Positions 1 through 64,000 of a stretch of 64,000 bases of DNA are shown here, piece after piece. The notes below the pieces were generated by a model. The model was not told the DNA's origin. It saw nothing but the letters and a program-made list of their open reading frames with translations, and made no database searches. A program made the position numbers and the translations under genes. The stretch is taken from assembly GCA_030628945.1 (NCBI GenBank), contig DAOVPY010000001.1, forward strand, positions 51,302 through 115,301, given 5' to 3'. Origin of the DNA: Candidatus Nealsonbacteria bacterium. Its GTDB lineage: Bacteria > Patescibacteriota > Minisyncoccia > Minisyncoccales > DAOVPY01. Within the stretch, counting starts at the first letter, position 1, and the number at the start of each line of letters is the position of its first letter.

Positions 1-588
1 CGGGCATTGCCAACAACAATTGATAAAACTCAACTTTTGGCAGTTCTGGAAAATGGAAGAATTATAAAAGGCGAAGACGAGATAGACGTTCCCAAGAAAC
101 ACAGTCCAAAATTAAAAATCAAAAAAGTATTTTTGAAGCCAAAGGCAAAAATTTTCCCGGCGACAAAAGAGGCGATAACAAAAGCAAATTTAATTACTAT
201 CGGACCTGGCGATCTTTACTCAAGCATAATTTCCTGTTTTCTCCCTCAGGGAATAAAAGAAGCTCTGAAAAAGACAAAAGCAAAAAAGGTCTTGATTGTC
301 AATTCAATGACTAAGCTCGGCGAAACGAATAATTTTTCTGTCCTGGATTTTTCAAAAGAAGTTGAAAAATACATTGGCTGCGAATTGGATTTTGTTATTT
401 ATAATAATAAAATTTCTTCCAAACAACGGCTTAAAAAATACAAAAAACAACATCCCGAACTTCTGAATTTAGTAAAAATAGATAAAAATTTATCAAAGCC
501 AAAGTTCATCGCCAAAAATTTATTAGCAAAATCAGGCCCGATTGAATACGACTCTCAAAAAGTAGTAAAAATTATTTTAAATCTATGA
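1..588 (+). CDS. YvcK/CofD-like gluconeogenesis factor (UPF0052), C-terminal part. The gene continues upstream of the window (no stop in frame from nt 1).
   Basis: [10 protein letters not shown] matches the conserved IGPGSLYTSI motif near the C-terminus of the YvcK family. The ATGA overlap with the next gene suggests an operon. Confidence 0.55.
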
Positions 589-1838
589 AAGCCGTAATTT
601 TAGCCGCGGGCGAGTCGTCTCGCTTTTGGCCGTTAAATTTTCAACACAAATCTTTGTTCAAAATAATGGGCAGGCCTTTGATTTGGTATACGATTGAAGG
701 ATTAAGAAAAATTGGAATAAAAGAAATCATAATTGTTCAAGGACCGAATAAAAATGTTGAGCGAGAATTAGAAAATTACCAATTTGCAAATCTAAAAATA
801 GAGTTGGTTGTTCAGAAAACGCCAAAAGGAATGGGGAATGCTTTATGGCAAGCGAGAAATTTTCTGAAAAATAGATTTTTAGTTCTAAATGCTGAAAGAG
901 TGGATATAGATGAGATGATTAAAAATCCCAAAATAAAAAGTGTTTTGTTCGGGCAGAAGACAGAGACGCCTGAATTGTTTGGAATGTTTCGGTTGGAAGG
1001 AGACAGGGTTTTGGGAATTGTTGAAAAGCCGAAAAAAGGCAGAGAGCCGTCAGATATTAAAGTAATGGGAGTTTATGTTTTAGACCCAAGTTTTTTTGGT
1101 TCTTACCAAAAAGTTAAAAAACATATGTATGATTTTGAGGACGCTCTCTCTTTATATATGAAAAAAAATGATGTAAGGGTGATTATGCTTGATAAACCAG
1201 AAAAAGATACTCCGTCCTTAAAATATCCCTGGCATTTGTTTGACATAGAGAGATATTTGATGGATAGATTTTTAAAACCAAAAATTGAGAAAACAGCCCA
1301 AATCGCCAAAAATGTCATAATTAAAGGAAAAGTTTATATCGGTAAGAATGTTAAAATTTTTGAGAACGCGGTTATCAACGGACCTTGTTATATCGGCGCT
1401 CATTGTATTATCGGCAACAACGCTCTTTTGCGGGAATATGTAAACGTGGAAGACAATTGTCTGCTGGGAACTAATTTAGAAATAACACGGACAATCCTTC
1501 AGGAAAATGTTCATTTTCATTCCGGTTATTGCGGCGATTCAATTTTTAAAAACGGCTGCCGGGCTGGCGCCGATGTAATGGTCTCAAATATACGGCTGGA
1601 CAGGGGAGATATAAATTCAAGAGTTAAGGGTAAAAAAATTAATACTTGCTCGAAGCGCCTTGGAGTAATTGTCGGTAGAAATACTTTTTTAGGGACAAGA
1701 GTGAATATAATGCCCGGAATTTTAATCGGCTCAAACTGCCAAGTTGGCCCAAATTCTTTAGTAAGAGAAAACATCAAAGACAATGTAATTTTTTATACGA
1801 AATTTAAAGGAGTGATTAAAAGAAATGAAAAAAATTAG
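585..1838 (+). CDS. Sugar-phosphate nucleotidyltransferase with C-terminal left-handed beta-helix (hexapeptide-repeat) domain (GlmU/RmlA-like)
   Basis: N-terminus [18 protein letters not shown] matches the NTP-transferase G-rich loop (LAAGxGxR). The C-terminal half carries repeated [LIV]-G-x-x-x-x-[IV] hexapeptides ([28 protein letters not shown]...). Confidence 0.6.
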
Positions 1839-2751
1839 GGTTTTGCTTTTGTTTTCTGGGGGCCTGGATTCAATTTTAGCAACAAAAGTTTTAATGGAGC
1901 AGGGGATTGAAGTAAAAGGAATAACTTTCAAGAGTTATTTTTTTGACGCTGAACAAGCGAAAAAAGCGGCAAAAAAAATTAAGCTGGCGTTGAAAATCGT
2001 TGATTTTTCCAAAGAGCATTTGAAAATGGTGAAAAATCCGAAATACGGTTATGGAAAAGCAATAAATCCCTGTATTGACTGCCATATTTTAATGCTCAAA
2101 AAAGCAAAGGCCGTGATGAAAAAAGAAAAATTTAGTTTTGTCGCCACCGGAGAAGTATTGGGCGAAAGGCCAATGAGCCAGAATAAGGGGGCATTGGGGT
2201 TGATAGAAAAAGAATCCGGCTTGAAAGGATATTTATTGCGACCCTTATCAGCAAAATTGTTGAAACCAACTATTCCTGAAAAATTGGGCTGGGTGGATAG
2301 AGAGAAACTATTAGATATTTCCGGTCGTTCCAGAAAAAAACAGATTGCTTTGGCTAAAAAATATAAAATTAAAAAATATCCAACACCAGCTGGCGGCTGT
2401 CTCTTATGCGATTTAGAGTTTAGCAAACGGCTGCGAGAATTATTAAAGATTTATCCGAGATGCGAAGGCAATGATATCGGGCTGTTAAAATTAGGCAGAC
2501 ATTTTTGCTTTGCCAAAACAAAAATTATAATTGGCCGCAACGAGGAAGAGAATGAAAAAATCAAAAAATTAAAAAACAAGGGGGATATTCTGATTGAAAT
2601 GAAAAATTACCCGGGACCTCTTACTTTAGTAAAAAATTACAGTAGATTGAAAATTTCAAAATCAGTTTTAGAAAAAGCTAAAAAATTAACTCAATATTAT
2701 TCAACCAAAGCTCGCTATGAAAGAGTGGTTGAGTTTGATATAATTATTTAA
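1825..2751 (+). CDS. PP-loop ATP pyrophosphatase, ThiI-like (tRNA thiolation type), without a THUMP domain
   Basis: SGGLDS PP-loop near the N-terminus. NPCIDCH and [13 protein letters not shown] resemble ThiI motifs (CxxC; TGESLGQVASQT). A second CxxC pair is present (CLLCD). Confidence 0.45.
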
Positions 2752-3950
2752 TGAATCTTACTAATTTTAATCCATCTTCATATTTATTTTTCTTTTTGAA
2801 AAGAGAAGCGGATAGATTCTTCAGCAGTGTTGCCATCCGCGGTTTTGGAATGGGAATGATTGCCATTTTTGTTCCGATTTATATTTATCAACATTTTGGC
2901 TCTTTGTCTCTTACGCTTTTATTTTTTGCCGCTATCTACGGATTGCAGGGAATTTTATCTCCGTTCGGAGGGCAGATAATGATGAAGGTCGGCCTTAAAA
3001 AGGCAATGCTTCTTTCTCATCCCTTTTTTTGGGGATATTTTATTTGTTTGCTTTGTTTTAATATATCCTGGCTTTTTATTTTTTTAGCCATAATTTTGAA
3101 TGTTTTGGGAAAGATTTTCTTTTACCCCGCTTACCACACTAATTTTATTCGTGTTTCAGAAACAAAGAAGTTCGGAAAGGAGGTTGGAAAACTTAATTTT
3201 GTAAGCGCTCTGCCGGGAATTTTGGCGCCGGCAGTGGGCGGCGTTGTTCTTTCGTTTTTTGGCTATCCCACTTTATTTGTGGCGGTTTTATTCGTGCTGG
3301 TTAGTTCGGCAATACCTTTGCTTTTAAGTAAAGATGTTTATCAAATTTATACCGATTCTTATTTAGGGGCGTTTAAGAGGATGTTTAGAAAGGAAAATAG
3401 ATATTATAATTTGGCTTTCGCCACGTTGGGGATGGTGGGAACTATAAATTATTGTATTTGGCCCTTGTTTTTAATGATTTTATGTATTAATTATATGACT
3501 ATCGGGGCTATTGCCACCATAGCTTTGGTTGTTTCTTTGTTTTTCGCTTTGTATATGGGACGGCTTACAGACAGAGTGGATAAGACCAAACTTTTAGTAA
3601 TTGGTTCAATACTTACCGCCGGCGCCTGGCTCGGGAAATTTTTTGTAGTAAATCCGGCTTCGGCTTTTTTGGCTCAAAGTTTTTACCGGTTCGCCAGAAC
3701 CTCTGTCGGCATTCCTTTTCAGGCGGTCCAATACGAGAAAGCCGAAGCCAAAGGCAAGGAAATAGACGAGTTTATTATTTACAGGGATATAGTTATCGCG
3801 CTTTCGCGGAGTTTTTTGCTGTTGAGTTTGGCTGGAATATTTTTAATTGTTTCGGATATAAGATTTGCTTTTATTGTCGCGGCAATATTTTCTTTGGGTT
3901 TTATGTTTTTGGGAAAAATTTCAAAACTTAAATTTTGGGCTCAAAAATGA
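2751..3950 (+). CDS. Polytopic membrane transporter (MFS-like)
   Basis: About 12 hydrophobic helices. Short basic loops typical of MFS (GRLTDRVDK). Confidence 0.45.
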   Translation: MNLTNFNPSSYLFFFLKREADRFFSSVAIRGFGMGMIAIFVPIYIYQHFGSLSLTLLFFAAIYGLQGILSPFGGQIMMKVGLKKAMLLSHPFFWGYFICLLCFNISWLFIFLAIILNVLGKIFFYPAYHTNFIRVSETKKFGKEVGKLNFVSALPGILAPAVGGVVLSFFGYPTLFVAVLFVLVSSAIPLLLSKDVYQIYTDSYLGAFKRMFRKENRYYNLAFATLGMVGTINYCIWPLFLMILCINYMTIGAIATIALVVSLFFALYMGRLTDRVDKTKLLVIGSILTAGAWLGKFFVVNPASAFLAQSFYRFARTSVGIPFQAVQYEKAEAKGKEIDEFIIYRDIVIALSRSFLLLSLAGIFLIVSDIRFAFIVAAIFSLGFMFLGKISKLKFWAQK

Positions 3951-4462
3951 TGAATATTAATTTTTATCTTTTTCAATATATAAATGGTTTTGCTGGCAAG
4001 TGGGTCTGGCTGGACGTTCTGGGTATTTTTTTTGCCCGGTATTTTGGGTATATTTTGGCCCTGAGCTTGTTTTTGTTTTTGCTGAAAGATTGGCGAAAAT
4101 ATCGGTTAATGCTGATTTATGGATTTTCAGCGGCAATTTTTGCCAGATTTGGGATTACGGAATTAATTCGCTGGTTTTGGCCAAGGCCCAGGCCGTTTGC
4201 GGAGAATCACGTTAATCTGCTTTTGGACCACTTAAATCAAGCGGCTTTCCCTTCGGGCCACGCCGCTTTCTTTTTCGCTCTTTCAACGGTTGTTTATTTT
4301 TACAATAAAAAAACCGGCTATCTATTTTTTATAGCAAGTTTTTTAATTTGTTTTGCCCGGGTTTTCTGCGGCATTCATTGGCCATGCGATATCCTCGCCG
4401 GCGCGCTTGTCGGCATTTTTTCCGGCTGGTTAATATTGAAAATTTTCCGCAAAAAATTTTAA
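3947..4462 (+). CDS. PAP2-family phosphatase (undecaprenyl-diphosphatase/phosphatidic acid phosphatase-like)
   Basis: PAP2 signature PSGH ... SRVFCGIHWPCD (KxxxxxxRP / PSGH / SRxxxxxHxxxD) in a four-TM membrane protein. The ORF track starts at a TTG at 3935; ATG at 3947 is preferred. Confidence 0.7.
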   Translation: MMNINFYLFQYINGFAGKWVWLDVLGIFFARYFGYILALSLFLFLLKDWRKYRLMLIYGFSAAIFARFGITELIRWFWPRPRPFAENHVNLLLDHLNQAAFPSGHAAFFFALSTVVYFYNKKTGYLFFIASFLICFARVFCGIHWPCDILAGALVGIFSGWLILKIFRKKF

Positions 4463-4484
4463 ACATCTAATTTTTAACATTCAT

Positions 4485-5597
4485 ATGAAAAATTTGAAAG
4501 AAAAAGTTGGACAATTGTTTATTTGTAGAACACCCGAGGATATTAACCAAATTGAAATGTTTATAAAGGAAGGGATTGGTGGTTTTATGATTGGTAAAGG
4601 TGGTGAAATCGTTTCCGAAAATCAGGCTGTATTAGAAGGGGATAGCTTGGAATTATTAAAACGATTTGTAAGATTATTAAATAAATTATCGCAGAAAAAT
4701 AAAAAAGTTCCTTTATTTTTAGTGATTGATGGTGAAGGAGGAGAATATTTTAACAGGCTCAAATCAATCTCTGATTATAAATCTCCGCGTTTTTATGGAA
4801 AAAAGTTTGAAAAGGATGGGAATTTAGAATTTTTTGAAAGAGAGGTTAAAAAATTTGCTAAGTTAATAAATCAAATTGGGTTTAATATGAATTTTGCGCC
4901 ATTGGTTGATTGCGCAAAAAACGGGTATAGAGGATACATAGCAGAGGAAAGAGCATTGGTTAAAAATAAAGATGGTTTAACAAAATCTGAGACTGCGGCA
5001 GCGGATAGATCTTATTCTGACAAAATGGAAACAGTAATTACATTGGGTTTGACTGCAATGCGAATTTTTCAAGAACACAATATTATACCAACATTAAAAC
5101 ATTTTCCCTCATATGGAATTTTAAAGAAAAATCAAAATCCGCATAGAGTTTTGCCAAAATTAGAATTACCTAAAAACGAAATTTTAGCGCAGATTGAGCC
5201 ATATAGAAAAGCTTTTAAAAATGGGTGCTATGCAATAATGAAAGGACATATAATAACTTGTTTGGATAAAACTGCTCCTGCTTCGCTTTCAGTTAAAATT
5301 GATAAATTTCTAAAGGATGAATTAAGTTTTGATGGTTTGGTGGTCGTGGACGAGTTGCATATGGGCGCAATAAGACAATATTATTCAAAATTAAATTCTT
5401 CTGAAGAAATTTTTAAAAAAGCTGCTGTTGATGCGCTAAAAGTAAATGATATTATATTAACCAGTTATCCAGAAGATTTCATTATTATGCGGGATGCAAT
5501 TATTGAGGGAGCAAATAAAAATGGAAAATTTTTAGAGAGAGTTAATGAAGCATGCAAAAAAGTATTGTATTATAAAAAAATCATAAATTTACTATAA
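4485..5597 (+). CDS. Glycoside hydrolase family 3-like protein (NagZ-like N-terminal domain), divergent
   Basis: Matches to NagZ: KVGQLFI; LVIDGEGG (IDQEGG); NFAPLVD (SFAPVLD); KHFPSYG (KHFPGHG); LKDELSFDGLVVVDELHMGAI ([21 protein letters not shown]). Confidence 0.45.
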   Translation: MKNLKEKVGQLFICRTPEDINQIEMFIKEGIGGFMIGKGGEIVSENQAVLEGDSLELLKRFVRLLNKLSQKNKKVPLFLVIDGEGGEYFNRLKSISDYKSPRFYGKKFEKDGNLEFFEREVKKFAKLINQIGFNMNFAPLVDCAKNGYRGYIAEERALVKNKDGLTKSETAAADRSYSDKMETVITLGLTAMRIFQEHNIIPTLKHFPSYGILKKNQNPHRVLPKLELPKNEILAQIEPYRKAFKNGCYAIMKGHIITCLDKTAPASLSVKIDKFLKDELSFDGLVVVDELHMGAIRQYYSKLNSSEEIFKKAAVDALKVNDIILTSYPEDFIIMRDAIIEGANKNGKFLERVNEACKKVLYYKKIINLL

Positions 5598-5651
5598 TGG
5601 CAAGAAAAATAATATTTTTAAAAAGATATATTAAAAACCCTATAAAATAAA

Positions 5652-5683
5652 AAATGGCAGAGAACAGGTCTCTGCCATTTTTC
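5652..5683. terminator. Bidirectional rho-independent terminator (A-tract / GGCAGAGAACAGGTCTCTGCC hairpin / T-tract)
   Basis: Perfect 8-bp stem GGCAGAGA/TCTCTGCC with a 5-nt loop, flanked by AAAAT and ATTTTTC. It lies between the convergent GH3-like gene and tRNA-Leu. Confidence 0.7.
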
Positions 5684-5687
5684 ATTG

Positions 5688-5771
5688 TGCCGCGGGTGGG
5701 ACTCGAACCCACACGAGGTTGCCCTCACACGGTTTTGAACCGTGCGCGTAAGCCAATTCCGCCACCGCGGC
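5688..5771 (-). tRNA. tRNA-Leu (anticodon CAA), type II with long variable arm
   Basis: Reverse complement reads GCCGCGGTGGCGGAATTGGCTTACGCGCACGGTTCAAAACCGTGTGAGGGCAACCTCGTGTGGGTTCGAGTCCCACCCGCGGCA. Acceptor stem is GCCGCGG/CCGCGGC. Anticodon stem CACGG/CCGTG has loop TTCAAAA (CAA). T-arm GGTTCGAGTCC. No encoded CCA. Confidence 0.85.
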
Positions 5772-5836
5772 GTGATTTAACTTTACCAAAAATTTCGCTA
5801 TTTGTAAATTCAAAAAATTTGTGTTATGGTAATTTA

Positions 5837-6631
5837 ATGGCTCGGATTATCAGTATTTTAAATCAAAAAGGCGGAACTGGGAAATCAACTACCAGTGTTA
5901 ATCTTCCAGTTTTCTTGGCGGCTATGGGCAAAAGGGTTTTATTGGTTGATTTTGATTCTCAAGCCAACGCCACTTTTTCTCTTGGCATTGACCCGAAAAA
6001 ATTGCCGCTTTCTGTTTACCATGCTTTAATGGGCCAGGTTACTCCTTCAGCCATTATCAGGAAAACCTCATTTTTTGGCTATGAAATTATGCCGGCGTCT
6101 CCGGATTTGGCCGGCGCCACCGTGGAATTAGTGAGCCTAAAAGACCGGGAATTCAAACTTGACCAAACCCTGGAAAAGGTCAAGGATTCTTACGATTTTA
6201 TTATTATTGATTCGCCTCCCAGTTTGGGTCTTCTCACCTTGAACGCTTTGGTCGCCTCAAAAGAAATTTTAATTCCTGTTCAGTGCGAATATCTGGCTCT
6301 GGAAGGATTGGAGCAGCTTTTAGCAACAATTGATCTGGTTAAAAATAATTTAAATAAAGAAGTTAAAATTACAGGAGCCCTTTTGACTATGTATAATAGA
6401 GGAAATCGGCTTTCCAGAGATGTGGCAAAAGAAGTGAGGAGAAATTTTCCCGGCTATGTTTTTGACGCAGTAATTCCCAGAGCAATAGTTTTAGCCGAGG
6501 CGCCCAAGTTTGGCAAACCGATTTTGCAATACGCTCCTGCTTCGCTGGCAACAAAAGCGTATCGGGAGCTGGCAGAAGAAATCATTAACCTTGAAACCTA
6601 TAACTTGAAACCTATAACTCAAGAAGAATAA
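5837..6631 (+). CDS. parA: Chromosome partitioning ATPase ParA/Soj
   Basis: Deviant Walker A KGGTGKSTT and DSPPSLG motif. The ORF-track N-terminal extension (5654-5836) overlaps the tRNA-Leu and terminator and is spurious; the start is set at the MARIISILNQKGG ATG. Confidence 0.9.
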   Translation: MARIISILNQKGGTGKSTTSVNLPVFLAAMGKRVLLVDFDSQANATFSLGIDPKKLPLSVYHALMGQVTPSAIIRKTSFFGYEIMPASPDLAGATVELVSLKDREFKLDQTLEKVKDSYDFIIIDSPPSLGLLTLNALVASKEILIPVQCEYLALEGLEQLLATIDLVKNNLNKEVKITGALLTMYNRGNRLSRDVAKEVRRNFPGYVFDAVIPRAIVLAEAPKFGKPILQYAPASLATKAYRELAEEIINLETYNLKPITQEE

Positions 6632-6643
6632 TTAAAATCTTTA

Positions 6644-6678
6644 GTTACAAGTTACAAGTTACAAGTTACAAGTTACAT
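6644..6678. repeat. Heptanucleotide tandem repeat GTTACAA x ~5, ending in and overlapping the parB ATG (GTTACATGCG)
   Basis: Direct read: gttacaa gttacaa gttacaa gttacaa gttacat. Confidence 0.9.
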
Positions 6679-7558
6679 GCGAAATTCTTTTGGCAAAGGT
6701 ATTGAGTCCTTAATTCCAAAAAAATCAGGCAAAACCGATGCGGTTTTTCCTTCTAAAACAGAGGCGGTTTTTTTTATTGAAATTGAAAAAATTAGACCCA
6801 ATCCTTACCAGCCCAGGAAAGAATTTGACCCGGAAGGACTTCAGTCCTTGGCTGATTCAATTCAGGAACATGGAATTTTACAACCTTTGATTGCTTCCAA
6901 GATTGAAAAAGACGTAGCGGGCGGCAGGCAGGTTAGATACGAATTAATCGCCGGCGAGAGAAGATTGCTTGCGGCAAAAATGTGTGGTTTAACCCAGGTG
7001 CCGCTCATCATCAGGGAGCCCACTGAACAGGAAAAATTAGAGGTTTCTTTAATTGAAAATGTTCAGCGACGGGATTTAAATCTGATGGAAAAAGCCGAAG
7101 CGTATAAAAAATTGGAGCAGGATTTTCATTTCAGTCATCCCGCGATTGCCAAAATGGTGGGAGTGAGCAGGCCTGTGATAAGCAATGCCCTGAGAGTTCT
7201 TAATCTGCCCGAAGAAATAAAACAGGCGGTGAGAGAGGAGAAAATCACAGACGGCCATACCAGAGCGATTTTAATGGCAAAAGAGCCGGAAAAACAAAAA
7301 AATCTTTTTTCCAAAATTTTAAGGGACCGCTTAAACGTAAGGGAAGCCGAAGCAATGGCTCAGAAATTAGAGGTCTGGCAGCCCAAGCCAAGAACAATAA
7401 AATTCAGGGAAGAATTTAAAGAACTGGAACAAAAAGCCAAAGAAATTTTAGGCATTGAGTCACTTAAATTCGGAATGGAAATTAACCGTCCAAAATTAAC
7501 AATTTTGTTTAACACAAAAAAACAAATAGAAGATTTACTAGATAGATTTAAACATTGA
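6677..7558 (+). CDS. parB: Chromosome partitioning protein ParB/Spo0J
   Basis: ParB box motifs IRPNPYQPRKEF and LIAGERRLLAAK, plus HTH. Confidence 0.9.
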   Translation: MRNSFGKGIESLIPKKSGKTDAVFPSKTEAVFFIEIEKIRPNPYQPRKEFDPEGLQSLADSIQEHGILQPLIASKIEKDVAGGRQVRYELIAGERRLLAAKMCGLTQVPLIIREPTEQEKLEVSLIENVQRRDLNLMEKAEAYKKLEQDFHFSHPAIAKMVGVSRPVISNALRVLNLPEEIKQAVREEKITDGHTRAILMAKEPEKQKNLFSKILRDRLNVREAEAMAQKLEVWQPKPRTIKFREEFKELEQKAKEILGIESLKFGMEINRPKLTILFNTKKQIEDLLDRFKH

Positions 7559-7561
7559 CAA

Positions 7562-7600
7562 AAATTTGACAAAAAGCAATAAAAGTGTAAAATAAAATAT
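7562..7600 (+). promoter_or_regulatory. Putative sigma-70-type promoter (two TTGACA boxes, TAAAAT -10)
   Basis: acaTTGACAaaaaTTTGACAaaaagcaataaaagtgTAAAATaaaat, upstream of the small ORF at 7636. Confidence 0.3.
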
Positions 7601-7635
7601 CGCGGTAAAGAGATTGTTGAGAGAGGATGTTAAAA

Positions 7636-7824
7636 ATGAAAAAAGAACGCAAAAAGTTTTTATCGGTACAGCGCAGGGATTTATGGGACGGTCCAGACCA
7701 ATACGATTTTTGGAATATGTCTTCAAATGATCTGAAGTATATGTTGGGACATAAACCTAAAAAAGACAGAAAAATAAAACCCGTAATAATGCTTATTTTA
7801 AGGCTAAGGGGGCATTTAAAATAA
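7636..7824 (+). CDS. Small basic hypothetical protein (62 aa)
   Basis: GAGAGG SD 8 nt upstream of ATG, preceded by the promoter-like sequence and followed by a terminator. No recognisable family. Confidence 0.25.
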   Translation: MKKERKKFLSVQRRDLWDGPDQYDFWNMSSNDLKYMLGHKPKKDRKIKPVIMLILRLRGHLK

Positions 7825-7833
7825 GCATAAACA

Positions 7834-7876
7834 TAAAAAAAACCAAGAAGAAACTTTCTTGGCTTTTACTTTTTAT
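7834..7876. terminator. Bidirectional rho-independent terminator
   Basis: AAAAAAAA-CCAAGAAG-AAAC-TTTCTTGG-CTTTTACTTTTT; it serves the convergent small ORF (+) and topA (-). Confidence 0.65.
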
Positions 7877-7917
7877 AATCGTAGAATTTGTTTTGTTCAT
7901 AATTCATAATTTTAAAT

Positions 7918-9957
7918 TCAGGGTTTTATGTGGTCGCATTCTTTATTTGAGCATTTTATTTGGCCTCTTTTTGTTTCAACCAATAAGGAATCGCACTTCG
8001 GGCATTTTTCATTAAGAGGTTTATCCCACAAAGCGAAATCGCATTCTGGATATTTGTTGCAGCCATAAAATAGTTTGCCTCTGCGAGTTCTTTTTTCCAC
8101 GATGTCTCCATCGTCGCATTTTGGGCACTTGATTCCCAAAATATTTTTTTCAAGAGGCGCGGTATGCCGGCACTTTGGAAATCCTGAGCAAGCGTAAAAT
8201 TTGCCGAATCTGCCGAGTTTAATCAAAAGGGGAGCTCCGCATTTGGGGCAGATTTTTTTTGTTTTTTGTTCCGCAATATCTTTTTTGGAAATCTCTTGTT
8301 CTTTTTGTTTCAATAACTCGGCAAAGGGTTTATAAAATTCTTTTATGACCGGAATCCATTTTTTTTCGCCTTCGGCGATTTTATCCAAGTCCTTTTCCAT
8401 TTCAGCCGTAAATTTGATATCAACGATTTCTGGGAAATGCTTTACCAGAAGGTCGTTGACTACCATTCCGATTTCAGTTGGTCGGAATTTTCTTTGTTCG
8501 TTTTTTTCAATATAATTTCTGTCCTGAATAGTGGAAATCACGGGCGCGTAAGTTGACGGTCTGCCAATTCCATTTTCTTCCAAAATTTTAATCAGGGTTG
8601 CTTCGCTGTATCTTGCCGGAGGTTGGGTGAAATGTTGAGAGGGGATAAGTTTTAACAATTCCAAAATTTCTTCAACCTTCAGCGCAGGCAATTCAGTTTC
8701 TTCATATTTGACGAGATATACTTTTAAGAAGCCATCAAATTTTAGAGTTTGCCCGGTTGCGCGAAAAGTATAATTTTTAGCCGCAATATCTATAGTAGTT
8801 GAGTCAAAAATTGCCTGGTTCATTTGAGAAGCGATAAATCTTCGCCAAATCAAATCATAAAGCCGAAATTGGTTATCTTCCAGTTTCATTTGGATTTTTA
8901 GTTTTTCAGGCGTCTTATCGGAATAACTCGGCCGTATCGCTTCATGCGCTTCCTGCGCTCCTTTTACTTTGGTTTTATATTTTCTTAAAAATCCGGCCCA
9001 GTAATTTTTTCCGAAGTTTTCTTCAATAAATTTTTTAGCCCCGAATAGAGCCAAATCAGCAATGTTCAAGGAATCGGTTCTATGATAAGTGGTGTGTCCC
9101 TTTTCATAAAGATTTTGAGCAATTCTCATTGTAAATTTTGCGGGCCAATGGAATTTTTTCCACGCTTCCTGCTGTAAAGTTGAAGTGATAAAAGGCGGCA
9201 AAGGATTTCTCTTGATTTCTTTTTTTTCAACACTGTTCACTTTAAATTCCGCGCTTTTCAGATTTTTAACAATCTCTTCTGCTTCTTTTTTCGTCTTAAT
9301 CCCCAATTTTGGAATTACTTTATCGTCTTTTTTAACTAATTTGGCGAGAAAAGATTTGGCTTGTGATTGAAGTTCTGCTTCAATATTCCAGTATTTTTCC
9401 GGTTTGAACTTTTCAATTTCTCGTTCCCGTTCGCAAACCAGACGAACTGCCACTGACTGCACCCGTCCGGCTGATAATCCTCTGGCAACCTTTTTCCAGA
9501 GAAAAGGGGATAGTTTATAGCCTACCAAGCGGTCTAAAATTCTTCTCGCCTGTTGCGCGTCAACAAGATTTATATCAAGAGCGCGCGGATTTTTTAGAGC
9601 CGCTTCAATCGCCGATTTTGTGATTTCGTGAAAAGCGATTCTTTGATAATTTTTATCATCACCCAAATTTAAAATTTGGGCGAGGTGCCAGGCAATGGCT
9701 TCTCCTTCTCTGTCCTCGTCTGTGGCCAAAATAACTGAATCCGCTTTTTCTGCTTCTTTTTTCAAAATATTTACATTTTTTCTGGCTTTCAGAGGGATAA
9801 CATATTTTGGTTTGAAATTATTTTCTGTTTCTATCCCAAGTTCACCCTTCGGCAGGTCGCGAATATGGCCGTAGGAAGACAAGACCTTGTACTTAGGCCC
9901 TAAAAATCCTTGGATAGTCCGACATTTTGTCGGCGACTCTACTACAACTAAGTTCAT
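7918..9957 (-). CDS. topA: DNA topoisomerase I with C-terminal zinc-ribbon repeats
   Basis: TOPRIM N-terminus (LVVVESPTKCRTI), active-site region, and three C-terminal CxxC...CxxC zinc ribbons (CPKCGAPLLIK..., CPKCDDGDIV..., CPKCDSLLVE...). Confidence 0.95.
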   Translation of the reverse strand: MNLVVVESPTKCRTIQGFLGPKYKVLSSYGHIRDLPKGELGIETENNFKPKYVIPLKARKNVNILKKEAEKADSVILATDEDREGEAIAWHLAQILNLGDDKNYQRIAFHEITKSAIEAALKNPRALDINLVDAQQARRILDRLVGYKLSPFLWKKVARGLSAGRVQSVAVRLVCEREREIEKFKPEKYWNIEAELQSQAKSFLAKLVKKDDKVIPKLGIKTKKEAEEIVKNLKSAEFKVNSVEKKEIKRNPLPPFITSTLQQEAWKKFHWPAKFTMRIAQNLYEKGHTTYHRTDSLNIADLALFGAKKFIEENFGKNYWAGFLRKYKTKVKGAQEAHEAIRPSYSDKTPEKLKIQMKLEDNQFRLYDLIWRRFIASQMNQAIFDSTTIDIAAKNYTFRATGQTLKFDGFLKVYLVKYEETELPALKVEEILELLKLIPSQHFTQPPARYSEATLIKILEENGIGRPSTYAPVISTIQDRNYIEKNEQRKFRPTEIGMVVNDLLVKHFPEIVDIKFTAEMEKDLDKIAEGEKKWIPVIKEFYKPFAELLKQKEQEISKKDIAEQKTKKICPKCGAPLLIKLGRFGKFYACSGFPKCRHTAPLEKNILGIKCPKCDDGDIVEKRTRRGKLFYGCNKYPECDFALWDKPLNEKCPKCDSLLVETKRGQIKCSNKECDHIKP

Positions 9958-9977
9958 AAAAATTAAAAATTAAAAAT

Positions 9978-10874
9978 TTAGCGCGATAGCGCGTACACGC
10001 TTCCTCCCAAATCCCTTACTTTATTTTTTATTTCTAACGCAATAAGGGCGCTTGCCACAGCAGAGGCGGGCAGTTTTGTTTTTTCAATAATTTTGTCAAT
10101 ATTCAACCCACCTTGTTTTAATGCGTCCAAAATTAAATTTTCTTCTTCATTTTCTCCTTTTGTTTCTTGTTTAAGGTAGAACCTTAAACATTGGAGATTA
10201 AGTTCTTGCAGAATGTCGTTGGGTCTGTCAACTAATTTTGCGCCATTTTTGATTAAATCGTTTGGGCCATTGGAATTAAGCGAATGAATTGGTCCGGGCA
10301 GGGCAAAAACTTTTCGTTTCTGCTCGCGGGCGCAGCGCGCGGTAATTAAAGCGCCGCTTTTGTATTTTGCCTCTATCACCAAAACGCCCAGACAAAGTCC
10401 GGAAATTATCCGATTTCTTGAAGGAAAGTTGCCTTTATATCCGGGCGTACCAGGCGGAAATTCTGAAATCACCGCGCCGTTATTCGCGACAATTTCTCTG
10501 GCTAATTTTATGTTTTCCTGCGGGTAAATACTTTTCTCGTCAATTCCGGTTCCTAAAACAGCAATGGTTTTTCCTTTTTGTTCAAGACAGGTTTGATGCG
10601 CCCAGGAATCAATTCCTTTTGCCATCCCGCTAACAATAATAAGCCCGGCTTCTGTTAGAGCACTGACTATTTCCAGAGTTGCCTGTTTTCCGTAATCCGA
10701 GCATCTTCTTGTGCCAACCACGGCAAAACATGGTGTTTTGCCAAGAGTTAAATTTCCTTTCACGTAAAGTTTTGCCGGCGCGTTAGGGATTTTTTTGAGG
10801 ATTTTTGGATATTCCTTGTCCTTAATAGTAATAGTTTTGATTTTTCCGTTGTTAGAGCTTGACATAATTAACAA
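9978..10874 (-). CDS. dprA: DNA processing protein DprA (Smf)
   Basis: Rossmann-like DprA core (GxARGIDxxAH: MAKGIDSWAHQ), ~300 aa. Confidence 0.85.
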   Translation of the reverse strand: MLIMSSSNNGKIKTITIKDKEYPKILKKIPNAPAKLYVKGNLTLGKTPCFAVVGTRRCSDYGKQATLEIVSALTEAGLIIVSGMAKGIDSWAHQTCLEQKGKTIAVLGTGIDEKSIYPQENIKLAREIVANNGAVISEFPPGTPGYKGNFPSRNRIISGLCLGVLVIEAKYKSGALITARCAREQKRKVFALPGPIHSLNSNGPNDLIKNGAKLVDRPNDILQELNLQCLRFYLKQETKGENEEENLILDALKQGGLNIDKIIEKTKLPASAVASALIALEIKNKVRDLGGSVYALSR

Positions 10875-11085
10875 GGTGTGTATAATATAATGTTAGATGA
10901 TTTTGTCAAATTTTTGCTTTTTGGTCTGCCTGCGAGTTGTCCTTTTTAGACGATCCCTCCTTATGTCTGATAGGGCGCGAGTTTAGGGTTAAGGACTGAT
11001 GTTTTTAATTCTAACGCTTGCGGGTAGGCCAGAGAGCAGAAAAAGAAAAATAGTTCTCTGAAAATCAAATAGGAGGTAATGTAAT

Positions 11086-11244
11086 ATGGGAGCAGGATAT
11101 GGTGGCGATTTAACCGCAGAAGAAGAAAGAAAAAGAAAAGGGGAACTCAAGAAAGAAAAAAGATCCGCTACAATAGCAATGCTAATAGGGCCTTCGCTGT
11201 GTATTTTATGTGGAGTAGTTCTTTGGTGCACAAGGTATTTTTGA
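11086..11244 (+). CDS. Small hypothetical membrane protein (52 aa)
   Basis: Strong SD AGGAGGT 10 nt upstream of ATG. Charged N-terminus then hydrophobic helix (IAMLIGPSLCILCGVVLWC). Not in the ORF track (<60 aa). Confidence 0.25.
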   Translation: MGAGYGGDLTAEEERKRKGELKKEKRSATIAMLIGPSLCILCGVVLWCTRYF

Positions 11245-11526
11245 GATTGTTAAAAATTTAGGAGATGAAAAACAAGAAATGGCGAAAAGCGTGAAAGCTT
11301 TTATTCTTTATAATTCATCAAGCACGGATATTTTGAAGCCATATGCAGTAATCTTGGCGGTTTCGCGCGAAGAAGCTGTTAAAAAGGCGGAAGAATTATT
11401 GATGAGCAAAGAATTTTTACTGAATGAAGTTCCACTGGTGGTGGAGTAATAAGAGTTAATAAAGCAAGCGAGGTATAATGGTGAGGATTTTTCCGAACCA
11501 TTCGCCTCGTTTTTATTTTCTGAGAT

Positions 11527-12096
11527 TCATTTGTTAAATTTATTCATTGCTTTTTCCACGCCTTGTTGTGTTGCCATTTCAATCGCCTCACAGGTTTTGT
11601 TAATTACTTCTTTAATAATCCCTTCTTCATTTTTGGTAAATTTTTGCAGGACAAATTTTTCCACATTTTTTGGCTTTCCTTTTTCGGGCCGGACGCCTAT
11701 TCTGAAACGGATGAAATTTTTCGCTTTCAATTCATGAATGATTGATTCCACGCCTTTGTGCCCCGCGGCTCCGCGGTTTTTTATGATTTTTATTTTTCCA
11801 AGCGGTAAATCAATATCATCGTGAATCACCCAAATTTTTGTAACTTGTAACTTGTAACTTAAAACCAATTTCTTTACTGAACCTCCAGAGTTGTTCATAA
11901 ACGTCTGGGGTTTTGCCAGGATTATTTTTTGGTTTTCAATTATTCCTTTGGAAATTTGAGCATTGAAAATTGATTGAAAATTGAAAATTGAAAATTGAAA
12001 ATTAGCGGCAATTTTATCCACTATTCTAAACCCGAGATTGTGCCGGGTTTTTTTATATTTTTCGCCTGGATTTCCCAGACCAACAATTAAAATCAT
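11527..12096 (-). CDS. pth: Peptidyl-tRNA hydrolase carrying two in-frame heptamer-repeat-encoded insertions
   Basis: GLGNPG...TRHNLGF N-terminal signature. Sense-strand repeats AAGTTAC x3 encode KLQVTKI and TTTTCAA x5 encode FQFSIFNFQSIF. Confidence 0.9.
   Translation of the reverse strand: MILIVGLGNPGEKYKKTRHNLGFRIVDKIAANFQFSIFNFQSIFNAQISKGIIENQKIILAKPQTFMNNSGGSVKKLVLSYKLQVTKIWVIHDDIDLPLGKIKIIKNRGAAGHKGVESIIHELKAKNFIRFRIGVRPEKGKPKNVEKFVLQKFTKNEEGIIKEVINKTCEAIEMATQQGVEKAMNKFNK
11838..11860. repeat. Heptanucleotide tandem repeat TTGTAAC x3.3 (reverse complement of GTTACAA) inside the pth CDS
   Basis: Direct read: ttgtaac ttgtaac ttgtaac tt. Same unit as the parA-parB junction repeat. Confidence 0.9.
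11963..12001. repeat. Heptanucleotide tandem repeat TTGAAAA x4 plus one spaced copy inside the pth CDS
   Basis: Direct read: ttgaaaa t tga ttgaaaa ttgaaaa ttgaaaa ttgaaaa. Confidence 0.9.
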
Positions 12097-12131
12097 TTTA
12101 ATATTATATCACTATTTTTAAATTTAGATAA

Positions 12132-12169
12132 ACCCTGTTAAATAGTTGCGAAGCAAATTTAACAGGGTA
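12132..12169. repeat. Small palindromic element with CCCTGTTAAA / TTTAACAGGG terminal inverted repeats (family copy 1)
   Basis: aCCCTGTTAAATagttgcgaagcaaATTTAACAGGGta, in the divergent region between pth and the 12207 gene. Confidence 0.7.
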
Positions 12170-12206
12170 AATATTGGAAGTTTTCCCCAGGGATTTTTCT
12201 TTTTAG

Positions 12207-13160
12207 ATGTGGTACAATAAATTAATGAACACCAAACCTTTATCACTCATACTCGGCGTCTTGGCAATGACAGGATTACTCAGTTACGTTGTCCTTGCCT
12301 GGACCGAGCCGTCTGTTGGTCCGCCCGGAGGCAATGTGACTCCGCCAATAAATACAGGAATAAATTATCAAGCCAAAGACGGGGATTTAGGTTTAAGAAC
12401 CTTTTACACAGACGATATCAAGATTGGAGGAGCTATCCCTGGCTTATATTCCGCGCACGGAAATCTAATCATCAAGAATAGCAGCAACAACACCACCCTG
12501 GAAATAGACGGCAGCACAGGCAATCTAAAGGTCAAAGATAGTTCAGGCGTCTTGGATTCTCTTTTTTCCAACGGAATTATTAAGGAGAAATTTTTGCCCT
12601 ATTGCGAGGAAGAAATAACCAGCGATGTTTATACCAATGGACAGAGCCAGGCAACCGGATGCAATTTTGGCGGGTATGACGGTTATTACAATATTTCCAA
12701 CTTAATCCCGGAAAACGTTAAAACCGGTGTGAGTTTTGGAAGGGGAGAGATAGGGGCGTTAGAAATATCAGAGATATTAGAGCAAGGCTGTGTGCTATTA
12801 GAAGGTAGTGGAAATTGCGTGCTTTGTAATACCGATTGTCCATCCGGATATACAGATAAGGGGAATTTGGATTTGATAAAAGAGCAGGGCTCTGGTATTT
12901 GTCACCTCGGAACCTCCAGAAACAACTACTACCGTCGTGGTAGTGTTGCGGGTTTTATTCGCTGTCTTGGCGGCAGGAGTGCCGACTGTAGGGATTGTAG
13001 TGGCAGGGGTGCCGCCAGTTCCTGTGTAGTTGAATATGGTGAATGTGCAATAGGAGAAAGGACAGGTGTAATGGTACATAGCGTGACCCATCCGCAAGGA
13101 AACCAGAGTAGGGTATATGACTGTCGTTGTATCCTGACCTTTAAATACTGTTGTCCCTAA
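12207..13160 (+). CDS. Secreted/membrane-anchored cysteine-rich hypothetical protein
   Basis: N-terminal hydrophobic anchor (LSLILGVLAMTGLLSYVVLAW). About 20 Cys in the C-terminal third (CVLCNTDCPSGY...CRDCSGRG...YDCRCILTFKYCCP). Confidence 0.4.
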   Translation: MWYNKLMNTKPLSLILGVLAMTGLLSYVVLAWTEPSVGPPGGNVTPPINTGINYQAKDGDLGLRTFYTDDIKIGGAIPGLYSAHGNLIIKNSSNNTTLEIDGSTGNLKVKDSSGVLDSLFSNGIIKEKFLPYCEEEITSDVYTNGQSQATGCNFGGYDGYYNISNLIPENVKTGVSFGRGEIGALEISEILEQGCVLLEGSGNCVLCNTDCPSGYTDKGNLDLIKEQGSGICHLGTSRNNYYRRGSVAGFIRCLGGRSADCRDCSGRGAASSCVVEYGECAIGERTGVMVHSVTHPQGNQSRVYDCRCILTFKYCCP

Positions 13161-13208
13161 GGGAAAAAATTGGGAGCAGTTCTATTTTTTGATTCTATTT
13201 TAAAATTT

Positions 13209-13236
13209 AAGCCCGCGCTTTCGGCGCGGGCTTTTC
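13209..13236 (+). terminator. Rho-independent terminator
   Basis: AAGCCCGCGC-TTTC-GGCGCGGGCTT followed by TTCC/T-rich sequence. Confidence 0.6.
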
Positions 13237-13277
13237 CAAAACCAGTTTCAAAAAATGTTTTACAAAAATAAAAAACT

Positions 13278-13859
13278 TTGTTAATATGTAGAAACATGAA
13301 AATCCTAAAAAACACCTTATTATTTTTTTGGGAAATCAGCAAGATAGTTATTATCGCGCTGCTGATAGTTGTTCCTATCCGCTATTTTATTTTTCAGCCA
13401 TTTTTTGTGAGGGGCCAGAGCATGGAACCGAATTTTCACAGCGGCGATTATCTGATTGTTGATGAAATTTCTTATCGTTTTACAGAACCAGCGAGAGGAG
13501 AGGTAATTGTGTTTAAGTATCCGCAGGACTCTTCTCAACGTTATATTAAAAGAATTATCGGTTTGCCCGGAGAAACAGTGGAAGTAAGAAAAGGAGAAGT
13601 AATAATTCAAACGAATGGTTCATTGAGCCGGCAATATGTTTTAGACGAGACAAATTATCTCGCTGATATTGTTCAGACTCCGGGTAGTATTAGTATTTCA
13701 TTAAGCGAGAGCGAATATTTTGTTTTAGGCGATAACAGGTCCTTTTCTTCTGATTCCAGGCGCTGGGGAGCGGTTTCCGAGGATGAAATTGTTGGCAGGG
13801 TGCTTCTGAGGATGTGGCCTTTTTTTGCTTTTGCTAAAATTGAAGCGCCGGGTTACTAG
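13278..13859 (+). CDS. lepB: Signal peptidase I
   Basis: Motifs GQSMEPNF (catalytic Ser), YIKRIIGLPGE (catalytic Lys region), GDNRSFSSDSRRWG. Start may be the ATG at 13296. Confidence 0.85.
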   Translation: MLICRNMKILKNTLLFFWEISKIVIIALLIVVPIRYFIFQPFFVRGQSMEPNFHSGDYLIVDEISYRFTEPARGEVIVFKYPQDSSQRYIKRIIGLPGETVEVRKGEVIIQTNGSLSRQYVLDETNYLADIVQTPGSISISLSESEYFVLGDNRSFSSDSRRWGAVSEDEIVGRVLLRMWPFFAFAKIEAPGY

Positions 13860-13886
13860 ATTCTCGCCTCGCTTTATTATAAGAAT

Positions 13887-15212
13887 ATGAGGAGACCAAA
13901 ATTTCAAAAACCAACCGGAATGCGCGATATTTTGCCGGAAGAGCAAAAGTATTTCCGAAAAATTTACGACACAGCGGAAAATATTGCTAATTTTTACGGT
14001 TTTCAAAAAATTGAAACGCCGATTGTGGAAGATGCCGAACTTTTTATTCGGGGGACCGGGCAATACACTGATATTATTGAGAAAGAAATGTACACTCTTC
14101 GGACCAAAGGAGGAGATTTGTTAGCTCTCCGGCCAGAGGGAACTCCGGGAATAGTAAGGGCTTACATTGAGAATGGGATGTTTAATCTGCCTTCGCCGGT
14201 GAAACTCTGGTATTTCGGCCCTTATTTTCGTTATGAACGTCCACAGGCGGGAAGGTTTCGCCAGTTCCATCATTTAGGATTTGAAGTTTTTAAGGAAAGA
14301 AGCCCTATTATTGATGTCCGGATTATTCAAATTTTTTATAATATTTTAAAGGAATTAAAATTTAAGAATTTAGTAATTAAAGTTAACAGTATTGGCGACA
14401 GTCAATGCCGGCCATATTACCGAAAACTTTTAGTAAGTTATTTTAAATCTCGGGAGGCGTTATTTTGTTTTAATTGCCGGAGAAGAATTAAAAAAAATCC
14501 TTTGCGAGTTTTGGATTGTAAAGAAGAAAAGTGCCAAAAAATTGTTAGTCAGGCGCCTCAGCTTATTGACCATCTTTGCGAGGAGTGCCATGCTCATTTT
14601 AGGGGCGTCTTAGAGTTTTTGGATGAAATTGAGATGCCTTATCAGTTAGATCCTTATTTAGTGCGCGGCTTGGATTATTACACCAAAACCGTTTTTGAGA
14701 TAATTGAGGACAGGCAGATGGTCAATGTTATTGAAGAAACTGAAAACAAAGAAGAAAAGCCAAAACCAGAGCCCCTGTCTTTAGTCGGCGGAGGGAGATA
14801 CGATGGTTTGGTGAAATTATTGGGAAGAAAAGACACGCCGGCCTGCGGCGGAGCCGCGGGCATAGAAAGAATAGTAAATCTTTTGAAAATTAAAAACGCA
14901 AAATTTTTCCAACCTCCGCGCGCAAAGATTTTTTTAGCGCAGCTGGGAGATTTAGCCAAGAAGAAATGCCTAAAACTCTTTGAAGATTTTAGGAAAGCGA
15001 ATATTATGATTGAGGAGTCGTTCAGCAAGGATTCTTTGAAAATTCAGTTGAAAATCGCTAACAGGCTGGGAGTGAATTATACTTTAATTTTTGGCCATAA
15101 AGAGGTTTTAGATAACACAATTATCATAAGAGAGATGAAGAGCGGCAGACAAGAAACAGTAAAAATGGACAAGGTGGTGGATGTGATGAAAAGAAAATTA
15201 AAGAAATCCTGA
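13887..15212 (+). CDS. hisS: Histidyl-tRNA synthetase
   Basis: Class II motifs: RDILPEE, FRYERPQAGRFRQFHQ, GGGRYDGL, and a C-terminal anticodon-binding domain. Confidence 0.95.
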   Translation: MRRPKFQKPTGMRDILPEEQKYFRKIYDTAENIANFYGFQKIETPIVEDAELFIRGTGQYTDIIEKEMYTLRTKGGDLLALRPEGTPGIVRAYIENGMFNLPSPVKLWYFGPYFRYERPQAGRFRQFHHLGFEVFKERSPIIDVRIIQIFYNILKELKFKNLVIKVNSIGDSQCRPYYRKLLVSYFKSREALFCFNCRRRIKKNPLRVLDCKEEKCQKIVSQAPQLIDHLCEECHAHFRGVLEFLDEIEMPYQLDPYLVRGLDYYTKTVFEIIEDRQMVNVIEETENKEEKPKPEPLSLVGGGRYDGLVKLLGRKDTPACGGAAGIERIVNLLKIKNAKFFQPPRAKIFLAQLGDLAKKKCLKLFEDFRKANIMIEESFSKDSLKIQLKIANRLGVNYTLIFGHKEVLDNTIIIREMKSGRQETVKMDKVVDVMKRKLKKS

Positions 15213-15216
15213 TAAT

Positions 15217-15573
15217 ATGCCCTGCTTGTTCTGTAAAATTATAAATAAGAAAGCGCGCGCGGATATAATCTATGAGGATGCTGAATTTTTGGTTTTTAAG
15301 AGCATAAAGCCGGTTGCGCCCATTCATATTTTGCTCGTTCCCAGAAAACATATTCCTTCCGCGCAACACTTAAAATCAGAAGATAAAGAATTAATCGGGG
15401 AGTTATTTTTACTTGCTGGAAAAATAGCCAAAAAACAAAACATTAGCAAAAAGGGCTATAAGCTGGTTTTTAACGTAGGCAAAGGAGGAGGACAAGTGAT
15501 TAATCATTTACACCTGCATTTGCTCGGTGGCTGGAAAACAGCCAAACAAAGAAATATTCCCGGAATGCCATAA
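15217..15573 (+). CDS. HIT-family (histidine triad) nucleotide hydrolase
   Basis: HLHLHLLGG histidine triad. CxxC near the N-terminus. Confidence 0.85.
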   Translation: MPCLFCKIINKKARADIIYEDAEFLVFKSIKPVAPIHILLVPRKHIPSAQHLKSEDKELIGELFLLAGKIAKKQNISKKGYKLVFNVGKGGGQVINHLHLHLLGGWKTAKQRNIPGMP

Positions 15574-15597
15574 AGAAAATTTTTTAATTTTTAGATT

Positions 15598-15816
15598 ATG
15601 TTGGAAGTTAAACGGAAAAAAAGAGAAAGCAATCAAAGTTTAGTCTACCGCTTTGGCAGAGGAGTTCAAAAAAGCGGAATTTTGTTTAGGAAAAGAAAAA
15701 TTCGCTTTCGCCAACATTCCAAAAGCGAGTATGCCCAAAAAAAAGCGACCCTGAGAAAGGAGGAACTAAAAAAAGAATATGAGAAATTGAAGAAATTAGG
15801 CAGGTTAAAGGATTAG
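15598..15816 (+). CDS. rpsU: Probable ribosomal protein bS21
   Basis: 72-aa highly basic protein. The pattern V.R....ES....RF.R....KSGIL...RK......PS..R..K matches S21. Confidence 0.5.
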   Translation: MLEVKRKKRESNQSLVYRFGRGVQKSGILFRKRKIRFRQHSKSEYAQKKATLRKEELKKEYEKLKKLGRLKD

Positions 15817-15819
15817 ATT

Positions 15820-16287
15820 ATGATTGAAATTAATAATTTGACAACCAATTCCGTGAGCGAGGATTTTTTGAGAAGAATTGCTAAAATAGTATTAGAGGGC
15901 GAGGGCAAGAAAGAGGTTGGTTTGTCCATTGCTTTTGTGGGACAGGGAAGAATGAGAGAAATTAATAAGAAGTACCGGAAAAAAAATCGCGTTACCGATG
16001 TTTTGGCTTTTCCGGAGTCAAAGGTCTTGTTGGAAAAATTTAGAGTAGGGCTTTTTCAAAAGGTTCAGGGATTGGGAGAAATAATTATTTGTTTGCGCGA
16101 GGTTAAAAAGAACGCCAAAAAATTTAAATCCTCGTTTGACAAGGAATTGGCAAAAGTTTTAATTCATGGGATTCTGCATCTCTTGGGATACGACCACGAG
16201 AAGTCGGAAACAGAGGCAGAGAAGATGAAGGAGAAAGAGGAGTGCTATCTATCTCGTCTTAAAACTACGGACTCAAATGACCAATGA
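15820..16287 (+). CDS. ybeY: rRNA maturation endoribonuclease YbeY
   Basis: HGILHLLGYDH zinc-binding motif. Confidence 0.85.
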   Translation: MIEINNLTTNSVSEDFLRRIAKIVLEGEGKKEVGLSIAFVGQGRMREINKKYRKKNRVTDVLAFPESKVLLEKFRVGLFQKVQGLGEIIICLREVKKNAKKFKSSFDKELAKVLIHGILHLLGYDHEKSETEAEKMKEKEECYLSRLKTTDSNDQ

Positions 16288-16295
16288 CTAATTTC

Positions 16296-16380
16296 TAATT
16301 TCTAATCAAATCCCAAATCCCAATTTCTAAATTTTTTGGACATTGGACATTGGGTATTGATTAGACATTAGGTTAATTAG
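16296..16380. repeat. Intergenic patchwork of short 7-bp tandem duplications (TAATTTC x2.5, AAATCCC x2, TGGACAT x2, TTAGG-containing units) upstream of ftsA
   Basis: Direct read: taatttctaatttctaatc aaatcccaaatccca ... ttggacattggacattggg ... ttagacattaggttaattaggaattag. Confidence 0.8.
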
Positions 16381-16395
16381 GAATTAGAAATTTTT

Positions 16396-17649
16396 ATGGC
16401 GAAGCCGTATATTATTACTGGTTTAGACATCGGAACAAGTTCTATAAAAGCCCTTGCTGCTTTAAAAAAACCAGACTCGCCGAGTTTGGAGGTTTTAGTT
16501 CAGTTACGGGAGCCGGTTTTGGGCATGAGAAAAGGGGTAGTGGCTGACGTTGACGCGGTTTCAAAAAGCGTAATTCAGGTTTTATCTCAACTTGAAGAGA
16601 AAATTAATCAAAAGATTGAAGACGTTTATGTTAATATAAACGGGGGACATATTTTTACGCGGTTCTCTCATGGGTCGGTGGTGGTTTCCAGGGCTGACAA
16701 AAAAATTTCCGAGGAAGATGTTAATAGAGTAATCCAATCGGCGCAGGCGTTTTCCCTGCCATTAAACAAAGAAATTTTAGAGATTTTTCCAAAAGAATTT
16801 GTTATTGACGGAGAGTCCGGGATAAAACAAGCCCTGGGAATGGAGGGGATACGGTTGGAAGTTGAAATTTTGGCGCTCGGCGCTTTCTCTCCTTCTTTAA
16901 AAAATTTAACCAATGCCGTTCTGAACGCGGATGTTCAAATTGCTGACATTATTCCCTCTCCTCTGGCTTCGGCAAGGTCTGTTTTAACTCCCCAGCAAAA
17001 AGAGTTGGGCGTTTGCCTGCTGGATATCGGCGCCGGAACCACGGGCATGTCAGTGTACGGAGAAGGAAATTTGATTCAGCTTGCTGTTTTGCCGCTTGGT
17101 TCCTCGCACATTACCAATGATATTGCCATTGGTTTGAAAACCGATATTAATATTGCGGAGCAGATAAAGCGGGAGTTTGGGACTTGTGGTTTTTCTAATT
17201 CCCAAAAGCGGCCATTTCAGGGAAAAGAGATAAAAATCAAACCATCCGAAGAATCTTCTTCTTTGGAGTTTTCCCGGAAAATGTTGGCGGATATTATAGA
17301 ATCAAGAGTTTCTGAAATTTTTGATTTAATCAAAAAACAGCTTAAAGAGATTTCTTCTTCCCTTCCGGCAGGCGTGGTTCTCACCGGCGGCGGTTCAAAA
17401 CTGCCCGGAATTGTCGCTTTTGCCAAAAAGGAATTAAAATTGCCGGTTCGTCTGGGCGCGCCCTGGGTTCGTTCCGAGCCGAAACAGGGTTTAGATGAGC
17501 CGGAATGGTCCGGGTTGGAAGAGAATCCAATTCTTGCGACAGTTTGCGGTTTGGTTCTGATGGGAAAGGATTTAGGAGCCGAAGATAAAAAAAACCGAAA
17601 AGGAATTTTCGGGAAATTGAAAAAATTTTTAAGAGAATTTATTCCCTAA
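16396..17649 (+). CDS. ftsA: Cell division protein FtsA
   Basis: Actin-fold ATPase motifs (GLDIGTSSIKAL; DIGAGTT; LTGGGSKLPG). Confidence 0.9.
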   Translation: MAKPYIITGLDIGTSSIKALAALKKPDSPSLEVLVQLREPVLGMRKGVVADVDAVSKSVIQVLSQLEEKINQKIEDVYVNINGGHIFTRFSHGSVVVSRADKKISEEDVNRVIQSAQAFSLPLNKEILEIFPKEFVIDGESGIKQALGMEGIRLEVEILALGAFSPSLKNLTNAVLNADVQIADIIPSPLASARSVLTPQQKELGVCLLDIGAGTTGMSVYGEGNLIQLAVLPLGSSHITNDIAIGLKTDINIAEQIKREFGTCGFSNSQKRPFQGKEIKIKPSEESSSLEFSRKMLADIIESRVSEIFDLIKKQLKEISSSLPAGVVLTGGGSKLPGIVAFAKKELKLPVRLGAPWVRSEPKQGLDEPEWSGLEENPILATVCGLVLMGKDLGAEDKKNRKGIFGKLKKFLREFIP

Positions 17650-17661
17650 ATAACTATAATT

Positions 17662-18612
17662 ATGCCATCAAAAATTTTATCATCGCCAAAAATTAAAGTA
17701 ATAGGCGTTGGCGGTTCCGGCGGGAACGCTGTTTCGCGGATGTTTGAATGCCAGATTCGGGGCGTAGATTTGATTGCCGTGAATACGGATGTCCAGGATA
17801 TTCAGAGAGTAAAAGCCCATCAGAAAATACGGATTGGAAAGCGCCTCACCGAAGGTTTGGGCACGGGGATGAATCCGGATTTGGGCAGGCGGGCGGCGCT
17901 GGAGAACAGAAAGGAACTTAACGAGGTTTTAAAGGGTTCGGATATGGTTTTTGTCACCTGCGGCTTGGGCGGCGGAACCGGTTCCGGCGCTTCGCCGGTT
18001 ATTGCGGAAATTGCCAAACAACTGGGCGCTTTAACTATTGCCGTGGTTACAAAGCCTTTTTCTTTTGAGGGCTTGCAGCGAATAAAAACCGCTCAGAAAA
18101 GTTTAGAAGCGTTAAAAAATAAAGTGGATACTCTGCTTACTATTCCCAATGACAAGTTGCTGTCTCGGGCAGATAAAGAAACAACCTTGATTAAAGCGTT
18201 CTGGACCTGCGATGAAGTTCTGCGCCAGGCCGTGCAGGGGATTTCTGATTTAATTGTCCTGCCGGGAATAGTAAATGTTGATTTCGCGGACGTCAAAGCT
18301 ATTATGAAAGGTTCGGGTCAGGCGCTTTTTGGGATGGGAAAGGCGAGAGGCGAGAATAGAATTGAACAAGCGGTGGAACAGGCGCTTAATTCATCCTTGC
18401 TTGATTTTTCAATTGAGGGCGCGAAAGGAGTTTTATTTAATGTAAGCGGGGGAAAAGATTTGGGATTGAAAGAGATAGACGTTGCCGCTAAAATGATTAC
18501 GAAAAATATTAAGCCAAAAGCAAAAGTAATTTTTGGAGCGGTTCAGGATAACCGGCTTCAGCCCGGAGAAGTTAAAATAACAGTAATCGCCACCGGGTTT
18601 AATAATCAATAA
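17662..18612 (+). CDS. ftsZ: Cell division GTPase FtsZ (core only, no C-terminal linker/tail)
   Basis: GGGTGSG tubulin signature; NTD, T7 loop. The protein ends immediately after the core (VIATGFNNQ). Confidence 0.9.
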   Translation: MPSKILSSPKIKVIGVGGSGGNAVSRMFECQIRGVDLIAVNTDVQDIQRVKAHQKIRIGKRLTEGLGTGMNPDLGRRAALENRKELNEVLKGSDMVFVTCGLGGGTGSGASPVIAEIAKQLGALTIAVVTKPFSFEGLQRIKTAQKSLEALKNKVDTLLTIPNDKLLSRADKETTLIKAFWTCDEVLRQAVQGISDLIVLPGIVNVDFADVKAIMKGSGQALFGMGKARGENRIEQAVEQALNSSLLDFSIEGAKGVLFNVSGGKDLGLKEIDVAAKMITKNIKPKAKVIFGAVQDNRLQPGEVKITVIATGFNNQ

Positions 18613-18628
18613 TCAATAATCAATAATA
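18601..18628. repeat. Heptanucleotide tandem repeat AATAATC x ~4 containing the ftsZ stop codon
   Basis: Direct read: aataatc aataatc aataatc aataata; the TAA stop lies in the second unit. Confidence 0.9.
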
Positions 18629-18640
18629 TTTTTTCCACAG

Positions 18641-18668
18641 AAAAAGGGTTTGCCAGCCCTTTTTTATT
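18641..18668 (+). terminator. Rho-independent terminator after ftsZ
   Basis: AAAAAGGG-TTTGCCAG-CCCTTTTTT. Confidence 0.55.
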
Positions 18669-18689
18669 AAGTTAAAATATAAGAATACA

Positions 18690-20843
18690 ATGGAAAATAA
18701 AATTACAAAAATTTATCTACAGAAACCCCGCCTCCAAATTGGGGGCGGGGTTAGGCAAGTGAAAAAAAGGGACAACAGCATTGTTGATTTTCATTTGGAA
18801 AAAATCACCAAAGCGATTTTCAAAGCCCTGACCGCTACTGGCCAGGGCGATGGACAACGTTCTAAAAAGATTTCAAATAAAGTAAATGAAATTTTAAATA
18901 GACGGTTCAAGAAAAATGAAATCCCTCAGGTAGAGCAGGTTCAGGATATTGTTGAAGAAGTTTTAATTTTAGAAAACCTGGTTGAAACCGCCAAAGCGTA
19001 TATTTTATACCGCGAACAAAGGAGAAAAATTAGAGAGGCGACTATGGCTGCTGAGAAAGCAGTGGACAGGATTGACCAGTATTTAGAAAAACTTGACTGG
19101 GAGGTTAAAGAGAACGCTAATATGGCTTTTTCTTTACAAGGGCTTAACCACTATGGCGTTTCTTATATTGTAAAAAAATATTGGCTGAACAAAATTTATC
19201 CCAAGGAAATCAGAGACGCGAATGAATCCGGAGATTTTCATTTGCATAATTTAGACGCTTTGAGCTGTTACTGCATGGGCTGGGATTTGTACGACCTTTT
19301 ATTGAAGGGGTTTGGCGGGGTGCAGGGGAAAATAGAAACAAAACCGGCAAAACATTTGAGAGCGATTTTAGGCCAAACAGTAAATTTTTTATATACGCTC
19401 CAGGGAGAGTGCGCTGGCGCTGTCGCTTTTTCTAATTTTGACACTCTTCTGGCTCCGTTTGTCCGTTATGACAACTTAAATTACAAGCAGGTAAAACAGG
19501 GCCTTCAGGAATTTTTATTTAATATGGCAGTGCCCACGCGGGTGGGTTTTCAATGTCCTTTTTCAAATCTTACGTTAGACCTTAAACCTTCGCCGGCTTT
19601 TGCTAAGCAGCCGGTGATTATCGGCGGCAAGCCCCAAAAAGAAACCTATGGAGAATTTGAAGAGGAAATGAAGCTCTTTGATAAAGCGCTTTATGAAGTA
19701 ATGCTTGAAGGAGATAAATTCGGACGGCCTTTTCATTTTCCAATTCCCACTATTAATATAACTAAAGATTTTCCATGGGACGAGCCGGCTTTTGACGGAA
19801 TTTTTGAGGCCTCGGCAAAATACGGCACGAATTACTTCGCAAATTATATCAATTCAGAAATGAAGCCGGAAGACGTGAAATCAATGTGTTGCCGATTGAG
19901 ATTAAATCTCAAGGAACTTTACAACCGCGGCGGCGGCGGGTTGTTTGGCTCGGGGTCGCTTACCGGAAGTATCGGCGTGGTTACCATTAATATGCCGCGA
20001 ATTGGTTATGTTTCCAAAACCAAAAAAGAATTTTTTGAACGGTTGGGAAAAATGATGGACCTGGCAAAAGAAAGTTTGGAAATAAAAAGAAAGACCATTG
20101 AAAATTTTATCTCCAAAGGTTTATACCCTTACTCGCGATTTTATTTATCAGGAATTAAGAAAGCCCGAAACGCTTATTTCGCAAACCACTTTTCAACTAT
20201 TGGCTTGGTAGGGCTCAACGAAGCGCTTTTGAATTTTATCAACGAGAATATCGGGTCGCGGAAAGGAAGAAGATTTAGTTTGGAAGTAATGGATTTTATG
20301 AGAGAAAAATTACTTCAGTATCAGACAGAAACCGACAATATCTATAATTTAGAAGCCACGCCGGCCGAGAGCACTGCTTTCCGTTTAGCTCAAAAAGATA
20401 GAGAAAAATATCCGGATATTATAGCGGCCGGAACAAAGAAAACGCCCTATTACACCAATAGCTCGCAGTTGCCTGTGAACTATACCGCTGATATTTTTGG
20501 AGCGTTGAAAATTCAAGACGAGCTGCAATGCCGTTATACCGGAGGAACCGTGGAACATCTTTTTTTAGGGGAAAGAATTTCTGATATTTCAACAGTGAAA
20601 AATTTAATTAAAAAAGTTTTTGAAAAATTTCATTTGCCTTATATTACCCTCACCCCCACTTTTTCAATTTGTCCGATTCACGGTTATCTAAGCGGAGAAC
20701 ATTTTGAGTGTCCGAAATGCACCATCAAACAGCCCTGCGAGGTTTATTCAAGAATAGTGGGATATTATAGGCCCGTGACTCAGTACAATGTTGGCAAACA
20801 ACAAGAATTCAAGGAAAGAAAAGAATTCAAAATCAAACAATAA
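18690..20843 (+). CDS. nrdD: Anaerobic ribonucleoside-triphosphate reductase (class III RNR)
   Basis: N-terminal ATP-cone (VKKRDNSIVDFHLEKITKAI). C-terminal CxxC...CPKC zinc site and glycyl-radical motif RIVGYYRPV. The true start may be GTG at 18759 (see findings). Confidence 0.9.
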   Translation: MENKITKIYLQKPRLQIGGGVRQVKKRDNSIVDFHLEKITKAIFKALTATGQGDGQRSKKISNKVNEILNRRFKKNEIPQVEQVQDIVEEVLILENLVETAKAYILYREQRRKIREATMAAEKAVDRIDQYLEKLDWEVKENANMAFSLQGLNHYGVSYIVKKYWLNKIYPKEIRDANESGDFHLHNLDALSCYCMGWDLYDLLLKGFGGVQGKIETKPAKHLRAILGQTVNFLYTLQGECAGAVAFSNFDTLLAPFVRYDNLNYKQVKQGLQEFLFNMAVPTRVGFQCPFSNLTLDLKPSPAFAKQPVIIGGKPQKETYGEFEEEMKLFDKALYEVMLEGDKFGRPFHFPIPTINITKDFPWDEPAFDGIFEASAKYGTNYFANYINSEMKPEDVKSMCCRLRLNLKELYNRGGGGLFGSGSLTGSIGVVTINMPRIGYVSKTKKEFFERLGKMMDLAKESLEIKRKTIENFISKGLYPYSRFYLSGIKKARNAYFANHFSTIGLVGLNEALLNFINENIGSRKGRRFSLEVMDFMREKLLQYQTETDNIYNLEATPAESTAFRLAQKDREKYPDIIAAGTKKTPYYTNSSQLPVNYTADIFGALKIQDELQCRYTGGTVEHLFLGERISDISTVKNLIKKVFEKFHLPYITLTPTFSICPIHGYLSGEHFECPKCTIKQPCEVYSRIVGYYRPVTQYNVGKQQEFKERKEFKIKQ

Positions 20844-20878
20844 TCCCTCCCCAAATTTTGGCGAGGGATTAATAATCA

Positions 20879-21577
20879 ATGATTAATATCGGTGGCTTGC
20901 AAAAACTTACTTTAATAGATTATCCTGGTCATATCGCGGCCACTGTTTTTTTAATTGGCTGCAATTTTCGCTGCCCGTTTTGCTATAATCCGGAGCTGGT
21001 TTTGCCAAAAAAAATTAAAAAACATCCGGTAATCTCGGAAAAAGAATTTTTTGATTTTTTGAAAGAGAGACAGGGATTGCTTGAAGGCGTGGTTTTATGC
21101 GGGGGAGAGCCGTGTATCTCTGATAGTTTGCCTCAATTTTGCAAAAAGATTAAAAGTTTAGGATATTTAGTGAAATTAGACACTAATGGGTCGCGCCCAA
21201 AGATGCTTAAAAAATTATTTTCCGCTCATTTAGTTGACTATGTTGCAATGGACATTAAGTCGCCAAAAGAAAAATATAATAAAGCCGCGGGGGTGAAGGT
21301 TAATTTTGGGGATATTAAAAAAAGTGTTGAAATTTTGAAGAACTCTGCGGTTGAATATGAGTTCAGGACAACGGTGGTTCCGGGAATTCATACCAAGGAG
21401 GACATTATTCAAATTGCCAGAGAAATATCTCCCGCTAAAAAGTATTTTTTGCAAAATTTTCAGCCCAAAAAAACCATTGACCTGAAATTTGAGAAAATAA
21501 AGCCATATTCTGAAGAATATATTTTAGAAATCCAAAAAGCCGCAGCCCCATTTTTTGACATCTGCGAAATCAGATAA
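20879..21577 (+). CDS. nrdG: Anaerobic RNR-activating protein (radical SAM)
   Basis: CNFRCPFCYN CxxxCxxC motif; located immediately downstream of nrdD. Confidence 0.85.
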   Translation: MINIGGLQKLTLIDYPGHIAATVFLIGCNFRCPFCYNPELVLPKKIKKHPVISEKEFFDFLKERQGLLEGVVLCGGEPCISDSLPQFCKKIKSLGYLVKLDTNGSRPKMLKKLFSAHLVDYVAMDIKSPKEKYNKAAGVKVNFGDIKKSVEILKNSAVEYEFRTTVVPGIHTKEDIIQIAREISPAKKYFLQNFQPKKTIDLKFEKIKPYSEEYILEIQKAAAPFFDICEIR

Positions 21578-21632
21578 TAACTGAACTTCAACGGATTTGA
21601 CGGATTTGATAGATTTTTAAATCAAAATAAGA

Positions 21633-21674
21633 ATCCATTACAAATTAATCCGATCGGATTACTTTGTAATGGAT
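21633..21674. repeat. 42-bp perfect palindrome ATCCATTACAAATTAATCCGATCGGATTA(C)TTTGTAATGGAT (family copy 1)
   Basis: Direct read. The outer 12-bp arms ATCCATTACAAA/TTTGTAATGGAT are shared with the copies at 24485 and 25248. Confidence 0.85.
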
Positions 21675-21703
21675 AAAACAGAATTGAAAAAATATCCAAA
21701 AAC

Positions 21704-21742
21704 AAATCCCGCCCCCTCCTTTAGAGGAGGGGGCGGGATTTC
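21704..21742. terminator. Bidirectional rho-independent terminator (nrdG / groEL convergent)
   Basis: AAATCCCGCCCCCTCC-TTTA-GAGGAGGGGGCGGGATTT: a 16-bp GC-rich perfect stem with A/T tracts on both sides. Confidence 0.8.
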
Positions 21743-21767
21743 AAATACTCGGTTTTTTCCACGGCTC

Positions 21768-23420
<1,653 letters not shown>

Positions 23421-23711
23421 TTATTCTAAAATCGCCAGGATATCTTCTTCCTTGGCAATCAGATATTCTTTGTCCTGAATTTTTATCTCGTTTGGTCCGT
23501 ACTTGGTGAAAAGAACCTTGTCTCCTTGTTTTACGTCAACAGGGATTATTTTGCCTTCCTCTGTTTTTCTGCCCGGACCCACGGCAATAACTTTGCCTTG
23601 TTCCGGTCTTTCCTTTTCCGCTGTTTCCGGCAAAAGAATGCCGGTTTTTGTTTTTTCTTCTTCTTTAATCGCTTCAATGAGAATATGGTCTGACAATGGT
23701 TTTATTTTCAT
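23421..23711 (-). CDS. groS: Co-chaperonin GroES (Cpn10)
   Basis: MKIKPLSDHILIE...GKVIAVGPG... in a 96-aa protein. Confidence 0.95.
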   Translation of the reverse strand: MKIKPLSDHILIEAIKEEEKTKTGILLPETAEKERPEQGKVIAVGPGRKTEEGKIIPVDVKQGDKVLFTKYGPNEIKIQDKEYLIAKEEDILAILE

Positions 23712-23736
23712 AATGCTTATTTTCTTTTTTTCAAAA

Positions 23737-23807
23737 ATCGACCTTTCCCCTGTTAAATAATTTTCCTTTTAGGAAAATTCCTGCTCGCCTTAAGCGAGCA
23801 TGGTTTA
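23737..23807. repeat. Small palindromic element with CCCTGTTAAA / TTTAACAGGGTGAA termini and two internal hairpins (family copy 2)
   Basis: CCCCTGTTAAATaa-ttttccttttaggaaaatt-cctgctcgccttaagcgagcatg-GTTTAACAGGGTGAA, upstream of groES. Confidence 0.75.
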
Positions 23808-23881
23808 ACAGGGTGAATTTTTGTTTCTATCTCTTAGTATTAAAAATAAAAACAAATTTGTCAATCCCGTCCCCCAAAAAC

Positions 23882-23912
23882 TTGACAAAGTTTCAAAAAT
23901 TTGTTTAAATAT
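23882..23912 (+). promoter_or_regulatory. Putative sigma-70 promoter for the lipoprotein gene
   Basis: TTGACA - 17 nt - TTAAAT/TATATT; AGGAGGTG SD 13 nt before the ATG at 23981. Confidence 0.4.
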
Positions 23913-23980
23913 ATTATCACAACAAAGGAAGGATTGTGAATAAAGCATATTAAAAAAATGAGGAGGTGAAAAGAAAAGAA

Positions 23981-24343
23981 ATGAAAAAAATTGCGGCAAT
24001 ATTAATGGTGGCGCTTGCAGCAATTGTGATAAGCATGGGGTGTGGATGTATAGAGTCGAATGAACCGGAAATTACAAGAAAGACCATCTATCCTGGAACA
24101 GTACTCTCAATAGAGCCGTATGGGCTGTCAGCGACGACAGAGGTGCGATATATGGGAATTGAAAATAATGCAATAATGTTTGCAGAAATACACACTGCCA
24201 AGAGAATACGCAACCATTTTGAGTATAGCTTTAATTACACCCATGGAATGACCTGCGTGGTTGGCGACCACGGATATATGCTATCAAATATAACTGTTGA
24301 AGATGTTAATAAAAGTATTATATCCTACGACCATTGGGACTAA
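23981..24343 (+). CDS. Hypothetical lipoprotein
   Basis: Signal peptide plus lipobox (AAIVISMGC). The ORF-track GTG start at 23966 is replaced by the ATG at 23981 behind a strong SD. Confidence 0.4.
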   Translation: MKKIAAILMVALAAIVISMGCGCIESNEPEITRKTIYPGTVLSIEPYGLSATTEVRYMGIENNAIMFAEIHTAKRIRNHFEYSFNYTHGMTCVVGDHGYMLSNITVEDVNKSIISYDHWD

Positions 24344-24408
24344 TATAGAAATAAAGGCGATGAGAACTAAAATTCATCGTCTTTTTATTTTTTTCCGTTA
24401 TGCAATTA

Positions 24409-24456
24409 AGGCGTTTTGCTTATGCAGTTTTGTCTGTGCAAACAAAACGCCTTTTA
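24409..24456 (+). terminator. Putative rho-independent terminator
   Basis: GGCGTTTTG...CAAAACGCC stem followed by TTTTAAATT. Confidence 0.45.
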
Positions 24457-24484
24457 AATTAAAATAAGAATCAACATTGTTTTT

Positions 24485-24528
24485 AATCCATTACAAAATC
24501 GGACGATCGTCCGATTTTGTAATGGATT
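24485..24528. repeat. 44-bp perfect palindrome AATCCATTACAAAATCGGACGATCGTCCGATTTTGTAATGGATT (family copy 2)
   Basis: Direct read. Same outer arms as 21633 and 25248; the centre differs but stays palindromic (compensatory changes). Confidence 0.85.
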
Positions 24529-24588
24529 GTATTTTATGTTATTCTCTATATTAGAGTTAGAGAGTTAGAAATGTAATGTTTTGTTAAT

Positions 24589-25209
24589 ATGAAAAAAACA
24601 AAAAATTCAAAATACCTTTTTCAAAAAAGGAAAGCAAGTTTTACTAAAAAACTTTTTGAAAAAGGTTTAACCGCGACAAGTTATATATTGTTTGCGATTA
24701 AAGATTTTAGCGATAGTTTTCCTCAAGATTTGTTAAACGAACTTCCTAATTGTTATCCCGGATTTAAGTTTTTAAAAGATATGTTTGGCTGTAATTCTAA
24801 AAAAGAATTCAAGAAAGATACTATTAGAGTAAATATTTTCCGACTTAAAAAACAAGGTCTTATAACCGAAGCTGAAAATAAAAAATTTTGTCTCACCGCT
24901 AAAGGAGAGGAAATGGTCGCTTATATTAAGGACAGATATTCTATTTTAGAAAAACCCTGGGACAAAAAAATCAGGTTGGTTGTTTTTGATATTCCAGAGA
25001 GGGAAAAATATTTTAGGAGATGGCTTCGCGGAGAATTAGGATTATTATTGTTTAAACAACTTCAAAAAAGCGTTTATATCGGAAAATATCCAATTCCCGA
25101 TGATCTTTATCAAGATTTAATTAAAAACAATCTTTTTCAAAATGTGCATATTTTTACCATTAACGAGGCGGATAAACAGGAAGAATTGATGAAGTTATTA
25201 GAGAAGTAG
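24589..25209 (+). CDS. Putative transcriptional regulator: N-terminal winged HTH plus C-terminal Cas2-like/PaaX-C-like domain
   Basis: wHTH segment TIRVNIFRLKKQGLITEAENKKFCLTAKGEEMVAYI. The C-terminal segment IRLVVFDIPEREKYFRRWLRGELGLLLFKQLQKSVYIG aligns by pattern with the Cas2 N-terminus ([30 protein letters not shown]). Confidence 0.4.
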   Translation: MKKTKNSKYLFQKRKASFTKKLFEKGLTATSYILFAIKDFSDSFPQDLLNELPNCYPGFKFLKDMFGCNSKKEFKKDTIRVNIFRLKKQGLITEAENKKFCLTAKGEEMVAYIKDRYSILEKPWDKKIRLVVFDIPEREKYFRRWLRGELGLLLFKQLQKSVYIGKYPIPDDLYQDLIKNNLFQNVHIFTINEADKQEELMKLLEK

Positions 25210-25247
25210 ATCAGAGGGATAGGTTAGAGAAATAGATTAGAATTACT

Positions 25248-25291
25248 CATCCATTACAAACTAATCCGATCGGATTAGTTTGTAATGGATG
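25248..25291. repeat. 44-bp perfect palindrome CATCCATTACAAACTAATCCGATCGGATTAGTTTGTAATGGATG (family copy 3)
   Basis: Direct read. Confidence 0.85.
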
Positions 25292-25387
25292 TTGGTTGTT
25301 AGTTTAGAAGTTGACAATTTTTTTTTTTAGATTTGTAATATGGAAATAATAATCGGGATTGACCCCCGCGCCTAATTAGGTGTGGGG

Positions 25388-25416
25388 GTTGACATATTTT
25401 TTGGGGTTTGTAAGAT
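25388..25416 (+). promoter_or_regulatory. Putative promoter (TTGACA-16-TAAGAT) giving a near-leaderless transcript; duplicated at 26175-26205
   Basis: TTGACAtattttttggggtttgTAAGATagaaaagtATG; the identical block precedes the paralog at 26210. Confidence 0.4.
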
Positions 25417-25424
25417 AGAAAAGT

Positions 25425-26102
25425 ATGACAAAGAAAAAAATTGGAGTTATTTTAGTAGTTGTTGGTTTTATCTTCATTATTGGAGGATTTTTTTGGTGGC
25501 AGCAAGATAAGATAGAAAGATTTTTGGAAAGTAAAAAAATAGAAAAAATGGTTGCGCCGTCTAAAGATTATAATGTAATAGAGAATTCCGGCGAAAAATT
25601 TCTTATTAATAAAAAGGATGAATTTAAAATAAAAATTCCTATAGGATGGGAGATTGAATTAGGAGACGATATGGAAATATTAAAATCAGACAGAGAGGTA
25701 ACCTTGTATTCAGAAGATTTCAGTTATCGTCCACCACAAGGATGTTTAATAAGAATACAAATTAATCGACTTCAAAAAACATGGATAGAAGAATACGGTG
25801 TAGATTTTGTAATGTATCCTTTTGAGGGAGCAGAAGAAATTAAAGAAATGATAAATTCTTATAAAGAAATTGCGTCGAAAGAAAAAGAGATAATACAAGA
25901 AAGAGGCGCCGAAATAATTTTAGTAGGTCAAAAGGAAGCCTTATGGGAACAGGAAGCTATTGGGTTAGGAGAAGTTATCGGAAAATATATTACTATTAAA
26001 GTTCCAACTGAAAATAAAGTGTATATTTTTAGAAATACGCAATTTTCTGAACGGTGCGATGAAGAATTGGAGAATTTTTTAGAAACAATTTCAATTGAAT
26101 AA
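25425..26102 (+). CDS. Hypothetical N-terminally membrane-anchored protein (paralog A)
   Basis: MTKKKIGVILVVVGFIFIIGGFFWW anchor; paralogous to 26210..26797, with shared N-terminus and C-terminal ...CxEEF(D/E)xFLxxISxE. Confidence 0.4.
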   Translation: MTKKKIGVILVVVGFIFIIGGFFWWQQDKIERFLESKKIEKMVAPSKDYNVIENSGEKFLINKKDEFKIKIPIGWEIELGDDMEILKSDREVTLYSEDFSYRPPQGCLIRIQINRLQKTWIEEYGVDFVMYPFEGAEEIKEMINSYKEIASKEKEIIQERGAEIILVGQKEALWEQEAIGLGEVIGKYITIKVPTENKVYIFRNTQFSERCDEELENFLETISIE

Positions 26103-26209
26103 TTAGCACTAGTCGGCATCAAACACAGACAGACGCAGAGTTTCCCTCAAGATTATTTTTCCTTAAAGGAATTTGACATATTTTTTTTGGATTTGTAAGA
26201 TAGAAAAGT

Positions 26210-26797
26210 ATGACAAAGAAAAAAATTATTATTTTAACAATTGTTATTTTAGCTGTCGCTGTCGGCGGAGTTTTTTATTGGTACTTGAACAGGGAAATTA
26301 AAGGAAGTCCGGATGATTATACTATTGAAGAAACCGAAACCGGAAAAATTGTCAAAAATGAGAGAGCCGGGTTGACAGTGAGAATACCCGAGGGCTGGAT
26401 AGAAGAAAAAATGGATATTATGGAAGGCTCAATGGTCTTTTATAGCTCAGATGCAGAAGGTTATAGACCAGAGAAAATAAAACCACCATTGAAACAAGGT
26501 TGTATAATTGAAGTAGCGATAGCTTACAAAAAAACCAACTTTAAGGAGATAAAAAAAGAGATAGAAGAAGCGCATAAATCATTAGGGATGAAATCTGATG
26601 AGTTTGAGATAATAGAGGTGGATGGAAAACCTGCTTTGAAAAATATTTTTAATTCTGTAGATTTGGGGTATTCTGTTGAAATATATATTCCCAATAGAGA
26701 TTTATTATGTGGATTAAGGATTTCTGCCGGACCTGAATATATAAAACAATGTTCTCAAGAATTTGATAAATTTTTGAAAAATATATCAGTTGAGTGA
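26210..26797 (+). CDS. Hypothetical N-terminally membrane-anchored protein (paralog B)
   Basis: MTKKKIIILTIVILAVAVGGVFYWY anchor; the 5' leader is identical to paralog A. Confidence 0.4.
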   Translation: MTKKKIIILTIVILAVAVGGVFYWYLNREIKGSPDDYTIEETETGKIVKNERAGLTVRIPEGWIEEKMDIMEGSMVFYSSDAEGYRPEKIKPPLKQGCIIEVAIAYKKTNFKEIKKEIEEAHKSLGMKSDEFEIIEVDGKPALKNIFNSVDLGYSVEIYIPNRDLLCGLRISAGPEYIKQCSQEFDKFLKNISVE

Positions 26798-26825
26798 TTA
26801 AATAAAGGAGGGAGTTTTTCTTTTT

Positions 26826-29114
26826 ATGAATAAAGTAGTGGATATCCCATTTTTTTATATTTTTCTGCTAACAATGTTTTTGGCAGGTTTTTTAATGTCT
26901 TGTCAAATCTGTAAAGCTGAAGTTGAACTTGAACAAAAAGAAGCTGATAGGTTGCTTCATTCAATTCAACAGGGGCTAATAGATGAGTGGATAGACCTTA
27001 CTGCTTCGCTTAATTTTTCTGAGCCGGAAAAACAGGCAGATTTATTTTTAATCAGGAACGCTATCCAGCAAAAAGAATTAAATTACACTTTTAAGGAACT
27101 GCCCAAAGAATATTTAAAAAAACTGGTTAAAATAGGGATTTTGTTGGTTTTAGCGCCTGACGGAAGACTTATCTTAGAGGAATTGGAAAAAGAAAGTGTT
27201 AAAGAAGCAAAAAAAATTGCGCAAGATTGGCTTTTACAAAAGGAAATAAAAACCAGCAGCGGCAAATTAAAATATAATTTTACTTCTTACAAAAATAATA
27301 ACCAAGAAGCGCTTTTTTATTATAATTTGGCATATCATCCATTAGATAATGAATATGGAAAATTGATAATTGAATTTTATTCGCCAGAGGAAATTGAACC
27401 TAAAAAATCTACAGGAAATGTTTTATGGTTAAACGCTGCTTGTTGGGAGTTCAATGAATGGAAAAAACAGGGCAATGAGAAATTAAAGCCCTTTATAATG
27501 CGGGTTAAAGGCGAAATCAGTAAAACCCAATCTCGCTATAAATGGGAGAGAAATTTAGGTATTGAGATTATTTATAATGAATCAATGCCAAAATTTCCCA
27601 AAGAAGAAAAACCAGTCGGGTTTTTAGGAAAAATCAAAATAAGCGTTAAGAAAGAATTATTGAAAATCGTTCAAGAATATAAAGATATTTTTGACATTTT
27701 TACTCAAATTAAAGAAAAATTGCCCAAAATTAATCTTTTTAGCGCTGGATTGGTGGAGCAAAGTTTGGTAGAGGAGGCGACAGAAAAAGTTGGCAGAGAG
27801 CAGGTCTCTGCCGATTCAGCGGAGGTAGAGCCGGAACCGGAAATAGATTTAGAGGAAGTTGGCAGAGAACAGGTCTCTGCCGATTCAGAGGAGGTTGATG
27901 TGGTTCAATCAGATGAATCAAATGAATCGGTTGAATCGAACATATCAGAGGAATCAGTCCAATTAGAGGAATTGGTCCAATCAGAGGAAGCGGATTTGTC
28001 AGACGAATTGGGCGAATCAGACGAATCACACGAATCAGAGCCGGAGCCGGAGCCGCAAGCGCAACCAGAGCCGGAGCCGGAGCCAGCGCCCGCAGCAGAA
28101 TCAGAACCAGAATTATGCAAAGGTGTTTTTGCCAATCCAAAAATGTTCAGGGTTCTTATCAACGAGGTAGCATGGATGGGCAGTAAAAATTCCAGCAATG
28201 ATGAATATATTGAACTTAAAAATATCTGGGGAATTCCAGTTCATTTAGACGGCTGGCAATTATTGGACAAGAACCAGCAGATAAAAATAATTTTCAACAA
28301 AGACGATGTTATTCCCGCAAACGAATTTTATCTTTTGGAGCGGACAGACGATGACACAGTACCGGGTATTGAGGCAAATAAAATTTATACCGGAGCCCTT
28401 AATAATACTGATGAGGCGCTTTATCTTTTAGACAATAATTGTCAATTGGAAGATATGGTAACAGCTAATCCCGAGTGGCCTGCTGGCGATAATTCCACAA
28501 AGAAAACAATGGAGAGATTTGATGTTTTTTATTGGTACACTTTTCAAGGTTCCAGTCAGAATGGGATTTGGGGAACTCCGGGTAGGGAAAATAGTCCGGC
28601 GCCTCCTATTTATACTCGCAGCGCCGCGCCAGTTCTGTTGGCGCAGGAATCTGCGTTGCCTAAAATTTTGATTACCGAAGTCCAGGTTGAAGGCCAAACC
28701 TCAAAAGATGAGTTTATTGAACTTTACAATCCAAACAATGAAAGTGTTGATTTAACAAATTGGTATGTCCAGAGAAAAACAAAAAACGGCAAAATTAATT
28801 CTTACGCTCCAAATACCCTATTTTCCGGAAAAACAATTAAAGCAAAAAATTATTTTCTGATTGCTAACGCTTCTTCCACTTTTGCGACATCTGCGGATAT
28901 TGCCACTACTTATTCTCTAACTAAAAACAATACCCTGATTTTGAAAAATTCAGATAGAGAAATTGTTGACAAAGTTGGCTGGGGTCAAGCCCAGGATTTT
29001 GAAACCGCTGCCACAACCAATCCTTGCGCCGGAGAAAGCATTGGCAGAAAATGGGCCACAACAACGCAGGAATATCAGGACACAGACAATAATTCTCTTG
29101 ATTTTGAAATTTAG
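26826..29114 (+). CDS. Secreted surface protein with acidic low-complexity region and two lamin-tail (LTD) domains; N-terminal part of a longer reading frame ended by an in-frame TAG
   Basis: Signal/TM at the N-terminus. Acidic EPEPEP/SDES repeats. LTD signatures (VLINEVAWMGS...EYIELKNIWGIPVHLDGWQLLD; ILITEVQVEGQTSKDEFIELYNPNNESVDLTNWYV). It ends NNSLDFEI-TAG. Confidence 0.6.
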   Translation: MNKVVDIPFFYIFLLTMFLAGFLMSCQICKAEVELEQKEADRLLHSIQQGLIDEWIDLTASLNFSEPEKQADLFLIRNAIQQKELNYTFKELPKEYLKKLVKIGILLVLAPDGRLILEELEKESVKEAKKIAQDWLLQKEIKTSSGKLKYNFTSYKNNNQEALFYYNLAYHPLDNEYGKLIIEFYSPEEIEPKKSTGNVLWLNAACWEFNEWKKQGNEKLKPFIMRVKGEISKTQSRYKWERNLGIEIIYNESMPKFPKEEKPVGFLGKIKISVKKELLKIVQEYKDIFDIFTQIKEKLPKINLFSAGLVEQSLVEEATEKVGREQVSADSAEVEPEPEIDLEEVGREQVSADSEEVDVVQSDESNESVESNISEESVQLEELVQSEEADLSDELGESDESHESEPEPEPQAQPEPEPEPAPAAESEPELCKGVFANPKMFRVLINEVAWMGSKNSSNDEYIELKNIWGIPVHLDGWQLLDKNQQIKIIFNKDDVIPANEFYLLERTDDDTVPGIEANKIYTGALNNTDEALYLLDNNCQLEDMVTANPEWPAGDNSTKKTMERFDVFYWYTFQGSSQNGIWGTPGRENSPAPPIYTRSAAPVLLAQESALPKILITEVQVEGQTSKDEFIELYNPNNESVDLTNWYVQRKTKNGKINSYAPNTLFSGKTIKAKNYFLIANASSTFATSADIATTYSLTKNNTLILKNSDREIVDKVGWGQAQDFETAATTNPCAGESIGRKWATTTQEYQDTDNNSLDFEI
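27789..27900. repeat. 69-nt in-frame tandem coding repeat (~1.6 copies), each containing the hairpin GGCAGAGA(A/G)CAGGTCTCTGCC
   Basis: VGREQVSADSAEVEPEPEIDLEE / VGREQVSADSEEVD. The hairpins at 27792-27812 and 27861-27881 are identical to the terminator stem at 5656-5676. Confidence 0.8.
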
Positions 29115-31982
29115 TTTCCGACACCGGGCGCGCAAAATCAATCAGACGACCCGGACGACCCGGACGACCCGGAACCAGAACCTTTAGCGCAAATTCTCAT
29201 TACCGAGGTTCAAATTTGGGGTGATGAAAATAATTATGATTTTGTTGAATTTTACAATCCTGCTGCTGTCAGTGTGGATATTTCTGATTTCCAGTTGAAA
29301 AAGAGGAATAAGAAAGGCACAGAAGAATCAGTTGCTAAAGAACCTTTTCAGGGGGTTTCAATTTCCGCGCAATCCTATTTTCTCTGGGTAAATTCTGAAT
29401 ACGCGCAGGCGAGTTCTACCCAAATTTCAGCAGACGCCACTACTACTCAAACATTAGCCCGAAATAATAGCATCGCGCTTTTAGATAAAGATAAAAATGT
29501 CATTGACGCTGTTGCATGGGGCGATAGCGTTGAGCCATTTTGCGAAAATTCTCCTTTTTCCCAAAATCCGAACAAAAATCAAACTCTGGGCAGGAAATGG
29601 TCTGCGTCAGATGAAAATTATATTGACACAAATAATAATTCCCTTGATTTTGAAATTCAGTTTTCAACGCCAGGAACCAAAAATCAAAATTTTCTTGTGT
29701 GGCTTAACGAGCTTGCTTCCCAAGAAAGTTATTTATCAAATCAAATCAATTTCACGCTCCATTGGCAATCTTTGGACTTGAATTTTAGCAGTTATTTAGT
29801 GGAATATAAAAGCCAGGGAGGGGAGGATTGGCAGGAATTTTATCAGGGAGATTCATTAGAAAAAGAATTTATATCCCAAAAGGACTATGTTAATTATTAT
29901 TTCAAAGTAAAAGTCCTAAACCAAAATAATAATAATATTTTACAGCAAAAAGAAATAGAAATTTCAGTAGCCAGTTTGCCGGTTTCTTTGAACGAAATAA
30001 TGTACGCTCCGCAGGATTCGGAAAAAGATGATTATTGCGAATATATTGAACTTTACAATAATACTTCAAAACCTATCGATTTAAGGGGTTGGATTTTGAG
30101 TGTGTGGGGCAGTCCTGTGGCGCGATTTCCTCAACAAGAGGAATTAGAACTTGCGGAGGATATTCAGAATAATGGCAGTTCCTTAATTATAAAAGCTGGC
30201 GGTTTTGCTCTTATTAGCGGCGATGTTTCCAGCGACAAAAGTATTTATTCGGGATTTTGCGAATATGAAATCCCGGAATATTCTGAAAATGTGATTCGTT
30301 TAAAAACAAAAGGCGCCAGCTTAAAATTGCCCAATACCGGGCAGGGCCATATTTGGTTAAAAAATCCTCAGGAGCAAATTATTGATGATGTTTTATACAA
30401 CGCCTGCAATCTTCCTGCTCAGGGCTGTTGGGGAGCCGTGGGAAACGGAAAATCCCTTCAAAAATCACGTCCAACTCATTCTTCAGTTATAAACGACAAT
30501 TGGGAGGAAGCGCTGCCCGGTCCCGGGATACAAAATCAAAATTACGATCCTGATTCTTTCAATATTTTACCGAACTGGCAGCCAAGCGAAGATTATAATA
30601 TTTTCTCTCAAAAAGCAGGGCATTATTTATTTAAAGGAAATTTTCAGGTACCGGAAGGAAAGACATTAATTATTGAGCCAGGAGTTGAAGTTTATTTCGG
30701 TTCGCGCGGCGGCCATTCATATAATGAGACCGGCTGGTTAACGATTAAAGGAACATTAAAAGCAATCGGCAATTCACAAAACAGAATTATTTTTGCCGGC
30801 CAATCCAGCAGCACCTGGCCCGGAATTTTCTTTGAAGAAACCAGTACCGGCTCTGAATTAAATTGGGTTGAGGTTTCTCATGCCGGATGGCAGACCATCG
30901 GCACCCCGCAAACTTACAATTTTATTAACGGCCAGGCAGTCTATATTAAGGATACCGATGTTATGCTCAAAAATCTTGTTTTAAAGAGAAATCGCCACAC
31001 CGGCATTATCTTGAATAATTCAAATTCCCATTTGGAAAATATTGAGGTCTCAATGTCCGATGGGGAATGCTCCTTAACAAATTCCGCGGCCGTCTATATT
31101 TCCGGTGGTTCGCCTTTAATAAAAAATTCAATTTTCAAGGGACATCCTTTTGCTATATATATGTATAGCGCGGATTGTCCCCAAATTGAACAAAATACTT
31201 TTCAGGAAAATAAAATTCCGGTTTTTATCAACAGCTCTTATCCGATTTTTTCGCAGAACCGAATAATCAACAATCTAATCAGCGGAGTATTTATAACCGG
31301 TTCCTTAGACACCACTACCTGGCAGGCGCCGGGCGAAAATTTTCCTTATGTTGTTGACGGAGCGTTAGAAATTAAACAGGGCGCTACCTTATTTATAAAA
31401 TCGGGCGTTGTGATTAAATTTAATAATAATTCCAAATTAAATGTAAAGGGCGCGCTCTTAACCCAGGGAGACGGAGAACCGATTGTTTTTACTTCAATTC
31501 GCGATGATGATTATGCGGGAGACACCAATCAGGACGCTACATCAACTATTCCTTCACAGGGTCAGTGGGACGGTATTGTTTTCACTTCGTCTTTTGGTTC
31601 AGTCCTGGAAAATGTTATTGTAAGATACGGGGGAAAAGCAAACACAGAGTTTAGCTTTAGCAGAGGCGCTTTAACTTTGGAAAACAGCAAAGTTCAAATT
31701 AAAAATGCTTCTATTACAGATAATTTGTTAGCCGGCGTTCAAATCCACAACTCTACTTCTACTTTTGAAAATGTTGTTTTTAGAAATCATAATAAGAATT
31801 GGAGTAATAAGTGGTATCCTTCGGTTGGATTATATATAATAGAGTCCGCGGATTTGAGTTTTTTCAACACTTTGTTCGAAAACAATACTCATGATATCTA
31901 TTGGCCCGATGGTGGAGATGAATGTCAGGCATTGGCAAGCAGTACGGATTGGGGCGTTGAATGCTCACGGGTTCTTTGGTAG
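29115..31982 (+). CDS. Continuation of the LTD surface protein: two more LTD domains plus a C-terminal right-handed parallel beta-helix region
   Basis: Same reading frame as 26826..29114 with no stop between 29115 and the track ATG at 29274. LTD signatures ILITEVQIWGDENNYDFVEFYNPAAVSVDISDFQL and LNEIMYAPQDSEKDDYCEYIELYNNTSKPIDLRGWIL. Beta-helix-like repeats (NSxxxNNxI.G). Confidence 0.55.
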   Translation, partial: FPTPGAQNQSDDPDDPDDPEPEPLAQILITEVQIWGDENNYDFVEFYNPAAVSVDISDFQLKKRNKKGTEESVAKEPFQGVSISAQSYFLWVNSEYAQASSTQISADATTTQTLARNNSIALLDKDKNVIDAVAWGDSVEPFCENSPFSQNPNKNQTLGRKWSASDENYIDTNNNSLDFEIQFSTPGTKNQNFLVWLNELASQESYLSNQINFTLHWQSLDLNFSSYLVEYKSQGGEDWQEFYQGDSLEKEFISQKDYVNYYFKVKVLNQNNNNILQQKEIEISVASLPVSLNEIMYAPQDSEKDDYCEYIELYNNTSKPIDLRGWILSVWGSPVARFPQQEELELAEDIQNNGSSLIIKAGGFALISGDVSSDKSIYSGFCEYEIPEYSENVIRLKTKGASLKLPNTGQGHIWLKNPQEQIIDDVLYNACNLPAQGCWGAVGNGKSLQKSRPTHSSVINDNWEEALPGPGIQNQNYDPDSFNILPNWQPSEDYNIFSQKAGHYLFKGNFQVPEGKTLIIEPGVEVYFGSRGGHSYNETGWLTIKGTLKAIGNSQNRIIFAGQSSSTWPGIFFEETSTGSELNWVEVSHAGWQTIGTPQTYNFINGQAVYIKDTDVMLKNLVLKRNRHTGIILNNSNSHLENIEVSMSDGECSLTNSAAVYISGGSPLIKNSIFKGHPFAIYMYSADCPQIEQNTFQENKIPVFINSSYPIFSQNRIINNLISGVFITGSLDTTTWQAPGENFPYVVDGALEIKQGATLFIKSGVVIKFNNNSKLNVKGALLTQGDGEPIVFTSIRDDDYAGDTNQDATSTIPSQGQWDGIVFTSSFGSVLENVIVRYGGKANTEFSFSRGALTLENSKVQIKNASITDNLLAGVQIHNSTSTFENVVFRNHNKNWSNKWYPSVGLYIIESADLSFFNTLFENNTHDIYWPDGGDECQALASSTDWGVECSRVLW

Positions 31983-32007
31983 AATTTATGAAATAACGGA
32001 CATATAA

Positions 32008-32035
32008 AATAGTTGGACATCGTATGTCCAACTAT
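32008..32035. repeat. 28-bp perfect palindrome AATAGTTGGACAT-CG-TATGTCCAACTATT
   Basis: Direct read, between the LTD protein gene and the 32070 gene. Confidence 0.8.
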
Positions 32036-32069
32036 TGCGTTGTATTCTCTAACAGTGTAGAATTTAAAA

Positions 32070-32633
32070 ATGTATAAAGAATATTGTCTCAAACTTACAT
32101 TGGCGATTTATCGGGTAACAGCGCGTTTTCCAAAAGACGAACCCCTGAAAAATAAAATAAGAGAAAAAGCCAACGAGGTTTTGGTCGGTTTGATTTTGGC
32201 TAATCCTTGTCCTTCTCCTTTAATAAAAAAGAAATTATTGAAAGACACTGAAATTCTTGACAATTATTTTCAGATAGCGCAAAACCAAAATTGGGTTGAT
32301 TCCCGCAATTTTTTGTTTTTAGAAAAAGAATATGATAGAATAAAAAACAGGGTTGAGGAAGCTGATCAGACCCCGCAAAGCTCGCTTTCGCTCGCCGCGG
32401 GGCGAATGGATAAGACCGACAGGGTTAATAGAGCTTACGCGCTATTGCCCCGGCATAAAAGAATTTTAGAGATTTTAAGAGAGAAAGGCAAAGCCCAGGT
32501 TCATGATTTTCAAAAAATTTTTCCAGAAATAACCAAAAGAACCTTGCGGCGAGATTTTGAATTTTTATTACACCAAAACATAATTAAAAGAAATGGAGAA
32601 AAGAATAATACATTTTATAAATTAGCAATTTAG
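32070..32633 (+). CDS. Hypothetical protein: N-terminal four-helix-bundle domain (23S rRNA IVS-protein-like, TIGR02436-like) fused to a C-terminal DeoR-like HTH
   Basis: EYCLKLTLAIYRVTARFPKDEPLKNKIREKANEVLVGLI resembles the four-helix-bundle family. RHKRILEILREKGKAQVHDFQKIFPEITKRTLRRDFEFLLHQNIIKR resembles the DeoR HTH. Confidence 0.35.
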   Translation: MYKEYCLKLTLAIYRVTARFPKDEPLKNKIREKANEVLVGLILANPCPSPLIKKKLLKDTEILDNYFQIAQNQNWVDSRNFLFLEKEYDRIKNRVEEADQTPQSSLSLAAGRMDKTDRVNRAYALLPRHKRILEILREKGKAQVHDFQKIFPEITKRTLRRDFEFLLHQNIIKRNGEKNNTFYKLAI

Positions 32634-32635
32634 AA

Positions 32636-32694
32636 AGGTAGGACATAGATAGGACATTGATAAAAATAGTTTATGTCCTATCTATGTCCTACCT
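32636..32694. repeat. Long perfect palindrome (22-bp arms AGGTAGGACATAGATAGGACAT / ATGTCCTATCTATGTCCTACCT, 15-nt AT loop)
   Basis: Direct read; possible terminator or operator. Confidence 0.8.
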
Positions 32695-32720
32695 CTTAAT
32701 CTAAAATTAAGTTAAATTAA

Positions 32721-32752
32721 GGGCGTTGCTTAACTCGGTTAAGCAATAGCCC
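32721..32752. promoter_or_regulatory. 32-bp palindromic 5'-leader element GGGCGTTGCTTAAC-TCG-GTTAAGCAATAGCCC, 18 nt upstream of the ECF sigma ATG
   Basis: Direct read; a near-identical element sits upstream of the GT4 gene at 42891-42922. Confidence 0.6.
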
Positions 32753-32770
32753 TGATTGGAGTGTAATATT

Positions 32771-33274
32771 ATGTCACACCCTAAAAGGATTTTTGAAGAC
32801 ATCTATAACCAATATATTGAGAAGATTTTCCGTTTTATCTTTTTTAGAGTTAATTCTCAAGAAAAAGCCGAAGACATCAGCTCAGAGGTGTTTTCGCGTT
32901 ATTGGCAGCAGCTTAAAAAAGGACTAAAAATTGAAAATCCCTCTGCCTTTTTATACAAGGTTGCCCGCAACCTGGTCACTGATTATTACCGGGAAAAGGG
33001 CAGGGCGCAAATGGTTTCCTTGGATAATTGTCCTCCTGAAGAAATAAACGACCCTAATTCTAATATAGTCCAGCAAGCGGTCTTGAGGTCTGATTTCAAC
33101 ACTATTTTAAGCGCGATGACAAATTTAAAACAGGATTATCAGGAAATAATTATTTGGCGCTATTTAGACGAATTATCCATCCCGGAAATAGCTAAAATGC
33201 TTAATAAATCAGAGGGCGCGATAAGAGTAATGCTTTGTCGGGCGCTAAAAGTCCTAAAAAATCAACTTAAATAA
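32771..33274 (+). CDS. ECF-type RNA polymerase sigma factor (sigma-70 family, regions 2 and 4)
   Basis: Region 2 (YIEKIFRFIFFRVNSQEKAEDISSEVF) and region 4 HTH (LDELSIPEIAKMLNKSEGAIRVMLCRALKVL). The ORF-track TTG start at 32756 is replaced by the ATG at 32771 (GGAG 10 nt upstream). Confidence 0.8.
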   Translation: MSHPKRIFEDIYNQYIEKIFRFIFFRVNSQEKAEDISSEVFSRYWQQLKKGLKIENPSAFLYKVARNLVTDYYREKGRAQMVSLDNCPPEEINDPNSNIVQQAVLRSDFNTILSAMTNLKQDYQEIIIWRYLDELSIPEIAKMLNKSEGAIRVMLCRALKVLKNQLK

Positions 33275-33328
33275 ATGAACTTAAATAGGCGTAACAAAAG
33301 CCCTTATTTTTCGTCATAATATCAAAGG

Positions 33329-34090
33329 ATGACTGATCAGGAACTTATTCAAAAAATTAAAGAATTGAAGCAAATTAAACCCAGCCAGGACTGGGTCGTT
33401 TCGTGTAAAAACCGAATTTTAAGCGAAGAACAAGAGAACAGAGAATTTGAACAAAGCCCGGCTTTGACCAATTTTGGGTTTTTGCGGTTTGTTTCTGATT
33501 TTGTCAGGGATTATAAATTAACCCTTAAACCGGTGTTAGTTACTGCTGTTTGTTTTGGAATTATAGTGGGGCTTTTCGGTTTTACCCAAAACACCGTGCC
33601 AGGCGATTTTTTCTATTCCGTAAAGAAAGTAAAGGAAATCACTCAGGTCGCTTTTTCTCCTGACGGGCAGAAGTCAATAGTTTATCTTCAATTTGCCAAT
33701 AAGCGGTTAGAGGACTTAAAAAAGATTGCGGAAAGCAATGATGTAAGGAATTTGGCTCCCTGTCTTGAGGACTTTCAGGCGAATATCTCTGAAGCGGCAA
33801 AGGATTTAGTAAAAATAGATGTGAACGTTACCAGTTCAGACCCGAGCATAATCAAAGGTATTGTTAAGCAGACCCAGGAATTAGAAAAGAAAAAAGCGGA
33901 AGTTAAGACATTTGGCATTGTGCTGGGCGAGAACAAAGAATGGGAAAACGCTGTCGCTGATTTTGTGGAAACGCAAATTAATGGATTGGAAGGCATGGTT
34001 GAGAAAGAGCAGTTGGAAGAAATCAAGCAACTTGAGCAGGAAGGAAATTTCACCGCAGCCCTGGAAAAGATTTTATTTTTGAGTTATTAA
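33329..34090 (+). CDS. Putative anti-sigma factor / DUF5667-like membrane protein
   Basis: Immediately downstream of the ECF sigma gene. Cytoplasmic N-terminus, single TM (VLVTAVCFGIIVGLFGF), extracytoplasmic helical domain. Confidence 0.35.
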   Translation: MTDQELIQKIKELKQIKPSQDWVVSCKNRILSEEQENREFEQSPALTNFGFLRFVSDFVRDYKLTLKPVLVTAVCFGIIVGLFGFTQNTVPGDFFYSVKKVKEITQVAFSPDGQKSIVYLQFANKRLEDLKKIAESNDVRNLAPCLEDFQANISEAAKDLVKIDVNVTSSDPSIIKGIVKQTQELEKKKAEVKTFGIVLGENKEWENAVADFVETQINGLEGMVEKEQLEEIKQLEQEGNFTAALEKILFLSY

Positions 34091-34233
34091 AATTAAAAAT
34101 CAGGAGGTCGTTAATCCGCTTTTTTTGGATGTCGCGTTAAGCGCTAAAAAGAAATTTCTAATATCCAAAAGCAGCGGCTCGGTCGATAACGACAATAGAA
34201 ATAATAGTAAAAAGTCGATTAAAAAATTATTTA

Positions 34234-34306
34234 CTCTGTTAAATACCCGGCCCTTCTGCGAAAGGCCGGGTGTCCCGCTAAAAGCGGGGCGTTTAACAGG
34301 GTGAAC
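34234..34306. repeat. Small palindromic element with (C)TCTGTTAAAT / GTTTAACAGGGTGAAC termini and two internal GC hairpins (family copy 3)
   Basis: tCTGTTAAATa-cccggcccttctgcgaaaggccggg-tgt-cccgctaaaagcgggg-cGTTTAACAGGGTGAAC, immediately upstream of the giant surface protein gene. Confidence 0.7.
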
Positions 34307-37300
34307 GAAAAAATAAAAATGTCTAATTTAGTAAAAAAGATTGTAGCGACTGCCACGGCTCTTACTTGCGCCGTAATGATGCTGGCTCCAGTAGGGGTTC
34401 AGGCTCTTACCGCGGAAGAACTTCAGGAACAGATTACTCTTCTGATGGCTCAATTAACCGAGCTGCAGGACCAATTAGCTGTTTTAGAAGGTGAAGAACC
34501 GGAAGTAGCAGAAGTTACTATTGAAGGCGTTCCCGCTGATTTTACTTTTGAGACCAATCTTTCTCAGGGAATGAGCGGAGATGAATGTAAATACCTTCAA
34601 ATCGTGTTGAATTCCGACGTTGACACCCAATTGGGTGAAACCGGCGTTGGTTCTGCTGGATATGAAACAACCTATTTTGGTCCTTTGACCAAAGGAGCGG
34701 TTGTTCTTTTTCAGGAGAAATACACTGAAGATGTTTTGGCTTACTGGAATTTGACTTCCGGCACAGGTTATGTCGGTTCAACAACCAGAGCCAAACTAAA
34801 CGAACTTTTAGCAGCTGTAGTAATTCCGGTAATTCCTGTAACTCCTGCTGGCTGTGAATGTACGGTTTGGGTAGATGATGTTTGTGGAGGCGGAGATTGT
34901 TCAGCTGATGAAATGCAGCAAACCCGAACTTGTACTCCTGAAGAAGGAGCTGAAGAGGATGTTTGCGAAGGTACTGTTGTAAGTCAATGCGTAGCGGATT
35001 CATCCTGCGTAGTTGCTGAAGATATTACTATTAGTTTAGCCGCTGACACGCCTGGCACGAGCCAAGTGGCAAAAAACGCGCAAGATGTGATTTTCACCAA
35101 AGTGAAATTCACCGGCGGCACAAGCGGAGTAACTGTAAGCAAAGTAATAGTGGCGCGGGGCGGTGTTTCAGCAGACGCTGATGTTGCTTCCATTAAATTA
35201 TACGATGGAGCGACTAGACTTGGTTCAACTCAGGCGCTGAATACCCTTACCCACAAAGCAACATTTTCCAGTTTGTCCTGGGAAATCCCGGCTGGAGAGA
35301 CCAAATACTTAACTATTAAAGGAAGTATTGCCACTTCTCCGACAGTCGGTGATTCCGTGAGATTAGGAATTGCTTTGGCTACCGATGTTACGGCTGACCA
35401 GGTTCTTACCGGCGTTTACCCAATTTGGGGAAAATCAAAGACCATTGCCGGTATTTCCGTAGGCGGGCTTGATGTAACCAAACAGACCTCGCCGGCAGAG
35501 GCAACGATTTTATCCGGCGCTGTTGACCAGGATATTGCCGCGTGGAAGTTTTACGCCAGCACTACCGAAGGTTTTTCTATTTCTCAAATTATTGTTACCC
35601 ATGTGGGTTCCGCGACTGTCAATGACGTCAAGAACATCAAATTAAAGGTTTCCGGAGTTCAAATTGGAGAAACAATAGAAACGTTAGACAGCCAGAATAA
35701 AGCTGTGTTTGACTTATCATCTCCTTTGGTTCTTAACGCGGCAACGAGCAAGATTGTCCACGCTCATTGCGATGTCGCTGGAGGAATTTGGACATCCAGA
35801 ACAATTAAATTTGAAATTACCCAATACACTGATGTTACGGCTTACGGAGCCAATTCCGGCGGCGCGACTGTTATTACCACCGACCCATTTGCTACTTACA
35901 CCAAACAGACAGGTAATCTGATGACTATTGGACAGGGCAGTTTGACTGTGGCGGTTGACGCGGCTCTGAATCCAGCGGCGCAGACATATGTGAAAGGAAC
36001 CACTGAAAGGGATTTTGTAGCTTACAAGTTCACTACCGGCTCAAGAGAAGGAGTGAGAGTGACTAAACTGCGGTTCAAATTAGAGTCTGCTGACGGAGCC
36101 ATTACCGGTTCTGCGACTGATATTTCCAATATCACTCTTTGGGACGGCACTACTCAGGTTGGCGGCACTGCCAGCGTAATTGGTTCTTACGTTACTTTTG
36201 GAGCCAACACAGTTGGCTATGACGTTTCCGGCTTATTTGATGTAGAGAAATCCACGAACAAGACCATTGTGTTAAAAGCGGATATTCCTTCAGGAGCCAC
36301 TTCGGACCATACATTGGCTTTGGAACTTGACACATATACTGATATTTGGATTGACGGTTTATCCTCGGAATACGATATTGACCAAACTGCCACTAACATC
36401 GTTCTTACAGGCACTGGCAAGAGACATACTGTTTCCGGCAGCGGCAGTTTAGCGGTTTCTTTATCGGCCAACACGCCTCCTGCTCAGACATATGTGATTG
36501 GTTCTACCGAGAAAGAATTTACCAGGATTAATCTTACCGCCGGTTCTGGCGAAGACATTCTGGTTACCGCAATCACCTTGGATATTTTGTCAAATACTAA
36601 TATTGCCAGTACAGGCGCTCATCTTATTAACGTAAAATTGGTGAACGCGGCTGATGGAGTTCAATTTGGTTCTACTGTGCCCAATCCAAGCGCTACCGCC
36701 GACTTTACCGGCAATATCACTGTTCCGGCTTCAGGCACAGTAAGCTTAAAAGCCATTGCGAATGTTCCGACAACAAATTATCCTGTTCCTAATTCTTCAA
36801 TTGAGATAGCGTCTGGAGCTACCGGCGGCACAGTGATAGCCGACGCCATAGAGTCAACAGGCGTTTATTCTTCGGCAACTATTACCGAGACCGGTTCTGC
36901 AGACGGCAAGAATATTACTATTAGCGCTGGTGGTTTGACTGTCGCGGCTGCGGCAAGTCCGGCTGACCAGACCCTGATTAAGGGAGCCAGCGAGGTTCCT
37001 TTTGTCGGGTTGGTAATGACCGCTGACACTGCGGAAGATGTGAGAGTTACTTATATTAAGTTGACTGTTAACACCGAGGGCGCTGCTGGATTGGCTTCTA
37101 CCACTGATATTTCCAATATCGGACTTTACGACGGCGACACTCGCTTGACTGTTAAAAAGAATTTAACTGTTTCTGCCGAAACAACCTATCCAGGGTCAGT
37201 CCATCACACTGTTGCTTATACTGCTTCTGATTTCCTGAATTCTCAGGGTATTACCGTTACCAAGGGCCAGCAAAAAACCATTACGGTAAAAGCTGACCTG

Positions 37301-38749
37301 CCGAGCACTGCCGGAACCGACCACATAGTTGTGTTAGGCGTTAGTTCCACTGATCACTTTGTATGCAGCGGGCTTTCTTCCAACACAGAGATTTCCGAGA
37401 CCTTAACAAAGAGTCCGGATAGCACTCATAGCACAGGCGTTAACATTGACAGCGATACCGTGCCTACTGACGCTTATGTTCATGCAGTTACAATCAAAGC
37501 GGCAGGGAGTTTGAGCATGGTAAATAATCCCAACAAGCCGGTTACCGCTATTCACGCTGTTGGCAGCGAAGGAAGCACCCTGGCGGATATTGCTTTCCAC
37601 AAGGTTGACTTTACCGCGGCCATGGAAGACATCTATGTTAAGAGTATTAGCGTGGAGAGAAGCGGCGGGTCAGACGCTGACTTTGGAGCGATTTCTATTT
37701 GGGACGGTTCCACCCAGTTGGGTTCAGACCAGACCTTTGTTGGCGCTACCACGACCTTTAGTTTCCCTGAAAGTTCTTACTGGACCCTGTCTAAGGGCGT
37801 GAAAAAGACCTTAACTATTAAAGCAGACCTTAAGGGCGTGAAGACCAGCATTGGTTATGGTTCAGATTCAGGAGACGCTCCTTTGATTCGCTTGGACAGA
37901 GTGACTGTTCAAGGAGTAAGTTCAGGCAGCGTTACTCCCAATGGCTATGACACCTATGATTTGGAAGGTAATGTCCAGTATCTCAGGCAGTCCAAACCAA
38001 CATTGGCAGCGGCAAGTTTGCCAAGCACTGTTTTAACAGCAGGCGGCGGCAAAGTCCTTTACAGATGGACTGTAACTGCTGATTCAAAAGGCGATATTGG
38101 CTGGAAAATGGTTGGTTTCAACATTACTGGTATGCTGGGAAGCAAGTCAATCAAGGCATCAACCACGGCTCCATACACTAATGGAACTACTGACGGCGTC
38201 TACATTGACGAGACAAGCGCGATGACCAAGATGATTAACAACTTTAAGGTTTGGAATTTGACTGACAATGTGCATGTAACCGCTACCGCAACTGATTATG
38301 ACGGCACCAGCGTTTCCAGCACCTGCGGCGCTATTCTTAGAGCCGACGCTGACGCTGGCACTGGCTACAATATCATCTTTGTTGCTGGTACCGAGCAAGT
38401 TATTGCCTCCGGGGCTACCCGAAGCTATGAATTGAGAGCTGATATTTTGACTAACAAAGCATTAGCGGTAGGCGATACTATCTCTACTAAGATTGACAAC
38501 CTGACTACTGCTACTGCTTACGCCACAACAAGCGATTATCTCAGTGTTTCCAGAAATCCGGTTAGCTTTGTTTCAGAATATGAGATATGGATGGACAATT
38601 ACGCTACAAGCAGTATTTCCTTTATCTGGACTGACAGGTCGTCCACTGATACCAATGGCGTGATTAATCACACCCGCAACACCAGCGACTGGACTAATGA
38701 TTTGAAAGTTAGTGGTTTGCCAGCAAGCGTTCTTAGCATGACTAAGTAA
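34301..38749 (+). CDS. Giant (1,482 aa) Thr/Ser/Gly/Ala/Val-rich cell-surface repeat protein (S-layer/adhesin-like) with N-terminal signal peptide, coiled coil and peptidoglycan-binding-like domain
   Basis: Signal peptide (VATATALTCAVMMLAPVGVQA). Coiled coil (LQEQITLLMAQLTELQDQLAVLE). PG_binding_1-like segment (YLQIVLNS...GYFGPLTKGAVVLFQEKY). Many ~100-aa beta-rich repeats (ITLWDGTTQ..., IKLYDGATRL..., ISIWDGSTQL...). Confidence 0.6.
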   Translation: MNEKIKMSNLVKKIVATATALTCAVMMLAPVGVQALTAEELQEQITLLMAQLTELQDQLAVLEGEEPEVAEVTIEGVPADFTFETNLSQGMSGDECKYLQIVLNSDVDTQLGETGVGSAGYETTYFGPLTKGAVVLFQEKYTEDVLAYWNLTSGTGYVGSTTRAKLNELLAAVVIPVIPVTPAGCECTVWVDDVCGGGDCSADEMQQTRTCTPEEGAEEDVCEGTVVSQCVADSSCVVAEDITISLAADTPGTSQVAKNAQDVIFTKVKFTGGTSGVTVSKVIVARGGVSADADVASIKLYDGATRLGSTQALNTLTHKATFSSLSWEIPAGETKYLTIKGSIATSPTVGDSVRLGIALATDVTADQVLTGVYPIWGKSKTIAGISVGGLDVTKQTSPAEATILSGAVDQDIAAWKFYASTTEGFSISQIIVTHVGSATVNDVKNIKLKVSGVQIGETIETLDSQNKAVFDLSSPLVLNAATSKIVHAHCDVAGGIWTSRTIKFEITQYTDVTAYGANSGGATVITTDPFATYTKQTGNLMTIGQGSLTVAVDAALNPAAQTYVKGTTERDFVAYKFTTGSREGVRVTKLRFKLESADGAITGSATDISNITLWDGTTQVGGTASVIGSYVTFGANTVGYDVSGLFDVEKSTNKTIVLKADIPSGATSDHTLALELDTYTDIWIDGLSSEYDIDQTATNIVLTGTGKRHTVSGSGSLAVSLSANTPPAQTYVIGSTEKEFTRINLTAGSGEDILVTAITLDILSNTNIASTGAHLINVKLVNAADGVQFGSTVPNPSATADFTGNITVPASGTVSLKAIANVPTTNYPVPNSSIEIASGATGGTVIADAIESTGVYSSATITETGSADGKNITISAGGLTVAAAASPADQTLIKGASEVPFVGLVMTADTAEDVRVTYIKLTVNTEGAAGLASTTDISNIGLYDGDTRLTVKKNLTVSAETTYPGSVHHTVAYTASDFLNSQGITVTKGQQKTITVKADLPSTAGTDHIVVLGVSSTDHFVCSGLSSNTEISETLTKSPDSTHSTGVNIDSDTVPTDAYVHAVTIKAAGSLSMVNNPNKPVTAIHAVGSEGSTLADIAFHKVDFTAAMEDIYVKSISVERSGGSDADFGAISIWDGSTQLGSDQTFVGATTTFSFPESSYWTLSKGVKKTLTIKADLKGVKTSIGYGSDSGDAPLIRLDRVTVQGVSSGSVTPNGYDTYDLEGNVQYLRQSKPTLAAASLPSTVLTAGGGKVLYRWTVTADSKGDIGWKMVGFNITGMLGSKSIKASTTAPYTNGTTDGVYIDETSAMTKMINNFKVWNLTDNVHVTATATDYDGTSVSSTCGAILRADADAGTGYNIIFVAGTEQVIASGATRSYELRADILTNKALAVGDTISTKIDNLTTATAYATTSDYLSVSRNPVSFVSEYEIWMDNYATSSISFIWTDRSSTDTNGVINHTRNTSDWTNDLKVSGLPASVLSMTK

Positions 38750-38807
38750 AGATAGATTATTGCTTTATGACCCGCGCCTTTCTCCTTGTGTAAGGTTGAG
38801 CGGGATA

Positions 38808-38859
38808 ACCCCCTCCTTTTCGCACTTGCGCAAAAGGAGGGGGTTTTGTTTTATTTTTT
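38808..38859 (+). terminator. Strong rho-independent terminator after the giant surface protein gene
   Basis: AACCCCCTCCTTTT-CGCACTTGCG-CAAAAGGAGGGGGTT followed by TTGTTTTATTTTTT. Confidence 0.8.
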
Positions 38860-38879
38860 GGATGTGGTAAAATAAATAA

Positions 38880-39962
38880 ATGAAAAATTTAATTATCTTT
38901 TTAATTAGTTTAATATTTTTAATACCTAATGTAGTTTGCGCTTCTGTTGCCGAAGATTTTATTGTCAATAATCAGCCAAGTTACGCGATTCCGCCTGGGA
39001 CAACTCAGGTTTTGATTTTGGATTTAACCCTGCCAAAGCCAACAGAGAACGATTCTCTGCAATTAAAATCAATTAAGCTCCATAACGCCGGTACCGCGCG
39101 CCAGACAGATATTTCTAAAATGGTTTTTTGGGAAGACGGTTCTTCTCCGGGCTGGGATAATGATGAAACCGAAGTTGTGAGGGTTTCATCATCGCCGTTC
39201 TGGGACACAGAAATTTTATGCGCGGGTTCTGCTCAACGGATTTTTGTTACGGTGGATATCTCGTCTACTGCTGGCTCGGAACGGACGATTAAACCTCAAC
39301 TTGTTGCCAACGTCGTGGACAGCGCCGCAATTCAATTTACTACTTCTACGGCAAACGGGCCTGTTGACGCTGATGTCATTGGTTTTGAAAGAATTATTTT
39401 AGCCGGCGCTTCTCATCCGACAACGCCGGTGAGTCCTTTGGCGCGGGCGCCGGAAGCAATTTCTACATCCACTATTCGTTGGCGCTTTCTTGATTTATCC
39501 AATAACGAATTCGGGTTTAAGATTTTAGATTCTAATTTGAAAGTGGTGGCAAGGAGTGAAACAGCCGATCTTTCTTGTCTTAATGAGACCGGTTTACAGC
39601 CGGATACAGAGTATTCCGGACGTAGGGTTATTGCTTTTAACGACAGAGGGGAAAGCAGTTTCAGTGCTATTTTTCCTTCAACTTATACATTAAGTCCCGC
39701 TGAAAGCGGGGAAGAACCAGCAGCAGAAGAGCCGGTTGAGGAGCCAGCCCCGATAGAAGAGCCGGCAGCGGAAGAGCCGGCAGCGGAAGAAGAAGTTGAA
39801 AAAACAATTTCAGAGATGACAGTAGAGGAATTAAAAACCAAAATTACCGAGATTCAGCAGAAGATTATTAATTTTCTTGAGCAACTGATAGAGTTGATTC
39901 AACTGCAAATCGCCGCTGTTTTTAATTTTTATATTAAGATTATTCAATGGCTAAAAATTTGA
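38880..39962 (+). CDS. Secreted hypothetical protein with Pro/Glu/Ala-rich acidic repeats and a fibronectin-III-like segment
   Basis: Signal peptide (LIIFLISLIFLIPNVVCA). FN3-like segment IRWRFLDLSNNEFGFKILDSNLKVVAR. EEPAAEEPVEEPAPIEEPAAEEPAAEEE repeats. Overlaps the next gene by 16 nt. Confidence 0.4.
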   Translation: MKNLIIFLISLIFLIPNVVCASVAEDFIVNNQPSYAIPPGTTQVLILDLTLPKPTENDSLQLKSIKLHNAGTARQTDISKMVFWEDGSSPGWDNDETEVVRVSSSPFWDTEILCAGSAQRIFVTVDISSTAGSERTIKPQLVANVVDSAAIQFTTSTANGPVDADVIGFERIILAGASHPTTPVSPLARAPEAISTSTIRWRFLDLSNNEFGFKILDSNLKVVARSETADLSCLNETGLQPDTEYSGRRVIAFNDRGESSFSAIFPSTYTLSPAESGEEPAAEEPVEEPAPIEEPAAEEPAAEEEVEKTISEMTVEELKTKITEIQQKIINFLEQLIELIQLQIAAVFNFYIKIIQWLKI

Positions 39963-41659
39963 AAATAATTTTAATAGGATTTATATTTTTAATTTTGCCG
40001 GTTTTTGTTTTTGCCGATGAATTCGGTCAGAAAACAACTTTTTTTGTTGATTCTGATTTTGACGCTTTAACAAGGGAACAGGTGTTTTCCACTTTGCGCG
40101 CAATGTCTTCCTCGGCTTATTTTTATATTGATAATAATTACTGGTCTGAATTAACCGAGCCGGAACGAGAAGTGATGAGTTATGCCTTGCAAAATTTAGG
40201 CGCGGAATTTGATACCGTAATTTATCCAACATTGACAAGGACTTTCGGTTTTGAATACAAACCCGGGATTGACAAAGATACCCGGGTTACGGTTTTAATC
40301 CATCCGATGTTGAAAAGCGTTGGCGGTTATTTTACCACCTCTGACGAATATCCGCTGTTGCAAGTTCCCAATTCCAATGAGCGGGAGATGGTTTATTTGA
40401 ATTCTCATTATCTTAATACTTTTTTAATAAAAAGTTTTTTAGCCCACGAACTGGTTCATTTGATCACTTTCAACCAGAAAGACAGGAAATTCGGGCTCAG
40501 CGAGGAAATTTGGCTGAACGAAGCCCGGGCAGAATACGCTCCTTTCTTGTGCGGCTATGACGAAGATTACGAAAACAGCAATCTCCGTCTCAGGGTCAGG
40601 GATTTCCGGGAAGAGCCCAATGATTCCTTAGTTGAATGGAAAAATCAAAAAGCGGATTATGGAGTGATTAATTTATTCATTCGCTATTTGGCGGAGCATT
40701 ATGGAACAGAGATTTTAATTGACTCTTTACATTCTGCCAAGACCGGGTTGGATTCTTTAAATTTTGCTTTAACTAAAAACGGCTTTGAGCAGGATTTTTC
40801 CCAAATTTTTACTGATTGGACCATCGCGGTTTATCTTAATGACTGTTCGCTTTCCGAGAAATATTGCTATCTTCATCCCGATTTAAGCGCTTTTCATATT
40901 ACTCCTCAAATTAATTTTCTTCCAATAATTGGCGAGAGTTCTTTGGCAGTGAGCCAAACCGTGAAAAATTGGTCCGGGAATTGGTATAAATTTATTGGCG
41001 GCAACAAGGCCTTGAAAGTTGAATTTATCGGCATTTCAGAAACAGAATTTAAGATTCCCTATATTATTCAGGATACTGCTCAGGATGTCGCCCTAAATTT
41101 TTTAGAACTTGATGTTGACGGGAAAGGAGTAATTTATGTTCCGGATTTCAATAAAAAAAATATCTCTCTTACTATTATTCCTTCTATCCAGAGAGAAATA
41201 TCCATTGAAGACGATATGTCTTATTCTTTTTCCTGGTTTGCTTCCACCGTGGAAAGGACTCCTGGCCAGGAACAAGAATTAATTCAGGAATTCCTTGTTC
41301 AGATTGAGAATCTTAAACTCCAGATTGCCAATATCCAGGCAAAAATCAATATTCTTTTAGCTCAAAAACAAACAAAAAAAATAGACGCTTGCGCGTTTCT
41401 TCCGACAAAAATAGAAAATAATCTTTATTATGGAATGGGAAATAATCCGGAAGTTTGCCTATTACAGCAGTTGCTAAAGGAACAGGGGAAAGACATTTAT
41501 CCCGAGGCCCTGGTAACCGGCTATTTCGGGCCTTTGACCCGGGCCGCGGTTATTAGATTTCAGGAGAGATATTCCGCGGAAATTTTAGAGCCGTTGGGAT
41601 TAAAAAAGCCGACTGGCTATGTCGGCCCCTCCACCCGCGCCAAATTAAATCAATTATAG
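39947..41659 (+). CDS. Secreted protein with HExxH zincin-like motif and C-terminal peptidoglycan-binding domain
   Basis: Signal peptide. FLAHELVHLITF (HExxH). The C-terminal LLQQLLKEQG...GYFGPLTRAAVIRFQERY...TGYVGPSTRAKLNQL is shared with the giant protein (TGYVGSTTRAKLNEL). Confidence 0.4.
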   Translation: MAKNLKIILIGFIFLILPVFVFADEFGQKTTFFVDSDFDALTREQVFSTLRAMSSSAYFYIDNNYWSELTEPEREVMSYALQNLGAEFDTVIYPTLTRTFGFEYKPGIDKDTRVTVLIHPMLKSVGGYFTTSDEYPLLQVPNSNEREMVYLNSHYLNTFLIKSFLAHELVHLITFNQKDRKFGLSEEIWLNEARAEYAPFLCGYDEDYENSNLRLRVRDFREEPNDSLVEWKNQKADYGVINLFIRYLAEHYGTEILIDSLHSAKTGLDSLNFALTKNGFEQDFSQIFTDWTIAVYLNDCSLSEKYCYLHPDLSAFHITPQINFLPIIGESSLAVSQTVKNWSGNWYKFIGGNKALKVEFIGISETEFKIPYIIQDTAQDVALNFLELDVDGKGVIYVPDFNKKNISLTIIPSIQREISIEDDMSYSFSWFASTVERTPGQEQELIQEFLVQIENLKLQIANIQAKINILLAQKQTKKIDACAFLPTKIENNLYYGMGNNPEVCLLQQLLKEQGKDIYPEALVTGYFGPLTRAAVIRFQERYSAEILEPLGLKKPTGYVGPSTRAKLNQL

Positions 41660-42883
41660 TAATTGCTCGGTTTGCTGGAGCATTTTTTCCAGAGTAAATT
41701 CTTTTTTTATTTTCTCTCTGGCTTGGATACCCATATTTTTGGCCGACCCGGAATTTTTCAGCAGCCAAATAATTTTTTCAGCGATCATCTGCGGATTTTT
41801 GGATTCTATCAAAAGTCCGTTTTTTTTATCCTCTATAATTTCGGGAAGCGCTCCTGCTTTTGCGGCTATAATTGGCAGTTCAGCTGCCATTGCCTCAAGA
41901 ATTATCCAGGGGAATCCCTCTTTTAGAGAAGGTAAAACAAAAATATCAAACGCCTTGAGATAGCGAAAGGCGTCAGGAATTTGGCCAGTCAAGAAGACCG
42001 TATTTTGAAGGTGATATTTTTTAATTAAAGATTCCAATTGAGGCCGCTGACGACCCTCGCCGATAATGATGAATTTTAAATGAATTTTGTATTTTGTATT
42101 TAAGATATGGGCGGTTTCTATGAAATAGGGAAGCCCTTTTGTTTTGTAAAAATTGGCAACGCAGCCTATGATTTTAAAGTTTTCAACAATTTCAAAAGTC
42201 GCGCTTCCGAAAGTTACGCGCGATAGGTACGTTCGTGCTTCTTCTTTTGGAATAAATTCCAATTGCTGTATGTCAATTCCATTGTAGATTTTTACTAATT
42301 TTTTTGGCAAAGCGATTTTCCGCTTTATTGCTGTTTGAAAATCAAATTCCGAATTAACAATAATTTTATCCTTAAAGCGCGCGAAAAATTTTTCCATTGA
42401 AAAAATAATTTTATTTTGCCACCAAGGTCGGGGGTCGTTAAACGCCCAGCCGCCAATCCTGTAGATAGTTTGTAGTTTGTGATTTGTAGTTTGTAGTTTG
42501 CCCGCCCCGCGATGAGCGTTAGCGAATTTTGCGGGGTAGTTTGTAGTTTGTAGTTTGTAGAAAAAAGAGGCGATACTGCCTAATAAGCCGGCGGTGGTGG
42601 AGCACAAGAATAGAATATCCGGCTTTTCTTTTTTCAGCAAATTATAAATTTCTTTGATTGCCAAAATTGTCTGCCAGGGCAAAGGCGTTCTCCTCATATG
42701 CTTCAGATACACGGGTGTTACGCGTGTATTTTTAAGTTTTTCAAATAGTTCTCCATTTGCGCCTCCCGTTGCAACCAAAATTTCATACTTTTGCGCAGTA
42801 AGATATTTTGCGACCTCATAGACATACCTTTGCGCTCCGCCAAATTCCGATTGAGTAATAATGAATAATATTTTTTTAGCCAT
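41654..42883 (-). CDS. GT4-family glycosyltransferase with an in-frame heptamer-repeat/hairpin insertion in the interdomain linker
   Basis: EGFPWIILEAMAAELPIIAAKAGALPEII (the E-x7-E GT4 motif). N-terminus MAKKILFIITQSEFGGAQRY. The ORF-track GTG start at 42916 lies inside the upstream palindrome, so the ATG at 42883 is preferred. Insert encodes LQTTNYPAKFANAHRGAGKLQTTNHKLQT. Confidence 0.8.
   Translation of the reverse strand: MAKKILFIITQSEFGGAQRYVYEVAKYLTAQKYEILVATGGANGELFEKLKNTRVTPVYLKHMRRTPLPWQTILAIKEIYNLLKKEKPDILFLCSTTAGLLGSIASFFYKLQTTNYPAKFANAHRGAGKLQTTNHKLQTIYRIGGWAFNDPRPWWQNKIIFSMEKFFARFKDKIIVNSEFDFQTAIKRKIALPKKLVKIYNGIDIQQLEFIPKEEARTYLSRVTFGSATFEIVENFKIIGCVANFYKTKGLPYFIETAHILNTKYKIHLKFIIIGEGRQRPQLESLIKKYHLQNTVFLTGQIPDAFRYLKAFDIFVLPSLKEGFPWIILEAMAAELPIIAAKAGALPEIIEDKKNGLLIESKNPQMIAEKIIWLLKNSGSAKNMGIQAREKIKKEFTLEKMLQQTEQLL
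42461..42560. repeat. Composite in-CDS insert: GTAGTTT/AGTTTGT heptamer array (x~6) - GC hairpin CCCGCCCCGC...GCGGGG - heptamer array (x~3.4)
   Basis: Direct read on the + strand. On the gene's sense strand the heptamer is AAACTAC, the same unit as at 54387 and 57963. Confidence 0.85.
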
Positions 42884-42890
42884 ACATTTT

Positions 42891-42922
42891 GGGCTGTGCT
42901 TAACCGAGTTAAGCACAAGCCC
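42891..42922. promoter_or_regulatory. 32-bp palindromic 5'-leader element (sense: GGGCTTGTGCTTAAC-TCG-GTTAAGCACAGCCC), 7 nt upstream of the GT4 ATG; overlaps the stop codon of the upstream EamA gene
   Basis: Direct read; the central TTAACTCGGTTAA is identical in sense orientation to the element at 32721-32752. Confidence 0.6.
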
Positions 42923-43782
42923 TAAGAGATTGAAATTAAAAATACGCCGACGACCATTATTGCCGCTCCCAAAAGTTTTGGCTTGGTGTTTTTTTCTTTA
43001 AAAATCAGAAATCCCAAGACAACGCTGAAAAGAGCGGAGCTTCGTTTGAGAGAAATAATATAGGGCACCAAAGCTATATTTATGGCAATCATTTGAGAAA
43101 GCAGGGTTCCGGCTGAGAAAATTCCAATTGGAATAAGCCATTTGAAATTGGATTTTATTCCTTGAAATCCAATTTTTGATTTGAAGCAAACCAAAGACAA
43201 GAATATAAGCGCGGTTAGACTCTTGGAAATTATTAAAAAAGTAACTGGATTTGAGTTCTGGATAGCTATTTTGTCAACATTACAAGCGATTGAATAAATA
43301 AAAGCCACCATAAGCATTGCCTGAGCGCCTTTGTTTTTTAACAGCGATTTTAATGGCTCCAATATTTTATTTTTTTCTTTTATATTCAGGATATATACTC
43401 CTAAAACAATGGAAATTATCCCTGAAATTCCCAAAAAAGAAGGGAATTCGCCTAAAATTAAATCAGAAGTAAAAATTAGAAATAAAGGAGTAAGCGCAAG
43501 CAAGGGGGCGACCAGAGAGAGTTCAGAGAGATTTAGCGCTTTCATAAAAAGATAAATAGCAGTTACGCTTAAGACAACTGTAACTGACATAGTCCACCAG
43601 AATGTAAAATTGAGAGCGGCCCATTCCGACCAAAACAAAGCCAATAGGAAAAAGGGCAGGGCAAAGAACGAATAAGCAAAACCGCTGATGTATTCATCAG
43701 TTTTATTGACAGATTTCTTGCTAGCCGCGCCCATCAGGGAATGAAAAAATCCGCTTAAAATTCCTAATGATAACCAAAGCAT
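42922..43782 (-). CDS. EamA/DMT-superfamily membrane transporter
   Basis: About 10 TM helices arranged as two EamA-like halves. Confidence 0.55.
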   Translation of the reverse strand: MLWLSLGILSGFFHSLMGAASKKSVNKTDEYISGFAYSFFALPFFLLALFWSEWAALNFTFWWTMSVTVVLSVTAIYLFMKALNLSELSLVAPLLALTPLFLIFTSDLILGEFPSFLGISGIISIVLGVYILNIKEKNKILEPLKSLLKNKGAQAMLMVAFIYSIACNVDKIAIQNSNPVTFLIISKSLTALIFLSLVCFKSKIGFQGIKSNFKWLIPIGIFSAGTLLSQMIAINIALVPYIISLKRSSALFSVVLGFLIFKEKNTKPKLLGAAIMVVGVFLISIS

Positions 43783-43865
43783 AAAAAATTTGACTTTTAA
43801 TCCTGATTGTTTGTATAATAAAACAGAAAGGTCAAATAAGCAATAAATGTTTAATTTAATAAAAT

Positions 43866-44696
43866 ATGGCAGAAGAAAAATACAAACCCGGCATTATGGG
43901 CGTTGGCATGGTAGGGGGGGCGATGCGCCGCTATTTTGAGGAAAAAAGGGAAATAAAACCTTTTTTATACGACCCTGGTAAAAATCTTGGCTCTATCAAG
44001 GAGATAAACCAAGCAGACGTTATTTTCCTTTGCGTGCCTACTCCTTATCTTAAAAAAGAAAAAGGATTTGATTTGTCTTTCATTAAAGACGCTTTTACTA
44101 AAATTGATGATAATAAAATTGTAGTAATAAAATCAACGGTTTTGCCGGGCACCACAGAGTCGCTGCAGAAAAAATATCCTCAGCACAAAATTTTAATGAA
44201 TCCCGAGTTTTTAACCGAAGTTACTGCTGACCAGGATATGAATTATCCGGACAGGCAGATTATCGGATATACCAAGCAAAGTTATAATGTTGCCGGAGAC
44301 GTAATGGCGCTCTTGCCTTTAGCTCCTTTTGAGAGAATTCTTCCGGCTACAGAAGCTGAAATGGTGAAATATTACGGCAATACATGGTTTTCCACTAAAG
44401 TGATTTTTGCCAACCAGATATATGATTTATGCGAGAAATTAGGGATTGATTATAACAGAATAAAAGAAGCGGCAGCGGCTGACAAAAGAATAGGCAGAAC
44501 TCACCTTGAAATTTTACATAAAGGTTATCGCGGCTTTGGCGGGAAATGCCTTGTAAAAGACAACCGGGCTATAATTCAGCTGGCAGATACAAAAGGAGTG
44601 AATCTTAAACTTCATAAGATAGTAGAGGAAATCAATAATGAACTAATGAAGAAGCAGAACATTGTTGACCCGGAAAAGTTCAGCAACCGAGAATAA
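43866..44696 (+). CDS. UDP-glucose/GDP-mannose dehydrogenase-family protein, short form (NAD-binding and central domains only)
   Basis: GVGMVGGA Rossmann; CVPTP; NPEFLTE; catalytic-Cys region GFGGKCLVKD. The protein ends ~40 aa later without the C-terminal UDP-binding domain. Confidence 0.5.
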   Translation: MAEEKYKPGIMGVGMVGGAMRRYFEEKREIKPFLYDPGKNLGSIKEINQADVIFLCVPTPYLKKEKGFDLSFIKDAFTKIDDNKIVVIKSTVLPGTTESLQKKYPQHKILMNPEFLTEVTADQDMNYPDRQIIGYTKQSYNVAGDVMALLPLAPFERILPATEAEMVKYYGNTWFSTKVIFANQIYDLCEKLGIDYNRIKEAAAADKRIGRTHLEILHKGYRGFGGKCLVKDNRAIIQLADTKGVNLKLHKIVEEINNELMKKQNIVDPEKFSNRE

Positions 44697-44700
44697 AAAT

Positions 44701-45603
44701 ATGGCTAAAATTTTAGTTACCGGCGGCGCGGGATTTATCGGTTCTCATCTGGTTGACGCTTTAATTGAAAAGGGAGATGAGGTTTTGGTGATTGACAATC
44801 TCAGCACCGGCAATAAAGAAAATCTCAATCCTAAGGCGAAATTTTTTGAAATGGACATCAGAAATTTAGACAAAATTCAACCCTTATTTAAAGGTGTTGA
44901 TTTTGTTTTTCACGAGGCCGCTTTGCCGAGAATTCCTTTGTCAATTGAGAAACCTATCGAAACCAATGACGTTAATCTGAACGGGACTTTGAATGTTTTA
45001 TTCGCTTCAAAAAATTCCAGAGTGAAGAAAGTTATTTACGCGGCGTCTTCTTCCGCTTACGGCAGCAAAGCAGAAATTCCGATGAAAGAAATAATGTCCT
45101 GTCTGCCCTTAAACCCTTACGGACTTCAAAAATACGTGGGAGAGCTTTATTGTAGAATTTTTTTTGAGATTTATGGTTTAGCAACGGTTTCTTTGAGATA
45201 TTTTAATGTCTATGGACCAAGACAACCCAGAGAGGGCGCTTACGCGCCGGTCATCGGCATTTTTTTGAGGCAGAAATCTGCGCGTAAGCCCTTGACTATC
45301 ACGGGAGACGGCAAGCAAACCCGAGATTGGACTTATGTTTCTGATGTGGTGAGAGCTAATATTTTGGCGCTGGAATCAGAGAAAACCGGCAAAGGAGAAG
45401 TGATAAATATCGGAGCCGGCAAAAATCACAGCGTGAATGAATTAGCGAAGATGCTTGGGGAAGAAACCACGTATATTTCTTTGCCAAAAGGCGAGATGAA
45501 GGACACTTTGGCAGATATAGGTTTGGCTAAAGAATTGCTGGGATGGGAACCGAAGGTGGGGCTGGAACAAGGAATAGCCCAACTTTTGAAATATTATGGC
45601 TAA
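44701..45603 (+). CDS. NAD-dependent nucleotide-sugar epimerase/dehydratase (SDR, UDP-glucose 4-epimerase-like)
   Basis: ILVTGGAGFIGSHL; YAASSSAYG...Y..K catalytic triad region. Confidence 0.8.
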   Translation: MAKILVTGGAGFIGSHLVDALIEKGDEVLVIDNLSTGNKENLNPKAKFFEMDIRNLDKIQPLFKGVDFVFHEAALPRIPLSIEKPIETNDVNLNGTLNVLFASKNSRVKKVIYAASSSAYGSKAEIPMKEIMSCLPLNPYGLQKYVGELYCRIFFEIYGLATVSLRYFNVYGPRQPREGAYAPVIGIFLRQKSARKPLTITGDGKQTRDWTYVSDVVRANILALESEKTGKGEVINIGAGKNHSVNELAKMLGEETTYISLPKGEMKDTLADIGLAKELLGWEPKVGLEQGIAQLLKYYG

Positions 45604-46552
45604 AATTCTCATTACCGGCGGGGCCGGGTTTATTGGCAGTCATTTATGCGAAAAGCTTCTCCAAAAAGGAGAAGAAGTTTTTGTTATTGATGATTTATCC
45701 ACTGGCAGGATGGAAAATATTGCCCATTTGAAAAAAAATAAAAAATTTCATTTCATCAAAGAGACAATTCTAAACCGCAAGAAAATGGAGATATTGATTA
45801 AAAAATGCCGCAAGATTTTTCATTTAGCGGCCGCGGTAGGAGTAAAGACAATAATAGATAAGCCCCTTGAGTCCTTTCTTATTAATATTAACGGCACAGA
45901 AATTGTTTTAGAAATAGCCGCAAAATATAAAGTTCCCGTTCTTATTACTTCTTCGTCCGAGGTCTATGGGAAAAATAATAACCTTCCTTTCAAGGAAGAA
46001 GACGACCGGGTCTACGGCTCTATTTATCATAATCGCTGGGGTTATGGCCTATCCAAGGGAAGCGACGAATTTTTAGCTCTGGCTTATTTTCAAGAAAAGA
46101 ATCTTCCAATAGTTATTGTTCGGCTTTTTAACGTGATAGGCCCGAGACAATCAGGGGCTTATGGAATGGTAGCGCCCAGATTTATTAAACAAGCGTTATC
46201 AGGCAAGCCCATTATGGTTTATGGAAATGGTGAACAAACGCGGTGTTTTGCCGATGTTGAAGACATAACCGACGCGCTGATTAAATTAATTAATGAGCCG
46301 AGAGCAAGGGGCGAGATTTTTAATTTAGGTTCAAGTAAAGAGATTACCATTAAGGCGCTGGCTCAGGAAATTAAATTATTAGCCAACAGCAAATCAAAAA
46401 TTGTTTTTGTCCCCTATACTAAGGTCTATGGGCCTAATTTTGAGGATATGGCTCATAGAAGGCCGGATCTTTCCAAAATAAAGAACTTGATTGGGTATCA
46501 ACCGAAAATAACTCTGAAAGAAAGCCTTAAAAAGATTATAAATAAGGGTTAA
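45596..46552 (+). CDS. NAD-dependent nucleotide-sugar epimerase/dehydratase (SDR; UDP-glucuronate decarboxylase/4,6-dehydratase-like)
   Basis: ILITGGAGFIGSHLCEKL; SSSEVYG; YxxxK (YGLSKGSDE). Confidence 0.75.
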   Translation: MAKILITGGAGFIGSHLCEKLLQKGEEVFVIDDLSTGRMENIAHLKKNKKFHFIKETILNRKKMEILIKKCRKIFHLAAAVGVKTIIDKPLESFLININGTEIVLEIAAKYKVPVLITSSSEVYGKNNNLPFKEEDDRVYGSIYHNRWGYGLSKGSDEFLALAYFQEKNLPIVIVRLFNVIGPRQSGAYGMVAPRFIKQALSGKPIMVYGNGEQTRCFADVEDITDALIKLINEPRARGEIFNLGSSKEITIKALAQEIKLLANSKSKIVFVPYTKVYGPNFEDMAHRRPDLSKIKNLIGYQPKITLKESLKKIINKG

Positions 46553-46562
46553 ACATTAAATT

Positions 46563-47339
46563 ATGAAAATCTGTTTTATTTCTATTGACGTAGAGCATGA
46601 TTTTGGCTCGCCTTCTCAAGAGAAACAATTGAGAAAATTCCAAGGCGTAGAAAATCTGGATAAAATTTTAAACATTTTCAAAAATCAGGGTATTTCGGCT
46701 ACTCTTTTTATTACAGGACAGGTTTTAGAAAAATATAAAGACAAGGTAAAAAAATGGGCAAAGGATTATGAAATCGCCTGCCATACCTGGTCCCATTATT
46801 TTTGGAATAAGATTAAGGGGCAGGAAAGAAAACAAGAAGTGGATAAATTTATTGAGCTTTATCAGGAAATTTTCAATCAGCCGCCGAAGGGATTCAGAGC
46901 TCCTTCCCATCTTATTGATGAACAGGGAATGAAACTCTTGGAGGAAAAAGGTTTTCTTTACGACAGCAGTATTATCCCTCATTACCCTTTTTTCAAAAAA
47001 TATCGCGGATATAAAGGAAGGGCCCCCTTGGTTCCTTATCATCCGAATGTTAAAAATATCAGAGAGAGAGGAGAAATGGAAATTCTGGAAATACCGGTTC
47101 CAGGCCAATTTTTGGGAATTCCTTTGGTTGGAACCTGGATTTCAAAACTGCCCATAATGAGTTACCAGTTATTATTTTTAATTAGAAAACCCGATTTTTT
47201 AACTTTGAATTTACATTCCTGGGATAGTTTAAGCCATAAGCGTTTAAGAAAAATTGAAAAGATTTTAACAATTTTGAAAAACAAAGATTATCAATTTAAA
47301 ACAGGACGGCAAATTTGTGAAAAATTTTCAAAGGATTAA
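46563..47339 (+). CDS. Polysaccharide deacetylase-like protein (CE4/NodB-homology superfamily, divergent)
   Basis: ISIDVEHDF...ACHTWSH... in the layout of a NodB-like fold. Confidence 0.4.
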   Translation: MKICFISIDVEHDFGSPSQEKQLRKFQGVENLDKILNIFKNQGISATLFITGQVLEKYKDKVKKWAKDYEIACHTWSHYFWNKIKGQERKQEVDKFIELYQEIFNQPPKGFRAPSHLIDEQGMKLLEEKGFLYDSSIIPHYPFFKKYRGYKGRAPLVPYHPNVKNIRERGEMEILEIPVPGQFLGIPLVGTWISKLPIMSYQLLFLIRKPDFLTLNLHSWDSLSHKRLRKIEKILTILKNKDYQFKTGRQICEKFSKD

Positions 47340-48318
47340 AGATAGAAAAGAATGGCTGGATTTATTGGACAAAGTTTTATTTAAGACATTTTTTCATAAT
47401 TTGGAATGGGAAAGTTTTTTAGAGAAGCAATTTAAGTGGTTGAAATTTGAAAGATATGTTTGGCGCAATCAGGCGCTTTTGAGCTTGGCGCGAGTTAAAA
47501 TTATGGGCAAGGAAAAATTGGTTTCTCATCCCTTCTGCGAGTACGGCGGACCTTTGCCCCTTAAACACGGAATTGTTTGGCAGGAATTTCGCGATGATAT
47601 TTTTTCTATTTTCAAAATTCCCGTTCAAATCAGTTTTCATCCGCAAGTTTTAAGATATTTTCAGGGAATTTCCTTTGACAAATCTGACGCATTGAACAGC
47701 GCTTATTTTATAGAAAATTTTCGTCAAAAGAGCCCTGAACAAATTTTTTCTTGTTTCAGAAAGACGCTTAGGCATTCAATAAAAAAAGCCGAAAGAGAAA
47801 ATTTTGAAATTAAAAGATGCGAGAATAAAAAGGAGATGAAAGATTTTTACAGAATCTATCTTAAAACCGAAAAAAGACATAAATCCATTCCTTATCCATT
47901 TTCTTTTTTTAATTTTTTTTTCAATTCGCAAAATTCAGAAATAATATTGGCTAAATTCAAAGATAAAGTAATTGCCGGAAGCGTGTTTCTTTTTTATGAT
48001 AAATTTATTCATTATTCCAAGAATGCTTCCGATGAAAAATATAAAAATTTAGGCGCCAATTATTTGATTCTATGGAACGAGATTAAAAAGTGCGCGCGCA
48101 AAGATTACGAAATTTTTGATCTTGGAGGGACTGGCAGGGATTCAAGTTTGGAAGTTTTTAAAAGAGGATGGGGAAGTCAGGAACGCCCTATTTTTGAATT
48201 GAGCAGCCAAGCCCCGGGAAATAGTTTTAAAGATTCAAAATTAAGGGAGATTTTTGGGCTCTTGCCCGATTTTTTAATAGAAAGAATCAGCCCTTATTTA
48301 CTTAAATACAAACTCTAA
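47317..48318 (+). CDS. FemAB-like / BioF2-like GNAT acyltransferase
   Basis: About 330 aa with a C-terminal GNAT-like region (SVFLFYDKFIHYSKNASDEKYKNLGANYLILWNEIKKC) typical of the FemAB/lipid-II peptidyltransferase fold. Confidence 0.4.
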   Translation: MKNFQRIKDRKEWLDLLDKVLFKTFFHNLEWESFLEKQFKWLKFERYVWRNQALLSLARVKIMGKEKLVSHPFCEYGGPLPLKHGIVWQEFRDDIFSIFKIPVQISFHPQVLRYFQGISFDKSDALNSAYFIENFRQKSPEQIFSCFRKTLRHSIKKAERENFEIKRCENKKEMKDFYRIYLKTEKRHKSIPYPFSFFNFFFNSQNSEIILAKFKDKVIAGSVFLFYDKFIHYSKNASDEKYKNLGANYLILWNEIKKCARKDYEIFDLGGTGRDSSLEVFKRGWGSQERPIFELSSQAPGNSFKDSKLREIFGLLPDFLIERISPYLLKYKL

Positions 48319-48320
48319 AG

Positions 48321-49445
48321 ATGTTTTTTGTCCACCCGCAAATTAGGTTTAATAATTTATGGAGAGCGGTTTTCTCTTTATTTAAGAGGTCTGATTTAGA
48401 GCGCCTTAATCAGAATCTTTCTGAATACTTTCCAAAAAAGCAGTTCATTTTTACTGATATGGGTAGGTCGGCTTTTAAGGTTATAATTGAAAAATTCAAT
48501 CTGCAAAATTCTGAAATTCTTTTTCCGGCTTATATCTGCGATATTTTTTACCCAATTTTGAAGCAATATAACATTAAGCCAATTTTTTTGGATATTGATT
48601 TAGAGACCTTTCATATCAGAATTGATGAGATTAAGAAAAAAATCACTGCCAAAACCAGAGCAATTTTAGTTTGCCATACTTATGGTTTGCCCGCGGATAT
48701 CCAGGAAATTAGAAAAATTGTCGGTCAGGATATTTCCATTATTGAAGATTGCGCCCATTCTTTTGGCGCTGAATGTGATGATAGTTTTGTCGGAAATTTA
48801 GGGGATGTTTCTTTTGTAAGTTTATACAAGCAATTTCCCTGTTTAAGGGGCGGGTTGCTGGTTTGTCCCCAGGATTGGCGAATTTCTCTGCCAAAAACCT
48901 GTTTTAATTTTCGGGATTTTATTTCTTTTCTAAATTGCTTCTCGCCTTTTGCCTGGTTTTTTAAAAAATTCGGCGGGAAAGTGGCGCCTAAAATGATTAG
49001 AAAAGAAAAATCATTGAGGCCCACGAGGATTAACAGAGTTTCTTTAAATCTTTTTTCTGATTTTCTGAATGATTTTGAGAAATCATTGAAAAGGAGAAAA
49101 GAATTAGCCCTATTTTTTCAGGAAGAACTTAAAAAATTAGGATTTGAGGTTCAAAGCCATGAAGATAATATATTTTGTTATCTCTCGGTTTTAGTTCATA
49201 AAAATTTAGATGGGAAAAGAGATGAAATTATCCAGAAATTGAGAAAATACCGTGTTTTTTGCACCCGAATGTGGCATACCCCTATTATTTTAAATAAACA
49301 AGCCCGAAAAGAATATGAGATTAATTTAGATGAGTTTCCCAATGCCGTGGAAGCGGCTAAAAGAATTATCAATTTTCCTTTGCAAAATTACTACGCAAAA
49401 AAAGATATTGAAAAAATTATTAAAGCGATAAAAAAAGTTATATGA
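48321..49445 (+). CDS. DegT/DnrJ/EryC1/StrS-family PLP-dependent sugar aminotransferase
   Basis: IIEDCAHSFGA...VSFVSLYKQFP (PLP-lysine region), ~370 aa. Confidence 0.6.
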   Translation: MFFVHPQIRFNNLWRAVFSLFKRSDLERLNQNLSEYFPKKQFIFTDMGRSAFKVIIEKFNLQNSEILFPAYICDIFYPILKQYNIKPIFLDIDLETFHIRIDEIKKKITAKTRAILVCHTYGLPADIQEIRKIVGQDISIIEDCAHSFGAECDDSFVGNLGDVSFVSLYKQFPCLRGGLLVCPQDWRISLPKTCFNFRDFISFLNCFSPFAWFFKKFGGKVAPKMIRKEKSLRPTRINRVSLNLFSDFLNDFEKSLKRRKELALFFQEELKKLGFEVQSHEDNIFCYLSVLVHKNLDGKRDEIIQKLRKYRVFCTRMWHTPIILNKQARKEYEINLDEFPNAVEAAKRIINFPLQNYYAKKDIEKIIKAIKKVI

Positions 49446-50728
49446 GCCCCCACACCAAACAACCACATACTTCGTTTTTTGACGCCAAGGGCGATAGTGG
49501 TTGTTATGGTGTAGGGGTGAGGATTTTAATGCCGGTTCTGCATTACGACCCGGTGATTGGCGGTTTGGAAATTTGGACCAAAAATATCGCTGAGCGGCTT
49601 TCTGAAAAAGCGGAAATTTTTGTTATTACGGGCAGAGTACGCAATCAGCCAAGACAAGAAATTAAAAGTCGGGTTTACATCTTTCGGACATCTTTATTTT
49701 CCTTAAAAAATCTTTCTTATTCCTCGCCAATTTATATTCTGACTACTCTGCCTTTTATATTTTTTCAATCCCTATTATTGATTAAAAAATATAGGTTCAA
49801 CCTATGCCATTGCCAGGGTTTTTTGAGTTCGTTTCTGGGGTATTTGCTGTTTAAGCTTTGTAAAGTTTCTTATGTTGTTACGGTTCAGCGTCAGGAAAAA
49901 AAGAGTTTTTTGAGAAAGTTGGTTTATAAAAACGCGGTTTGTTGTATTGCCGCAAGTTCATACATTAAAAGATATTTTGAAGAAATTGGAGTTAAAAATA
50001 TAGAAATAATTCCCAACGGAATTGATATAGATAGGTTTCAGGTTTCAGGTTCCAGGTTTAAGATGAGAGAAAAATTAGGCGTAAAAGACGAATTTTTGAT
50101 AATGACCGTGGCCCGGTTGGAAAAAGTAAAAGGAATAAAATATCTCATAAAAGCAATCCATATTCTAAATACAGCAGCGAGGACGGGCCTCACTGCTGGC
50201 TTCGGGAATATAAGATACATAATCATTGGGGAGGGGAGCGAGAGAAAAAATTTGGAAAATTTGGTTAAAGAATTGAATTTAGAGAAAAAGGTTCACCCCG
50301 TTAAACCCTCCGCTAAAAGCGGAGGAATTCCGCCAAAAGCGGAATTGTTTAACAGGGTAAAATTTTTGGGAGAAATTCCCAATGAAAAAATTCCAGAGTA
50401 TCTTACGGCAGCGGATTGTTTTGTTCTGCCTTCTATCAAAGAAGGATTTGGCATTGTTCTTTTGGAAGCAATGGCCGCGGGTGTTTCTGTAATTGCGACA
50501 AATGTTGGGGGAATTCCTGATTTAGTTGAAGACGGGAAAACAGGGATTTTAATTGAACCAAAGAATCCCAAAGAGATTGCCGAAGCAATAATGAAAATTT
50601 ACCCCCAGCCAAAATTTACACAAAATTTAACAAAAAACGCGCGAAATAATTTAGAAAAATATAATTGGCAAAATATCGCAGAAAAAGTTTATGAAAATTA
50701 TATTAGCCACTCCAATTTATCCGCCTGA
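49442..50728 (+). CDS. GT4-family glycosyltransferase carrying an in-frame heptamer array and an in-frame palindromic-element insertion
   Basis: EGFGIVLLEAMAAGVSVIATNVGGIPDLV. Inserts: GGTTTCA x4 (RFQVSGSRFKM) and a 66-nt element encoding HPVKPSAKSGGIPPKAELFNRV. Confidence 0.75.
   Translation: MSPHTKQPHTSFFDAKGDSGCYGVGVRILMPVLHYDPVIGGLEIWTKNIAERLSEKAEIFVITGRVRNQPRQEIKSRVYIFRTSLFSLKNLSYSSPIYILTTLPFIFFQSLLLIKKYRFNLCHCQGFLSSFLGYLLFKLCKVSYVVTVQRQEKKSFLRKLVYKNAVCCIAASSYIKRYFEEIGVKNIEIIPNGIDIDRFQVSGSRFKMREKLGVKDEFLIMTVARLEKVKGIKYLIKAIHILNTAARTGLTAGFGNIRYIIIGEGSERKNLENLVKELNLEKKVHPVKPSAKSGGIPPKAELFNRVKFLGEIPNEKIPEYLTAADCFVLPSIKEGFGIVLLEAMAAGVSVIATNVGGIPDLVEDGKTGILIEPKNPKEIAEAIMKIYPQPKFTQNLTKNARNNLEKYNWQNIAEKVYENYISHSNLSA
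50034..50060. repeat. Heptanucleotide tandem repeat GGTTTCA x ~3.9 inside the GT4 CDS
   Basis: Direct read: ggtttca ggtttca ggttcca ggttta. Confidence 0.85.
50291..50360. repeat. Small palindromic element (family copy 4) inserted in-frame in the GT4 CDS: GTTCACCCCGTTAAAC - two tandem hairpins - GTTTAACAGGGTAAA
   Basis: gGTTCACCCCGTTAAACc-ctccgctaaaagcggag-gaa-ttccgccaaaagcggaa-ttGTTTAACAGGGTaaa. It shares termini and the CCGCTAAAAGCGG hairpin with the intergenic copies at 23737 and 34234. Confidence 0.8.
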
Positions 50729-51791
50729 TATCGGCGGTCCCGCCCAATATGTTAAGAATTTAGCCGAAGGATTAAACAAAAAAGATTTTGAAATAGAAAT
50801 TCTTTCTTATCAAAAATTAAAAAATATTCCTCAGCCATTCAGATTTTTTATTTATCTATTGAGGGTTTTTAAAAAAGCGAAACATTGCGATATTGTCTAC
50901 GCTTTTAATTTGATTAGCTGCGGCTTGCCCTCTTGTTTAGCCGCTAAAATTTTAAGGAAAAAATTTTTATTGCGGTTGGGCGGCGATTTTCTCTGGGAAA
51001 GGGCGGTGGAGCAAGGAAGGACCAAAAAGCCGTTAAGAGAATATTATCAGGAAGCAAGGAGCTTAAAAGAGAAATTTTGGATAAAATTGATAAAAATTGT
51101 TCTTAATAGAGCCGACAAGATTATTTTTACCGGCAATTTTCAAAAAAACATTTATCAGAAACAATTTGGTCTCAAAGAGGAAAAAATTGTTATTATTCCA
51201 AATCCTTTTCCTGAAATTAAAACAACCGACAACCGACAACCGACAACCGACGACCAATTACTCTATGCCGGACGCTTGCTGAAGCTTAAAAATTTAGATA
51301 GTTTAATTAAAGCAGTGGCAGATATTGAACAAGAAACACAGGGTTCAAAACTTTCTTTAAAAATTATCGGCGAGGGTCCTGAAGAAAAGAATTTAAGATT
51401 ACAGCTCGCAAATCTGAAACTGCAAGATAAGGTGATTATTGAAAAGCCGGTTTCCCATAGGAATTTATTAAACGAAATCCAAAAGAGTTATCTTTGCGTT
51501 TTGCCTTCTTTGACCGAGATTTCGCCGAATTTCGCGTTAGAGTGTTTGGCGCTGCGGAAGCCGATATTATTAACCAAAGAAACCGGTTATTATGAAAGAT
51601 TCAAAGAAAATTTGATTTTCCTTAATCCTCAAAATAAAAAAGACATGGAAGAAAAAATACTTTATCTTTTAGACGCAGAAAATTATCAAAATTATCTCGG
51701 AAAAATAAAGAAAATAAATATTACTCGGGATTGGCGAGGTGTTGTTGCGGAACATTTGGCCGTCTTTAGAAATTTATGTTCTATTGGCTAA
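50691..51791 (+). CDS. GT4-like glycosyltransferase with an in-frame CAACCGA heptamer array
   Basis: Two-Rossmann GT-B layout (…IIPNPFPE… / …IIGEGPE…). Insert encodes KTTDNRQPTTDDQ. Confidence 0.55.
   Translation: MKIILATPIYPPDIGGPAQYVKNLAEGLNKKDFEIEILSYQKLKNIPQPFRFFIYLLRVFKKAKHCDIVYAFNLISCGLPSCLAAKILRKKFLLRLGGDFLWERAVEQGRTKKPLREYYQEARSLKEKFWIKLIKIVLNRADKIIFTGNFQKNIYQKQFGLKEEKIVIIPNPFPEIKTTDNRQPTTDDQLLYAGRLLKLKNLDSLIKAVADIEQETQGSKLSLKIIGEGPEEKNLRLQLANLKLQDKVIIEKPVSHRNLLNEIQKSYLCVLPSLTEISPNFALECLALRKPILLTKETGYYERFKENLIFLNPQNKKDMEEKILYLLDAENYQNYLGKIKKINITRDWRGVVAEHLAVFRNLCSIG
51223..51257. repeat. Heptanucleotide tandem repeat CAACCGA x4 (+1 degenerate) inside the GT CDS
   Basis: Direct read: caaccga caaccga caaccga caaccga cgaccaa. 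Confidence 0.85.
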
Positions 51792-52774
51792 AAGACAAAT
51801 TGAGCAAATTAAGTTTAGTAAGATCAATATTTTTAATTTTGCCGGATGAAATAATCAGGTTGCGCAGACTGAGAGAGATTATTATTGAGCCAACAAATTT
51901 TTGTAATTTGAGGTGTTCTTTTTGCGTCAATTATCATTCCAAGAGGAATAAGGGGATAATGAAATTAGACAGATTTAAATATTTATTATTTTTTTTGCCG
52001 AATACAATCAAGAAAGTTACTTTGCATTTTGCCGGCGAACCGTTTCTTAACCCCTATCTTTCGGAGATGATTAAAATTTTGAAAGATAAAAAGATAGAAG
52101 TGAGATTAAGCACCAATGGCACTTTGCCTTTTAAGAATTACGAAAAAGCAATTAACGCCGGTTTGGATTTAATGATGATTGCGCTTGATGGTCCTTTCAA
52201 AATAATGCATGAGAAATATCGGATAGGAAGCAATTTTGATTCTATTTTGGAAACAATTAAAAAGATATCTCGTATTCCGAACAAAAGGACTAAAATTGTT
52301 ATTCAATATTTGGTAATGCGGCACAACGAAAAATATATTCCTCAGATGAAGGAGCTTTGTAAAAATTTAGGAGTTGACGAATTATGGCTGAAGACTACTT
52401 CTTTTAATATCGCTTCCGACGAAGAGATGGAGAAAAAAGTATTGCAAGCGGCAAAAGAGTATTTGCCGAGAAATAAGAAGTACGCCCGCTATGTTATAAA
52501 AGGAAATAAATTAATCAACATTGACAAGCCAAAAATTTGTAATTGGATTTGGCGGACCGTTGTTTTGTGGAATGGCGATGTTGGAATATGCTGCGCTGAT
52601 TTAGAGGGCGAGGTGATAGTCGGGAATATTTTTAAAAATAAAAGTTTTGTAAAAATTTGGAGAAGCAAAAAATACGCACGGATTAGAAAAGAAATAATAA
52701 AGCAGAGTTTGCCTGTTTGTCAAAATTGCAATGTAGCCAACAGGCCTTATGTTGAAAAAATAAAATTTAAATGA
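51776..52774 (+). CDS. Radical SAM protein with C-terminal SPASM/twitch domain
   Basis: EPTNFCNLRCSFCVN (CxxxCxxC); C-terminal Cys cluster CNWIW...GICCADLEG...CQNCNV. Confidence 0.7.
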   Translation: MFYWLKDKLSKLSLVRSIFLILPDEIIRLRRLREIIIEPTNFCNLRCSFCVNYHSKRNKGIMKLDRFKYLLFFLPNTIKKVTLHFAGEPFLNPYLSEMIKILKDKKIEVRLSTNGTLPFKNYEKAINAGLDLMMIALDGPFKIMHEKYRIGSNFDSILETIKKISRIPNKRTKIVIQYLVMRHNEKYIPQMKELCKNLGVDELWLKTTSFNIASDEEMEKKVLQAAKEYLPRNKKYARYVIKGNKLINIDKPKICNWIWRTVVLWNGDVGICCADLEGEVIVGNIFKNKSFVKIWRSKKYARIRKEIIKQSLPVCQNCNVANRPYVEKIKFK

Positions 52775-52775
52775 A

Positions 52776-53915
52776 ATGAAAAAAGTTTTATTTATTTCTG
52801 TTACAAATTTGAATTTAAAGAGTAATGTCCCTTTGCGTCTCAAGAAAAAATTTGAGGGATTAAGCAAGGGAATAAAACCTTATGTTCTGGCCAAGGGCAG
52901 GCCTCTTCATAAAGAAAAATGGGGAGCTGATTTTTTTCTTTTGCCTCCGAATTTTTTATTCTGGCCATGCGCCTTTTTTCTGGCTTTTTATCTTTGTTTA
53001 ACAAAAAAAATAGACGCGATAGTGTGCCAGTCGCCGTTAGTTGAGGGTTTTACTGGTTCAATTTTGAAAAAATTATTAAAGAAAGAATTGATTGTGGAGA
53101 TTCACGGCGACTGGATTGAAGGGCCTTTTCTTTCAAAAAAAAGAAAACTCGCCTTTTTAGAAAGAAAGATAGTTCCGATTTTAGCGAAAATAAGTTTTAG
53201 AAACGCGGATAAAATCAGGGCAGTGGCAGGATGTTTAGCAGAGAAAGCAAAAAAAATCGCTCCGAAAAAACCCTATTTTATATTTCCCACTTTTACTGAT
53301 TTAAGTATTTTTTTATATGAAAAAGAAACAAAGTTTGATAATTTTATTTTATTCGTAGGGCATTTAGAAAAAGTAAAAGGAGCAAATACGCTTATGGAAG
53401 CGTTCCATAAGCTAAATTTTCAATTTTCAATTTCCCTGGACCCCGCTTCGCAGCGGGGGACTCCCCGTAGGGTTGCTTTTCAATTATTGATTATCGGAGA
53501 AGGAAGCGAGAGGAAAAATCTTGAGTTGCAAGTTGCAAGTTATAAGTTACAAGATAAGGTGGAGTTTAAGGGAAAGTTATCATTGGAAGAAACCAAAGAT
53601 ATTATGAAAAATTGCTATTGTTTAGTTCTGCCTTCTTTGTCAGAGGGTTTGCCAAGGGTTATTATGGAAGCAATGGCTTTGGGCAAGCCATTGATTGCCA
53701 GCAATGTCGGCGGCATTCCTGAACTTATAAAAGACAATGAAAATGGATTTTTGTTCCGGATTGGTGATTCCCAGGAATTAGCCGAGAAATTAAGGGTTTT
53801 ATTAAGAGATAAAAAAATGGCTCAAGAAATGGGACAAAAAGGCAGAGAGTTTGTTAAAGAAAATTTTTCTAATGAAAAATATCTCCAAAATTACATACAA
53901 ATGATAAATTCATGA
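52776..53915 (+). CDS. GT4-family glycosyltransferase with an in-frame hairpin insert and heptamer array
   Basis: EGLPRVIMEAMALGKPLIASNVGGIPELI. Inserts encode FQFSISLDPASQRGTPRRVAFQLL and ELQVASYKLQDKV. Confidence 0.75.
   Translation: MKKVLFISVTNLNLKSNVPLRLKKKFEGLSKGIKPYVLAKGRPLHKEKWGADFFLLPPNFLFWPCAFFLAFYLCLTKKIDAIVCQSPLVEGFTGSILKKLLKKELIVEIHGDWIEGPFLSKKRKLAFLERKIVPILAKISFRNADKIRAVAGCLAEKAKKIAPKKPYFIFPTFTDLSIFLYEKETKFDNFILFVGHLEKVKGANTLMEAFHKLNFQFSISLDPASQRGTPRRVAFQLLIIGEGSERKNLELQVASYKLQDKVEFKGKLSLEETKDIMKNCYCLVLPSLSEGLPRVIMEAMALGKPLIASNVGGIPELIKDNENGFLFRIGDSQELAEKLRVLLRDKKMAQEMGQKGREFVKENFSNEKYLQNYIQMINS
53417..53489. repeat. In-CDS GC-rich double hairpin (CCCCGCTTCGCAGCGGGG, GGGGACTCCCC) flanked by direct repeats of TTTTCAATT (target-site-duplication-like)
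   Basis: aaaTTTTCAATTTTCAATTtccctggaccccgcttcgcagcgggggactccccgtagggttgcTTTTCAATTattg. Confidence 0.75.
53526..53560. repeat. Heptanucleotide tandem repeat GTTGCAA/GTTACAA x ~5 inside the GT4 CDS (same unit family as parB-upstream and pth repeats)
   Basis: Direct read: gttgcaa gttgcaa gttataa gttacaa gataagg. Confidence 0.85.
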
Positions 53916-54973
53916 AATTGCTTATAGTTACTCAAAAAGTTGATATTAACGATGATAATTTGGGTTTTTTCCATTGCTGGCTGGAGAAATTCTCAGAAAA
54001 ATTGGAAAAACTTTATGTAATTTGTCTTTGGGAGGGGAGACATAATTTACCTGACAATGTTCAGGTTTATTCTTTAGGGAAAGAGAAAGGATATTCAAAA
54101 ATGAGGCAGTTTTTTCTATTACAAAAATTTCTTTTCAAAATTTTAAGAGATGCGGATGGCGTTTTTGTTCATATGTGCCCGATTTACGCTATTCTTAGCT
54201 TTCCTTTGGCAAAGTTGTTCAGAAAAAAGACGCTTTTATGGTATCTTCACAAATCAGTAAATTGGAAATTGAAATTAGCCGGAAAATTAACAGATAAAAT
54301 CTTAACTGCTTCTTCTGAAAGCTGCCGGTTAAAAAACAGGAACAAGATTGAAATAGTGGGGCATGGAATAGACATAGATAAATTCCAAACTACAAACTAC
54401 AAACTACAAACTACAAACTACAAAATACTTTGCGTTGGGAGGATATCGTTGATTAAAGACCAAGAAACGTTGATTGAGGCGGTTGATATTTTAATCAACC
54501 AAAAGGATATTAAAAATTTGGAACTAAAAATCATTGGCAGTCCCCTGGAGAATTATGAAAAGGAATATTATAAAAAAATAAAAAATTTGGTAAAAGATAA
54601 AAATTTAGAAAATTATGTAGAGTTTTCAGGAAGTATTTTTCATAAAGAAATGCCGCAGTATTATCAGAATAATGATGTTTTGATAAATTTGTGTCCAACC
54701 GGAGGAATAGACAAAGTTGTTCTGGAAGCAATGGCTTGTAAAATGCCGGTTTTACTTTGTAATAGAGCTTTTGAAAAGGATTTAGCGGAATATAAGGATA
54801 TATTGTTTTTTCAGGAAAAAAATTCGCAAAATCTGGCTCAAAAAATTTTAGGGCTGAAGAATCTCAATAATAAAATTAAGATTGAGCTCGGAAATTATTT
54901 AAGAAATCAGATTGTTCAAAACCATGATTTGGATAATTTAGTAAAAAAAATAGTTAATGAGTTTAAAAAATAG
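53912..54973 (+). CDS. Glycosyltransferase (GT4-like, C-terminal Rossmann domain recognisable) with an in-frame AAACTAC heptamer array
   Basis: IDKVVLEAMACKMPVLL; insert encodes KFQTTNYKLQTTNYK directly after the GIDIDKF motif. Confidence 0.5.
   Translation: MKLLIVTQKVDINDDNLGFFHCWLEKFSEKLEKLYVICLWEGRHNLPDNVQVYSLGKEKGYSKMRQFFLLQKFLFKILRDADGVFVHMCPIYAILSFPLAKLFRKKTLLWYLHKSVNWKLKLAGKLTDKILTASSESCRLKNRNKIEIVGHGIDIDKFQTTNYKLQTTNYKILCVGRISLIKDQETLIEAVDILINQKDIKNLELKIIGSPLENYEKEYYKKIKNLVKDKNLENYVEFSGSIFHKEMPQYYQNNDVLINLCPTGGIDKVVLEAMACKMPVLLCNRAFEKDLAEYKDILFFQEKNSQNLAQKILGLKNLNNKIKIELGNYLRNQIVQNHDLDNLVKKIVNEFKK
54387..54427. repeat. Heptanucleotide tandem repeat AAACTAC x5 (+ degenerate unit) inside the GT CDS
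   Basis: Direct read: aaactac aaactac aaactac aaactac aaactac aaaatac. Confidence 0.9.
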
Positions 54974-55751
54974 AATCAAGACAATTATTTTTTGGGGATT
55001 GAATTTGATTTCAGAGGATTTTCCTCCAAGAAAAGCCGCTATTTTAATGTATCACTCGGTGGATTACAACCCGATATTTTTTACCGTGAAGCCGGAAAAT
55101 TTTCAGAGACAGATGGATTATTTAAAGGAAAAGAAATATAATGTTATTTCTTTGGCAAGGTTGATAGAATGTATAAAAAGCAAAAATATTCCTTTGAAAA
55201 CCGTTGTTTTGACCTTTGATGACGGATATGAAGACAATTATTTTAATGTTTTTCCGATTTTAAAGAAATATAATTTTCCAGCAACATTTTTTTTAATCAC
55301 CGGCAATATGGGCAGAAAAAACGTTTCAGTGGTATCCGGAAATATCTACCCCCAAATACTGAACTGGCGGCAAGCGCAAGAAATGCATAGTTCGGGCTTA
55401 ATTGATTTTGAACCCCACACCGTCAGCCATCCAAAACTGCGCAAAATTTCTTTAAGAGAAGCCGAGCGAGAAATTTTAGATTCAAGAAAAACTATTGAAG
55501 AAAATCTAAACAAGAAATGTTCTTTTTTTGCTTATCCCTATGGAGAGCATAATCATGAAATAGAAGATATTTTGGAGCGGAATGGTTTTTTGGGCGCGGC
55601 AACCGTTAATCAAGGATTGGTCGGACCTAAGGATAATTTATTGCGATTAAAAAGAAATTCTATTGATTATTCGGTTGATTTTATTCAATTTAAGGCAAAA
55701 TTGAATCTTTCCATAGATATTTTTAAGTTCATATTTCGTAATTCAGGGTAA
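54957..55751 (+). CDS. Polysaccharide deacetylase (CE4, NodB homology domain)
   Basis: VLTFDDGYEDNY (TFDDG motif 1) and HTVSHP motif. Confidence 0.75.
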   Translation: MSLKNRIKTIIFWGLNLISEDFPPRKAAILMYHSVDYNPIFFTVKPENFQRQMDYLKEKKYNVISLARLIECIKSKNIPLKTVVLTFDDGYEDNYFNVFPILKKYNFPATFFLITGNMGRKNVSVVSGNIYPQILNWRQAQEMHSSGLIDFEPHTVSHPKLRKISLREAEREILDSRKTIEENLNKKCSFFAYPYGEHNHEIEDILERNGFLGAATVNQGLVGPKDNLLRLKRNSIDYSVDFIQFKAKLNLSIDIFKFIFRNSG

Positions 55752-55771
55752 AATAATTAAAAATTTCAACA

Positions 55772-57214
55772 ATGAACGATATTAAAATTTTGTTAAATTA
55801 TAATTTTAATCCGGCAGATTTAGATTTTTCTTCCGATAAATTTGAAGATTTATTTAATTTCAAGCGGCGAGATTCTTGTTTTGCTTTTGTTTACGAAGAC
55901 GATGGCGATATCTACGCTATTCGCGATCATTTTGGCCAGATTCCTCTTTATTATCGCGCTGACGCAAAGATAAGATTTTCAACATCTTTAATTAGCCTTT
56001 TAGACTCTGAATGCCATGTTAATTTTAAAGGATTAAAACATTTTTTAAGTTTTGGCACTTCCAGGATTATTCCGCCTTTTGACGAGATAAAGGTTGTTCC
56101 TTCTGGTTCAGTGATAAAAATAAATAAAAAGACAAAAAAAGTTAAATTGTTGTACCAATATCTTCCCATGGCAAAACATTATAAATTCAAACGTTTTAAT
56201 GATCATGTTGATAAATTTGAAGAGTTATTTTCAGAGGCAATTCAAAGAACAATAAAAAACAAGGAAGTCGGATTGCTTTTAAGCGGCGGTATTGATTCCG
56301 GGTTAACCGGATATTATTTAAAGAAACAGGGGATAAGGATTAATGCTTATAGCTCGGCTCCTCACGGAAGGACAAGTTCGGAAATAAAATTTTCAAAGAT
56401 TAATGGCAAAATTATAAAACCCGAAAATCATTTTATTAGTTATTTAGAAAAAGAAGATTTTTTATTTTCTTTTGAAAATTTATTTTCATTTTACAAAACC
56501 ATCAACGGCATCGACACTAGTTTAGGGGTAGTAAAATTATATCAGGATTTCCCGATTGAAAATGAAAAACAGGTCTATTATGCTCAAAATTCCGATACGG
56601 CGAATTGTTCTGTTTCGTCCCAATATGTAGCATATTTCTCAAAATTTATTTTCTATCCTTGCAGAAAATTTTTGCATAGATATTTATCGCAAAAGGATTG
56701 TCTCAGAAATTATTTAAATTTTGTCAGCAAAGGATTAATCAATAAGAATGAAGAATTTGAGAAAAGGTTTCCTAAAAAAGATTTTTCAGATATAGAGAGG
56801 TTGTCATTAGCCGGAATACTTATTGTTCACAGCCAGAGCGACAGCGAGGTAGTTACCGATCCCTTGATTCACCAGAATATTTTAGTTTCTAATCCGTTTT
56901 TTGATGTGGATGTGGTAGAATTTTTTCTTGGAATTCCATTAAGATATCGTTTAGCATTTCAAAAGAAATCGCCGACTAAGATAGTTATTGAAAAATCAGC
57001 GCCAAAAAAGTTGGCTGCAAGATTTTTTCCAGAAGAGGTTTATAAACGGAAAAAAGGGTTTAATGTTCCTCTTGGAAAATTGCCAGATAATTTTTTTGAC
57101 ATTCTGCCTTTAAAAATAGACGATATAATAGTGGATAATTTACACGAAGATCAGAAATTTTCCTTAAAAGTATTATTAGAATGGTGTAGAAAGTTTAATA
57201 TAAAAGAGTTATGA
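55772..57214 (+). CDS. Asparagine synthetase (AsnB)-like amidotransferase lacking the N-terminal catalytic Cys
   Basis: PP-loop LLSGGIDSGLTGYYL. AsnB-like N-terminal fold, but the sequence starts MNDIK (no Met-Cys). Confidence 0.5.
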   Translation: MNDIKILLNYNFNPADLDFSSDKFEDLFNFKRRDSCFAFVYEDDGDIYAIRDHFGQIPLYYRADAKIRFSTSLISLLDSECHVNFKGLKHFLSFGTSRIIPPFDEIKVVPSGSVIKINKKTKKVKLLYQYLPMAKHYKFKRFNDHVDKFEELFSEAIQRTIKNKEVGLLLSGGIDSGLTGYYLKKQGIRINAYSSAPHGRTSSEIKFSKINGKIIKPENHFISYLEKEDFLFSFENLFSFYKTINGIDTSLGVVKLYQDFPIENEKQVYYAQNSDTANCSVSSQYVAYFSKFIFYPCRKFLHRYLSQKDCLRNYLNFVSKGLINKNEEFEKRFPKKDFSDIERLSLAGILIVHSQSDSEVVTDPLIHQNILVSNPFFDVDVVEFFLGIPLRYRLAFQKKSPTKIVIEKSAPKKLAARFFPEEVYKRKKGFNVPLGKLPDNFFDILPLKIDDIIVDNLHEDQKFSLKVLLEWCRKFNIKEL

Positions 57215-58371
57215 AATTAACTTATATTGCCAATATTCGCCTTCCAACTGAAAAAGCGCATGGAGTAGGAAGAATGAAGCTTTGTGAGGCTTTTGCCAAA
57301 CAAGGGATAGAGGTTGAATTAATTCATCCTTGGCGTTTCAACAAAATAAAAAAAGGCCCCTTTGATTATTATGGGGTTAAAAGAAATTTTAGGATAAAAA
57401 AATTACATCATCTTGATTTCATTCCTTTAGATAAGTTTTTAGGCCCTTTGGCTAGTTGGATTGGCTCTTTAGAATTTTCATTTATTAGTTTTTGTTATAT
57501 CTTGACGAGAGGGTTTTTTAGGTCAAATATTGTTTTTTTCTCCCACGACCATTTTCCTTTATTTTTGTTTTCGTTTTTCTCTCAGAATACGTTTTATGAC
57601 ATCCACGATTTTCCACGTCTTAAAACTTTTTTGCATAAATTTTATTATCAGCTTCTCTTTAAAAGATTAAAAGGAATTGTCGTTACTAATTCTTGGAAAA
57701 AGAAAGAATTAGAGAATATTTTTGGAATTGTTGGCAAAAAAATTCTAATAGCTCCCAATGGAGTTGACATTGAGGAATTTGATATTAGCCAAACCAAAGC
57801 GGACTGTCGGAGAAAATTAGGGTTGTCCCTTAAAGAAAAGATTATTTTGTATACAGGTCATCTTTATTTTTGGAAAGGCGTGCAAGTTTTAGCCGAAGCG
57901 TCGCAATACCTCCCGAAGGATGTTAAAGTTTATTTTGTCGGCGGTACAAAAGTAGATATTAAAAACTACAAACTACAAACTGCAAACTACGAACTAAATA
58001 TAGTCGGGCATAAACCGCATAAAGAAATCCCTTACTGGTTGAAAACAGCTGATGTTTTGGTTTTGCCAAATACGGCTAAAGAAGATATTTCAAAATATTG
58101 GACGTGTCCCCTGAAACTCTTTGAATATATGGTTTCAAAAAGGCCGATTGTCGCTTCAAATTTGCCGTCAATAAGAGAAATCCTCAACGAGTCAAATTCG
58201 GTTTTGGTAAAGCCAGACGACCCTGAAAGTTTGGCAAGCGGTATAATCAAGGTTTTAGCAGGTAAAACCTTGGCTGAAAAAATTTCAGACAGGGCGTATG
58301 AGGATGTTATGGAATACACTTGGGATAAGAGGGCTAAGAAGATTCTTGAGTTTTTGGGCCGCGAAGATTAA
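57211..58371 (+). CDS. GT4-family glycosyltransferase with an in-frame AAACTAC heptamer array
   Basis: C-terminal GT4 region (LKLFEYMVSKRPIVASNLPSIREIL). Insert encodes KNYKLQTANYELN. Confidence 0.6.
   Translation: MKLTYIANIRLPTEKAHGVGRMKLCEAFAKQGIEVELIHPWRFNKIKKGPFDYYGVKRNFRIKKLHHLDFIPLDKFLGPLASWIGSLEFSFISFCYILTRGFFRSNIVFFSHDHFPLFLFSFFSQNTFYDIHDFPRLKTFLHKFYYQLLFKRLKGIVVTNSWKKKELENIFGIVGKKILIAPNGVDIEEFDISQTKADCRRKLGLSLKEKIILYTGHLYFWKGVQVLAEASQYLPKDVKVYFVGGTKVDIKNYKLQTANYELNIVGHKPHKEIPYWLKTADVLVLPNTAKEDISKYWTCPLKLFEYMVSKRPIVASNLPSIREILNESNSVLVKPDDPESLASGIIKVLAGKTLAEKISDRAYEDVMEYTWDKRAKKILEFLGRED
57963..57997. repeat. Heptanucleotide tandem repeat AAACTAC x ~5 inside the GT4 CDS
   Basis: Direct read: aaactac aaactac aaactgc aaactac gaactaa. 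Confidence 0.85.
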
Positions 58372-59446
58372 TTAAACTATTAAGGGCGCAAAAAGCCAAT
58401 AAAATAACTAAGGGTATAATGGGAAGGGTATATCTGGGATTAGGCATAAAGACAAAGACGGTATGGAAAATCCAGAAATAGAGGATTGTTCCCCAGAGAA
58501 TTAATGTTTTTTTTCTTTGGAAATAGAGAGAAAGCGCGGCTCCCAGAATTACCATATAGGTAAGGATTGCGTTAATTGTAAAAGCTTTTTTTGCCCAGGA
58601 ATATTGTTGTATTAAGGATTCCGCTCTTGTTCCTTCGGCTCCGGGATTCCAGAAGAAAACCGCTCTGGACACGGGCGAAGTCCACCATAATGACCAGTTC
58701 ACTTCCCAGAATCCGTGAGGTTTGAGGTCTTGTTTTGTTTTTGTTAAAATGTCAAATGTATATGAGAAATCCGGATTAGTTGTCCAGTGATAAATTAACC
58801 AGGGAGAAACAATCATAAGGAATACAATTATTGCGATTAAAGTATTTTTAGAAAAAGGAATTTTTAGCAAGATAAGCCAGAGCAGAATAATCCAGAAAGG
58901 AAGAAGAAAAACAATATATTTTGTTAAAGCGGCCATGCCTAAAGCGGTTCCGGATAAAATCGCGTTCTTCAGGGAAGAAGTTCGCTGAAATTCTAAAAGA
59001 AAATAAATAGAAAGCATAAAGAGAAAAATAAAAATTATCTCAGTCAGGATTAAAGTTGTATAGAAAAAAAGATACGGCCAGAAGCAAGTGGCCAATGAAG
59101 CGGCGCAAGAAAAAATGGGGGAAAGATTAAGATGTTTCCTGGCCATAAGGTATATTAAAACCCCAATGCCGGCCAAGAACAATATTTGTATTATCCTTAC
59201 TATTTGGAAGCTGTCTCCGAATATACCATAGACAAGAGCCAGAAAAAGAGGGTACACAGGCCCTGTAACAGAAGGTAGAGGATTTCCATCTTCACAAATT
59301 AATCCTTTGCCTTCTAAAAAATTTCTGGCTGCCGGGTCATAATAAGCGATAGTGTCTCCATCCACCGGCGGAATATAGCCGAAATTTAGATAAATCAGTC
59401 CAGCGCCCGCAACAATGGCAAATATTAAGAATAAGATTTTTTTCAT
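58334..59446 (-). CDS. Polytopic membrane glycosyltransferase, GT39/GT83 (ArnT/PMT)-like
   Basis: About 11 TM helices; N-terminal periplasmic-loop DxD-like region (PPVDGDTIAYYDPAARNF); size and topology typical of PMT_2. Confidence 0.45.
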   Translation of the reverse strand: MKKILFLIFAIVAGAGLIYLNFGYIPPVDGDTIAYYDPAARNFLEGKGLICEDGNPLPSVTGPVYPLFLALVYGIFGDSFQIVRIIQILFLAGIGVLIYLMARKHLNLSPIFSCAASLATCFWPYLFFYTTLILTEIIFIFLFMLSIYFLLEFQRTSSLKNAILSGTALGMAALTKYIVFLLPFWIILLWLILLKIPFSKNTLIAIIVFLMIVSPWLIYHWTTNPDFSYTFDILTKTKQDLKPHGFWEVNWSLWWTSPVSRAVFFWNPGAEGTRAESLIQQYSWAKKAFTINAILTYMVILGAALSLYFQRKKTLILWGTILYFWIFHTVFVFMPNPRYTLPIIPLVILLAFCALNSLINLRGPKTQESS

Positions 59447-60573
59447 TGACTAATTATACCATTAGCGTTAATTTAAAAAAAGAGATAAAAATCATGAAAA
59501 GATGTTCTAAATGCATACTGCCAAAAACTTTTCCAGGAATCAGTTTTGACGCTGATGGAGTTTGTAATTATTGTAGAAATTATAAAAAAATAGAAGTAAA
59601 GGGCGCGCCGGCTTTAAAAGAGATTTTGTCAAAATACCGCGAGATTGGCAAAAACAGGAAATATGACTGTATGGTTTGCTACAGCGGAGGACGAGACAGC
59701 AGTTATGTATTATATCAACTGGTAAAAAAGCATGGACTAAGGGTTTTGGCCGTTACTTTGGATGGCGGGCTTATAACTGAATTTGGATACAAAAATATGG
59801 AAAGGGCGAAAAATATATTGGGCGTAAATCACGAGATTTTTATCTTAAATCAGAAAAAAATTTTAAAACATGTAGGCAAGAACATAAAGGCATGGCTAAA
59901 AAAGCCCTCGCTTTTAATGATACCGATTTTTATGGCGGCTGATAAGACAATGGGTTTTGAGTTGAGTAAAATCGGCAGACAATATGGCATTCCATTGCTT
60001 GTTATGGGCGGCAATACAGGAGTGGAGAATACTTCTTTTAAGGCGGGATACGCCGGTATTTATGAAGAACCGAATCAGATAAAATTATGGCAGAGCATTA
60101 AGCTCTTGAAGGCCTATTTCATGGAATATATTAAGAATCCACGCTATATTAATGGTTCATTAGCGTATATAATTCCGGGTTGGTTTGATTTTTTCGCTTT
60201 TCAGACCCATAATAAAAATTTTATTCATTATTATGATTATATAAAATGGAATGAAACAGATATTTTAAAAACAATCCAAGAAAAGCTGAACTGGGAAAGT
60301 CCTCCAGATACTGTCCAAACATGGAGAACCGATGACGCCACAAGCCCTTGGTATAATTTTCTTTATTATTCTATGACCGGTTTTACGGAAAATGACGAAT
60401 TATTGAGCAATATGGTTAGAGAAGGAATGATTAGCAGGGAAGACGCTTTGTTAAGAGTTGAGCAAGAGAATAAACCAAGATACGAGGAAATTAAAAAATA
60501 TCTTAAAATGGTAAACGTTGATATAGATATATACGAGTTAGAGAAGAAATTAAAAATATATCAAGGGAAATAA
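59446..60573 (+). CDS. N-acetyl sugar amidotransferase (WbuX/WbpG-like PP-loop enzyme)
   Basis: N-terminal Zn ribbon CSKC...CNYC followed by PP-loop CYSGGRDSSY, ~375 aa. Confidence 0.5.
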   Translation: MTNYTISVNLKKEIKIMKRCSKCILPKTFPGISFDADGVCNYCRNYKKIEVKGAPALKEILSKYREIGKNRKYDCMVCYSGGRDSSYVLYQLVKKHGLRVLAVTLDGGLITEFGYKNMERAKNILGVNHEIFILNQKKILKHVGKNIKAWLKKPSLLMIPIFMAADKTMGFELSKIGRQYGIPLLVMGGNTGVENTSFKAGYAGIYEEPNQIKLWQSIKLLKAYFMEYIKNPRYINGSLAYIIPGWFDFFAFQTHNKNFIHYYDYIKWNETDILKTIQEKLNWESPPDTVQTWRTDDATSPWYNFLYYSMTGFTENDELLSNMVREGMISREDALLRVEQENKPRYEEIKKYLKMVNVDIDIYELEKKLKIYQGK

Positions 60574-61853
60574 TGCTGAATCTTACTACATTTTTTCCAA
60601 AAACTAAATTTACGCGCGATGTTTCCTGGAACGCTTTGAGTTTTGCGGTAATGGGAATCAGCGGGATAGTTCTTAATATATTGATTGTAATGAAATATGG
60701 GGCCGAAATTTTGGGCGCTTTCAACCAGGTTTACGCTATCTATATCTTGGTCTCCCAGCTGGCCGTGTTCGGCCTTTACGCGTCGGTTTTGAAACATATT
60801 TCAGAGCATTCTGAAAACCCTGATTTTTGCGACGAAATTCTTACCAGCGCTTTGCTTATTGGCATTGGTATCGCCAGTTTTGTTTGTCTTCTTTATTACG
60901 GTTTAACTCCTTTTGCGGGGAGATTATTAGACAGTCCGGCTGTTGCCCAGGGATTAATTTTTGCTCTTGTTGGTCTTTGGTGTTTTTCCTTGAATAAGAT
61001 TTTACTTGCGTTTCTGAACGGCAAGCGGCTGATGAAAGCTTTTGCTCTTTTTAATGTCTTCCGCTATGTTATGATGCCGTTGTTTTTGGCGGTTTTGATA
61101 TTATTAAGAATGCCCGGCTACATTTTGCCTGTTATTTTTAGCATAACCGAGCTTATCCTTTTAGTTGCCTTGCTTGTTTTTACTTTTCGTTTTTTTTCAA
61201 TCGCTTCAATAAACCGGTGCAAAAAATGGTTTAAGGTTCATTTGCGATTCGGGAGTAAATCTTTACCGGGCGGAACTGCTACAGAAATGAATTCCCGGAT
61301 TGATGTTTTAATGCTTGGCATTTTCTGCAGTGATAAAATAGTTGGTGTTTATAGTTTAGCCGCGATGCTTGCCGAGGGTTTTGACCAGATTCCAAGTATA
61401 TTCCGAGTAAATTACAATCCATTGCTTACAAAGTTTGTTGTCCAAAAGCGATTAGGAGAGATTCGTTCGCTTATCAGAGGGTTTTTGATGAAATGGATTC
61501 CTTTCGCTTTAATAATCGGTTTTTTGGCGATACTTGTTTTTCCTTTACTGGTAAAAATAATTGCCAGCGGCCCGGAATTTTCTCAGGCATGGGTTATTTT
61601 TGCCATTTTGATGATTGGCATAATAATTAGGTCGGGCTATTCTGTTTTTTGGGAATTGCCGGTCCAGTCAGGTTATCCCGGTTATCAGACAATATTAATT
61701 GGGGTTGTGGCGCTGAGCAATATCTTGCTGAATTATGTTTTTATTCAATGGTGGGGGATATATGGCGCCGCGATTGCCACGACAATTAGTTTTGTTTTGA
61801 GCGTATTTTATCTGAAATTGGTTGTAAGAAAACTTTTGGATATTAAAATATAG
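60573..61853 (+). CDS. Polysaccharide flippase (Wzx, MOP superfamily)
   Basis: About 12-14 TM helices, 426 aa, within the glycan cluster. Confidence 0.55.
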   Translation: MLNLTTFFPKTKFTRDVSWNALSFAVMGISGIVLNILIVMKYGAEILGAFNQVYAIYILVSQLAVFGLYASVLKHISEHSENPDFCDEILTSALLIGIGIASFVCLLYYGLTPFAGRLLDSPAVAQGLIFALVGLWCFSLNKILLAFLNGKRLMKAFALFNVFRYVMMPLFLAVLILLRMPGYILPVIFSITELILLVALLVFTFRFFSIASINRCKKWFKVHLRFGSKSLPGGTATEMNSRIDVLMLGIFCSDKIVGVYSLAAMLAEGFDQIPSIFRVNYNPLLTKFVVQKRLGEIRSLIRGFLMKWIPFALIIGFLAILVFPLLVKIIASGPEFSQAWVIFAILMIGIIIRSGYSVFWELPVQSGYPGYQTILIGVVALSNILLNYVFIQWWGIYGAAIATTISFVLSVFYLKLVVRKLLDIKI

Positions 61854-61893
61854 CGCTTTTTGCGCGCGACTAACTGGACAAAAGGCCTGATTT

Positions 61894-62943
61894 TTGCATA
61901 TAATTAAGTGTGATAAAATTATGGTTGAAGAAAAAACAAAAAAGAAAACAATTTTAATTACCGGCGGCGCCGGCTTTGTGGGTCATCATTTAGTAGAAGG
62001 TGTGTTAAAAAATACTGATTGGCATATTGTTGTTTTAGATTGCTTAACCTATGCAGGCAATCTTAATAGATTTACGGATATTTCTATTTGGGAGAAAGAA
62101 AAGCGCAGGGTTAAGTTTGTCTGGGACGATTTGCGTTCGCCAATTTCAGAAACCAGCCATAAGATAATCAAGGATTTAGATTATATTTTTCACCTTGCCG
62201 CGGAATCCCATGTCGGAAACAGCCTAAAAGACGCTGTTCCTTTTGCGCAATCTAATGTAGTGGGAACAACTTATTTGCTTGAATATATTAAAAACCGCCA
62301 GCCAAATTTAAAAAAATACATTGGATTCAACACGGATGAAGTGTTTGGCCCCGCTCCCGAAGGAGTATTTTATAAAGAGACGGATAAATTTTATCCTTCC
62401 AACCCTTATTCGGCGGCCAAGGCGGGACAATGGGCAATGGAATTTGCGTTTGCCCATTCTTTCAGACTTCCTATTATTCAGACGCATTCAATGAACATTT
62501 TTGGCGAGCGTCAGCATCCTGAAAAGTTTATCCCAATGACCGTAAAAAAGATTTTAAGAGGACAGCCAATAATTATTCACGGACTTCCCTGCCAAATAAG
62601 TTCTCGCTGCTGGATTCACGCCAGGAATGTTTGCGACGCTTTATTATTTTTATTAGAGCAAGGCAAAATAGGGGAGACCTACAATATTGTCGGCGAAGAA
62701 AGAGATGTTTTATATTTAGCCAATAGGATTTCCAAAATTATAAAAGGCAGAGAGTTAGACGAGAAAGAAATAAAATACATTGACTATCATAAAACAAGGC
62801 CGGGCCATGACCGGCGTTACGCTTTAGACGGGACAAAATTGAGAGAAATGGGTTGGAAGCCGAAATTATGTCTGAACGAGAGTTTTGATAAAATGGTGAA
62901 TTGGATGATAAAAAAAGAAAATTTAAAGTGGCTTGATTTATGA
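61894..62943 (+). CDS. dTDP-glucose 4,6-dehydratase-like SDR enzyme
   Basis: ILITGGAGFVGHHL; YSAAKAGQ (YxxxK); FGERQHPEKFIP resembles the RfbB GPxQxPEKLIP motif. Confidence 0.6.
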   Translation: MHIIKCDKIMVEEKTKKKTILITGGAGFVGHHLVEGVLKNTDWHIVVLDCLTYAGNLNRFTDISIWEKEKRRVKFVWDDLRSPISETSHKIIKDLDYIFHLAAESHVGNSLKDAVPFAQSNVVGTTYLLEYIKNRQPNLKKYIGFNTDEVFGPAPEGVFYKETDKFYPSNPYSAAKAGQWAMEFAFAHSFRLPIIQTHSMNIFGERQHPEKFIPMTVKKILRGQPIIIHGLPCQISSRCWIHARNVCDALLFLLEQGKIGETYNIVGEERDVLYLANRISKIIKGRELDEKEIKYIDYHKTRPGHDRRYALDGTKLREMGWKPKLCLNESFDKMVNWMIKKENLKWLDL

Positions 62944-63350
62944 AAGTAAGTATGAAAGTAAGAAGGTTAAAAGTTCATTCTGATGAGAGAGGATGGCTGG
63001 TGGAGGTTTTAAGGGTTGATAAGATTAAAAAACCGATAAAGCAGGTTTATGTTGCGACGATTAAGCCGGGAAAAGAAAGAGGAAATCATTATCACTCTAA
63101 AAAGACCGAGTGGTTTTTTATAGCTGAAGGAGACGCGGATATTTTCCTTTACGATTTGAAGACAAAAAAGAAAAAGATTTTCAAACTTTCTTCTAAAAAA
63201 CCAAGAATGATTGTGATATCGCCGAACGTGGTTCACACTGTTAAAAATTCCGGCAAAAAAACAGCTTTTTTAGTAAGCGGTGCGGACAATATTTACGACC
63301 CTAAAAAACCAGACACTTTTTTGTATAATGAAAAATTACAAAAATCTTAA
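62940..63350 (+). CDS. Cupin-fold sugar epimerase/isomerase (RmlC/FdtA-like)
   Basis: 136-aa cupin with ERGWLVE...RGNHYHSK...EWFFIAEGDADIF. Confidence 0.45.
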   Translation: MKVSMKVRRLKVHSDERGWLVEVLRVDKIKKPIKQVYVATIKPGKERGNHYHSKKTEWFFIAEGDADIFLYDLKTKKKKIFKLSSKKPRMIVISPNVVHTVKNSGKKTAFLVSGADNIYDPKKPDTFLYNEKLQKS

Positions 63351-63900
63351 AACATCAAAATTAAGAGAATTTATAAGGACATACATCCTGAGCCGTCCTC
63401 TTCTTCAAACAAAATCCGCTGCCGGCAGGGTTTTAGATTTGGGCTGCGGATGGGGTTTTTATTTCAAAATGAATCCCTTGGCCTATGGGATAGATATAGA
63501 CGATGATTGTTTAAGGCATTTAAAAAATTTAGGGTATAATGTTGTTAAAGGAGATATAACTAAAAAATTGCCTTTTGAAGATAATTCTTTTGAATGGGTT
63601 GTTTGCCACGATGTATTAGAACATTTTATATTAGATGACGTTAAGCGGATTTTTCCGGAGGTTTGGAGAATTTTGAAGCCCAATGGCTGTTTTTTAATTT
63701 TAATACCGAATCAAAAGGGCTATGATTCCGGTTTGAAAAGAGGAGTCGGCCATAAGCATTTTATAACCCTTCAAGAAATTTTAGCCGTTGCCAAAAAAAA
63801 TTTTATCCTTCAAAAATATTATTTTTATCCTTTTCCCAAAATGATTGGCGATTTTTTTACTCACAATAAAAAAGTGATTGTTTTGAAAAAGGTTAAGTAA
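63280..63900 (+). CDS. Class I SAM-dependent methyltransferase
   Basis: VLDLGCGWGFYF (motif I), LKPNGCFLIL (post-II). The start may be the ATG at ~63335. Confidence 0.6.
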   Translation: MRTIFTTLKNQTLFCIMKNYKNLKTSKLREFIRTYILSRPLLQTKSAAGRVLDLGCGWGFYFKMNPLAYGIDIDDDCLRHLKNLGYNVVKGDITKKLPFEDNSFEWVVCHDVLEHFILDDVKRIFPEVWRILKPNGCFLILIPNQKGYDSGLKRGVGHKHFITLQEILAVAKKNFILQKYYFYPFPKMIGDFFTHNKKVIVLKKVK

Positions 63901-63910
63901 TTTTCTCAAT

Positions 63911-64000
63911 ATGTTGCCGAAGAATCCTCTTATTTCTGTAATTGTTCTTAATTGGAACGGAAAGAGATTTCTGAAAGATTGTTTTTTATCTTTGGAAAAC
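63911..64000 (+). CDS. GT2-family glycosyltransferase, N-terminal fragment (continues beyond the window)
   Basis: PLISVIVLNWNGKRFLKDCFLSL is the typical GT2 N-terminus. Confidence 0.5.
   Translation, partial: MLPKNPLISVIVLNWNGKRFLKDCFLSLEN

What the first reader, a model, noticed from the sequence alone, without database searches (positions are those of the whole stretch)
41654..58371. Every GT4 glycosyltransferase in the cluster carries an in-frame heptanucleotide tandem array and/or GC-hairpin insert at the same interdomain position
The sense-strand arrays are:
- AAACTAC x5 (54387-54427, KFQTTNYKLQTTNYK).
- AAACTAC x5 (57963-57997, KNYKLQTANYELN).
- AAACTAC arrays flanking a GC hairpin (42461-42560 on the minus strand, LQTTNYPAKFANAHRGAGKLQTTNHKLQT).
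- GGTTTCA x4 (50034-50060).
- CAACCGA x4 (51223-51257).
- GTTRYAA x5 (53526-53560), plus a TTTTCAATT-flanked double hairpin (53417-53489).
All lie just after the (N/H)G(I/V)D..F motif that opens the C-terminal Rossmann domain. A 7-nt unit is not a multiple of 3, so gain or loss of one unit would frameshift the gene. This is the classic architecture of phase-variable contingency loci in surface-glycan genes. The direct-repeat flanks also look like target-site duplications of tiny inserted elements.
Basis: partly seen in the sequence, partly recalled or inferred. Interest (0 to 1): 0.75.

Follow-up and report, generated by a model that had tools for sequence, protein, structure and literature searches.

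The report
In-frame heptamer arrays in CPR genes
The 7-base tandem repeats and GC hairpins in these sugar-transferase genes are real, but they belong to a genome-wide and lineage-wide class of tiny repeats that also sit in frame inside essential genes, so they are probably tolerated selfish or mutational DNA and not on/off switches.

Summary
All six GT4 glycosyltransferase genes carry in-frame heptanucleotide arrays at the stated coordinates, and three also carry GC hairpins. The "same interdomain position" claim does not hold: there are three recurrent sites plus one N-domain site.

The window comes from a Patescibacteria (CPR, Nealsonbacteria-like) metagenome scaffold. Period-7 arrays occur throughout it. 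Two lie in frame inside the essential peptidyl-tRNA hydrolase gene, one supplies the ftsZ stop codon, and two fill intergenic spacers.

In other CPR genomes the same AAACTAC array lies in frame in MurB, FolD, aminoacyl-tRNA synthetases, Pol I, RecG, PGK and RF. Only 3 of 30 hosts are glycan genes.

One hairpin belongs to a widespread 32-41 nt element, CTGGAC-minihairpin-GGACTCCCCGNAGGGTTGC. It sits inside heptamer arrays, replaces 2 nt, and adds 30, 33 or 36 nt. It is found in RpoB, RpoC, UvrA and LeuRS. An ortholog pair shows it present versus absent.

Arrays mostly replace native residues without lengthening the protein, and their units turn over among orthologs.

Phase variation is not supported: independent assemblies are identical, essential genes are hosts, and many arrays are imperfect. 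It cannot be excluded without reads. GT4 enrichment within glycan clusters is real (11/11 versus 0/19) and unexplained.

I found no description of in-frame heptamer arrays or this element in CPR.

The parts
41654..42916 (-). GT1: GT4 glycosyltransferase (420 aa) carrying an N-domain insert
   Evidence: Pfam Glyco_transf_4 plus Glycos_transf_1. The N-domain spans 193 aa against 169 profile positions, so there is a net insertion.
42536..42560 (-). AAACTAC array, 3.6 perfect copies (5' half on the coding strand)
   Evidence: TRF; sequence.
42500..42535 (-). 36-nt GC hairpin (family A: CCCCGCAAA..TCGCT..CGCTC..CGCGGGGCG) between two in-phase AAACTAC arrays. It adds 12 codons.
   Evidence: Sequence. 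There is a second copy in the window. Fold.
42466..42500 (-). AAACTAC array, 5 copies at 85% identity (3' half on the coding strand)
   Evidence: TRF.
49442..50728 (+). GT2: GT4 glycosyltransferase (428 aa)
   Evidence: Pfam. The Glycos_transf_1 match is split by an insert.
50033..50059 (+). GGTTTCA array x3.9 in the interdomain linker (site A)
50172..50207 (+). GC hairpin insert in the loop before the IIGEG strand (site B)
   Evidence: Fold z = -3.1. Alignment.
50295..50357 (+). Double hairpin (three-way junction) insert of about 22 aa after the site C helix
   Evidence: Fold -36.2 kcal/mol, z = -6.96. Alignment.
50691..51791 (+). GT3: GT4 glycosyltransferase (366 aa)
   Evidence: Pfam.
51222..51257 (+). 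CAACCGA array x4.9 in the interdomain linker (site A)
52776..53915 (+). GT4: GT4 glycosyltransferase (379 aa)
   Evidence: Pfam. AF2 model, pLDDT 91.9.
53413..53435 (+). AATTTTC (TTTTCAA) array, left half, at site B
   Evidence: Ortholog P0140 has an uninterrupted AATTTCC x4 array here.
53436..53476 (+). 41-nt copy of hairpin element B (CTGGAC-CCCGCTTCGCAGCGGG-GGACTCCCCGTAGGGTTGC). It replaces AA of one array unit and adds 13 aa.
   Evidence: It forms a disordered loop in the model, pLDDT 55-68.
53477..53487 (+). Right remnant of the interrupted TTTTCAA array
53524..53560 (+). GTTRCAA array x4.3 to 5 (imperfect), encoding part of helix 246-255 (site C)
53912..54973 (+). GT5: GT4 glycosyltransferase (353 aa)
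   Evidence: Pfam.
54386..54428 (+). AAACTAC array x6.1 (5.6 perfect copies) that replaces the interdomain linker without changing its length
   Evidence: Ortholog alignment.
57211..58371 (+). GT6: GT4 glycosyltransferase (386 aa)
   Evidence: Pfam.
57963..57997 (+). AAACTAC array x4.9 (imperfect) at site C
11527..12096 (-). Peptidyl-tRNA hydrolase gene. It holds two in-frame heptamer arrays (11838-11860 GTTACAA x3.3; 11951-12003 TTTCAAT x8). This is the same phenomenon in an essential gene.
   Evidence: Pfam 1.7e-62. Sequence. Colinear with PDB 7y52, with only 2 aa net extra.
6643..6677 (+). AGTTACA x5 array that fills the parA-parB spacer and abuts the parB start codon
18601..18627 (+). AATAATC x3.9 array. 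Its TAA supplies the ftsZ stop codon.
9957..9978 (.). TAAAAAT x3.1 array that fills the topA/dprA spacer
32371..32404 (+). Second copy of hairpin family A, in frame in a DeoR-HTH protein gene

Best explanation
The arrays and hairpins are local instances of a genome-wide, lineage-wide class of very small repeats in Patescibacteria (CPR). They are not a device specific to glycan genes.

(1) Heptanucleotide arrays. I infer that they arise and are re-homogenised in situ by a slippage or template-switching process with a strong 7-nt preference. This is the same preference seen in the long simple-sequence repeats and STRRs of cyanobacteria, Beggiatoaceae and Bacteroidota.

CPR genomes are almost all coding. 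So the copies that survive are those that pass three filters:
- They are in the orientation without stop codons.
- They keep the reading frame.
- They lie in permissive surface segments.

There they mostly overwrite native residues rather than lengthen the protein. Once a segment is quasi-periodic the process perpetuates itself. Orthologs therefore carry different units, or decayed 7-aa periodicity, at the same sites.

(2) GC-rich hairpin elements. These insert into the arrays. The best defined is a 32-41 nt element, CTGGAC-minihairpin-GGACTCCCCGNAGGGTTGC. It replaces 2 nt of a unit, adds a multiple of 3 nt, has no stop codon in any of its six frames, and is translated as a disordered loop.

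GT4 enzymes are rich hosts for two reasons. Their interdomain linker, the loop before the second C-domain strand and the following surface helix are dispensable in sequence and even in length. Paralogs also inherit array-bearing sites.

Shown: the anatomy, the distribution, the filled and empty sites, the frame and orientation rules, and the structural position.

Inferred: the slippage or template-switch mechanism, neutrality, and how the hairpin moves.
For: Period specificity:
- 8 perfect period-7 arrays in the window against 0 expected; the other periods give about none.
- In 264 kb of other CPR loci there are 14 further period-7 arrays with many different units, against 0 for periods 5, 6 and 8-12.

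Not glycan-specific:
- The window's pth gene has two arrays.
- An array supplies the ftsZ stop codon, and arrays fill the parA/parB and topA/dprA spacers.
- Pfam hosts: MurB x2, FolD x2, ValRS, IleRS-like x2, LeuRS, AlaRS x2, PheRS-beta, PolA, RecG, PriA, UvrC, PGK, RF, TsaD, KsgA, RNase H and others. Only 3 of 30 are glycan genes.

Orientation rule:
- Every intragenic unit is stop-free in sense. 5 of the 6 distinct intragenic units have stops in antisense.

Replacement rather than insertion:
- The GT5 linker has the same length as in 120 orthologs.
- Pth is colinear with PDB 7y52.
- Pfam spans for MurB, FolD, PGK, RF, KsgA and AlaRS are no more than about 3 aa longer than the matched profile stretch (shorter for MurB, PGK and RF).
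- The site C array lies in a confident helix.

Turnover at the same sites:
- AAACTAY, AAATTCC and AAAATTC arrays occur at the GT5 linker in orthologs.
- NYELRIT, NYQLSII and NYKLQIT arrays occur at GT4 site C, and about 15 orthologs have the helix deleted.

Hairpin element:
- A clean 30-nt indel between 89%-identical orthologs.
- An empty array in P0140 against the filled window copy.
- At least 83 unique copies in metagenomes. Lengths are 32, 35, 38 or 41 nt. In 33 of 34 clean cases exactly 2 nt are replaced. The net gain is a multiple of 3 in 34 of 34.
- 53 of 71 copies are inside long ORFs, in all six frames.
- Hosts include RpoB, RpoC, UvrA, LeuRS and Pth, the last at the same site as the window's pth array.
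- The mini-hairpin stem is kept through compensatory changes in 68 of 73 copies.
- The element forms a coil with pLDDT 55-68.

No copy-number difference between assemblies.
Against: - GT4-type genes are much more often hosts than their neighbours in the glycan clusters I could see: 11 of 11 against 0 of 19 other genes. Tolerance and shared ancestry may not fully explain this.
- The array DNA of GT5 and of its 63%-identical ortholog P0007 is almost identical. That implies ongoing homogenisation, exchange or constraint at the DNA level, which a purely neutral view does not predict.
- No read-level data were available, so array mutability was not measured.
- The slippage or template-switch step and the hairpin's way of moving are inferred. 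No associated enzyme was sought.
- The loci used for the CPR survey were chosen because they contain an array or an element (ascertainment). The metagenome contigs with element B were not taxonomically assigned.
Confidence: 0.72

Rival explanations
1. Phase-variable contingency loci. Slipped-strand mispairing changes the heptamer copy number. This frameshifts individual GT4 genes on and off, so the population displays varied surface glycans, for example to escape phages or host recognition.
For: - The unit length is not a multiple of 3, and the arrays lie inside ORFs of glycan genes.
- Three arrays are perfect, with 3.6 to 5.6 copies.
- GT4-type genes are hosts in 11 of 11 cases against 0 of 19 neighbouring cluster genes.
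- One gene elsewhere, an HtrA-like protease in L016, is split exactly at an AAACTAC array. So frameshifts at such arrays do occur.
Against: - The same arrays lie in essential single-copy genes in this window (pth) and across CPR: aaRS, MurB, PolA, RF, and RpoB/RpoC for the embedded element.
- Three arrays are identical in a second sample's assembly.
- Identical proteins occur on 2-3 contigs, with no near-identical length variants in 15 billion proteins.
- All six genes are ON.
- Half of the arrays carry point substitutions.
- The tracts are mid-gene and short. Orthologs keep frame and length.
- Only 1 of about 45 sense arrays in the sampled genomes (all phyla) interrupts a gene.
Confidence: 0.12
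2. An ordinary conserved protein linker. The repeats are selected at the amino-acid level as a flexible hydrophilic spacer, and the DNA periodicity is incidental.
For: - Linker length is conserved among 120 orthologs.
- The site C array is modelled as a regular helix with high confidence.
Against: - Orthologs do not conserve the peptide. They carry different heptamer units or unrelated sequence at the same site.
- The periodicity is exact at the DNA level, not just at the protein level.
- The same DNA unit occurs in unrelated proteins, in intergenic spacers and in other phyla.
- The array DNA is nearly identical between 63%-identical orthologs, without the synonymous divergence expected of a conserved peptide.
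Confidence: 0.04
3. Recombination modules. Shared arrays at domain boundaries of paralogous GT4 genes act as short homology patches. These let N- and C-domains, or C-domain segments, be shuffled between paralogs and so diversify glycan synthesis.
For: - Arrays recur at the domain boundary (site A) and at two C-domain sites in paralogs.
- Related units (AAACTAC, AAGTTAC, AAATTAC, AAATTCC) occur in different GT4 genes.
- Array DNA is near-identical between divergent orthologs.
Against: - Within the window the three AAACTAC arrays are at three non-equivalent positions (N-domain, linker, site C), so they could not mediate productive swaps.
- The three site A arrays have unrelated units.
- No chimeric gene was observed.
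- Arrays in single-copy housekeeping genes cannot serve this purpose.
Confidence: 0.05

Closest known systems
Heptanucleotide long simple-sequence repeats / STRRs. Examples: cyanobacterial STRR (Calothrix PCC 7601), GGGNATC repeats of Xanthomonas and Nostoc (PMC4692102), and TAACTGA repeats of Beggiatoaceae, Cyanobacteria and Bacteroidetes (PMC4679880).
   Same: - Tandem arrays with a strict 7-nt unit, a few to about 10 copies, and many loci per genome.
- Several unit sequences occur in one genome.
- Some arrays abut start or stop codons, as with parB and ftsZ here.
- The very same AAACTAC array occurs in Calothrix, Potamolinea, Hormoscilla, Parabeggiatoa and Chitinophagales.
   Different: - The described families are reported as mainly intergenic and under-represented in coding regions.
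- In this CPR lineage most copies are inside ORFs, in frame, in the stop-free orientation, and they replace native residues, essential enzymes included.
- I found no paper linking heptanucleotide repeats with Patescibacteria.
Small dispersed repeats (SDR) of Nostocaceae (Elhai et al. 2008, Genome Res 18:1484). The paper could not be read here. It is cited, and the details below are from my own knowledge.
   Same: - Very small (tens of nt) dispersed hairpin-forming elements, often embedded in tandem heptamer repeats.
- Stems are kept through compensatory changes.
- Nested insertions occur. The window copy has an enlarged inner hairpin, and L246, L136 and L223 have tandem or nested copies.
   Different: - The element here is 32-41 nt, against 21-27 nt for SDRs.
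- It occurs in contigs whose host genes look like CPR rather than Nostocaceae. SDRs were reported as confined to Nostocaceae.
- It is mostly intragenic, and its length classes preserve the reading frame.
- Sequence relatedness to SDR1-8 could not be tested.
Rickettsia palindromic elements (RPE; Ogata et al. 2000; reviewed in PMC10969869)
   Same: - Palindromic repeats inserted in frame into unrelated protein-coding genes, housekeeping genes included, in a reduced genome.
- They are translated as extra peptide at positions compatible with the fold.
   Different: - RPEs are about 100-150 bp, are specific to Rickettsia, and are not associated with heptamer arrays.
- The element here is 3 to 4 times smaller, and its target is a tandem array.
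SSR-mediated phase-variable glycosyltransferase genes of Haemophilus, Neisseria, Campylobacter and Helicobacter
   Same: A simple-sequence repeat whose unit is not a multiple of 3, lying inside glycosyltransferase ORFs of a surface-glycan cluster.
   Different: - Known loci have long perfect tracts, usually near the 5' end. Their tract length varies between cells and strains, and they are confined to dispensable genes.
- Here the tracts are short, mid-gene and often imperfect. They are identical between assemblies, and the same repeat class occupies essential genes.

Membership tests
SSR phase-variable contingency locus | Repeat tract within an ORF or promoter whose unit length is not a multiple of 3 | tested here: met
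   7-nt units inside six intact GT4 ORFs.
SSR phase-variable contingency locus | Tract length varies within populations or between close strains, giving ON and OFF alleles | tested here: inconclusive
   A second sample's contig is 100% identical over three arrays. The five GT4 proteins that could be looked up (GT2-GT6) are identical on 2-3 contigs each and are singletons at 90% identity; GT1's called sequence was not in the collection. Raw reads were not available.
SSR phase-variable contingency locus | Repeats concentrated in dispensable surface or contingency genes and avoided in essential genes | tested here: not met
   Arrays lie in pth in the window. In other CPR genomes they lie in MurB, FolD, aaRS, PolA, RF, PGK, TsaD and others, and 27 of 30 hosts are non-glycan.
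SSR phase-variable contingency locus | Long, perfect tract, typically close to the 5' end of the ORF | tested here: not met
   3.6 to 5.6 perfect copies at best. Four of the eight GT arrays are imperfect. All are mid-gene.
Heptanucleotide LSSR / STRR-type repeats | Dispersed tandem arrays with a 7-nt unit, over-represented relative to other periods | tested here: met
   8 against 0 expected in the window, and other periods absent. 14 against 0 in other CPR loci.
Heptanucleotide LSSR / STRR-type repeats | Predominantly intergenic location, as described for Xanthomonas, Nostoc and Beggiatoaceae | tested here: not met
   10 of 13 window arrays are intragenic. In other CPR loci 28 of 40 arrays are internal to long ORFs.
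SDR-type very small mobile elements (Nostocaceae) | Dispersed element of tens of nt with a conserved hairpin supported by compensatory changes | tested here: met
   83 unique copies. 68 of 73 keep a stem with different base pairs: GC/GC, CC/GG, TC/GA, GCC/GGC, CGCAC/GTGCG.
SDR-type very small mobile elements (Nostocaceae) | Embedded within tandem heptamer repeats; evidence of mobility | tested here: met
   Flanks continue the same array in phase. Filled against empty sites: P0036/P0018 and window/P0140.
SDR-type very small mobile elements (Nostocaceae) | Sequence identity with SDR1-8 and restriction to Nostocaceae | not testable with these tools
   The Elhai 2008 text and sequences are not held. 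The hosts here are CPR-like, so at most this is an analogue.
Rickettsia palindromic elements | In-frame insertion into unrelated protein-coding genes, including housekeeping genes | tested here: met
   53 of 71 copies are inside ORFs. Hosts include RpoB, RpoC, UvrA, LeuRS and Pth.
Rickettsia palindromic elements | Element of about 100-150 bp in Rickettsia encoding a conserved peptide | tested here: not met
   The element is 32-41 nt, is used in all six frames, and is in a different phylum.
GT4 (GT-B) glycosyltransferase (host genes) | Glycos_transf_1 C-domain, with or without a Glyco_transf_4 N-domain, above Pfam thresholds | tested here: met
   All six ORFs meet this. The AF2 model has two Rossmann-like domains, pLDDT 91.9.

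The most novel reading that the evidence does not exclude
Patescibacteria carry a previously undescribed, lineage-wide system of sequence turnover made of two parts.

- A self-perpetuating 7-nt 'overwriting' process converts permissive coding segments into heptamer arrays without changing protein length.
- A frame-preserving hairpin element of about 32 nt specifically invades those arrays. It would be among the smallest mobile elements known and the first of its kind outside cyanobacteria.

Together they continually remodel surface loops and linkers of proteins, including RNA polymerase, aminoacyl-tRNA synthetases and cell-wall enzymes.

In GT4 glycosyltransferases, where arrays persist at three hot spots in every gene examined, the system may have been co-opted for glycan diversification.
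Probability: 0.45. Interest if true: 0.78.

Novelty: new variant of a known kind. Interest (0 to 1): 0.62.

Why it matters
If the pattern holds in an unbiased census, it matters in four ways.

- Genome-reduced episymbiotic bacteria would tolerate, and perhaps depend on, a steady flow of tiny repeats into the coding sequence of even their most essential genes.
- This would explain part of the odd insertions and low-complexity segments seen in CPR proteins.
- It would affect gene calling, homology detection and structure prediction for this huge uncultured radiation.
- The heptamer arrays with their hairpin passenger would link CPR to cyanobacteria, Beggiatoaceae and Bacteroidota, where the same units occur. 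That raises the question of a shared mutational machinery or horizontal spread.

For the finding as written, the practical message is a caution. A non-triplet repeat inside a glycan gene is not by itself evidence of phase variation.

Tried and rejected
- Chance: rejected by shuffles.
- Known RNA families: Rfam at gathering thresholds finds only the tRNA.
- Hairpins as ordinary terminators: rejected for the intragenic ones, because they lie inside intact ORFs and are translated in frame. True intergenic hairpins at 13207, 21708 and 34245 are separate features.
- Flanking repeats as target-site duplications: rejected. The flanks continue a pre-existing array in phase, and the element replaces 2 nt. 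An empty site confirms this.
- Conserved peptide linker: rejected by the ortholog alignments.
- Searching for frameshifted genes at AAACTAC arrays gave one case, in a protease and not in a GT.
- Searching the fetched loci for hairpin family A gave nothing outside the window. The GT2 hairpin motif gave only scattered short matches. The spread of those two families therefore remains unknown.
- Elhai 2008 could not be read.
- A GC-island scan was too noisy to be useful beyond pointing at the inserts.
- I did not use the third homolog search, the representative-library search or the fold search, because the conclusion did not depend on them.

Full report
**Origin and setting.** The window is part of a 316-kb metagenome scaffold (ENA ERZ23498683, sample SAMN18200505). 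The closest named relatives of its proteins are Candidatus Nealsonbacteria and other Patescibacteria, that is, CPR bacteria. GC content is 0.32-0.47. The region 41.6-59.4 kb is a surface-glycan cluster. It holds six GT4 glycosyltransferases plus sugar-nucleotide enzymes, deacetylases, an aminotransferase, a radical-SAM protein, an Asn-synthase-like protein and a PMT_2 transferase.

**Check of the observation.**
- All six GT4 ORFs are intact.
- Perfect period-7 arrays of at least 3 copies number 8 in the window against 0 in Markov shuffles. Periods 4-6 and 8-12 give 0-2.
- The positional claim fails. In an alignment of the six proteins, the features fall at three recurrent sites plus one N-domain position.
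  - Site A is the interdomain linker right after NG(I/V)D..F (GT2, GT3, GT5).
  - Site B is the loop before the IIGEG strand (GT2 hairpin; GT4 array plus hairpin).
  - Site C is the helix that follows GEG (GT4, GT6).
  - GT1's 35-residue array-hairpin-array block is in the N-terminal domain.
One is a very stable three-way junction (z = -6.96).

**The arrays are not confined to glycan genes.** In the same window:
- The essential peptidyl-tRNA hydrolase gene (Pfam 1.7e-62) contains two in-frame arrays, TTTCAAT x8 and GTTACAA x3.3.
- It still aligns colinearly with a solved Pth structure, with only 2 extra residues.
- An AATAATC array provides the ftsZ stop codon.
- AGTTACA x5 exactly fills the parA-parB spacer and abuts the parB ATG.
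- TAAAAAT x3 fills the topA/dprA spacer.

These came from many CPR classes and also from cyanobacteria, Parabeggiatoa, Chitinophagales and other Bacteroidota, Megasphaera and others.
- In CPR, 28 of 40 arrays are internal to long ORFs and always read KLQTTNY. In the other phyla the figure is 17 of 80, several of which are spurious ORFs made of repeats.
- Pfam identifies the CPR hosts as MurB (twice, same site), FolD (twice, same site), ValRS, IleRS-like, LeuRS, AlaRS, PheRS-beta, Pol I, RecG, PriA, UvrC, PGK, a release factor, TsaD, KsgA, RNase H, a Mur ligase and others. Only 3 of 30 are glycan genes.
- In those loci, 14 further perfect period-7 arrays with many different units occur, 9 of them in ORFs. 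There are none for periods 5, 6 or 8-12.

**Rules the arrays obey.**
- Seven and three are coprime, so three units pass through all three frames. An array is therefore tolerable in a gene only if the unit is stop-free in that orientation.
- Every intragenic unit here is stop-free in sense, and 5 of the 6 distinct intragenic units contain stops in antisense. This explains the 'sense-strand' regularity without invoking function.
- Arrays mostly replace native sequence rather than add to it.
  - The GT5 linker is as long as in 120 orthologs.
  - Pth is colinear with 7y52.
  - The Pfam spans of array-bearing MurB, FolD, PGK, RF, KsgA and AlaRS are no more than about 3 aa longer than the matched profile stretch, and shorter for MurB, PGK and RF.
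  - In an AlphaFold model of GT4 (pLDDT 91.9), the site C array is part of a confident helix.
- Orthologs show turnover at the same sites.
  - At the GT5 linker I found AAACTAY x6 in a 63%-identical ortholog, with array DNA nearly identical to the window's. I also found AAATTCC x7.7 and AAAATTC arrays, and decayed 7-aa periodicity.
  - At GT4 site C I found NYELRIT, NYQLSII and NYKLQIT (ACAAATT x4.6) arrays and hairpin-bearing variants. About 15 orthologs lack the helix altogether.

**The hairpins.** The GT4 hairpin is a copy of a dispersed element with consensus CTGGAC-(mini-hairpin)-GGACTCCCCGNAGGGTTGC.
- Mobility:
  - Two orthologs that are 89% identical at the DNA level differ by a clean 30-nt indel of this element inside an AAATTCC array.
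  - Ortholog P0140 has an uninterrupted AATTTCC x4 array where the window has the 41-nt copy.
- Abundance and length:
  - Lengths are 32 (52 copies), 35 (22), 38 (4) and 41 nt (1).
  - Where the flanks are a clean array (34 cases), the element replaces exactly 2 nt in 33. The net gain is 30, 33 or 36 nt, a multiple of three in 34 of 34.
- Coding context:
  - 53 of 71 copies are inside long ORFs, in both orientations and all six frames. None of the six frames contains a stop.
  - Hosts include RpoB, RpoC, UvrA (twice), LeuRS (twice), an IleRS-like enzyme, UDP-GlcNAc 2-epimerase and Pth (twice). The Pth copies sit at the site where the window's pth has its GTTACAA array.
- Structure:
  - The central mini-hairpin keeps a stem in 68 of 73 copies through different base pairs, which is compensatory variation.
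  - In the model the element is a low-confidence surface coil.

The GT1 hairpin belongs to a second family with another in-frame copy in a DeoR-type gene at 32371-32404. It adds exactly 36 nt between two in-phase AAACTAC arrays. The GT2 hairpins were not traced outside the window. The flanks are interrupted arrays, not target-site duplications.

**Phase variation.** What could be tested does not support it.
- A contig from a second sample is 100% identical over 2,857 nt, including three arrays.
- The five GT4 proteins that could be looked up (GT2-GT6) occur as identical sequences on 2-3 contigs each and have no near-identical length variants in the protein collection. GT1's called sequence was not in the collection.
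- All six genes are in frame.
- Half of the arrays are imperfect, and the tracts are short and mid-gene.
- The same repeat class occupies genes that cannot be switched off.
- Among about 45 sense-oriented AAACTAC arrays in the sampled genomes (all phyla), one splits a gene, an HtrA-like protease in L016. Frameshifts at arrays therefore happen, but rarely.
- Without reads I cannot exclude low-frequency switching.

**What remains unexplained.**
- Within the glycan clusters I could inspect, GT4-type genes carry arrays in 11 of 11 cases (window 6, L003 3, L005 2). None of 19 neighbouring genes does.
- I attribute this to two things. The three sites are dispensable, as shown by length variation and deletion among orthologs. 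Paralogs also inherit self-perpetuating arrays. This is inference.
- The near-identity of array DNA between 63%-identical orthologs points to ongoing homogenisation or exchange.

**Mechanism proposed (inferred).** A replication slippage or short-patch template-switching process with a 7-nt register converts quasi-periodic native sequence into arrays.
- Examples of such native sequence are GAATTTCCTGATTTT (EFPDF) at site B and AAA-CTN-CAA (KLQ) at site C.
- The process keeps re-homogenising the arrays.
- Selection in a compact genome keeps only the stop-free, in-frame, length-neutral outcomes at permissive sites.
- Hairpin elements then use the arrays as landing sites.

**Comparison with what is known.**
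- Heptamer repeats are described as over-represented but mainly intergenic in Xanthomonas, Nostoc, Beggiatoaceae and some Bacteroidetes (PMC4692102, PMC4679880).
- Very small hairpin elements embedded in heptamer arrays were described in Nostocaceae and reported as confined to them (Elhai 2008, from my own knowledge).
- In-frame palindromic inserts in housekeeping genes are known from Rickettsia, where the elements are about 150 bp (PMC10969869).
- No paper in the library combines heptanucleotide repeats with Patescibacteria.
- I therefore rate this a new variant of known kinds, not a contingency locus.

Noticed in passing
window 17662-18627: FtsZ is only 316 aa and ends right after the FtsZ_C domain, because a TAA within an AATAATC x3.9 array terminates it. 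The usual C-terminal linker and FtsA-binding peptide seem to be missing or cut off by the array.
   Followed up: partly
window 6632-6677: An AGTTACA x5 array exactly fills the parA-parB spacer and runs into the parB ATG. This resembles the TAACTGA arrays just upstream of start codons in Beggiatoaceae, so it may have a translational or regulatory role.
   Followed up: no
window 50295-50357: The 22-aa insert in GT2 folds, as nucleic acid, into a very stable three-way junction: two hairpins, CTCCGC-TAAAA-GCGGAG and TTCCGC-CAAAA-GCGGAA, closed by GTTAAAC/GTTTAAC (-36.2 kcal/mol, z = -6.96). It looks like a further small-element family, but no other copies were found in the loci held.
   Followed up: partly
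L016 443-463: An HtrA-like serine protease gene of a Saccharibacteria MAG is split into two frames exactly at an (AAACTAC)x3 array. It may be a slippage frameshift, a pseudogene or an assembly error.
   Followed up: partly
L058 (reverse strand, about 6586-6606): An AAACTAC array encodes part of the N-terminal leader just before a type IV pilin-like FTLVETLIA motif.
   Followed up: no
L020 5853-5880 and L109 2587-2614; L023 3507-3527 and L059 7494-7521: MurB in two different CPR classes, and FolD in two CPR genomes, carry the AAACTAC array at the same residue position. This is either ancient inheritance with homogenisation or recurrent origin at a hot spot.
   Followed up: partly
L246 about 4457-7414; L136 704-765; L223: Two copies of the 32-nt hairpin element lie close together or nested within one gene (UvrA in L246). 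This is reminiscent of the nested SDR insertions described in Nostoc.
   Followed up: no
window 18725-18751, 21708-21737, 34245-34291, 13207-13237: Very stable GC hairpins lie in intergenic or gene-start positions, for example CCCGCCCCCTCCTTTAGAGGAGGGGGCGGG at -35.5 kcal/mol. They are probably terminators. The one at 18725 lies inside the mechanically called nrdD ORF, so the true nrdD start is likely further downstream.
   Followed up: no
window 26826-29182: A 762-aa ORF has long 9-nt (AATCAGACG x14.8), 6-nt (GAGCCG x7.8) and 9-nt (GACGACCCG x3.2) in-frame repeats. It is a low-complexity, probably surface protein, and a different repeat class from the heptamers.
   Followed up: no
window 5687-5771: A tRNA-Leu(CAA) gene on the minus strand overlaps the 5' end of the mechanically called parA ORF (5654-6631), so the real parA start must be further downstream.
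   Followed up: no
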